Under the pieces are notes generated by a model. That model saw only the letters and a program-made list of their open reading frames with translations, searched no databases and had not been told where the DNA came from. DNA of 47,534 bases from Elsinoe ampelina. Its lineage: Eukaryota. Below, piece by piece: positions 1 through 47,534 of this stretch (position 1 is the stretch's first letter; each line of letters begins with the position of its first letter). The stretch lies in assembly GCA_010093995.1 (NCBI GenBank), contig ML992535.1:1-47534 (forward strand). The letters run 5' to 3'. A program made the translations under genes and the position numbers.

Positions 1-355
1 TCGGGATAGACCTAGCCAGAGGGCTACTTTCCGACCATGGAGCTCTACTTGATGCCCTCTGCCATCCGAAAATAGCCCGCCCGCTCTGTGACGTTCGGAG
101 AGACATCGCGCTCGTCAGGCACCGCATGCACGCCAGATACGCTACCGCCGCCTTGACGATAATCAAGGTTCTGATCGTAGAAAGTCGGAGGCAAAACAGG
201 CAAGTCGATGGCAAAATGTCTCGCCGTCAGCTCACTTTTCACATGTCACTCAGGGCGCAGCAGACAAGAGTGTGGCTTAGATGATGCTAGTAATAATATT
301 GCTCATGCTCATTTGCTCGTCAATCATGCCTCTGTGATCTACAATGCGAGATACC

Positions 356-1624
356 CTACATACGTCCGACGTCGGCCGGACTCTCCCTGCGACTCCCATG
401 TCGGATCCAGTTCGAACCCGACCAAGGCGGAGAGTATCCGTCAACGGTCGTGTCGAACTCGAATGGGTCACTTCGTTCCGTGACATGGCTAATCCTATCG
501 CCTCGCCGGTCTCCAGAAGAGGTAGACGATGGGGCGGAGTTATTCTCCACAGCTCGTGAAGACAGGTAGGTCTGCGGCCTATCGTTGTAGCTGGGAGTGC
601 GACTCTGCACGTGCCGGATATGCGACACAGCCGGTGGTCCTGACAGGATACGCGACGCCGGAGGTCGCCTTGGTGGGATATCTCGCGGATCAAGGAATGG
701 ATCGGATAGTCGACGTGCATGGAGCATGTCGGATGAAGTCGACGCTTTTGGTCTCAGCATCGAGCTGGCGACGAGTGCTGCTGGCGGCACTCGTAAGTCT
801 CGAGACAAGTGCTCATAAATCAATGGCGATTGGGTATCAGAAGGGGTGTGAACAGGTAAGCTCAACTGCGAAGAGGATCGAAAACTGGTCAAGGCCGCTG
901 CCAGAGCGGACTTTTGCCGCGACAAGAAACCGCCGGGGGTTGTGACATGAGCTGATTCTGAAGGAGTGGATGCTCTGGAAATGGAAATGTCCGGGTTGGT
1001 AACACGCAGATGACCGGTCTGCTTTTCCGGGTCTCGAAAAGGATCCTGATCCTCGTGTGCGAAAGGTCTGTCCCAATGGGCAAGACTCATGCGAATGAGG
1101 CTGTCTTCGATGATGGGAGTGTGACTGATCACAATTGGACGAAGCTGCGGCGGTCCTTCCTGTCGATAGACTTCCTGGGCATGTATGCCTTTTCCCTGTC
1201 GGACTTTTTCTCCGTCGTCACTTCTTCTGCTATTGAATGATAAGAATTTGCCTGTGAATGACATGTTAGATTCCTTGCACTCACGTGTCCTCCTGCGCTT
1301 CCAGAACAAGAAGGCGACGATACCAACGGCCGCGACGGCAGCCAACGAGCCGGTGACACCACCTGCGATGGCGGCGCGACTCGAGACTGGGCCGGGCGCG
1401 ATGACATCCTTTGCATTCGGGTCCATGTGGTAAGCCGGTGGCAGAGCTGTCTGGGTCGGCCTCAATTCAATCGTGTTCGTCCCCGTCGCAATCATGGTGG
1501 TCGACAAGCTAGTGCCGTTGGGGTTGGGAATGGTAATAGTCTGGGTCATGTAGAGAGTGGACATGACCGTTGTGGTTGATGTCAGGCGAGTCGACGCCGA
1601 CGAGATTGGGTTGGACTCGGCCAT
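356..1624 (-). CDS. Single-pass membrane protein: Ser/Thr-rich N-terminus, TM helix, long disordered cytoplasmic tail (Mid2/sensor-like architecture), function unknown
   Basis: 422-aa ORF. Thr-rich start, then hydrophobic AAIAGGVTGSLAAVAAVGIVAFLFW followed by KRRR (positive-inside). An upstream exon carrying a signal peptide cannot be excluded. Confidence 0.7.
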   Translation of the reverse strand: MAESNPISSASTRLTSTTTVMSTLYMTQTITIPNPNGTSLSTTMIATGTNTIELRPTQTALPPAYHMDPNAKDVIAPGPVSSRAAIAGGVTGSLAAVAAVGIVAFLFWKRRRTRECKESNMSFTGKFLSFNSRRSDDGEKVRQGKGIHAQEVYRQEGPPQLRPIVISHTPIIEDSLIRMSLAHWDRPFAHEDQDPFRDPEKQTGHLRVTNPDISISRASTPSESAHVTTPGGFLSRQKSALAAALTSFRSSSQLSLPVHTPSDTQSPLIYEHLSRDLRVPPAALVASSMLRPKASTSSDMLHARRLSDPFLDPRDIPPRRPPASRILSGPPAVSHIRHVQSRTPSYNDRPQTYLSSRAVENNSAPSSTSSGDRRGDRISHVTERSDPFEFDTTVDGYSPPWSGSNWIRHGSRRESPADVGRM

Positions 1625-3771
1625 TGTTGAAGTAAATGAATGTTTGGTGGTAGTACGTGTTGGAAAGAGCGACGAAGTAATGAGCGACGGGGAGGGAAGA
1701 GTATAGGTAGTAGAGTTGAGGGCTGTAGAGACCGTGACAGAGGTGCGACGTGTGGAGGCAGGAGGAACGGAGGCCCGCGACGAGGTGTTTAAGCCAGTCG
1801 GGGCAATAGTGTTTGTTGCTGGGCGGCGGGACGAGCATGATTCGGTAGGATCGGTAATGTAGGCGATAGTTTGATGGGAAAATTTGGTCTGCCCGGACTG
1901 GCGCCGTGAGCATGCAAAGTGTTGTGCCTGGGGCTAAGGAACCATGAGCTCGGGTGCAAGAGGATCGTCAGGGGAGCGTGCTTTCTTACTGGACAGAATG
2001 GCAGACAACGACAGCCTTGTGGGTGCGAGTGCGGGGACTTTTCCCATCGTGGTTGGTCCTTTTGGTTGTGGCTTGGAAAAATGAATTCATTTAAATTTGA
2101 CATGACGCCGGCATCGTGGCCAATTCTGGACGGCTAGATTTGCTTCCAAGAAGAAAAGGCAATTTCAGGTACAGTAGACCAGCAGCCGAGGGCTTGAGTA
2201 TAAGGAAATGAGTGACTTGTATTTCGAGACATTGCCAAAAGGAACACCGAGGGTTAAGAAGAGCGCGCATCGACGAAGTGGTGGATTTGTTCGTCGACGA
2301 CTTACCTTGTGATGGTTGGAGTGCGAGCTGCTATTCGAGCGGACTTGTTCCCTCCCGTTAATTGATCTGGTCATGGCTGTTTGGACTGTCTGCAAGAGGA
2401 TGGAGACGAGCGGCGGAGATTTGCTCAAGTCTGGTTTGGGGTAGGATGCCATTGTTTCAGCGCCGAGGAACCCACAGGATTTCATTGGTTGCCGTGAGGA
2501 AATTGGGGTCGAGTCAGTGCAAAGACCCGCACAGGAATGCCGACGAGAACAAAGGTGCGACATGGACATGATCTTTCGAGACACTCATGAAGCACGCCGA
2601 TGTTGTGGATATGCGTGTTTTGACTAGACGAGGAAGAAGAAAAATGTGGCATCAAGTTTGACGAGGTGAGGTGGAAGAGGCCGTTGGCGATTCCCAACCG
2701 TTTCGTGCTCGATAGTCGGATGAACACGCGACAGTGGTTTTCTTGATCCGACTGGAGGAAGAGAGAAGCAACGGGTACGCATCTGCATGCTGGAGAGCTG
2801 TTGGATGGCATCATCGAGTTGCTTTCTTGTCGTGCTTTGAGGTGCCAAGGGCGCTCGACGGAACGACTGCCACCTGGTCCCTTGAGCAGAGCATGTCGAG
2901 CATGTGCCTTGTCTTTCCAGCAGACAATTGATCAGCTGGCTTTGGCGCCGTCTACAGATCTGCCCGCTCGAAGCACGGCGAGGCCGTCTGTCAGAAATGA
3001 AGCTTCCAGCCTCGACATCTGCTGTCAAATTAGATCATCTCTCGTCCTCTTCGTCTCTGCCTACTGATACTGTGCGGCTATTCAGTCAAGCTCATCTCCT
3101 CACGGCGCCTTCGAAAGACCTTCTAACCGCTGCTTAAAAGAGCGGTTGGGCGATCCTTGGTCAAACCGGTTGCCTGAGCAAACTTGAGTCGACGTCATTT
3201 GTGTACGGCGGGTGACATGTCTCAAATCTCACGACCATCGACAACAGTTTGTAGATTTGGTCGGATAGTGATGGTTGTACTCGATTTGAAGGTTGCATCA
3301 CAGCCTTGTTGCGATTTGCAAAGTGCCTGCAGTCCGGTAAGGCAGCGTGAATTCATGTGGACCAGTCTAGACTTGGCGGCGAGACGCGCGGAAGTTGATG
3401 CAGAACGAGCTCCGCCTCATCGCAGACGTCGCAGATATTGCAGCTACTCGTGTTCGTTTCTTGCAAACCATCCTATGCACGTATCGTACGACCCATAATA
3501 CCACCTGATCAGACCGCTGTGAAACGTCTTCCACTCGCTATCGACTCTGTCCGGTACATCGATACAGCCGCTCGACTATCACCATATCGATTAGACCCTG
3601 GATCAAAACCTGTTGTGCGCCTCATACGACACACATCGCACCACAATTGCCCACTCTTGTTCTCCCTAGACACATGTCGGATCCGCCATAGACGATCAAT
3701 CTCTGCGGCTCTACGCCAATCGACCCTTGCTTAATATCTTCTCCATCTCCCTCCGTATCTTCCCCGCAAAC

Positions 3772-6113
3772 ATGGATACAGCTTTCGCAGCCTCACAACA
3801 TCTCGTTGAGCGAGCAGGAGGCGCTACTGGAGAGACGAACGGACGACCACCAATATTCAAGGTTGTCGGAATCATCCTTGCGATCGCATCTGGTCTCTTC
3901 ATCGGTGTCTCTTTCGTCGTCAAGAAAGTTGGTCTACTACAGGCAAATAAGAAATACAATGAAGAAGCCGGAGAGGGATATGGATACCTCAAGAATTGGA
4001 TGTGGTGGACTGGAATGTCACTCATGATATTTGGAGAGATCTTCAATTTTGTCGCATACGCATTCGTCGACGCTATCCTCGTCACACCATTGGGCGCATT
4101 GAGTGTGGTTGTAACCACTATACTCTCGGCCATCTTCCTCAAGGAACGACTGAGCTTTGTTGGAAAGATTGGCTGCTTCCAATGCATTATCGGATCCGTC
4201 GTCATTGTACTTAATGCACCCGAGCAGTCGGCTGTGTCCAAAATTCAGGACATGCAGAGATATGTCATCTCCCCTGGATTTCTGAGCTACGCTGGTGTTG
4301 TAATTGCTGGTAGCATCTTTACAGCGGTCTGGGCTGGACCTAGATACGGGAAGAAGAGCATGCTTGTATATCTCTCGATATGCAGTTGGGTAGGAGGTCT
4401 CAGCGTGGTGGCCACACAGGGTTTGGGAGCTGCTATTGTTACGCAAATTGGTGGTGAACCGCAGTTCAATCAGTGGTTCCTCTACGTCCTCTTGGTGTTT
4501 GTCATTGGAACGCTCTTGACCGAGATCATCTATCTCAACGTAAGTGCTATCGGAACATTTGTGAAAACACAAGCTGACTTTTGCTGCAGAAAGCGCTCAA
4601 TCTCTTCAACGCCGCCCTTGTCACACCAACCTACTACGTCTACTTTACCTCTGCAACCATCATCTCCTCCGCAATCCTCTTTCGTGGCTTCAAGGGAACG
4701 GCCATGTCGATCACTACTGTCATCATGGGCTTCTTGGTCATCTGCTCTGGAGTCGTACTGCTCCAACTTGCCAAATCATCAAAGGATGTACCAGACACAG
4801 CAGTGTTCAAGGGCGACCTCGACCAAGTCCGAACCATTGCCGAACAAGAGGAGCCAGAGTATGAACCACGCGCAGACACGATTCGCGGTAGTGGCGCGCT
4901 TCTCCGTGCTATAAGTCAGCGCAGAGCTCACAAAGAAGTCGAAGAGGCCAAGACACTGTACAGTGAGTCTATGGAACCCATTCGAGAAGATGAGGCTGTA
5001 GAGTGGGATGGCCTGCGTCGACGCAGGACTGTTGTGGGCGACTCGGCGCAACCTGGAGGTCTGCAGCGCAGCAAGACCATACATCCTCCACTGGGAATGT
5101 CCAAATTTCCTGACGAGAACGAGTCAGACACCGGTAGTGACGACGTCCATCCTGGCTTTTTCCAGGCACGTTTTGGGCGGCGTAGTACACGAAAGTCATC
5201 GCGAGGCGGCAGTACTGCGCGACATGCTTCGCCATCTCCTGTGCCCATGGCCGGCATCCAAGTAGACAAACCTGAAGGCCACGTCGATTCGCGCGAACAC
5301 ATCTATGGTCTTCCGCCCGGACTTCGAAGACAAGCAGATGGAGCAGACGACACAGCTTACCATTCGCCATCCGACCACATTCACTGGTCAAATTCGGTGG
5401 AAGATCGCAGCCACGGCCCTACTCCGCCCCCGCATGGCGCACGAAAAGCTCAACCCGCGCGGCGCACCTTCTCGTTTCAACAAGTATTTCATCGGCAGAA
5501 GTCTGACTCGGCCTCAAACCGCAGCAAATCACCATACCTGGACGCGAGCGAGACCCGAGACGATCGACCACGTTCTCGTAGCAACAGCCCGTTCACGAAT
5601 TTTCTGTCACCTCAGCACAAAGATGACTTGTCGCGTGTCAACACCGAAGAGGAGCGTCTCGGATTGGTCAAGGGCGATTCGACTTCCAACCTTGCCAAGC
5701 AAACCGCGTACCTGGACTCATCTCCTGTGGCATCTCCCGACCGGCCTCTTATGCAATCACACCAAGCACGGCAAGAACGAGAGAGCAATTTACGCGCTGC
5801 CCGGACGAGAGACAGTGACGAAGACGAATGGCACGTGGCCAGCGCTCCGAGTAGCAACGGACGCTCAGAGTCACCAGCAGTGATAGGTCGAGACTTTGGC
5901 GTCATGAGCGCTAGCGAGAATAGCAATACCACGGATAGTCCTGTGGTCATGAGCCCCACTCGGGAGGAGCACGCGCAGAGAGCACAAGGTGGTAATAGTG
6001 GGAGGCAGACGCCGAGAAGAGGCTATCAACGAGGACGATATATAGATAGTGATGATGACAATGATGACGACTTTGGATTGGGGCCTGTACAAAGAGGCAG
6101 GGATGGGGTGTAA
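3772..6113 (+). CDS. NIPA-family (DUF803) magnesium transporter with long disordered C-terminal tail
   Basis: Motifs GYGYLKNWMWWTGM, GEIFNFVAYAFVDAILVTPLGALSVV and KALNLFNAALVTPTYYV. One intron at 4540-4589 (GTAAGT...GCTGAC...CAG) joins ORFs 3727+ and 4581+ in frame. Confidence 0.92.
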
Positions 6114-6704
6114 GTTGGGCAACAGAGGGCTGTGTAGCATGTAATACCCATGATAATGACCGATATCATCCTCCTGGAATACGATAACAGTGTAACTACC
6201 CTTTTCAGATCAAACTAAATGCCACAGCCACGCTCGCCGTGACTTAGACTGCTGCGTTCAGCATTGTGATCTCTGATTTTCGTTTCCGGCATGCCTGGTG
6301 GCCCAATTCCACCATTGCAAACATCGATCCTTCTACACGCACACGGTATTTTTATAGACGTATCAACAGTTGAGTCCAGCTATTTTGATCATGTCAAGTC
6401 GAAGTTTGAGGCGACACGACCTTCTTGCCGATATGCTCGAGCATGTGAAGATCACTGAGCGGCTCTGCGGGAAGAACCGCGGCGTGGACGTCAAATCTGG
6501 GGATCGTCCAACCTCACATTCAACATCGCCATATACCCTCGAGTCGCAAAGCCGCGCGTGGTCGTCTATTGCTTTTCTCGTTCTTCAGAGCTGCTTTGAT
6601 CGAAGTCTTGCTCAATTGGCGACCCATACATGGCATAGTCACCTCCTCCAGTTCCCCAGCGCGGCCTTGCGACAATCACCTCCTCTCCTGTCGACGTAGC
6701 AATC

Positions 6705-8076
6705 ATGAATCCCGCCGACCTCACCCTGTCCACTCTGGACTCTACTCCTCCCCTCTCAGCAAAGACCATCCCTGGCTCAGCTCTCCTGCCTGGCAAGAAC
6801 TCGAAACTCCCTCTCTCAGTACCCCGAATAGACACCGAACCCATCTACACCCAACTCAAATCACTAATAGGCGACTCCTGGTCAGATTACAAAAATGCCC
6901 TCTCCTCATTCCTCCTCGGTACTCTCCCCCTCCTCACTCACCACCTCTCCTTCTAACATCCCAGGTAAACTCAACCAATCCGAACTCACCCTCATCCTCA
7001 CCCCAATCCTCTCCCACCCACCCACCACCACCACCCCCTCCCCCCTCCACCTCCACAACACCCTCCTCTCGGCCCTCCACTTCAACGCCCTCTACCGCGA
7101 CCCACCCCCGGAAACTACCGCCCCCTTCGTCCTCGCAACCGACACCCTCTCCACCTCCACCACCGCCCCAAAATCCACCGCGACATCCGACGCCATCTCC
7201 GACCGGCTCAAACGCGAAGTCATGGCCCTCACCGCGCGCGACCGGCGACGCATCAAATCCCTCCCACCCATAACCTCGCAACCCCCGGCCTCGGGCGCCC
7301 GCGACTCGGGCCCCGCCCAAGCCCGCACCTACCGCGAAGCCCTCGACGCGTTGCCCAGCGCGATCACGCACGGCCTGTCCGCCAGCGCCGCAGGAGGTGG
7401 GAAAACCAACACGGACCTGGAGATACGCAGGCGGTTCGCCCTGCCGCTCGCGAGCGAGACGATGGAGTTCCCCTCGCGCGAGAACATCCAGGCGAGAGTC
7501 GAGCCGATCGCGTACGAAGAAGGGCTGAGCGGGGGGGTCACGCCGGCGCAACTTTCGGCGGCCGGGGAGCTGGTCGAGGCCGCGGTGGAGGTGTACGTCA
7601 AGGAGACGGTTGGCATGTTGCTTTCCGCGACGAGGGGGGAGGGGGAGGGGATGGTGCAGAGTCGGGGGTATAGGAAGCGGGTGAGGCGGGAGGAGAGGGC
7701 GGAGGAGAGGGGTGAGGTGCAGAGGGATGTGCTGGGACGGTTGCCTGTTGAGGTGGAGTACGGGGAGAAGAGGGAGGGGTTGGGCAAGGGCGATTTGAGG
7801 TTGGCGTGGCGGTTGGATGGGGGGTGTAGGGAGGATAGGTTTTTGGGGGAGAGGTGGGGGGAGGAGGAGATGGAGGTGGAGGAGGTGGAAGGGGGAATGG
7901 GGAGGTTGGGGTTGGGGAAGGTGAATGGGATAGTGGTCAATGGGGCGAGGAGGAAGAGTAGGGTTGAGGAGAAGGAGGAGCAGGAGGATGGGGATTGGGG
8001 GTGGGCTGGCGGGGGGAGGTCAGAGAGGGGACAGTTGATGGATGTGTTGAGTGGGGCGTTGGCGGTGGGGTCGTGA
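6705..8076 (+). CDS. ADA1: SAGA complex subunit Ada1/Hfi1 (Tad1 family)
   Basis: PRIDTEPIYTQLKSLIGDSWSDYKNALSSFLLG|KLNQSEL, LHLHNTLL, and PLASETMEFPSRENIQARVEPIAYEEGL are typical of fungal Ada1. Intron 6919-6964 (GTACTC...CTAAC...CAG). Confidence 0.85.
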
Positions 8077-9330
8077 TGGGGGGAGTGGTTGTATATGCGA
8101 CGATGTGTCCATGAAGAGCACTTGTGATACCAAGGACGACAGGGAAGAAGGAGGAAGATCCGTGGTACACCCTACGCTTGCCCATCATCTCCTGATGCAG
8201 AAGAAGGAGACAGAGGTTATTCCATGAGGAGAAGCATTGTCCCATGAAGACAAGCATTGTCCATACCAGCGTTCGGCATAACACCCCATAAGACGAGGCA
8301 CCGCAAGGCATTCAGGGACGAGATCAAAATAGGAGCTCAAGCGTGCACACCCTGGGATGGAATGAAACACATCGCCCCAGAACAGTTCCAGATTGACCAT
8401 TCGTGAAACGTGCCACCGATGTAATGTACTCTCCTCCTCGCCGCTCCAGGATGCACCAGCTGGACACCAGCCATCAAGACACCCTCTCTGATCGAGATTT
8501 CAACATTGAAAAAAGCCGCGTGTAATCTGTTGACCAGAGTCAATCGGTAGTAACGTGCAACAACTCTGCCAGGAGTGTGTTCCGACACAAGGGGACTGCG
8601 TCAGTGCCTAGTCCTAGACGCACTCTGCCGCTCGGCCTCATAGCCCATGGAGACTCTGCGCCATATCTGCATACAGTCTGTGTGATACACACAAAGACAA
8701 GCCGGCGATCTCGCAGAAGCAGGACCTACCTCAAGACCAGACCGACCAACTCAACGAAGCTGCCTTTCCCGTCCACGGCGCTGTCACATAGCAGTCCCCT
8801 CCTGCACCCGAGACTTGTACGCAGCCACGGCACCGTGCCCGCGAGAGACGTGATGGGAAAGGGAAGTGTATACTTCGGGAAAAGGGGTATTACTATTCAA
8901 GCCCGCTGCACCCAGCTCACATTCTTCATCCTCGGTCTCGGCGGCAGACCTTACCGGCTGCCTCTACAGACTCCCACGAGCAGCTGCTGTTACGCGCTCA
9001 TACGTCCACAGCTCCCTTGCATCCTACCGCCCTGCTTGTGCGGTTCCCATTCATCGCTGAACAATCTATCCCCTCCCCCTGATGCCGGCCCCCCCAACCC
9101 CAGCCCGCTACCCAGCCGGAACAAAAGAGCAAACCCGTCCCAAAGACCGTAAGCAAGGAAATTCGTGAAGTGAACGTTAGACCCATCTCTTCTCTTCCCC
9201 CGCCCATGCCCAATCCCTATCCAACCTACCCCTCATCTCATCCCTTCTTCCCACGCCAAACCCACCCCCGCCTTCTCCCCCGTCCCACCTTCCCATCCCC
9301 TACCACCACCTACTCCTCCCCCCCCAAATC

Positions 9331-12113
9331 TTACATCCCCTCCCCCTCATCCCCCCCGACAGGCTCAACCCTCATCCTGCCCCCCCTCACGCCCCCCTCG
9401 GGATGCACAACCACACTCCCCCTCACCCTCGCCGCCACATCCCGATTGGTCACGGGCAACTGATACCTCACCACTCCCCTCAAAATAAGCTCAAACGGAT
9501 ACCCCAACACCCTCTCCCACCTCGCGCTGCCCCCTGCCTCTGTCTTATTCCCGGGTTTCGCGAGCCGGAATTCCCCGGTGCTGAAGTGGCGCCTGCGTTT
9601 GAGGGGCGTGCCGTCGAAGTATAACCCCTGGTCGAAGTGGAAGACCCGTCCCAAGAGCATGGTCTGGCTGTCGCCTTCGAGGCTGTCGTCCTCGTCGCCC
9701 GAGTGCCAGTGGCCGTCCGAGTCTTGCCATGGTTGGCCAGAGACGTGCAGGTCATCCTCGGGGATAGGGGCAGGGCGAGGGGCACGACGGCGTTCTGCGC
9801 TGGTGCCTACGCCGACGCCGACGCCGAAGCCGGTGGGGGCAGGGGTGGGTGATGCCTCGTCCCGTGTCGTGGTGGCTACGTACTTGCTTTTGGCGAAGAT
9901 GTTGAGGTCCATTTCCCCGACGCCGATGCCGAGGAGGTTCGGGTTCACCGCGCCCACGACGAGGTCGAGCATGATTTCCTGCTCCGAGGCGAGGACGTTT
10001 TGGATTTTTTCGATTTGGACTTCTTCGAGGCTGCGGTTGGACATGAACAGGACCCCGACTGCGCCGACGATGACGAGCGAGATGATGATCAGGCCGAGGA
10101 AGCAGCCGCCGAAACGGCCTAGGAAACTGTTCTGGCGCAGGTTGTAGATACCGCTGTTACTGGTGTCGTAGCGTGGATCGCCGGCTCTGCGGCGTTGATA
10201 GCGGCGCGGGGTTCGCACGGTGCCGACGAGGGGCGTGCGTTCGTCGCTGCCTTCTTCGCCGGCGTCGTCGTAGTCGTATTGGCGGAGGCCGGCGCCGTCT
10301 TTGCGCCAGGGACCGAAGCGTTGGTTGGCTGCTGGGGCGGATTTGGGTTGAGAAGGCGTGTTGGGTCGTGAGGAGTGGCGTGTGCCGCCGCCGCCACCAC
10401 CGGCGGCTAGGTTGGCGCGGAGTTTACTCGCTTGCGTAAAGGGACTGTCTTCGCCGCCGCCGTAGAGAGAGGAGTTGGAGCCGATGGTGCGGCCGAAGCG
10501 GGAGATGTTGCGGGGATGATGAGCGCGGATGGTACCCATACCTGTAGTATCGTCGGTAGGAGAGTCGAGAGCGGAGTAAGGATTATTAGAGAACTTCATA
10601 GATCGCTTGCCGGCGACTCTGTGATTGTCGTAGCCTGCGCGGAGGTTCAGACGACGATCTGATTGGGAGTGTATCGAGGTGACAGAAGGAGTGCGCGAGT
10701 GGTTCCTATTCGTGCGCAGTTGTGGCTCAGGAGGGTTGGACTCGTAGACAAAGGTCTCATCGCTGTCAGACGAGTTGGCCTCGTCGACCTGTGACGCCAC
10801 TCGTGCCTCGAAGATGTCGGCTTTGGACGAGGCGGTACCATTGTGTACACTAGGCGCTTTGCGGACCGCCTTCTTGCGTTCTTTTCGTGGTCGTATCGTT
10901 TCGTTACTGGGCTTGAGTCGAATACTGCCACCAGGGTCGCCACGCGGACCGGCGGCTCGGTCGGCGCTTAGAGCAGATTGAGGAATGGAGGAGACAGTCT
11001 CGGTCTCCACTGTCATGTTTCGCGTGCCATCGACCTGTTTCGCGCGCGCAGTGGCTGGTGCCGATTTACTCGATACCATCTTGGCCTTGTTTTGGTCGAT
11101 GGTGAGGTCCTTTCTGCCTTTACCATCGCTGCGGTTGCCGTCGCCATCACTCTCACCCGACTTGTTGCCGGTGTCCTTTTTGTGAATGGTGCCGTTCGGA
11201 GTCCGGTCATCGTCAGAGCTCTTAGTCTGTGACGAATTCATGGAGTAGAAGCTGTGATAGTGTTAGTACGTCACAATGAGATATCACCTGGGTTCATATA
11301 CCTTTGATCAGTGCTTTCCCCAAGAACACTCCCTGCAGGCGGGGTTGCTTCTTGTACCGTCTCTAAATTCGACTTGGGTCCGCTGGGTCCTCTGTTGGAC
11401 ACCTTGGGTGTCTGCACTAGTCCTGTATCCCCAAGCCCATCCCCCTTGAGATCTGGCACGGCAGTACCTGGTGGTGTAGAGTTCTGCACAGTGATCGGCG
11501 GCGCACTCAAATTATCCAACTTCCTCGGTACCGAGTTTCTCCTAGAAGACGGCGCAGAAGGACCCGGTGACTTTACTCTGGGTGAGAAACTGGGGCTGAC
11601 GGGGGTTTGCGACTCGGTGGCAGGGGCAGTCCTTGAAGTTCGGGGCAGCCTGCTGACCGCATCTGCGACAGGGTTGCTGTTGGAATGCAGTTGAGGTACA
11701 GCCGCTGCGGAGAGAGCGCGTTGTATGGCAGCCGCAGAAGGTGGAGCGGCGGAGGATTGTGTCGATACTGGCCTGATCGGACTCGCGTCGTGGCTATTCT
11801 TCCTTGACCGTATACCAGCGGCGCGTTGTGCTGTTGAGTGTGGAGTTTCTTGCGGTCGCACCGAGGGGCGTATGGGTGACGTATTTCGAGATGTTTGGGG
11901 ACTCGCGGAGACGGAGGGCGGGAGTGAGGGGACTAGATTGGTAGAAGGCTGTTTTCGCATGGAAGGGATGTGAGTATTTGATCCATCGCGACGTAATGTC
12001 GGGCTGGGATCGCGGTGTGACGGGACTTGTCGTTGGGGTGTTTGTACCGCAGCGGTATCGTGTGTTTTTGGCTGACCAGGGACGGACTGGGAGCCTTCCC
12101 TGCCAGCCTCCAT
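9331..12113 (-). CDS. VAC7: Vacuolar segregation / PI(3,5)P2 regulator Vac7
   Basis: MTVETETVSSIPQ, SSKADIFEARVASQVDEANSSDSDETFVYESNP, a TM helix, and IQNVLASEQEIMLDLVVGAVNPN, TMLLGRVFHFD, PFELILRGVVRYQLP. Intron 11252-11301 (GTATAT...ACTAAC...CAG). Confidence 0.92.
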
Positions 12114-13605
12114 TGTGTATGTATGTTATGTCTTGCTCTTTTCGGTATTGTCGTCTACGAACACATTGGTACGTGTGTGGTCGCGTGTGGCAGCCTAGCT
12201 ACACTCATCATGTCGGGGACTGGACTGGACTGCAGCTCCAATAATGTGTCGCAAGGCTCAGGGTAGCGCAAAGAAAGCCGTCACGACGACGTGTTTCCGG
12301 ACGGGTGAATGGCAGTGGGGTACGGTATTCTCCAAGGCAGAAGCCGTCTGAACTACTGAATGAGACGAAGGATGTTGATTCCTCTATCGGGATCTCTCTG
12401 TCCTGCTGGTGTCATGCAAACGTCGTGGAGCAGTTTTTGAGCCAATCAACGGGGAGCAAACGTAGATGGCTTCTCAGGAACGGGAAGAAGAGACACAAGA
12501 GCAGGAAACTTGGGCCGGGCTGACTGATTGACCCTTGGACCAAAGGAGACCAGACATCGGATCCTTGGGACGCACAAGAAACCGCTTTTCAGGAGATGAT
12601 TAAATTTGTTGCAATAATAAAATGCACATGGTCTGTTCCTGACTATCGCTGCATGCTCCCCACCAAACATGCAGCATCACCGTTTGTTTCTCTCCAAACG
12701 AGGCTGATAATCATACCTCCCGTAGTGATTATGGATTATATTATGATCGAGAAGGAAAAGATCCGAGATTGCCGAGCAACCACGCTTTTTTATTAGCGAG
12801 AGCATTTCGCGCCGAGGAGAGGAGCCGGACAGCGAGTGACAACGATACATCTGCCTCTTTTCGGTCGGGTTGGGGTTCAAGGGTTGGGCATCGTGAAAGC
12901 ACATGCACATTCTCATCAGAATTCGTGTCTCTTCCTCCCATGAGAGAGAGAATCTGCTTCGCCTCCACGTGTTCACCGAGCACGGCCGTGGCACCTCCTT
13001 GGTCGACCTCGGACCGTCGACGTGGGTGAGACAAAACACCGTCACGAGCCACTCTTTTTGCCCGTGGTCGCGTGCTGCTCTTGCTGCAACTTGACCATCA
13101 CGTGTTTGAACAGCATTCAGTCTGCAATCATTTCGTGATGAGTGCTTTCAATTCTCAGCTGCAGCTGTCTGTACGACGAGCTCGCTTGCCTCATCTATCT
13201 ACTGCTATCCATCCCATTCCACTAGTCCAAGCCCATATCCCAACAGCCCGTCCCGTCTGCAAACTCTCCCTTCTCACTACACATCATCAGGCATTCCTGT
13301 GCCTCTTGCCCCTTACACATCTGCTGATCGTCCATCAAAACAAGCACCGTCTCTGCGGCGCATCGCAAAAACACACGTATGCCATTTGCCAAATGCGGGA
13401 ATCATTTTCGTCTTCTCAAAACAAGAATTCAAAGTGGGGAATCGTCATCATTCGCTGGAAATGCTGCAAAAAGCATGTCTTCAATTCAAGGGTCGTAAAA
13501 AGTTTTGATGGTGTCGTACATTCTGGGTTGGTATAGTCATCGTGCTGAAGGCGGCCGTAAAAGTGTGTAAAGTGGGTGTGGGTATTGTCGGTGGTGAGAA
13601 TTCTT

Positions 13606-16600
13606 TCAGGCGTCGAACATCTCGATATCCTGTCCATGGTTGAGGACATCGTCGGCGGGACCCCAGTTGCCTTCGTAAATAGTAGCTCCAGCCCGGCGAC
13701 GACGAGCAGTCCATTGGACACCTTCACTGAAGAGGACGCCGTCGACGGTAGGGCGCTCGTCTGGGTTGGGAGAGATGAGACGCTGGACGAGACTCTCAAG
13801 AGACTGAGCATTGTGTGAATCCACCATGAAGTCTGGTGGTTGGACAAGGTCACGAGCTCGAGGCGTAGCTACCATGCGGCGGTTGCAAAAGCCAAGGTCG
13901 TCATCGTCATCCATATCTGATCCAAGCGTATCGTGAGACATGCCATCCATCATGCTAACAGGATCGCCAGATTCGTCGCGGACAAGGGTACTGTCAGAGC
14001 TGAAGGTCAAGCTTGGAAGATCACTCATGTCGCCAGTACGAAGTCGCTGCCAGGAAGTGCCATTGTCGGGAAGAACGATGTTGCCGGCAATCTCAAGCAT
14101 GATCATGCCGAGGGCAAAGATATCGGCCGGCTTGTCGAAGCGTCCACTGAGGACTTCAGGAGCAATGTACTCACGATCTCCCTCTCCATCAAGGTGAGGA
14201 GGTGCCGGCCAGGTGCTAGCCATGCCGAAATCACCAATCTTGAGAACGCCCTCCCAATCGATGAACACGTTGGCAGGCTTGAGGTCGAGATGGATGTAGC
14301 CAGCATCGTGGATGCTCTTGACTCCCTGTAAACATTATTAGCATGGCTAGGGTCATGGTAGTCAAATAAACTTACCAAAGTCAACTCGAGCAGAATCTTC
14401 CAGATCCTAAAGTCGTCGAGTCGTGCCTTGTACCCTGTCTGGGAGAGGAAATCCTTCAGGTTGCCATTCTCGCAGAACTCGGTCTGAATGTAAAGATGGT
14501 TCTTCATCTCCCAAGAGTCGACAGACTCGATCACGTGCTCGTGACCAGTGAGGGCCTTGAGGATCTTGACTTCCTTCATCTTACGAGCTCGATCCTTGCT
14601 GCCAGTGTAAGGCTTCTTGGATTTTTTGACCACCCAGACCTTGCCAAGTGACTTGCTGGCAGACTGGTTGACTGGGTTCTCAACTCGGTAGACAATGGAG
14701 AATTCGCCAGTACCAAACACGTGCACACTGTTGAATCGAGATGTCAAAGTTGTGTCGACGTCGTTCTGCAACATACTTGACGTGGCTGCAGTGGTGCTGA
14801 CTCCAAAAGAGAACGGATAATCTCGAGGTCCTGTTGGAGTGGCTGGGGGAAGTCCATTGACGCTGCTGCCAAAGTTGAGAGTACCACGCTGGTCGTTGGA
14901 GATGGACAGCCGACTAGCATCGGGAGGAGTGTAGGATTCTTGAGGAGTAAGAGGGGCATCGAGTGATGTTGCTGGCGTGTGGGCTACCGGTGCTATACGA
15001 AGAGTTATTTCTGCGCTCTTCGGTCTTTGAGCGGGTGCATTTGTCTTTGAGGATCTGTGTGATAGTGGGGAGGGTGATCTTTCTATGAATGGTGGACGTG
15101 GTGTTCTTGATGAGCGACCCAGGGAAGGAGAATGATTGTCAGAGGGTGAGAATGTTATGAATGGTGTTCGTGATGATGTGGTCATGTCTTCTTTCTGGTG
15201 GTGTCTTGATGTCTTGTCGGGTTGAAACTTACGCTCATTGTCGAAACTGGTATCTGGGTTGGTGAAGGTGTCAGGGGCAAGAGAGGAACGGCGACCGAGG
15301 AGGCTGCTTCGCAGACTGTTGCCTTTGCCCTTGGATTGAGGTCGAGGACCCGCGTGGGCAGGCTTGGTCGGTGTAGGAGGTAGCTCGTCTGCAGACATTT
15401 GCGTATCGATCTTGCCAGATGGTGATTGCGACAGGTCATCACCCTCAATGCTGAGGAAGCTGGCTCTCCTGATCAGTCGGCCTTGCGCAACGCGAGAACC
15501 GAAGATGCCCACACCCTTGCCGAAAGACTCGGGAGACCCTCGGAAGGAATGAGGACTGAATGGCGTTGTTGGAGATCCAAACTCATGGCGGGGGCGTGCA
15601 GACTTGCCAAATGCAGATGGAGGTGCCGGTGTCGCTGCCATGCTAGGCATCGATGCCTTCTTCGACGGCGTGTCGGGCATGTTTGTGCTATTACCAAAGA
15701 AGGCTGCAGGGAGGTCGACATTACGGTTTCGCTTGGAGATTAGGCCCGTGGACATGAACGCGGCTGGTAAAGGTCTTGCAGACTTGAAGTTCGTCGGGGT
15801 CTCGAATGAGTCTGATCCTTGTGAGTCTTCTTCGTCAAGTCTGGGTCGCAAGGCGCCGATGGGCAGGGATTTTGAGAAGGCCTTGGGCATTGGTGCTTCA
15901 TTGGCCTCTAATGAGGCGGCGACCGCAGCTTGAATCGAGATGTCCTCCGTGAAGCTCGAGTTCGACGAGGATGGGCTCAGCGCGTTCGACAAAGGATGTG
16001 GTTTTGGACCTTGCTGTGTTGCTTTTTGGTTCTGGCTCTGATTCGGGAAAAAGCAGATAGGCTCGAGTGACCGCAGTGGTAACGACCCGTCCAGCGACAT
16101 CCTAGATCGCGCTCGGTTCGATGTTGGACTTCCCGTGAATGCAGCGCGAGGTGATGGTGGCGCGTCGGAGGACTCGAAAGTAGTTCTGGGCTTTGTTGTT
16201 CCCGCGCCTGCGCGTTGCTGCAAAGTGGACCTTCTCAAGCTAAATGGACGTCGCTGCGGCGACCGTTGTGATGGTACATTCGGAGTGTTGGAGTCGTCGA
16301 GGCTGTTCTTCCGCTCTCGAGGAGAACTGGTAAAATCAAAGTTCTGATCGAGTATGTTGAAGTCGCCGCCTAGCATTGCCCCGTGAAGACTGCGACGCTT
16401 CGCGCGAGGGCTTCCAACATTGGGCGAGTCCAAGTTCATGACTCCGTCGCTCCGCTTGAGGGGACTGGATTTGGCTGGTGTCAGGTGATCGCGTATCGCA
16501 GAGCTCAGACTGCCTGGTTTATCGGCATGCGCCTTAAGCAGGTCGAATTTGATAGGCTCGTTGTCCAACTCGAAGCGCATGATTTTTGGAGAGTCCTTCG

Positions 16601-17042
16601 GGGTCATGCTGACATTTTCCTGTCCGATAGCAGAGCCTCTGAAAGGAAGCGAGATGTGGCTAGTGTTACTTTGATTGCTGCCATCCGCAAGTGCACGCCT
16701 GGCCGGACTGTTGGGGGAAGTTCTGCGCGGTACTGTCTTGAGAGGCGCAGTTTTGCGCAAAGTAAATCTTGGCCGAGCACTTGGTGGGGTGTCGGCGATA
16801 ATATTCGCATCGATTGAGAAGGTGCGCGACAATGATGATGGCGACAGAGGTGATGTCGGGCTTTGTTTTGGTGACTTCATATTGTGGAGTTGGAAGCGCG
16901 ACGGCTTTGAAGGTGACCGCGACAATGACCTTCGGATCTGTTTGATTGACGGGAATGCGTCGACACCATACTGCGAATGTGTCGGTGACAACATGTGCAT
17001 AGTGCCGCCCGCAGAGCGATGTGGAGAGTATTCAAAGTCCAT
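13606..17042 (-). CDS. SWE1: Wee1/Swe1-family CDK-inhibitory protein kinase
   Basis: Long S/P-rich N-terminus. Kinase motifs GTGEFSIVY, HLYIQTEFCENG, HLDLKPAN, KIGDFGMA and EGDREYIAPE (Wee1 signature). Intron 14326-14375; possible second in-frame intron 14993-15232. Confidence 0.93.
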
Positions 17043-17404
17043 CTTGTATCCCAATCATGCGGCTGCCTGATTCCCTCTATGCGGAGGATGTCTCCGACAG
17101 AGTTGTGCGGAGCTCTTCTTGTGTACACACCATGCACTTGATCACGATCTGTGCCGACAGGTGAAATGACAAACGTTATGATCCGATACTGCCGTCAAGC
17201 GAGGCGGACAGGAAGGGGCGCGATAGGTTGCGACGATGAGGGCTATGTCGTGTCGCAGGCGGAGGGCAGGCGGTGACTATCTCGAGGCGTTGTCTGGACC
17301 GGACGAGATGTTCGATTGTTCGGAATGTAGCGGTGGTTTGGATCGAGTCCGAACGGTAATTTTTTGGTATGATCGAGGTCGACGTTGGAGGAGATGGTAA
17401 ACAA

Positions 17405-18000
17405 ACGCGTCTGATATGCGCACAGATGGAGTTTCGGGGACGTCAAGAGTCGAGGATCGCAAACGGCCGCGTCTAGTAGGCGTGGTAGGGTGGTACAGGG
17501 GTCCTTTGAGAGTCGGGATGTCGGAAGTCGAGATCGATGGGCGGAAGGGAGAATGATCGGTGATGTTGTGGGTTTTGGATTCAAAAGTTCGAGGGGATCG
17601 CAGGGAAGTGATCTTGATCGCGCCTGTCGCTCCTTCCGTACACACCAGAGGCACCAGGGGAGCCCAAGGGAGACTCGCGGGCGGACTAAAGGCGGATGCG
17701 GGTCCTCTTGGTGTGTGCACGCGCCACGTTATGCTGGACGGGCCGTCCTTTTTTTCATTTGCTTTCTGCACCTCGGGAGAGCTGCATATAGAGCGCAAAT
17801 GGTCTGCTGATGCCAACAAAAAGTCTCACAAGCATGCAGCGGTGCACAAAATGGAGTGTATTGACTTTATCCTATGCCGTCTTGAAGGGACCCTCGTCTT
17901 TTTTGCTCGAGGCTGTCGACGTTGGGGCTCTGCAGAAGGGTTTGCTCTTTTCGGGCAGTCTGTTTTGGGCAGATCAACAACAGACGCGTAGTCACGTGAT
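17405..18000. promoter_or_regulatory. Candidate MCB (ACGCGT) sites at 17405 and 17984 and a GTCACGTG E-box at 17991 in the SWE1 / flavin-reductase divergent promoter
   Basis: Exact motif matches. SWE1 orthologues are G1/S regulated, but hexamers also occur by chance. Confidence 0.3.
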
Positions 18001-18463
18001 GACATGACGCGCCAGGCTCGCCGATCTCTCTGCGACAGCAACGACAGGACGACAAGGACCTGGACGACCTCTGAAGATCTGCAAAACATTACGCATGACG
18101 AGGCAAAGATGCGCATCCTGCTTCGCCGTCTTCCATGGTCCTGATGGGTCAAGACCTGCTTCTCGGTGAGGGATTGTCAACACGCTGGCTCAAGCTCGAG
18201 AGCGCTCCATTGTAATAACGTGCAGAACCCTGACTATCAATGTCATCTGAGACATTTTGTCAAAGCCAAACTTCTACTTGACGTCGACTTGGACACTTTT
18301 GATCTTGGACAAGCGGGATCTCGCATTGCCCTGCTGTCGTTCATCAAATTCTCCACGCACGACTCATTTGTGCTCTGCTTCCAGATTGTCAGCCAATCTG
18401 CCAACTTTCCAACCCTGCTTCCAAGGTCGTCATCGGTCGCCTCATTTTACTCTTACCATCACC

Positions 18464-19278
18464 ATGTTTTACCGGCCAGGTAGTGATACTGAGGACCACG
18501 GACTGCCGCACGACCCATTCAAGGCAAGTTGCATCTCCACGGCTCCCAGTCACTGGGTTTGTCGTCAGTGGTAGGTATGACATGGGCCAACCATAGATAG
18601 GCTTGCGTCGTGCCCCGACCCATCGGATGGATCTCAACCCTGTCCCAAGATGGCAAAGCCAACCTTGCGCCATACAGGTGAGGCTCGAGAGTGGCATATG
18701 CTCAGCTAGAGCTAATAAACAGCCAATTCAACAACCTCACTTTTGACCCTCCACTCGTCATGTTCAGTTCGAATCAGAATACTGACGGCACGAGAAAAGA
18801 CACGGTTGTCAATGTCGAAACGACGGGCCGCTTCGTGTGGAACCTCGCTACTTGGGATCTACGTGAAGCGGTCAACATCACGGCCGAACAATTGCCGCAT
18901 GGAGACGATGAGTTTGAGCGGGCTGGCCTGGAGAAGGAAAAGGCCAATTTGACTGACATCCCAATGGTGAAACGGTCTCCAGTCAAATTTGAATGCGAAT
19001 ATCACTCGACCATCCGGATTCCCGGTAACCCTCCTATGGGCACAGTGGATATCATCATCGGCAAGGTTGTTGCTGTGCATATCGCCGATGACGCACTTAC
19101 GGATGGTATGCTCGACGTCACCAAGACCAAGCCTATAGCTCGCTGTGGATACTACCAGTATTGCATGATTGATCAGACATTTGAAATGATAGTTCCTGGC
19201 ACCAACAAGATGTTGCTTTCAGGGCTCGAAGGTAGCGCCAAAAAGAATAGAGAGGCTGCAGCCGCCAATAAGAAGTAG
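18464..19278 (+). CDS. Flavin reductase-like FMN-binding protein (flavoprotein oxygenase, DIM6/NTAB family)
   Basis: Spliced product MFYRPG...HGLPHDPFK|ACVVPRPIGWIST...ANLAPYS|QFNNLTFDPP...PIARCGYYQY. Introns 18524-18600 (GC-AG) and 18678-18722. Confidence 0.9.
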
Positions 19279-19824
19279 TTTGGCATGGCAACGATATAAA
19301 TACAGGAACAGAGTGTCAAATGTGGAGACTTATTTGCGTTTATGTACGACTTCATTGCTTTGACGCAAAGCATATACTTCCCACGACCGATGGTCGAGCT
19401 TGAAGCATACGTGAGATAAGTGTTAATATTGAAGTATTCTATCGGAGCCAATCGTCGCAGCAGAAAGCGCTAGGGTTGTCAATCAAGTGCATTGTCGCAA
19501 CAATTTCTTGCCCCGATATGCACACTTGATGCATGAAGTGGTCCACCCATACAGCCTGCATACAGCTGCTGTATAGCAAACCCGCAAGATATATGTGGAC
19601 CTGACTCTGATTGGCTGCCAGGTTTCGACCAGAACGCTTGGCTTGGCGACATCAGCCACCCGGAGCCGCGCGCATCTGAGCTGGCATCGATCACCTGACA
19701 GCCACTGGTTCCTCTGTCACTGCTCATCAGATCTGACCAAGCGGTGGCCGCATACAGTTTGACGTCTTTTCAAGCACACAGAGTATGATCGGGAAGCTCA
19801 GATGATGCTGTAGCGCACGGCACG

Positions 19825-22800
19825 ATGCCTTCTTCAACAGCGGCAAACGGACCACCTCCTTCCCCACGACATCAACGGCGCATTGTGAGGAACCTGAACT
19901 CAAACGCCCACGCTAGAGATGCTAATGTCCATAGTTGAGGAACTCCACAGTCATTGTGCCCTCGACTGGAGAGCGGATCCACAGAGAGTTCACATTGCCA
20001 GCACTAGGCCAGGACGAGGACGCCACTCCAACTAACGGTCACATCGGACGAGAGGATGCCGAACCTCTTCTTGCCACTCAGTCTGACAACGATGAGCTAT
20101 CATGGACCCAGAAGCTGACCAGAGTGCCCCGAAATGCTTATCGCAACACCATCAACTTCGTCAATTCCAAGGATGGGCGCCGAGTACTCAAGTGCTCACT
20201 CGCATACGCTCTGGGAACATGCGGCACCTTCTTTCCTCCGATATCAGCCTGGCTGGGTCACTCCGACGGCAAGCATATCATGGCTACTGTCACTGTCTAT
20301 TTTCACGCAGCCAGAACCATGGGAAGCATGCTCGAGGCCATAATATGTGCTCTGGTAGCCTATGTCTACGCTGCTTTTCTCTGCTTGACGAGTATGGGTA
20401 TTTCGATCTTCTTCGCCAAGCAGGATATGCTGCTGACAGGACATGCTGTCGTATTATTCATCTGGATTGGTGGCGGCCTGGGTTTCATTGCCTGGATCAA
20501 ACAGAGGCTGGGAAATCCACTCGTCAACGTCGCATGCTCGCTGGCTTCACTGGCATCAATTACTGTCTTTGTCAAAGAAGGCTCGATCCAAGCTGGCAAG
20601 TTTTCCGAGGAAAAGGTCGTGCAGGTCTTGAAAATGGTTATTCTTGGTATCGTCTTCACGTCCGCAGTGAACCTTCTGGTGTTTCCCGAACGGGCACGCT
20701 ACAAATTAAACGCTGGTCTTACCTCCACGACTGACTTACTCGGAGATCTGCTGAATGCAATCACAAGAGCATTTCTAAATGGTACAGAAGCTGAGTTGCA
20801 ATCAGATCTGTTCGAAAAGACGTTCAAGGACTTGAAAGGCAGCCTGAAGACACTGAAAACCGATCTTGCCGAAAGTCGATTGGAGCACTTTGTTCAAGGT
20901 AATGAGAAGCAGCACAGGATCGAGGCTGAGATTGTCAAGTGCATCAACAAGATCTCTCAGAACCTCGGTAGCCTGCGGAGTGCAGCGATCATGCAGTTCG
21001 ATCTCATCAGAACCACTCAGGCGAAGGATATAAACATCCCCAAGGGCAATCTGTCGAGGGCTTCGTCCTTCCTTATGGCCCAGTCCTACGTCTCGGAGCC
21101 GGAAGAGATCGGCGGTCTTGGCTTGAAGCCCATTGATGAAGAGGTAGAGGAGCCTTCCGAGCTCGCTGAAGGCGTTGCATCTCCTGCACTCTCCCAAGGA
21201 CCATCTGTCCAGACACTTGGACGTACCGCTGCTATCACGCCTGCAGACATGTTTTCGACGTTCATCCAACAGCTTGGTCCGCCTATGAAGTCTTTGGTAC
21301 ATACTCTCAAACTCATCATGGACGAATTGCCATTCGAATCTGCAACGAGCGACAACGTCGCCATCAATGAAAACTTCTACTCATCGTTGAAGTCTGCTAT
21401 CGAACTCTTTAGGACTGCCAGACGAGATGCTTTGACCAGCTTGTATCGCAACAAATCTCTTTATGCCACAACAAGCCTCGAGCGTCTTGCCGACTACGAG
21501 GAGATTGCCGCTTCTTGTGGTCATTTTTCGTTTGCCTTGATCGACGTGGCTGAGGAAATTGCCAACTACCTCGACCTGCTAGAGGACCTCAAGGTTCAAC
21601 ATGATCGCGAGCCCCACCGTCCTACTTACGGTTGGCTCAAGTTCTGGCGGAAAGAGGAACGTCTTCGTCTAACTAAGAATCCAGAGGAGCGTCTTCTGGA
21701 AGATGAGCAAGCCAATGGTGACGATGGACCTTCCAGTAATGTGCCGCAAGCGCTGCGCAGTCGTGACCGAATGTTCAAGAACCGGAGTCCGATCGCAACA
21801 TCCTGGAACTATCGCCTTTATAGGGCTGCAATCTGGCTTCATCGGGACGACATTCGGTTCGCAGGGAAAGTAGGCATTGGTGCTGCCATGCTCGCTGCTC
21901 CCGCCTTCATCGCCGAGACTCGACCGACATTCCAGCACCTGCGTTTAGAGTGGGGTCTGGTCTCCTACATGGTCGTCTGTTCCATGACAATCGGTGCCGT
22001 CAACACTTCCGGTCTCGAACGATTCATCGGTACTGCAATGGGCGCTGGCCTCGCTGTGATCGGTTGGATAATCTCGTCTGCTGAAGCTGTACCGCTTATG
22101 CTCTACGGCTGGCTTGTGTCCCTCGGCTGTTTCTACATCATTGTTGTCCAGAAGAAGGGACCTATGGGTCGCTTCATATTTCTCACCTACAACCTGTCTG
22201 CACTCTACGCATACTCATTATCCATCAAAGACGATGAAGACGACGACGATGAAGGCGGGATCGATCCTGAGATCTGGGAGATCGTCCTGCACCGTGTTGT
22301 CTCTGTCATGATAGGCTGCATTTGGGCAATCGTCATCACTCGGATCATCTGGCCCATCTCCGCTCGGAAGAAGCTCAAGGAAGGCATCTGTCTACTCTGG
22401 ATGCGAATGGGTCTCATCTGGAAGCGCGACCCACTTGCACTACTCCTGAATGGCACGCCTAGTAGTAAAGTCACTGATATCCGTGAAGAAGCAGACCTCC
22501 AGACTTTTCTCTCATCATTGGATGGACTCAAGGGTGCTGCAAAATCCGAGTTCGAACTCCGCGGACCTTTCCCAGACAAATCTTTTGCCATGATATTGGA
22601 ACGCACACAGCGTATGCTTGACACATTTCACGGCATGAACGTGGTCATTAGTAAGAATCTCCAAGCCACCCCTGGCGAAATGGAAGTGCTGCGGTACACC
22701 AATGACGAGCGGGGTGCTCTATCAGCTCGCATCAGCCATCTCTTCAGCGTACTGGCTAGCACCGTCAAGATGGAGTATCCACTCAACGATGTCTTGCCGA

Positions 22801-23057
22801 ACATTGAGCATGCCAGGGACAGGCTATTGGCAAGGGTATTCGAGTTCAGGCGGCAGGAAGGAGGAAATATCAAGGAAGAAGATTTCGAGATCATCTATGC
22901 ATATGGTAAGTCTACTCTCGCGAAGACTTGTCTAGCATTGTACTGACGCAGCTTAGTATTGGCTACGGGACAACTGGCAAAGGACATTGCGGCCATCATC
23001 AAGGAGCTCGAGCAATTGTACGGTACACTGAACGAGGACAATTTTCGGCTCGACTAG
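19825..23057 (+). CDS. FUSC/aromatic acid exporter (ArAE_2)-type polytopic membrane protein
   Basis: N-terminal TM block (LKCSLAYALG, HIMATVTVYFHAARTMGSMLEA) and C-terminal FUSC-like block (EWGLVSYMVVCSMTIGA, EFELRGPFP). Introns 19885-19934 and 22906-22956. Confidence 0.88.
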
Positions 23058-24180
23058 GCATGGATACAGGACGCGGCGCATACGGAGGACAAGATAGGCA
23101 ATCAGCAAAAAGGCAATATCATCATCTTTCACAATTCACACGTATCCAGCAACATCCCCCGCCCCAACTTCCCCCTCCATCCCCCCTCTACATAACTTCC
23201 TTCGCCACAACCCTCACATCCGCGCAATGCCCCGGCAACGACTCAATGGCCCTACAAGATCTGTTCCAAAGCGACTGTACGCTATACTGGCTTATTTCCA
23301 TGTGCCCTACTCCATGTGGTGACCCACAGACAACGGGTCACGAGCCGCATCCCGTAATTTTGGCTCGATATGATGGTACTTGACACTCGACGTCTCTCAT
23401 CAAAGTCAGAAAGGGAAATACTTGCAAATGTTCTCGAGTCGCCGAACAGAAAACCTCCTAAACATGCCACACGTGAGGCACCAGGGTGTCACTCGGATCA
23501 GCATGCTTGCCCTGTCCTCCTTCTTGCACAAAAGCTATTGCGGACGCCTTACTACGGTCCTTTTCCATGTCGAATTTCGACATCCACATTCTCCGAACTC
23601 AGATGTTCATAAATGATGACCCCTTTCGTGATGGCGTGCAAACTCAGGTCCTCGTAAAAGGTTGCAACTGGTGGCGGAAATGTACAGGCCAAGCAGCAAA
23701 AGCTTGAGGACTGGTAAGTTTTCGTGGGATAGTAGCCTCCACTGGGTGCTGCTGGTAGTAGCACCCTGAGATCGAAGGTCGTCTGTGAAGACGGTGGTGA
23801 TGGACATGGATCTACTATCTAATCTGATCTGATCTGCGCATGTGAAGCAGCTTCCCCACACTCACTTCCCACGTGTGCCAGGCTACCTTCCATGGCCGCG
23901 AACAATACCTTTCCTTTCAGCGATTCTGTGCCGCCTTGAGCTCGTAAATGCATTTCTGGTAGTATCTGGAGGCCTGAAACTACCAGCTCATATAAGTTCA
24001 CACCTCAGCACAATGTGAGGAAGTCAATGATGTGAGATGCGGGGTATGCACCTTCCTTCTTCTGAAGCTGAGTCATTGCCTAGCAACGCCAGTTGTCTTC
24101 GACGCGTCTCGCAATTTTTTCCTCGCTCCAACCATCCATCATTCAATTTTGATTAATTCAACATTAATCAAATTTTCATT

Positions 24181-26529
24181 ATGTATGCAGGAGAGCTGCG
24201 CCTGCGTCCGGCGAAGTCGCCAGACAACTCATATACATTTGGCAATCTGTACGCAAGTGTCTGTGCTGGTAGTTTCACAAGCTAAAGATCTCTACAGTGT
24301 CGCTGTCTCATCAAGAGACATTCCCCCAAATGACCGCGGCGACCTCTACCTCCTCATCAACGGCCAATACGTTCTTTCCGCTCGTCCAGATTCCCAGTTC
24401 CCTTCCGGCTCAATATCGCTCTCCGACGCTCAGCGCACATGGATGCAGATTGCCTTCACAGATGTCGTCAAGGTCCAGCCGTTCGATCCCTTCTCATCAG
24501 GCGCCGACAGCTACCTTGGGACACTGGACGTCGAAATCGGATTCGCAGGCAAGAAGATGACAGACATTCCCTACGATCAAGATGAGCTCGCAAGTGGTTT
24601 CAAACACAACTTCCGCAACCAGATCTTCGCGCCCGGACAACAGTTGTTGATGGACTTCAAGGCAATTCCTCTGCGTCTCATCGTCAGAACTGTCGAGCTG
24701 GTTGACATCTCGGCACTTCAGGGCGGCCACGGTGGGCAGAGCGGGCAGATACATACCGACAGCCATTCCCGTGGTATCCTCACCCCAGAAACCCAGATCA
24801 GCTTTTTCAAAGATGCAAGGACCAGCATCAACCTCAAAGGTTCCGATCGACGACCAGCAACATCAGCAATCGTACGACCAGACTTCAAGTTCGAGGACAT
24901 GGGTATTGGTGGTCTAGACTTGGAGTTCAGCGATATTTTCCGAAGAGCTTTTGCAAGTCGCATCTTCCCTCCTGGCCTAGTACAGAAGCTCGGCATCCAG
25001 CACGTGAAGGGCATGCTCCTCTACGGTCCTCCTGGTACCGGCAAGACCCTCATCGCTCGACAGATCGGCCGCATGCTTAACGCGCGAGAGCCCAAAGTCA
25101 TCAACGGCCCAGAAGTCCTCAACAAGTACGTCGGTCAGTCAGAAGAGAATATTCGTAAGCTGTTTGCAGACGCCGAGAAGGAATACAAAGAGAAGGGCGA
25201 TGAGTCTGGCCTGCACATCATCATCTTCGACGAGCTGGATGCCGTGTGTAAGCAGCGAGGCTCCGGTGCTGGCGGTGGCACTGGTGTCGGAGACTCCGTC
25301 GTCAACCAGTTGCTCTCCAAGCTCGATGGTGTCGATCAGCTCAACAACGTCCTACTCATCGGCATGACGAACAGAAAAGACATGATCGATGAAGCACTCC
25401 TCAGAGCTGGTCGCCTGGAAGTACACATGGAGATCTCGCTACCCGACGAAGCTGGTCGTGTTCAGATCTTGAAAATTCACACAGCACAGATGCACAAGAA
25501 CGATGTCATGGCCGCCGATGTGGATCTCGCGGAGCTTGCCAAGCGCACCCGCAACTTCTCTGGTGCAGAGATTTCCGGCCTGATCAAGAGTGCTTCGTCC
25601 TTTGCTTTCAATCGACACATCAAAGTCGGGACTGCTGCAGCCATCGATGACTCGGTCGTCAACATGAAAGTACAAATGTCCGACTTCCTCAACGCCTTGG
25701 AAGAAGTGCATCCCCTGTTCGGTGTTTTCGAAGACGAGCTGTCAAGATGTATTCCCGCCGGCATCTCGTACTACAGCGATAACATCAGCTCCATCCTGAC
25801 GTACGGACGAGAATACGCATCACAAGTGCGAAGCGGCAGGTCGCAACTCCTCACAGTCTTACTCCATGGTCCAGCTGGCTCCGGCAAGACAGCCTTGGCT
25901 GCCCGCATCGCTCTCGATTCGAAATTCCCCTTCGCCAAGATGGTCCGCCCCGTCGACATGGTTGGCATGAACGAGCTGCAAAAGATACAGTATCTACACA
26001 AGGTCTTCACAGATGCCTACAAAAGTCCGTTGAACTTGGTCCTTCTCGACAACGTGGAGCTCCTGATCGACTGGGTGCCTGTCGGTCCAAGATTCAGCGC
26101 CAGTGTTCTAGCAGCAATCAAGGCGTTCATGGAGGATCGACCACCTCAAGTAAGTGCTCCTGCATACCTTGTCGATTGTTGATATGGTACTAATGACTAT
26201 AGGGCCGACCTCTCCTGATTCTCGCCACCACCTCCAACCTCTCTGTCCTGCGACAACTCCAGCTCGCCTTTGACGCAGAGATCCCCGTCCCATGCATCAA
26301 CAAGCATCAAGAACTCGCCTTCGTCATGCACGAGTCTGGCGTATTCGACCAGAACGAGATCAGCGCCGTGCTTGCTGAAATCAGTGAAACTACCAGCGCG
26401 GGAGAGCAGCTTGGTGTTGGCATCAAACCCGTGCTCACAGCTATTACCACGGCGTCGCATTCGGAGGACAAGTTGGGGCGATTCGCCCAGATCATCGCCG
26501 AGGCGGTCAGCAGGAATGCGGCCAGGTAG
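24181..26529 (+). CDS. SEC18: Vesicle-fusing AAA+ ATPase Sec18/NSF
   Basis: MGIGGLDLEFSDIFRRAFASRIFPP, D1 Walker A GPPGTGKT, IIIFDELDAVCKQRGS, D2 GPAGSGKT. Introns 24249-24297 and 26150-26202. The start codon is uncertain (possible further upstream exon). Confidence 0.95.
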
Positions 26530-26626
26530 AATCTGGCGGGGACTTTTCCTTAATTGTATTGATAGTATGCCTTCACTATGTATAACTAATCACTAAACAA
26601 ACGATCATTTACAAATTCGTGTGAGC

Positions 26627-27200
26627 GTCTGGTAGTATCTTGTGATGTCTGGTAGTATCGTGTAGAATCAAAAGTAGAAACGAACGATGCACTCTACAGT
26701 TTCTGGTAGTACCTGGGTGGTCTTGACTACCAGGCAGTCCTCTGGTATGATTGGAGAGCTGAATGGTGTCAAGTAGCATTGGAGCAGAAGTGAATGACGT
26801 ACTCTGCTGTTTCTGGTAGTTTCTGAGGCGTAAGACCTACTAGGCGGTCTACTAACTCGTCATTTCTAGAGACTAATGGAACCAGATCCTGCGACGTCTA
26901 GGCGATCAACTGAAGCAAGATCGTGCCGTCTTCCGCCCCTCGGCAGGAACGCATTTCTCCCTGCATCTATTCCTGAGATGCTTGCTCTCGCAAGACAAAG
27001 GCCGGGCGCAGAAGAGCTCGCAATGCACCGCGAGCGGGAGCAGTCTACTTACGAAGTCACCCTGAAGATCGCATGGAGCCAGATGGGTCGCCGAGACAGA
27101 GTCAATACTGAGCAACCGAAGGTCATTGCGTGGGAACAACATGCTGGCAGGCAATTTCCGAGTGCACGACTGGTAGTATTTCCCGATGGCTGGTAGTATC
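26627..27200 (+). repeat. Cluster of CTGGTAGT motifs, including degenerate ~20-nt tandem pairs and a ~40-nt direct repeat
   Basis: CTGGTAGT at 26629, 26649, 26703, 26813, 27170 and 27190, and reverse ACTACCAG at 26726. Confidence 0.7.
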
Positions 27201-27320
27201 TGGCACAGCAATTAGCGGGTTTTGCCATGGTATGGAAAGTATGGAAAGAGTATCTGGTAATGAATCGCACACCATCTGGTGATCACAGATAGTACCTGGC
27301 CATATACACCTGACAGCTTC

Positions 27321-28313
27321 TCACGCCCCGAACTGCGCAACCCACGCCTTGTCGAACGTCCCTTTATCCACAGCATACTCCCTCACAAATTCCCTCTCCA
27401 TATCATGCGTCCGACTCCCCACCAACACAAGACTATGCAATGGCCTCCCCATGTCAACCTCACTCAACTCCCCCAACGTCCCCGCCACAATCTCCTGATC
27501 ATCCGCGCCCACCCTCGCGACCCCCACGGCCAATTTCTCTGGCCCACAGATCCCCTCCCCCTTCACCTCCTCCGTCTCCACCAGTTGTTGCGCACACTGC
27601 GCTACAGTCATGAACCGCGGCTTCTCGTACACCACTTTCCCCCGCGCCAACATTGCCAAATCCGGCTCTTTCACCTTGATATCCAGCAGTACCAACGTGT
27701 GCAGGCCTAGTTTCACGTTCTCTGCCACGCGGTCGTAGAAGGACATTGGCCGCCAGTTGTCCGTGAAGAATACCATGCTGACGGTTTGGCCAAAGTTGTA
27801 GAGTGAGAGGCCGGTGCAGCCTACGCCGGTGAGGATGGAGGCGGCGGGGAGGGTGCGCACGGGGATGGGTGGGGTGGATTGCCGGCAGCGGAGGAGGAGG
27901 TCGGTGTGGGTTGTTGCGCTGGGGAGGTAAGAGGGAAGAAGAGGCAGGATGGGGGAAGAGAGGGAGGGAGGGAGAAGGGAGGATGGGGAGGGACCTACGA
28001 GAATGGGTCTCCGACTACGAGGAAGGCGACGTCTACTTTGTCGGCGTCGGCGAGGATTTGGTCACTGGAGGATTCGACCATTTCTCGGTCGGCGATGGTT
28101 ACGGAGCGGCCATAGAAGGACTCCTACTGTGGTGGATTAGATTGGTGCAAGACAGTGGTGTACGGATTGCGGGCATACCAGAGCATCTTTTTCTACCAGC
28201 AGAATTGCTGTGTATGCTTCGAGGTAGACTCGTTCAGCACGTTTGACAATCTCCAGCCCTTTGACCGAGATGTCCTTTTCGTCTGCTAGGCCGAGGCCTA
28301 TGAAGTAGAGCAT
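27321..28313 (-). CDS. DPH5: Diphthine methyl ester synthase
   Basis: [50 protein letters not shown] and [14 protein letters not shown]. Introns 28124-28178 and 27919-27998. Confidence 0.96.
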
Positions 28314-28796
28314 GATTCAACTTGTGATCGGATATGCAAGTTGTGGTCAAGAAAAGTCATTCCATGGCGGGGTGGAGTCGAGGTCGAAAACCGGGAGGTC
28401 CCCTCGAAGCGGGATAGCGTAAGTGAAAGACGGGCGGGAGGAGCCGTAGTGCTGTCAATCACCCGCTCTGATAGCCGCGTTTGGCGACAGCGACATGTGC
28501 TTGACAAGCATGGCCTCGCACAAAGGCTCCGACGAAGCAGCCGGACTCAATTCTCCTTCTTGTGGACGATCTGCCCATCATACAACCACCTTCGTCTTTC
28601 GCTGCTCGCCTGCTGCTGTGCTTGCTCGCTAACACCCCCGATCGCCATTCCAGAACCCATTGATCAAGCAAGCTAATACTCATCAAAGATCATCAGAGCC
28701 TGGTGAATGGCATCTGGACGTAAACACATGTGATAGAGACCCGTCAATTTGTCACCTGGCGATCGCTGCCACATCACTCCGGAACGAACCGCCACA

Positions 28797-30093
28797 ATGG
28801 GTGAACGGCCAGCGAAATATCGCACAGAGATTCAACAGGTACGTGGTCAATTTTACATTTTACATCTTACACATACATGTTGCACATTGGAAAGAAATCG
28901 TTTGGGTCATTATGGCACCTACGTCTCCTCCCGGACCGCATCACGCATTGCGAAATGCCAGATATTACCTCTCCCAAGACTCTTTTTTGCAGGAGCAAGC
29001 AGTGAGTGGAGCTGCGCCCAATGAGACAGTGCCGTACATGGTCCCAAGAACCGATCCTCTTGCTCCTTTCTTTCCCTTCCCTATTACCGAAGAGATCGAA
29101 GTCCCAAAGCCCGCTCACACAAAGCCTCTCCTGGACTACACTGACATCTCCAAGATGATGTTCGTCTCTGGCGAGACCGGCGAACCTACTCCAGAGACCA
29201 CCACCTTGATCGAGGGCATAGTCCAACAGCAAGTCATAGAAATGCTCACCCGCGCCACCGCCCTCGCCGCCCGCCGCGGTGTCCGCGCCATCAACACAGA
29301 CGACCTCATCTTCCTCATCCGCCACGACAAAGCCAAAGTCTCCCGCCTCCGCACCTTCCTCAGCTGGAAAGACGTACGCAAATCCGCCAAAGACTCGGAC
29401 GAAAAAGGCGGCGGCGGCGCAGACGACGAAATGGCCTTTGCGGCAGAAGAGCCCGCACCCGGCGTGGGCCCCAGCGTCGGCACCCGCAATGCAAAAGGCA
29501 ACAAGAAAGCCAAAGTCGGTCTACCCTGGGACGTAGCAAGCTACTACTCCGAACAAGCTCCCGAGCGTGAAGATGAAGAAGACGATGAGGAAGAGGAAAT
29601 GAACGCCGCTACCCTCGCTCGCCTCAAGTCCGCGGACGAACGCACCAAGAACATGACTCCCGAAGAGTACCTCCATTGGTCCGAATGCCGCCAAGCCAGC
29701 TTCACCTTCCGCAAGGGCAAGCGTTTCCGCGAATGGGCGGGCTTCGGCGTCGTGACGGAAGCCAAACCCAACGACGACATCGTGGACATCCTGGGTTTCC
29801 TGACATTCGAGATCGTGCAGACGTTGACGGAAGAAGCTTTGAAAGTCAAGGCAGCAGAGGACATGGTCAAGCGAGAGAGGGGAGGTGATGGGGAGGAGGA
29901 CGATGAGCAGGCGGGGAGGAAGAGGAAGAGGAGAGAGCCTGGACTGTTTGATCCTCCTGAAGAGGCAAGGACGCCGGTCGGCCCGAAGCATATCCAGGAG
30001 GCGTTTAGGAGGTTGCAGAAGCCCGAGCAGAAGATGAAGTATATGAATCATTTGCCGGGGCCGAAGATGAAGAAGCCGGTAAAGTTGATTTGA
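28797..30093 (+). CDS. SPT3: SAGA complex TBP-binding subunit Spt3
   Basis: Exon 1 [14 protein letters not shown] (28797-28838), 316-nt intron 28839-29154, then [38 protein letters not shown] and [20 protein letters not shown]. Confidence 0.95.
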
Positions 30094-30413
30094 GGGGCTG
30101 GATGGATTCTAGACCGATACCTTCATCTACTCCAGGGCGGAACTTGGTGCTGTCGTCGAGGGGACATTGTGTAATTTAGCGCTGGAGTTGGGGCAAAAGC
30201 AAGTGTGGTCTCCTGCCTAGAGGCTCAAGGGGTTGATGAGACGTTCATGGTCTCATCTCAACATCGCACTGCAGCACAGATAGACTATCTCCAAATGGCC
30301 GGTCTCTCAATTTCGCCCCTTTGCATACTCTCCGTCTCTTTCATTCCCGAATACTCCCAACACCTTACCGCGTAACACCTTGCTATCCAGTCCTCAAGCC
30401 CGCCCACTTTTCC

Positions 30414-31724
30414 TCACAATATCACTCCTTCATCCTTGCCCTCCTTCCCTCCCCAAGCTCGGTCCGCCGTCCACATCCTTCCACCAAAGCCTCCTTGTGA
30501 CTTCCTCCCAGCAAGCCTCACCGCACCACCTTGTCGTAGTCTATGTCGGTTCCAGCTTGGATCATAAGGGAAGATCTCAGTATCGATCCAGACTCGATGT
30601 CCGTCTAGCTTCTTGGGACCGGATCCGCGAGTTGTCTCCCAGAGATCGTCCCGGACGGGGATGGGGGATGTTGTTCGTCTGGACCCGGAGGTGTCCTCGT
30701 CATTTGAGTCGTCGATGTTGGGCCGCTGGGTCAGTTGGTTGAGGAAGTAGGTGTCCGGGCAAGCTTGTGCTTCTTTGAGCATCTCGTTGTCGGCGTCTGC
30801 GTAGACGGCGTCGAAGAGAGATCTGTTGCGTGTGACGATGGCTGCTCGGACGACGGATGGTGCGATGGTGCGGGCGAGCTCTTCGTATGTGCAGCTGGAC
30901 GCTAGAGAGGGGGTACCATATACAGTACGGCAGATGGGGATGCTTTGTGGTGTTCTGTACGCGGGAGCTTTAAGAATGAGAAGATGTTTCTGTACAAAGG
31001 GCATGTGTTTCGGCAGTGGGGAGTATAAAAGGGGTGCCACATCCTGTTATCTGTCATACCTTGCACTGTTGCACTCGTCGATTGACATATCCTCGGTAAT
31101 GTTGAAGGTGTTTCTTCGGAAATCACACAGTCGATTATAGGCTAGTCGGGACGGATCAGGCAGACCTTGCTTATGATCCAATAACGAACGGACAGCTGTA
31201 TTGTGATCCACGCCTTGTACTGCCACTGGCATGTCTTTGGAGACGGTGTTATCGTAATCATTCATGATGCTGTAGGGCTCAGCAATGTGGACTTCTGGTA
31301 ATAATCCCAGCTCATTGTAAAGATCCAGATACCCAGCCACAGCACAAGCCCGTCCGACCTGATACTTCATCTCGGGGTAGCGGAAAGCCAGTTGCCGGTA
31401 AGTGTCCTCTGTGGCTATACCAGGATGAAATGTGCAGTATGGAACCTGATCCGGCTGCATAGACTCCGGCAACCTGTTTCTCATGATTGCTCGAGCATTG
31501 ATGGCTCTTGCGAAATGAGGAGCGACGTTGTAAAGCTCCACTGCGAATCCATCTTGGTGGCGAATACCTTTGATGATGCAGAACTTGACAACTTCTTCCT
31601 CGACCTGGTCTGGAACAGCCTGCCGGTGAAGCGCATCTAAGCATGCCTGGCGAGTGATGTCTGGAGACCCAAACATCGTTGATGGTAGTTTTGAACACAA
31701 TCTCATGCAGCATGCAGGGGACAT
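30414..31724 (-). pseudogene. Probable decayed copy of an uncharacterised fungal protein family
   Basis: Two ORFs in the same frame are separated by one TAA (31047-31049) with no intron of plausible size around it. Protein-like blocks include CIIKGIRH, RAINARAIM, YPEMKYQVGRACAVAGYLDLYNEL and LLYSPLP. Confidence 0.55.
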
Positions 31725-31829
31725 TGTGGTTCAGCCCTCCATGCCGATACGGCTGATATGGATTTGGAAGTTCTTAATGAGAACATCAGTCACTGTTGAG
31801 TCACCCACACCCAGACGTCCGATGATGGA

Positions 31830-31983
31830 TCCGAGCTCAATTTACATATTCACCAATGAGTGGGTGTCTCACTGATTATTGATCGCCTTTACTAGGAGGG
31901 GCAGAGTTGCTACCTCCGAGCTCAGTTTACACATTCACCAATGAGTGGGTGTCTCACTGATTATCGATCGCCTTCAGTAGGAG
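31830..31983 (+). repeat. Direct repeat, 2 x 69 bp, period 85 bp
   Basis: 31830-31898 vs 31915-31983 (TCCGAGCTCA...CACCAATGAGTGGGTGTCTCACTGATTAT...TAGGAG), 5 mismatches. Confidence 0.95.
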
Positions 31984-32111
31984 TCCACCTGACACCTATG
32001 TACTAGAAAAATAGAAAATCATAACACCAAGTTATTGACCCTATTGTCCCCCTTTGTATCAGCCGACGTGCTGCCAGCCCCATCCCGAGACAGCCGAGGG
32101 GTTTCCGAGTA

Positions 32112-32275
32112 ACATCTGCCCCGGGGATCTGGCCATCCGGGCCATCCCCTAGAACTGGCCACCCCAAGTTTGGAAGGCGGAAAGTAGGGTATAACCCTAC
32201 TGACAAACCAATCATCAGCCGTAAATCGCCAGTTCTAGGGGATGGCCCGGATGGCCAGATCCCCGGGGCAGACGT
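32112..32275. mobile_element. 164-bp MITE of Tc1/mariner superfamily, Fot1/pogo-like, with 48-bp TIRs and TA target-site duplication
   Basis: 32110-32159 is the reverse complement of 32228-32277 with one mismatch. Structure is TA|ACATCTGCCCCGGGG...CCCCGGGGCAGACGT|TA. TIRs carry internal GGCCATCC repeats, the spacer is 68 bp, and there is no transposase. Confidence 0.88.
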
Positions 32276-33097
32276 TAGTACTGTATATCGCACAACGTCG
32301 AGCTCAGGTCGGTGCCGATTGGTGCCACGTGCTGTCTGTTTCCTTTGCCGAGGACGATACCGAAATCCGAGATCCGAGATCCAAGATTCCACCTCACGCG
32401 ACGTTTCTGCTCGACGCACTCCAGCTCAATCCTTTGTTCTCAAACCCACCATGCAACAAGTTTGCGGATATTGTCGTCCGCCTTCTCCACGTGTGAAGTG
32501 AGACATTCCTTACAAGTCTGCAGCTGGTTCTCAGCAGATTGTTTGGGAACGGCAATGTCTTCTCCGCGAATGAGACTTTTGCCCTGAGGGGAAACGTCAA
32601 AGGGGTCCTCGAGCGTGCGCGAACCGTACCTTTCGACCTTTCGAACGAGGTGTACCCTCCCGTAATCCTATACTTAGTTCACACCGCCCTTCCTCGAATT
32701 TGTCTTGCACTCAAACGTATGCCCACCGTCTTATCATACCGGTGACAATAATGGCATACATTCGAGCGAAACCCCATGAACTTTGCCAAAAATAGCACCT
32801 GATAGGGCACAAACATCGCTGGCCCCTTCAAGATTGTGGAAGGGGCCTGCCGATATCGCCACAGCATACTCGAATTACAGTCCGCCCTCATTGCGCAGGG
32901 GCATGCCCCTCGGTAAAGGGTGTACCTGTCTTTATCGGCGATACGAACATATCAGTGGACCCTGAGGTATGCCCGTCTATAAGGCTGGAGCTTTCCCGTT
33001 GGTTGTTGGGTCTTCCAATTCCGAACAGTCACTCATCACAAAAAACGCCACATTAACAGCCTCACAATCCTAACCCATCAACAACTCAACAAGCAAC

Positions 33098-33479
33098 ATG
33101 GTCCGCCTCCTCAGCATCGCCCTCAGTCTCGGAGCCGTTCTGGGAATGGCCCAAGCCTGCAGCGGCGGATTCGCCACCTACCAGTGCACCTACAAGACAA
33201 CCAATAAATTGTGGACTAAGGCAAACCAGGGCCACTGCTGCGTACGTACATCAAACCGCTACTGGCAAACTAGAATCTTGACACTCCTTGCAGGCTCTGC
33301 CCGCTGGCTTTGAGATTCCGGCTGATTGCCCCGTAGAGTGCGATGGCCCAGCGGTCTGCGTCCATTCGAACGACCGCCACCAGTACGTGCCGGCCAATCT
33401 TGAAGAAATCAATGGGATTGTATTAACACTGATGTCTAGATGCCACTGCGGGGAGGGCAGATGCCTCAACATTCCCTAG
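33098..33479 (+). CDS. Small secreted cysteine-rich protein (effector-like), ~90 aa, 10 Cys
   Basis: Signal peptide MVRLLSIALSLGAVLGMAQA. Introns 33242-33293 and 33383-33439 (both GTACGT donors). TATAAG at 32978 and a CAACATG start context. Confidence 0.85.
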
Positions 33480-34020
33480 GCGTTTACTGGATAGAGTCGC
33501 AACCGGACCGCTGCTTGGCGTTCCAATGGGGCCGCACATCGAGGTACACATCATCGAGTTCCGTTGGTTATGTTCGAATGGCGTGGGGCCAAAGTTGTCG
33601 GTATCGCGTAGCTGTCACTCAATTGAACACATTCGCTCACCCAGTGCTGGGATAATTTGATCTTGTGGGTATAACTTGTGAAAGTACGACGTAGCATGGC
33701 TGCACGACATGGATGTGACACACTTGAGTGATTCACTATGATCGGTCGAGTGTCGTACAGTGCGTGGACATGTATCAAATGACATTGACGGCCCTTCACT
33801 TGGTGTACTCGCTGTCAAACTTGAATTGTTGATCCATTCAGAGTCAATTAATCGATCGGCGACAAATGGAATTCTGGATAGTGATTCGCACCCGATTTGG
33901 AACGAAACCAGGGTGAAAGGCTACTATACAAGTCTGTTTCACCCTTTCCCGGATCGAGTGCCGTCTGTACTTCTCGTACCACTTCAGCTCTTCCCACCTG
34001 TCCGGAATGCTTCGTGAGTC

Positions 34021-35585
34021 TCAGTGTCCAAGACCACCATCCTTCTTCTTGTCATGAACATTCCCTTCCGACTTCTTAGCATCATCATCCTCCGTCTTGT
34101 TCTCGACGGGTGGCAGCTCGACCACCATAGCAGCAGATGAGTACATCCATTTAACGCTCGCCTCGTTCCCATAAGCAATGGCGGTGATTGCACATTCCTT
34201 GTGGACTGGCTTGTTGAGCCAGACGAAATTTTTGAGCTTCTTATGTGGAAACTTCTCTTGGATGACCTGGTCTAGTTACCAACCTTGCAATGTCTTTTGT
34301 TTCTGTAAGAATACCTCTAGGTAGTCGTTGTACTCTTCGCATTGGTGCAATTTCTCGCCTGTCACATCGTGAAAGTCATCACCGAGTAGTACAGTGCATC
34401 TGGGGCAAGGACACTCGCCACCAGCCCGCTCTACTCTGCCCTTGAGGCATTCACCCCTTATGAAACGCCGACAGTCTAGAACGGGGCGGATCTGGACCTT
34501 GAGACCGAGGTGGGTAAAGACTTCGTACAGAGCACTGTCAATGCCCTTGAGCGCTGTGTGAGGGAGTTTCAATGTAGTATCCTTGCGGTTATGAGCGTAG
34601 GCGTGAGTCAAGTGGATACACATGTTCAATCCTGTTTCGATTTAGTCACTGACTGTTGCCCTGTTCCTTGGATCATACCGCCAACACGACATAGCTCGCT
34701 CTTCAGAAATTTGGAGACCGGCTTGAGCAGCCATAGAGCTTCGACTCGTAGCGCAGGAGCGATCGAGTCAGAACTGGTGTCCACGTCATATAGGTTGTAT
34801 GTCAAGGTGACACGGTGACCAGATGTCACCTGTTGTACCTCATGCTCGCAGTCTGAGTAGAATGCTGCCCACTGAATAGCGGTCTTTGATTCTGAAGCCC
34901 AGTCGAACGTTTTCTTATGATCCAAGTGTCGTACTTCTAGACTACCACCTGAGACAGTTAGCAGGATAAATTAAGGCGAATTAGATGGTGCCTACCTTGA
35001 TGAGAGCACGGAAGACAGATGACCAGGCATCCGAATTGCTTCTCGCCTCTTGGGGTATCAACGTGAGCCTTGAATTTCCCAGAAGGACCAGAGTAGATCT
35101 ATCGATCGTTAAAAATTACTTGACATGCATACAACTTCACCAGAAGCCCATACATTCAGCTTGTAAAGTTCAGCTCTGATGCGTTTCTGGCCAACAGCAG
35201 TGGTAGACGGTCGCAACAACTGTATGATGGCTTGGACACAACCAAGATCATACGGGCTGAGGTTGATGGAGAAACAGTCAGGGTCCATCTTGATAGCTTC
35301 GCGGTAGGAAGTATCCAGGACATCCTTGCCTTGGTAACCAAAGGTTGCAGGTTGGCAATGGGCGATGAGATCGTCGAGATCCGTAGACTCAGCGGGGAGA
35401 TTGAGCTTCGCAGTAGTGCCTGCTGTAGTCGTGTCGTATCGAAGTGCAAGTGATTGCGTGAGGTCCTTGATTGCGACGCTGCCCCCACAAGCGAAGAGGT
35501 AGCGATTCGCATCATTCTTGATGGCTCGCTTGAGGATCTGGAAAGGACTTGGGTTTGGTCGCTCGTTAGAGGTGGATGCAGCCAT
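34021..35585 (-). CDS. 2-oxoglutarate/Fe(II)-dependent oxygenase (prolyl-4-hydroxylase-like 2OG-FeII_Oxy_3 type)
   Basis: AELYKLN|IYSGPSGKFKAHVDTPR (HxD) and AAFYSDCEHEVQQVTSGHRVTLTYNL (distal His, Arg). Introns 35099-35153, 34949-34995, 34632-34678 and 34267-34314. C-terminus VWLN...YGNE. Confidence 0.87.
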
Positions 35586-36191
35586 CGTGTTCCAAGAGTA
35601 GAGTTATGGAAGGATGTCGGATGTGATATTCTTTGTGAATGGTGGTGATCAAGTTGGGAGAAGGAAGGATCTTTTTATGCCCGCCAGAACTTTACATGTT
35701 GCATTTGCCTTTGACACGTGAAGACACGCTGCCTAATACATCTGTCGATGCGACGCGAATCAGGCAGACGCAGACCAGTTATTCTTCTGCTCGAGCTTGA
35801 AGTCCTATGAAGTATAACAGGGAACACTCACATATACTCATGGTTCGCCCAGGCGAACTCAATATCAAAAACCTACGCGCCTGCTGCCTAGCAGCTGTGT
35901 CTACCCTCCTGGATCAGAGTAGGCGACTTCCACGCGGTTGTTACATATCGATGGCTCATTGGCCTTGGTCGAGAACTCTGAATACTTTCAACGACTGATT
36001 TATAATACAATATAAACTTCTCGAAATTGCGTCCAGCCATCTGCAGAATGAAGCTCGAAGTGCGCTTCACGGGATATCTTATTGCTTCCACCTCGAAACC
36101 GAGATCCGGAACGCCATACCAGGCAATGCCATGTAATTCAATGCCCAAACAGCCCATAGCATCAATTGAGAGACTTCATCGAAACGAAAGT

Positions 36192-36764
36192 CTACCCATA
36201 CCTGCTCCCTCCTCTCCTACTCTTTCTCCTCGGCGCAGTAACAATACTGCTCTCTCCCTCTTCCACCACTTCTACGAAGTTTCCACCAGCATCATTTGCA
36301 GGTATCCGCTCTTCCACCACATAGCTGTTCCGTGCCGGAGGTGCTCTGCTTGTGTCTCTCACTATCCGTTCTTGTCGTATTATCCTCTCCCCTCCTCTCC
36401 TCGGACTGCGGCTCGTCATTTCTGATCTTCTCGTCGACCTCCTCGACCTCGGTGAGCGTGAACTTCTACGAACGACGACTTCTTCTTCCGATATCAGAGG
36501 CGAGCTGCGGCGACTTGTGACAGCGCTGAATAGTAGAACCAGGAGGAGGAAACCAGCTACTGAGCCGAGGACTATGCCGACCACTGCGCCAGGGGCGGGA
36601 GAGTCGTTTTGATTTTGGTAGAGTGTGGGGATTGCAATTGTGCCTTGTCGCTTGAGTAGATCGTGGACTTCGAGCTGTCGCGCCGTTGGACGGATGGGTT
36701 CTGGTAGCGGTTGCGGACCAGCTACCCGCGGGTGGAGCGATTGGAGATGGGCGATTGGAGGCAT
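36192..36764 (-). CDS. Small single-TM protein with Arg/Ser-rich cytoplasmic tail, function unknown
   Basis: 190-aa ORF. PAPGAVVGIVLGSVAGFLLLVLLF TM segment, then EEVVVRRSSRSPRSRR, a pattern seen in conserved ascomycete hypothetical proteins. Confidence 0.75.
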   Translation of the reverse strand: MPPIAHLQSLHPRVAGPQPLPEPIRPTARQLEVHDLLKRQGTIAIPTLYQNQNDSPAPGAVVGIVLGSVAGFLLLVLLFSAVTSRRSSPLISEEEVVVRRSSRSPRSRRSTRRSEMTSRSPRRGGERIIRQERIVRDTSRAPPARNSYVVEERIPANDAGGNFVEVVEEGESSIVTAPRRKSRRGGSRYG

Positions 36765-38033
36765 TGCGCCTGGATGTCTTTAGCCTCGAAGTGCAGCCCA
36801 AGCACCGGGAGAATTGGCGGTCGAAGCGAGTGCTGTCTCGCGCAATTGGTGAGATGTGAAGGATGTCGCGCACAAAGTGAAGTCAGCTCGCCGGCGGCTG
36901 AAGTTGGACTGGGCAGCGTGTGATGCGCAAAGTGGTCTTTCTGTTTTTCTCGTCCTGCAGGCGCTGCTGAATATGTACTTATTGCCGGCAGATAAGTCCT
37001 TGTACACGCACAAACGAATGACGGATAATTTGGAGAGTAAAGGTCAATGGGTGGTGGACGGTAAAATAAAACGACTATCCTAAAGGTGGTGCGGATGCGT
37101 CATGGGCTTCATTTTTGGGACTTGGGAGAGGGAGGCTGGAGACCCAACCTCCTCGGAGTTTTTGACAACGCAGACTCTCAGCTTCGGCAGTTTGCGGACG
37201 GTCAGCACTGCTCAGAAAAGGCTTCCTTTTCTAATCATATACCCTAAAGGCGTCGAGCATATCCTTCGACCTGTCGTTCGTGTAAACATGATTGTGAGGT
37301 GACAGGCACCCTTTTTGACGCCACAACAAACATGTCCATGGTGCACTGGGCCACGAACCATAAATATCAAGGAAGATCGACTTCGAGAAGGCGGCCCGCC
37401 CCTCTGGTTTCAGGATTTTCTTGATTGATCAAACCAGTGGAGTCCCTGATGAAAAACCAGGAAGATGCCGAGAGCGTCAATCATGTGAAGCAGTGGCCAG
37501 TGCTTCAGCTGGTGTTTGACTGCGGCGCATCAACATGTGCGGCTCCAAATGCTTCATGTTTGGCGACATTTGACACATGTACTCCAACCAAGGCTCCGGC
37601 GTCTCTGTGATCGCTTGCTGCACGAATCACTGTGATGTTTCCGACACAGACGGTAGCGAAAGGCCGCGTATGCTCATCTCAGTGGCCGCTGTCGCTCGGT
37701 CGGCTTCGCATTCCGTCCCTCGCCAAGCTTACTGCGCCCCGATTTTGCCCCTCGGTCATCACGAGAACATTCGTTTCAAAGAGACTCAAATTCACATCGT
37801 TCGTGCTTGTCGTACTTTCATATCTCTCACATCTCAGTCTCCTTCACCACTTCGCACTCGACTACGAGGTGTCAGTAAGGGCATCGTCCAACTCTGATCG
37901 TCCCGTCAGCCAAGAGCCAAGGTTCATCGGCGCCACCAGGCAAGAAAGGATCCGAGTCTGACGACTTCTTCTACCCCGACCTCCCTCAACTTTTCAGTTT
38001 CTTACATCTCTGTCGCAAACCTTCAAATTCACC

Positions 38034-38387
38034 ATGGGTCAACAAAAGTACGACGCGCCCAACGATCCTCCCCCAGGATACCCATCCTACCCTCAGCAGG
38101 CCGCTCACGGCTCCGCCGCCGACTTCTACGGAGGACAAGGCGGGCAGGGTGATCCTCGCGGCAACCAAGGATACTACGGCAGCCCTCCACCACAGCAGCA
38201 GTACGGCTACCAGCAGGGTCCATACGGTCCTCCTCAAGGTCAACAGCCGATGTACTACCAGCAACAGCAAGGCCCATACCCACCTCAAGGTGGCTACCAC
38301 GGCGAGAAAAAGTCAAGTGGCGGTGGCATTTGCGCCGGTATCCTCGGAGCACTGGCCTGCTGCTGCTGTCTCGACGCTATCTTCTAA
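38034..38387 (+). CDS. CYSTM (cysteine-rich transmembrane module) protein
   Basis: P/Q/G/Y-rich N-terminus and C-terminal GICAGILGALACCCCLDAIF. Confidence 0.92.
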   Translation: MGQQKYDAPNDPPPGYPSYPQQAAHGSAADFYGGQGGQGDPRGNQGYYGSPPPQQQYGYQQGPYGPPQGQQPMYYQQQQGPYPPQGGYHGEKKSSGGGICAGILGALACCCCLDAIF

Positions 38388-38912
38388 ACCTATTGCGATA
38401 CCCAACAACAACCAATGAAGCAAGAGCGGAGAGTAGGATACCCGGACACAGCGGAGCCGCTAGCAGAGTTGGACGAGCGGCTGGCATGGCGTTCATGGGA
38501 GTCCATCATTTCTCGTTCGATCGGTCTACTCGTTTTGAAGGTCCTATAAGTGGAAGGACCTATGGTTTTCTTCATGTTCAAATATCTATTAGTCCGCGAT
38601 GCAATGACGATCTCACACCAACTCTTCTATTTCCACTGTGATACCAGGTCTATATGCTGCCATCTTCTGCAAACGTGACAGCTTGAAGTGGTGATGCGGT
38701 AGCGCGCAGCGAAAACACCCAGTCTTTATGCCAGGCAGACGTATTCGCCGTATTGGAACGATCATGCGTCAGCACCGTGGGACCTTGGACCCGTCCGCAT
38801 TGCCCGCAAATTGCTTAGTCATCACAACCTCCGCTCCAATCAACCAAAAAATCCATGTCCGCCGCGAAACCACTGAACTTTTTGACCACGATCCTGTCAG
38901 CCACGTTTCGAC

Positions 38913-40019
38913 ATGGCAGCTACAATTCCAGACACTACGGATACTCTTCGAAGTCTGCAAACAGCTCTGGAAGCAGCAACATCTGTTCTGCCAAAACCCG
39001 AATCGATTCTGCCCCCCGACAATGGAATCTCTCTGCTGGACGCAAAAAACGAAATCTTTCTTTCCTATCTGCAGTCGCTCGCTTTGAGAAATCTGGAGGT
39101 CATACGTAGTGTACAGAAATTCCTACCTGGTACGAAGGCCGCGAACGGCACTGGACAGGAAACGTCGGCAATTCAGGATGAAATTGTCGAAAATCTGGTC
39201 AAGCAGCGAGTCTATCTTGAGAAAGGTGTACGACCTCTGGAAGACAAGTTGAAGTACACCATTGATAAGACACTTCGCGCAGCCGAAGAGCGGGAACGTA
39301 AGGCGTCACAGGCGCAGACACAGAGTGGAAAAGTGATCGGCGAGAAGGGCGCAGATGAGGATTCACAGTCCGGATCCAATTCGGACTCGTCTGCTGAGGA
39401 AGAAGACGCCTTGGCTCTAAGACCGAATACATCCCGCTTCGTGTCTCGGGATAGCCAACGAGGTGATGGCGGCAGGTCTGATGTGAAGGTGCAAGAGAAC
39501 AAGACAGGGGTGTACCGACCACCACGAGTCACAGCCACATCCATGCCGGACTTTGATCGTCGCGCGCGTAGCTCACGCAAGGATCAACCCGAGCGTTCAC
39601 GTACATTGGACGAGTACGTTTCGAACGAGCTTGCGGAGGGTCCCGCTGCTCAACCCAGCATTGGTGCAAACATCGCCCAAGGTGGACGACGCCAGATCTC
39701 AGCCAGGGAACGTGAAAAGGAGCAGGAGAGGAGGGAGTACGAAGAGACCAATCTCATGCGTCTTCCCAAGGAAAGCAAGAAGGAGAGAGCGAAAAAGAGG
39801 GGCAGGGATGGGGGTTTCGGTGGTGAGGATTGGCGAGGACTTGGTGATGGGCTTGATCGGATAGATAGCCTGACCAGGGGAACGAAGAGGAAGAAGGAGA
39901 ATGCTTTGGAGAAGAGCAGGAAGAGATTGGCCATTCAGGATGGTCAGAGATCTGATGGCGTCCAAGGTGGTGGTTTGTTCGAGAAGCGGAGGAAGAGGAT
40001 GGGCAGCAAGCTGAAGTAG
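38913..40019 (+). CDS. LCP5: U3 snoRNP / SSU processome protein Lcp5 (Sas10/Utp3/C1D family, neuroguidin-like)
   Basis: GISLLDAKNEIFLSYLQSL, RVYLEKGVRPLEDKLKYTIDK, GVYRPPR and EYEETNLMRLP. Confidence 0.9.
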   Translation: MAATIPDTTDTLRSLQTALEAATSVLPKPESILPPDNGISLLDAKNEIFLSYLQSLALRNLEVIRSVQKFLPGTKAANGTGQETSAIQDEIVENLVKQRVYLEKGVRPLEDKLKYTIDKTLRAAEERERKASQAQTQSGKVIGEKGADEDSQSGSNSDSSAEEEDALALRPNTSRFVSRDSQRGDGGRSDVKVQENKTGVYRPPRVTATSMPDFDRRARSSRKDQPERSRTLDEYVSNELAEGPAAQPSIGANIAQGGRRQISAREREKEQERREYEETNLMRLPKESKKERAKKRGRDGGFGGEDWRGLGDGLDRIDSLTRGTKRKKENALEKSRKRLAIQDGQRSDGVQGGGLFEKRRKRMGSKLK

Positions 40020-40358
40020 ATACGTTCCAGTAGCTGCTCCTCCATTGATGAATCATCTGGCTTTGCACGGTCCGTTATGGTGCACTTGAGTGACCACCCG
40101 ACATGGTGCATGCCCCGCGTTTTGTTAAACCCAAGCACGACAGATCTCGCGTTGCGGGGCCTTTTTGCCCCGACGTCACTCCCGGAAGCTCACCGTCACT
40201 CAGGCACCGAGCTCCTTCGAAACACAGACGGTTCAAAAATCATCTTCACGACATTCTCACATCAGAAATTTTCCTCTGCCATCTCTCCGACATTCACGTC
40301 TCTTCTTACATCTTCACATTTCCACCAACTCCCAGACACCCATTCAAACACACCCACC

Positions 40359-42807
40359 ATGCCCTGCCCTCACATCCCCCCCAACCTCCAACCCCCCTCC
40401 CCCTCCACCCCCGTCTACCGCGAAGACTGCACCCTCTGCTTCGACAGCATCGACAGCCCCTCGGGGCTCTCCGTCTGCCTGACCTGCTTCAACGGCGGCT
40501 GCACCTCCACGCGGGCCCACGCCGCCCTGCACGCAAACGCAACCTCACACCCCCTCGCGGTCAACATAAGACGCACCCGCAAGCGGAAAACCCGCGACGA
40601 GCCCCCTCAAAAGATCAGCAGGCTCGCCATCGCGGCCGAGACGGAGGAGGATGTGTACGACACCAAGACGGAGGTGAGGTGTTTCCTTTGCGATCCACGG
40701 GGGGGAGACGCGGTGGAGTTGGGCGAGGAGGAGGAGAGAGTGGAGAAGGTTGTGCAGGGGGTTATGAAGGCGAATACGGCGGCGAGGCAGGAGGAGGTCA
40801 AGGCGTGGGAGCAGGAGATGGTGCCGTGTGAGCATACGCTGTGTTTGGAGCAGGAGCAGGGGAGGAAGATTGAGGGTGGGGATCTGGGGCATTGTAGTGC
40901 TTGTGAGCTGAAGGAGAATCTGTGGTTGTGTTTGACGTGTGGGAATCTGGGGTGTGGGAGGGCGCAGTTTGGTGGGGTGGGAGGGAATAGTCATGGGTTG
41001 GCGCATACGGATACGTCGGGGCATCCCGTTGCGGTGAAACTAGGGAGCTTGACGGCAGATGGAGCCGCGGATATCTACTGCTATAAGTGTAATGAGGAGA
41101 GGACGGATCCGGAGCTGGTTGCGCATCTGGCGAATTGGGGCATCGATTTGGCCGGGAGGACGAAGACGGAGAAGAGTTTGACGGAACAACAGATCGAGCA
41201 GAACCTGAAGTGGGAGTTCAGCATGACGGATCGGGATGGAAGGGAGTTGAAGCCGTTGTTTGGGGAAGGGTTGACGGGGCTGAAGAATTTGGGCAACAGC
41301 TGCTACCTGGCCAGTATTGTGCAGAGCTTGTTCGCGATGAAAGAGTTCCAGGACAGGTATTACAGGCCAGGAGATGAGGTCAAGTGGACCGATCGCCCTG
41401 CCGAAGACCTGGAGATTCAGCTGAGGAAGATGGCGGATGGGCTATTGAGCGGACGATACAGCAAACCAGATTCAGATGTTGTGGCAAGCGAGGACTCTCC
41501 GGAGAAGCCACATCAGAAGGGTCTTGCGCCGGCTATGCTAAAACATCTGGTTGGGCGAGGTCACGAAGAGTTCTCGACAATGCGCCAGCAAGATGCCTTT
41601 GAGTTCCTGCTTCATCTGCTCAAGCTGGTATCTCGATCACAAGCTACGGCAAAGACCGTGTACCAGGACATCACGGATCCTGTAGATGCCTTTCGCTTTG
41701 TCATGGAGCAACGTCTACAATGTTTGTCCTGCAAAAAGGTCCGGTATCGTCAGGACGAGATGGAAAACATTTCGGTGGCAGTCCCTATCAAGCGTCTTCC
41801 GAAGGACACCGACATGACCAACGGCAGCGAAGCCGAGAGCGTAGGGAAGGAAAAGGAAGCATTCGAGCCCGTCACGTTATCACAATGTCTGGCAGACTTC
41901 ACCGCCCCCGAAGTCGTCGAACTCACCTGCCCATCCTGCTCAGCCAAACAATTCACCAAACAATCCCTTTTCCGCACTTTCCCCACCATCCTCGCCGTCA
42001 ACGCCCGCCGCTTCGAGATCGTCAACTGGGTACCCACAAAACAAGACGTCCCCGTCATCGTGGAAGACGCCGCCCTCGACCTCTCTCCGTACCGTTCAAA
42101 AGGACACCAGTCCTCCGAAGAACTCCTTCCTGAAGACGCCGACGTCGGTGGTACCTCCTCCAACGCCTTCGTCCCCAACCCTGAAGCCATCGGCATACTC
42201 GAAGCAATGGGCTTCCCGCGCGTACGATGCGAGAAAGCCCTCCACGCTACAGGCAACTCCGACGCCGAAGCCGCCACCACCTGGCTCTTCTCGCACATGG
42301 AAGACCCAGACATCGACGTCCCTCTAGATTTGGGCGGCGGTGGTGGTGGCGCGGCAAGCAGCGTCGCGGATCCGGAGAAGATCGAGTCGCTGGGCATGAT
42401 GGGTTTCGGGGCTCCGCAGGCGAGACAGGCGCTGAAGGAGACAGGAGGGGATATGGAGCGGGCGGTGGATTGGTTGTTCAGCCATCCTGATGCGCAGGGG
42501 GTGGATGAGAGTGAGGTTCTGGAAGGGGCAGGGGAGGGGAAGAAGGAGGTGCCGCTCGATGAGGGGGAGGCGGGGTTTGCGTTGCAGAGTATTGTGTGTC
42601 ATAAGGGGGGGAGTATTCATGCTGGGTAAGTGGGACCGATATCATGGTAGGGGGCGTGGGCTGACATTGATTAGGCATTATGTGGCGTTCATCAAGAAGG
42701 AACCTGGATGGGTGTTGTTCAATGATGAGAAGGTGGCGTTGGGTGGGGATGTGGAGGAGATGAAGAAGTTTGCTTATGTGTACTTCTTCAGGAGGGAGGG
42801 GAAGTAG
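40359..42807 (+). CDS. UBP14: Ubiquitin C-terminal hydrolase Ubp14 (USP5/isopeptidase T)
   Basis: VYREDCTLCFD, ZnF-UBP (NLWLCLTCGNLGCGR), Cys box GLKNLGNSCYL, two UBA domains, and His box SIHAG|HYVAF across intron 42626-42674. Confidence 0.96.
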
Positions 42808-43373
42808 AAGGTACGGGTGGTGCATGGGGGAGAGGAGTGCTGGAGTTGCATTGCGAGGAGTGGTGCTGTTAGCGATGGCGTTGAGGCCAGATATGGGGCA
42901 AAACTTGTCGGCACTGTTTGTATGGCTGGGGTTGTGGCTAGGTCGCAGCAGGGGATGTTCCTAAGGAGAACGTGGGAGTAGGTCCGCATTCCCAATGACT
43001 GGAATGGTGGGCTTCGTCTGTTATATAGCTTATGCAATGCCGAAGAAGCGGTAGTCTGGAGCGACGAGGCTGCTAAGCTGTAAAAATACTTTCTACAGCC
43101 ATATAAATCATGGTGTCTCAATTCTCGATGAAAGTCCATGGTGATTTCCCGCGTGGCTGGTCTAATCGACGCTATGCCAAAGACTTGTCCCGATTCGGTC
43201 GTGACATGCAGCTAGGGACGCCTCTCCATGTAACCTGATCTCGAATTTCAGCTGACATATCAGTCTCCTCCTTTCACACGATCGATTTGTCGCTCAGCTT
43301 GTACCGCTCCTCGATATCTCGGTACGCATTCGCGCTGCCATACTCGGACTGTGCACGATGCATCTCAGTAACG

Positions 43374-46184
43374 ATGCGGTCGGCGCTGACAGCGGCAGAC
43401 ATTTCGGTGGTGTGGATGTGTGCATTGCCAATCGAGTTCACCGCTGCCAGAATGATGCTCGATGAGGAATACAACATCACTTTACCACTACCCGACGCCA
43501 AATTGATATGCACATACGGTCGCATCGGCAACCAGTACGTTGCTTTATCATGCCTTCCAGCAGGCTCTACTGGTATCAGCTCAGCGACTACTCTGGCCAA
43601 TCGATTGTCTAGTTGCTTTCCTGGGGAGAAACTCGGTGTCTTCGTTGGAGTCAGCGGTGGAAGTCCTACCTCGCAGCCATTTCTCAGGCTCGGTGACGTA
43701 GTGGTCAGTAAACCGGGCAATTCCAAAGGAGCTGTCATTCAGTACGACAGTGGCCGAATGGGGCCTCGCGGCGAGCTCGAGCTCACTGGAACATCGGATC
43801 GACCACCGGAGGTCCTCCTGAGCGCTTTGAACCATCTTATCAGCGACTTGGATATGAATCGCCTGGTTTGGAGAGATCACTTGCGGGCATTCAACGACTT
43901 GCCCAAATTCAGGCGGCCCCCAGCCTCGAGCGATCTTCTGTTCCCACCCGACTACGAGCATGTAGGTGGCAAAGAATGTGAGCTATGCGACCCTTCGAAG
44001 ATCATGTCCCGGCAGTTCCGTGCGGATCCATCTGCTGCCAATGTTTTCACAGGCACAATCGCTTCGGGAGGCTGGGTCATCAAAGACGGACTTGCTCGAG
44101 ATCGAGTTGACAAGCAGCTGAAAGGTGTCGTCTGTTTTGAAATGGAAGCTGCTGGAGTAATGAATTCCTTGCCGTCCCTGGTCGTTCGAGGAATTAGCGA
44201 CTACGCCGATTCACACAAGCACCAGAGCAAGCTATGGCAACCTTATGCCGCCGCGACTGCAGCTGCGTGCACGAAGGAGATTCTGCTGAAGGTGCCCTCC
44301 CGATCATCTCTAGAGATGTTGCAGCCTGACCCTTCATCCTTCTTTTCAACCATGCTGGTAGAAGAACCTCACACATCCTCGCTCTTAATGGATACTGCGA
44401 TATCCTCGCAAGTGCCGGACCACTCACAGAGGCGCTCGCCTCGCCGCCCACTTCGTAAAATATCAACTAGCCATATCAATGTTCCATATCCTCGCAATGT
44501 TACATTTTCTGGACGAGAAGTCGAGCTTGCACAGATGGCCATGGCCTTTGGACCTCATAATCAGAGTCGAAGGATCGCACTTTATGGGCTGGGCGGCATT
44601 GGCAAATCTGCTTGCGCTCTTGAATATGCCTATCGTCAAGCTTTAAGGGACAATATTCCGGTCTTTTGGGTCTCAGCTGTCGATGTCGAGAGTCTTGATC
44701 GATCTTTACAGGATATAGCAGCACAGCTCGATTGTCAGCCAAGGACTGGTCGCTCAGTCGATAGATCAGTGATCAGAGCTCGCCTATGTGACGGTAGCAC
44801 TGGTCGCTTTCTGATAGTGGTAGACAATGCCGATGATGAGGATTTCTTGTCGCAGAACCTTCTCCAGTTCTTGCCCGAGCACCCAGATGCTCAGATTCTG
44901 TTCACAACACGGAGTCGCAAGATTGCCAATGGGTATTCAACGGAACCCATCGAACTGTTGGAACTTAGTCCGACAGCTGCATTAGACCTGGCAAGCAAGC
45001 ATCTGTCGACCGAGCGCTCTCAACCAAAATCAAGCAGCATGTCAAAATTTCTCGATAAGATGGGATGCATTACATTGGCACTAGTGCAAGCTTGCGCATA
45101 TATTAGAAACACAAAGTGGAGCGTGGATGACTACATGGCGTTGTTCGAGTCGAATGAAGAAGAAGCGGCTGAGCTTTTGTCACAAGCATATACTGCTACT
45201 GACCGCCATATGCCAGCACAAAACGCCATCTCGACCACATGGCAAGTCTCATTCAAATACTTCAAGCAGTACCGTCCGGTAGCTGCTGAACATCTTGCCT
45301 TTCTCGCATGCATATCGCCCCAGGCTATCCCCATCACAATCTTTCCTGGCAGCAGGCTTACGAAAATCTTGTCTGCCATGACAACTTTGGAGGATTACGG
45401 ATTCCTCAAACAACGCAGCAAGCCTGTCGCGATTCAGCATAGGTTGTACGACATGCACCCGTTAGTGCATAGTGTGGCCGGCGAATGGCTACGACTCGAG
45501 GGTCGCTGGCAGGCTCAAGCAGTTGCAGCAGGTACACATCTTTTAGGACTTCTACCCAACCCACCAAGTCGTGAGGGTCTGGAGGTATGGCCTAGGTACG
45601 TCGGACATGCTACTCACGTAGCAGGGCTCTCGGTGTTCCCATCTGCAAGCAAGGCAGTCCTGCTTACGCGAATCGCACATTGCCAGGAATACCTAGCCAA
45701 CTACCGAGCTGCCGCAGCGACATATCGAGCACTCTTGGATGTGCAAATTGAGTTACATGGTCTGACTACGACTTATGTTGCTACTCAGAAAGTCCTCGGG
45801 GAGGTCTTGCAAACGCTCAAGGAGACTTCAGAAGCGGTCGCGACATTTCAAGACCTAGAGAAGAATACAGCGACGCTGTTCGGCCGTAATAGTGCTGCCT
45901 GCCACGAAGCATCGATCCTTCTCGCGGTAGCGGTGAATGAATGGAGGAGGACAGGGAATGCAGAGAGCCTCACAGATGGGCTCGAGCAAGTGCAGCTTCA
46001 ATCTGGAAAGATCGACTCCGAGCATGACTCGCATCGCCTAGTGAACATTGTTTCAAGTTGGGCTGATACACCGCGGCCGGTAAATACATTGGCGTCAGCC
46101 GAGGAGCATCATCGGCGTATCCTCACGGCCATAGAGAAATTGCGCCGTGGGACTGCCTCACCTCCTGAGGCTCCCGGTTTTTAA
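43374..46184 (+). CDS. Fungal NLR-like protein: PNP_UDP_1 nucleoside phosphorylase + NB-ARC + degenerate TPR-like helical C-terminus
   Basis: PNP motifs WMCALPIEFTAARMMLDE, RLGDVVVS, CFEMEAAG and RGISDYADSHK. NB-ARC motifs FSGREVEL, Walker A GLGGIGKS, Walker B FLIVVDNADD, ILFTTRS and MHPLV. Intronless. Confidence 0.9.
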   Translation: MRSALTAADISVVWMCALPIEFTAARMMLDEEYNITLPLPDAKLICTYGRIGNQYVALSCLPAGSTGISSATTLANRLSSCFPGEKLGVFVGVSGGSPTSQPFLRLGDVVVSKPGNSKGAVIQYDSGRMGPRGELELTGTSDRPPEVLLSALNHLISDLDMNRLVWRDHLRAFNDLPKFRRPPASSDLLFPPDYEHVGGKECELCDPSKIMSRQFRADPSAANVFTGTIASGGWVIKDGLARDRVDKQLKGVVCFEMEAAGVMNSLPSLVVRGISDYADSHKHQSKLWQPYAAATAAACTKEILLKVPSRSSLEMLQPDPSSFFSTMLVEEPHTSSLLMDTAISSQVPDHSQRRSPRRPLRKISTSHINVPYPRNVTFSGREVELAQMAMAFGPHNQSRRIALYGLGGIGKSACALEYAYRQALRDNIPVFWVSAVDVESLDRSLQDIAAQLDCQPRTGRSVDRSVIRARLCDGSTGRFLIVVDNADDEDFLSQNLLQFLPEHPDAQILFTTRSRKIANGYSTEPIELLELSPTAALDLASKHLSTERSQPKSSSMSKFLDKMGCITLALVQACAYIRNTKWSVDDYMALFESNEEEAAELLSQAYTATDRHMPAQNAISTTWQVSFKYFKQYRPVAAEHLAFLACISPQAIPITIFPGSRLTKILSAMTTLEDYGFLKQRSKPVAIQHRLYDMHPLVHSVAGEWLRLEGRWQAQAVAAGTHLLGLLPNPPSREGLEVWPRYVGHATHVAGLSVFPSASKAVLLTRIAHCQEYLANYRAAAATYRALLDVQIELHGLTTTYVATQKVLGEVLQTLKETSEAVATFQDLEKNTATLFGRNSAACHEASILLAVAVNEWRRTGNAESLTDGLEQVQLQSGKIDSEHDSHRLVNIVSSWADTPRPVNTLASAEEHHRRILTAIEKLRRGTASPPEAPGF

Positions 46185-46722
46185 AGGATGATAGGACACG
46201 ACCGGTACTGTGGGAGAAACACTTAGGCACCCAGCGAATTCTCGAACAGTGCATATTGAGCTTGATCTCTGTAACATTCACGGTATAGACCCCTGCCTGT
46301 AGACAGGATCAGTTGGAACAAGTACATAAACAATTGGACTATACAGATATTTCGAAGTCTGCGTTCCTTTGTCCCTCGCATCAACCACCCACAGCCAGAT
46401 ACAGATTCGTCGACTACACTTCGCCGTCCTATTCGTTGTACAAGGCAACAGCTTCTCCACATGCCTTGAGTGTGTGACCCGCCCCTTGTATCATGCCAAC
46501 GACGATCACCACACGGCCACAATATCTCAACGAATCATTGGTCGATCAGGAGCAGATTCATACGATTGTCAGTGTACAGTCTATCTGCCCTTCTTGTTAA
46601 TCGGGTGTCTGGACCGTGGTACAGTACGGTATTGATGAATCGAAATAACCTCGCCACTCATCTATACATAAAAAGCAGATCAACCGCCCTCGCCATCCTC
46701 CCCTCTTCCCCCCGAATCTAGA

Positions 46723-47499
46723 TCAACCACTCGCTGCAAAATACAAATTCATCAACGACGGCCCACCACAATACTCATACTTATTCCCAGCACACGGCAT
46801 CAGCTTCTCCAACGGACACGTCACCGCCGCGAAACCCGTCCCCGTCTTCGGCTGAGCACCCGCATAACACTCCCTCCCATACTCAACACTGCGAAAAACG
46901 TCAGCAAACACTCCCTCTCCGATCTCAACAGTCATCGACTTACCCAAAGTACTTGAACCCCTTACTCCTCGCAAACTCCGCACACACATCCACCGTCATA
47001 TCCCCGCCAGTCAACCTCGCCCCATCCAACGCCCTCCCCGTCCCAGCATCCGTATAGCACTGCTTCGAGACAAACCCACCACTGCTCTGCTTCACCTCGA
47101 CAGGGACATACCCGGGGTTCTCCCAGACATTAATCGTGCCCGACCCCCCGCAGACCTGGGAAAACTCCCCGTTGCACCGGTAGTTGCACGCGCTGAACAG
47201 TGGCGAGGTCAAGGTGTCCAGCACTTTGATGCCGGACCCGGAGCCGAGGACGTTGCTGCAGAAACACTGCCCCGCGAACTCGGTGCCGTAGTATTTGTAG
47301 TCTTTGCAGTAGGCGAGGCATTTGTCCACGCTCATTTGTTGCGAGGTGGTGCTGATGCCGCCGAGGACGCGGACGCCGCGGCCTTCGGCGTAGCAGCCCA
47401 GGTAGTTGGGGTTGTAGGGGGCGGGGGGGACGGTGAGTTGGTAGACGGAGTTGGTGATGTCGTTGGTCGGGATGAAGGCGGGGTCGGTGTTGTTGTAGA
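46723..47499 (-). CDS. Multi-WSC-domain (carbohydrate-binding) protein, 3' part only
   Basis: Two WSC repeats (YLGCYAE...MSVDKCLAYC..YKYYGTEFAGQCFC...CGG and CYTD...KYFG|VEYGRECY...CGG). Intron 46889-46943. An upstream intron acceptor at 47500 means the gene runs off the window end. Confidence 0.9.
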
Positions 47500-47534
47500 C
47501 TGGAAGGGGTTAGTGGAAGATGGAAAAGCGGGGG

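Follow-up and report, generated by a model that had tools for sequence, protein, structure and literature searches.

Genes whose strand composition reverses part-way along their length raise the question of what writes such a pattern, and whether it is tied to the gene or to the chromosome. In some genes of Elsinoe ampelina, a member of the Dothideomycetes and the agent of grapevine anthracnose, G is nearly absent upstream and C is nearly absent downstream. We analysed one stretch of an E. ampelina contig, 47,534 nt long and hereafter called the window, for which an initial annotation had listed eight places with a C-rich arm followed by a G-rich arm; skew in 300-bp windows confirms the arms at all eight. 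These dyads are an extreme, sharp-edged form of a gene-linked strand bias that is already on record in fungi.

Arms and dyads in the window

Four-fold degenerate sites were profiled in gene sense for sixteen genes, and nine dyads were found in eight of them. Every unit is a C arm followed by a G arm in gene sense, about 0.8-1.5 kb in length, with single arms of 0.3-0.75 kb in the window. The remaining eight profiled genes have C-biased four-fold sites and no clear G arm. Short genes carry one dyad each, and the long genes UBP14 and VAC7 carry two, near either end, with a neutral middle. The features are the following (coordinates, strand, description).

6640..7330, +, ADA1 (SAGA Tad1/Hfi1) upstream arm, C-rich and G-poor (skew, Pfam PF12767)
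7331..7500, +, ADA1 dyad centre, highly GC-rich and unskewed
7501..8090, +, ADA1 downstream arm, G-rich and C-poor
9060..9690, -, VAC7 3' arm, G-rich in gene sense (Pfam Vac7)
9700..11315, -, VAC7 3' dyad, upstream arm (gene sense C-rich)
11350..12125, -, VAC7 5' dyad, weaker (C arm 12125-11700, G arm 11585-11350)
27260..27690, -, DPH5 3' arm, G-rich in gene sense (stop 27321-27323)
27700..28140, -, DPH5 upstream arm, C-rich in gene sense (+ strand skew +0.51)
29240..29790, +, SPT3 upstream arm, C-rich, from about 90 nt inside exon 2
29800..30220, +, SPT3 3' arm, G-rich, to about 130 nt beyond the stop 30091-30093
30280..31130, -, dyad of ORF 30417-31046, weaker than the others (flip 30653)
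36000..37200, -, dyad of ORF 36195-36779 (flip 36487)
40200..40620, +, UBP14 5' dyad C arm, putative 5' UTR and codons 1-88 (skew -0.55)
40630..41380, +, UBP14 5' dyad G arm, abrupt start
41860..42325, +, UBP14 3' dyad, C-rich arm (skew of -0.83 to -0.85 at four-fold sites)
42326..42990, +, UBP14 3' dyad G arm, including the putative 3' UTR (skew +0.43 to +0.61)
46680..47534, -, WSC-domain gene dyad, truncated by the window end

The GC skew extremes of the whole window (300-bp windows) both lie in ADA1, with -0.78 at 6901-7200 and +0.86 at 7801-8100. Its upstream arm has C 0.70 and G 0.10 at four-fold sites, 88% of its Q/K/E codons end in A, and its 46-nt intron (6919-6964) has no internal G (skew -1.00). 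In the centre GC is 0.69-0.70, skew runs from -0.17 to +0.19, and C (0.47) and G (0.44) are nearly equal at four-fold sites. The downstream arm (four-fold G 0.74, C 0.13; 79% of two-fold pyrimidine codons T-ending) stops about 15 bp past the stop codon at 8074-8076.

The flips of UBP14 are sharp, within about 30 bp. Four-fold C is 0.75 in its 5' C arm, where a cDNA fragment ends with adapter sequence at 40233. The G arm that follows has a skew of +0.58 (300-bp) and four-fold G of 0.70; its four-fold skew lies between +0.62 and +1.00 and then fades to about 0 towards the neutral middle (41381-41860). In the 3' C arm skew is -0.35 (300-bp) and 86% of Q/K/E codons end in A. The 3' G arm contains a G-rich intron (42626-42674, skew +0.48), whose joint is found in RNA run X5.

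The VAC7 3' arm is made of the final codons and about 270 nt past the stop (9331-9333), with a + strand skew of -0.56 to -0.70 (-0.70 at 9151-9450); four-fold skew becomes +0.44 in gene sense at 9594. The adjoining upstream arm, called a G arm on the + strand by the initial annotation, shows a weak skew when all sites are counted (+0.13 to +0.24) and a clear one at four-fold sites, where skew in gene sense is -0.3 to -0.88 and GC (GC4) reaches 0.93. In the 5' dyad of the same gene four-fold skew is -0.60 and -0.42, and later +0.56, +0.26 and +0.17, at ordinary GC4. For DPH5, the 3' arm has a + strand skew of -0.58 (four-fold +0.83 in gene sense), and the 80-nt intron 27919-27998, borne out by RNA contigs of four runs, has one internal G (skew -0.96). 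SPT3, with exon 2 starting at 29153 by RNA joints, has -0.33 (300-bp), four-fold -0.88 and GC4 0.85 in its upstream arm, and +0.26 to +0.37 with 82% of two-fold pyrimidine codons T-ending in its 3' arm.

In the three remaining genes the order is the same. The dyad of ORF 30417-31046 (+ strand skew -0.48 then +0.34) has, in gene sense, a G-rich putative 3' UTR and final codons and a C-rich upstream part. ORF 36195-36779 passes from -0.33 to +0.67 at four-fold sites in gene sense. The WSC-domain gene has a + strand skew of about -0.54; its putative 3' UTR, intron 46889-46943 (skew +0.48 in gene sense) and final codons are G-rich, the upstream part is C-rich, and four-fold skew in gene sense goes from -0.64 to +0.47 at GC4 0.88-0.96.

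A regional bias of silent sites, introns and amino acids

The skew peaks at four-fold degenerate sites, whereas an amino acid-driven skew would have been lost there. C arms have C 0.66-0.75 and G 0.06-0.16 at these sites, and G arms have G 0.63-0.74 and C 0.12-0.13. Single genes come to a silent-site G:C ratio near 6-10:1. All five introns within arms share the sign of their arm (-0.96, -0.58 and -1.00 in C arms, +0.48 and +0.48 in G arms), while the eight introns outside arms range from -0.57 to +0.29. Synonymous-codon shuffles never reached the observed step, either in UBP14 (observed 0.97, highest shuffle 0.65; 0/300) or in ADA1 (observed 0.78, highest shuffle 0.68; 0/300). Together, four-fold skew, synonymous shuffles and arm introns indicate that neither amino acids nor codon usage are the driver. 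Steps of at least 0.6 number ten C-to-G and six G-to-C in the window, with none in 30 mononucleotide shuffles. RNA-derived contigs of other samples are identical to the arm sequences, which excludes an assembly artefact; these contigs are unstranded, and all UTR calls are therefore putative.

The bias is regional, affecting four-fold and two-fold sites, introns, probable UTRs, and amino acids where constraint is weak. That a strand-asymmetric process has rewritten conserved genes, as was first proposed, is borne out at silent sites, introns and amino acids alike, and the proposal survived both of the refuting tests set out with it. Skew at codon positions 1 and 2, which are under constraint, weakly predicts the silent-site pattern (r=0.26), and dyads tend to accompany high silent-site GC, a modest link (Spearman 0.20, p=0.016). 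No dinucleotide context signature of the bias was found. AT skew keeps its sign where GC skew flips in ADA1 and UBP14, but drifts. Pooled G arms have A 0.21 and T 0.19, and pooled C arms, counted as the reverse complement, have A 0.17 and T 0.23 (A 0.23 and T 0.17 on the + strand). Codon counts show that G arms favour codons ending in G and T; such codons are probably non-optimal in this fungal group. Runs of three or more G (275 against 314 expected from composition) and G4 motifs (33 against 52) are both depleted, which lends no support to R-loops seeded by G clusters.

A conserved hairpin RNA was considered and rejected, as by minimum free energy the arms of four dyads show no complementarity beyond that given by composition. 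The loose fold-back RNA once offered as an alternative likewise found no support beyond composition in arm-wise shuffles.

Placement of the flips and recurrence in orthologues

The units had been said to ignore gene orientation, yet all flips sort by gene structure; a C-then-G unit that reads the same on both strands is compatible with a 5' C to 3' G polarity in every gene. All eight strong C-to-G flips of the window (w=400) lie within coding sequence and all five strong G-to-C flips lie outside it. With an ORF mask, which leaves 26-28% of the DNA outside, all 15 C-to-G flips of the window and 41 of the 46 in sixty unrelated fungal metagenome loci fall within ORFs; of the G-to-C flips, 4 of 8 in the window and 39 of 66 in those loci lie outside. 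The rule linking flip type to ORF position holds in the metagenome loci (Fisher p=1.7e-7). The order is not always C then G, as was initially held: G-to-C steps are nearly as sharp (up to -0.94), and in 300-bp block shuffles the two kinds are similarly frequent (8.6 and 8.8). Only their placement relative to genes departs from random. That intergenic DNA is affected like the rest is not confirmed: G-rich stretches extend about 100-270 nt beyond stop codons, probably as UTR, and the spacer at 8.1-9.06 kb is neutral.

The position of the bias was followed in relatives. ADA1 proteins of five Elsinoaceae imply an enhanced dyad (-0.17 to -0.23 and +0.28 to +0.32) compared with those of twelve other fungi (-0.09 to +0.08 and +0.08 to +0.19); judging from these proteins the ADA1 dyad is common to the family, and the position of the bias has been stable since the Elsinoaceae ancestor at least. 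For UBP14 we compared the four-fold profile, corrected for codon family, with 56 distinct full-length distant orthologue loci. At homologous codons 14 of the 56 correlate at r>=0.5; under a circular-shift null such loci average 0.8 and never exceed 6. The loci with the pattern span at least five lineages. The other 42 fall below the threshold and 17 of the 56 correlate negatively, which counts against the gene-anchored reading. The neighbouring genes of the window were absent at all 22 orthologue loci examined.

These data bear on the proposal that a bidirectional process spreads to both sides of each C-to-G flip, the flip being a fixed point such as an origin of replication or the site of a break. 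It would fit the sharp flips, the similar arm lengths, the UBP14 5' G arm that is maximal at the flip and fades across about 750 bp, and the GC peak of 0.70 at the ADA1 centre. Bacterial origins switch from C to G, and origin switches, weak in yeasts, share this polarity on the + strand. Origin skew is, however, replicon-scale and gene-independent, whereas the window has about nine flips in 47 kb, arms are below 0.8 kb and bound to gene structure, flips all lie in coding sequence and outer borders lie at gene ends. The recurrence of the UBP14 pattern without shared neighbours also speaks against origins or break hotspots tied to set places on the chromosome, and we consider this origin of the dyads improbable; the claim that the points are independent of genes does not hold.

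A resected break at the flip was tried separately and rejected: by the geometry of resection, C loss on the 3'-ended strand should leave C-poor sequence to the left of a break and G-poor sequence to the right, the reverse of what is observed.

Recombination breaks could instead lie at gene flanks, in the nucleosome-free regions of promoters and terminators, with inward resection exposing a 3'-ended strand that loses C and gains G, together with gene conversion biased towards GC. Resection from the G-to-C borders would give the observed polarity in both arms and on either gene strand, and those flips are indeed intergenic; dyad four-fold GC rises to 0.8-0.96, and the arms are about as long as resection tracts. 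Such breaks predict a maximum beside the flank, but the UBP14 5' dyad peaks at its internal flip and fades to the middle, and the GC peak of ADA1 is central. Intragenic hotspots would be required to explain the inner arms of UBP14 and VAC7, where the DNA is neither GC-rich nor skewed, and GC4 of the VAC7 5' dyad is ordinary. Flank breaks accordingly receive little credence from us.

Transcription as a possible cause

The closest known system is described by McLean and Tirosh (2011; BMC Genomics, PMC3315797), who report that fungal genes turn from a 5' C-bias to a 3' G-bias, at four-fold sites and in UTRs, in data that include the Dothideomycetes Stagonospora and Pyrenophora. Shared with E. ampelina are the sense polarity, the four-fold sites, the reach into UTRs (putative here) and the amino acid shift. 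Their work contradicts the statement that transcription-coupled skew would not flip mid-gene. The fungal skew is a feature of most genes in a genome, and AT skew along them is roughly uniform and does not flip. The trends reported there are all-gene averages with gradual ramps, whereas single E. ampelina genes reach about 0.8 with sharp borders, long genes restart the pattern and many neighbours have no G arm. That work leaves the cause unexplained and, in the part used here, does not treat positional conservation across lineages. An excess of C over G has also been described near the starts of transcription and translation in plant and fungal genes (Fujimori 2005, PMC555766) and near those of Leptosphaeria maculans (Bourras 2012, PMC3411245), again with a C-rich sense strand tied to transcription; the peaks given there are narrow and stay within about 100 bp of the start, whereas E. 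ampelina C arms cover 0.3-0.7 kb of coding sequence before G arms take over.

We lean, with some reserve, towards a gene-anchored fungal transcription-unit skew, presumably arising from a strand-asymmetric pressure on substitutions that is linked to transcription. The strand that transcription or R-loops leave unpaired would lose C (to T and G) and gain G, and abasic sites bypassed by Rev1, with C put opposite, are a candidate route. Sense transcription would produce the 3' arm, and the upstream arm would come from antisense transcription, assumed to start from the gene 3' end, acting on the opposite strand. A G-rich non-template strand may promote further R-loops, and this self-promotion would account for the runaway amplitude and the sharp borders.

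The route has been tested in yeast, where Rev1/Pol zeta mostly insert C opposite abasic sites and T>G on the non-transcribed strand climbs with transcription, more so without RNase H (Owiti 2018, PMC6063437). In that system T>G and C>G changes via Rev1 add G to the unpaired non-transcribed strand; the data drawn on come from reporters in repair-deficient yeast and make no tie to natural composition or to Elsinoe. Against the transcription-linked reading count the low T at four-fold sites of G arms (0.08-0.16, without enrichment), which differs from simple C-to-T deamination, the modest link with silent-site GC, the weak prediction of the pattern from codon positions 1 and 2, and the absence of a G arm from the four-fold profiles of many genes in the window (SEC18, FUSC, NLR, kinase). 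None of the properties tested tells G-arm genes from these. The early remark that neighbours lack the skew stands for the G arm in SEC18 and FUSC and fails at four-fold sites, where SEC18, FUSC and the kinase gene are C-biased along the whole gene (-0.1 to -0.9).

In vertebrate R-loop skew, at CpG-island promoters and terminators, the non-template strand is G-rich after the start and carries G clusters. E. ampelina genes start C-rich in sense, their G runs and G4 motifs are below shuffles, and the polarity prone to R-loops is confined to the 3' arms. Animal mitochondrial DNA has a strong four-fold strand asymmetry that also alters amino acid content; its amplitude is similar, but it is genome-wide with G and T both enriched on one strand, whereas the skew described here flips locally and four-fold T is not enriched.

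Selection on the transcript could act through unpaired arms, a loose fold-back of C arm on G arm, or C content that regulates Pol II elongation, the last an adaptive idea of McLean and Tirosh (PMC3315797). The skew spans probably transcribed DNA (UTR-like flanks and introns), the one convergent spacer checked is neutral, UBP14 orthologues keep positions, and the ADA1 arms are singly near structure-free (-16 and -27 kcal/mol per 300 nt) against -292 together. But in four dyads the pairing of the arms does not surpass that of arm-wise shuffles (z +0.55, +0.51, -1.36 and -0.80), avoidance of structure would not place C-rich and G-rich arms in the same RNA, G arms do not favour A (four-fold A 0.05-0.09 against G 0.63-0.74), and G4 motifs are under-represented. 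The force also alters amino acids in five Elsinoaceae and imposes G- and T-ending codons. We regard transcript selection as rather unlikely.

The transcription-linked reading can be carried further, to a bolder and quite doubtful form in which each Pol II start of these fungi writes a fixed dyad, antisense 3' starts write its mirror image, and the whole is a self-reinforcing mutational machine. On the RNA-like strand each start would give about 0.4-0.7 kb of C-rich and then about 0.4-0.75 kb of G-rich sequence. In short genes the two dyads would fall in phase, hence the extreme amplitude seen in ADA1 and DPH5, whereas genes as long as UBP14 and VAC7 would show a single dyad per end. Skew would lead to R-loops, these to abasic-site bypass towards G, and this to more skew. 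If this is true, the process would be so deterministic that an identical silent-site pattern arises again at homologous codons, in lineages with synonymous sites that have long been saturated.

Amplitude of the skew and its presence at silent sites

The C-rich and G-rich arms listed in the initial annotation exist, with GC skew in 300-bp windows reaching a minimum of -0.78 (6901-7200) and a maximum of +0.86 (7801-8100), and absolute values of 0.33-0.70 in the remaining arms. By eye, G is nearly absent from the first half of ADA1 and C from the second, and a pattern poor in G and then poor in C is present twice in UBP14. We refer to such a unit, a C-rich, G-poor arm followed in gene sense by a G-rich, C-poor arm, as a dyad, and to the switch between the arms as the C-to-G flip. 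Between adjacent 300-bp windows ten C-to-G and six G-to-C steps of at least 0.6 were observed, and none in 30 mononucleotide shuffles.

An assembly artefact is ruled out, since the arms are matched with zero differences by RNA-derived contigs of other samples and studies, e.g. 27001-28332 (which spans both DPH5 introns), 29153-31527 and 40956-42466. These contigs carry GT..AG joints and therefore derive from RNA. They are unstranded, and their depth and ends cannot rank parts of one gene, which applies to the UBP14 region, where depth is lower over 40341-41007 and contigs start at 40956-41054. At 29272 and 30314 one contig departs from the window sequence and another joins it, with identical foreign letters in all four RNA contig runs; candidate causes are joining in an alternative form, a paralogous copy or, the stretch being C-rich and of low complexity, a k-mer path artefact. 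Isolates differ at 17 variable places in 20 kb, too few for a mutation spectrum. Four of the 17 lie in a 220-bp stretch of the UBP14 3' UTR G arm (42720-42939) and are C>T, T>C, C>A and T>C relative to the window.

The skew persists at four-fold degenerate sites and is strongest there, which is not the behaviour of an amino-acid-driven skew. At these sites C arms have 0.66-0.75 C and 0.06-0.16 G, G arms have 0.63-0.74 G and 0.12-0.13 C, and each base is close to 0.25 in the neutral middle of UBP14. At two-fold sites the complementary base is avoided even where this runs counter to the GC trend, T being found in 67-79% of pyrimidine-ending two-fold codons of G arms, and A-ending forms in 57-88% of Q/K/E codons of C arms. 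When synonymous codons were permuted inside each gene, leaving protein and codon usage unchanged, the observed step was not reached in any of 300 shuffles per gene, either for UBP14 (0.97 vs a shuffle maximum of 0.65) or for ADA1 (0.78 vs 0.68). About half of the step survives these shuffles because the amino acids are skewed too. The steps of SEC18 and FUSC fall inside their own synonymous-shuffle range.

Intron skew is -0.96, -0.58 and -1.00 in C arms (n=3), +0.48 and +0.48 in G arms (n=2) and -0.57 to +0.29 outside arms (n=8); twelve of these thirteen introns were taken from RNA joints, the exception being the ADA1 intron. Codon optimality or co-translational folding was rejected as a cause, since introns and UTR-like flanks track the arms and C arms take A-ending Q/K/E codons. 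Silent sites of dyads tend to be rich in GC. Mean absolute four-fold skew is 0.61 in blocks with a GC content at four-fold sites (GC4) of at least 0.8, and 0.33-0.38 below GC4 0.7. The correlation between the two is modest (Spearman 0.20, p=0.016), and the 5' dyad of VAC7 has an ordinary GC4. No TpC, CpA or CpG context signature surrounds the residual C of G-oriented arms (dinucleotide odds 0.86-1.11), and neither G-runs nor G4 motifs are enriched in the arms, both being rarer than composition predicts from shuffles. As RNA, single arms have almost no structure and both arms together could pair massively; fold-back RNA was rejected, since pairing between the real arms does not exceed that of arm-wise shuffles (z +0.55 to -1.36).

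Genes of the window and placement of the dyads

The gene names proposed from the sequence agree with Pfam, namely SAGA-Tad1 (ADA1), Vac7, TP_methylase (DPH5), TFIID-18kDa (SPT3), WSC, AAA/CDC48 (SEC18), FUSC_2 and NB-ARC; for FUSC and the NLR the names stand and the positions were corrected, to 19.9-22.9 kb for FUSC and 43.2-46.2 kb for the NB-ARC gene. The UBP14 protein (40359-42806) has 100% identity to the database ubiquitin carboxyl-terminal hydrolase 14 of Elsinoe ampelina. UBP14 thus had its own E. ampelina entry; for ADA1 (6705-8076) no 100% match was listed, the best being Elsinoe batatas at 95%, and the annotated ADA1 model of the contig may differ or fall outside the searched length range. 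SPT3 contains a 316-nt GT..AG intron (28837-29152), supported by spliced contigs from three runs, which lies outside the dyad and has a near-zero skew (-0.24). The ORF 28633-30090 runs unbroken through it, so that the ORF-based gene model is wrong there. A small gene with two introns (33242-33293, 33383-33439) is present at 33004-33670, with a contig depth far above the rest in three runs. The arms also hold spurious antisense or off-frame ORFs, because they are GC-rich sequence, poor in G or in C, with few stop codons.

Spurious long ORFs in the arms (up to 361 codons)
6937-8019, - strand, spurious long ORF
7332-8171, - strand, spurious long ORF
41753-42598, - strand, spurious long ORF
40094-40828, + strand, spurious long ORF

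The units had been described as ignoring gene orientation and as always running from C to G. Reverse-complementing a C-then-G unit leaves its pattern of composition unchanged, so that an apparent disregard of orientation is how a 5'C-to-3'G polarity that follows the genes shows itself on the + strand. The order is not one-way either, G-to-C steps being similarly sharp (up to -0.94). In 300-bp block shuffles C-to-G and G-to-C steps are equally common (8.6 and 8.8), which leaves only the non-random placement standing. At w=400 all eight C-to-G flips are within coding sequence (7385, 9577, 27699, 30653, 36487, 40632, 42325, 47134), and all five G-to-C flips are just beyond it, at gene ends or in intergenic DNA (8167, 27293, 30241, 40094, 42983). 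In 60 distinct fungal metagenome loci retrieved via UBP14 (377 kb), 41 of 46 C-to-G flips are located in long ORFs and 39 of 66 G-to-C flips outside them (Fisher p=1.7e-7), the non-ORF share of that DNA being only 26%.

Dyads are 0.8-1.5 kb long. In eight out of nine the G arm adjoins the 3' end of the gene; in these the flip precedes the stop codon by ~200-680 nt, and G-richness runs on into the probable 3' UTR. UBP14 carries an additional dyad at its 5' end, the middle of the gene being neutral, and VAC7 has two dyads, weak at the 5' and strong at the 3' end. The flip is sharp in UBP14 (~30 bp) and in ADA1 is spread over an unskewed GC-rich centre (7331-7500, GC 0.70). Intergenic DNA, reported earlier as equally affected, is skewed only for ~100-270 nt past stop codons, and the 1-kb ADA1-VAC7 spacer is neutral. 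Among the neighbouring genes described as free of the pattern, SEC18 and FUSC, like the kinase, indeed have no G arm, yet their four-fold sites are C-biased over the full length.

ADA1 and UBP14 in related and distant fungi

The ADA1 proteins of E. ampelina, E. batatas, E. fawcettii, E. australis and Sphaceloma murrayae were compared to those of twelve other fungi. The G-minus-C difference implied at codon positions 1-2 is -0.17 to -0.23 in the C arm of the five Elsinoaceae vs -0.09 to +0.08 in the others, and +0.28 to +0.32 vs +0.08 to +0.19 in the G arm, where E/(E+D) is 0.69-0.83 in Elsinoaceae vs 0.39-0.68 in other fungi. As the implied skew is more extreme in all five Elsinoaceae, these protein comparisons indicate that the ADA1 dyad is older than the family and has left its mark on the protein.

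For UBP14, codons of 80 metagenome loci were mapped to the window protein. E. ampelina has the most extreme amplitude; averaged, the other loci give a curve of the same shape with a low amplitude. After codon-family correction the profile correlates with that of the window at r>=0.5 in 14 of 56 distinct full-length loci (maximum r 0.85), with a median r of 0.21 and positive values in 39 of the 56; a circular-shift null gives on average 0.8 loci at r>=0.5 and at most 6, its highest r being 0.62. Ten loci reach r>=0.5 before correction, and nine of these belong to the 14; on a tree with named references the ten fall into at least five lineages, near Baudoinia, Teratosphaeria and Zymoseptoria, in a clade near Trypethelium and in an outlying clade. 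The Aureobasidium-like loci, the nearest Elsinoe relatives in the set, do not share the pattern. At 64-71% protein identity to the window protein synonymous sites are presumably saturated, and the pattern must therefore be continually rebuilt at the same codons. In none of 22 examined loci do the neighbour genes of the window stand beside UBP14.

Intron-loss scars at the flips were rejected: orthologue introns occur only near residues 10-30, 100, 370 and 710-760, and none of the 80 loci has an intron at the C-to-G flips (residues ~88 and ~655). Amino-acid seeding was likewise discarded, the constraint-imposed skew at positions 1-2 accounting for little (r=0.26). Amino-acid replacements on the E. 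ampelina UBP14 branch have no trend in polarity among 12 assignable changes, a count in which the exon-2 coordinate was one base off, affecting the last ~44 residues. The closest patterned pair of loci (L014 and L027) is 82% identical, with an outgroup at 72-73%, and is too saturated for parsimony. This pair differs by a ~1.3-kb inversion downstream of UBP14 (L014:6474-7769 vs L027:6460-7847; blastn, opposite strands, 80-87% identity). Elsinoe skew is extreme and not unique, as strong skew windows (>=0.5) make up 5.9% of the window and 0.67% of the whole set of loci, and a few other loci reach 5.5-8.5%. A dyad almost of Elsinoe strength, -0.56 then +0.62, is carried by the gene upstream of UBP14 in an unrelated metagenome fungus (L056:1801-2850).

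The initial annotation had read the flips as fixed chromosomal points from which a bidirectional process acts. Sharp flips, and a skew that decays along the UBP14 5' dyad, are consistent with such points, but gene anchoring, the density of flips and positional conservation without shared neighbours contradict them, and as breaks they would have the wrong polarity; we consider this reading very improbable. Breaks at gene flanks with inward resection would give the right polarity; they predict, however, the strongest skew at the flanks, and the inner arms would require intragenic hotspots, which makes this explanation highly doubtful as well. Anchoring to gene ends would account for flip positions common to equal-length orthologues without shared neighbours.

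Candidate mechanism and bearing on fungal genomes

The dyads are a real and striking composition feature, and they are part of a known fungal skew without accepted cause and not a new chromosomal element. In most of 60-odd fungi, Dothideomycetes among them, McLean and Tirosh 2011 (PMC3315797) report that the sense strand is biased to C at the 5' end and to G at the 3' end. The bias they report is present at four-fold sites, reaches promoters and UTRs and alters amino-acid use, and their hypotheses are mutational regimes varying along the gene, or C-avoidance pacing Pol II. An excess of C over G near gene starts is reported for plants and fungi (Fujimori 2005, PMC555766) and for Leptosphaeria maculans (Bourras 2012, PMC3411245). 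With subscription journals largely beyond the search, we found no literature on dyads, restarts, positional conservation or Elsinoe skew, and little following up the fungal 5'C/3'G skew of 2011. Apparently new are the amplitude of the skew, its dyad form, the restarts and a conservation of position at silent sites that crosses lineages.

Acting regionally and with strand asymmetry on all site classes, the pressure is anchored to genes and stable in position. At four-fold sites of G arms G is far more frequent than T, T is at least as frequent as C, and C is about as frequent as A; at two-fold sites T exceeds C among pyrimidines and G far exceeds A among purines. From this composition we infer a 'G sink' on one strand. 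Selection on the transcript at the RNA level is consistent with a skew confined to transcribed DNA; it is nevertheless unlikely, as it leaves unexplained both the presence of C and G arms in one RNA and the preference of G over A.

In yeast, Rev1/Pol zeta bypass abasic sites, mostly inserting C, so that the damaged strand acquires T>G and C>G changes (Owiti 2018, PMC6063437). According to the same report this mutagenesis is transcription-dependent and falls more heavily on the non-transcribed strand when RNase H is absent. In a transcription-linked mechanism of this kind, unexcised C deamination would contribute C>T. Both arms could arise if the sense strand were unpaired over the 3' arm and the antisense strand over the upstream one, the former arm requiring sense and the latter an assumed antisense transcription. 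Antisense starts at the 3' ends of fungal genes are common. In the ADA1 centre, G-ward pressure on both strands would yield high GC without skew, as is observed. Weak points of the transcription-linked mechanism are that G-cluster seeds are absent and that genes without a G arm are not accounted for.

Individual Elsinoe genes show the skew clearly enough for its sharp borders, its restarts and its effect on the protein to be visible, and mechanisms are therefore testable per gene and not on genome averages. The recurrence in distant UBP14 orthologues means that neutral-looking sites can bear a position-specific, lineage-independent compositional force. This force bears on the inference of codon usage and dN/dS, on the phylogenetics of these fungi and, because the arms yield long spurious antisense ORFs, on gene prediction.
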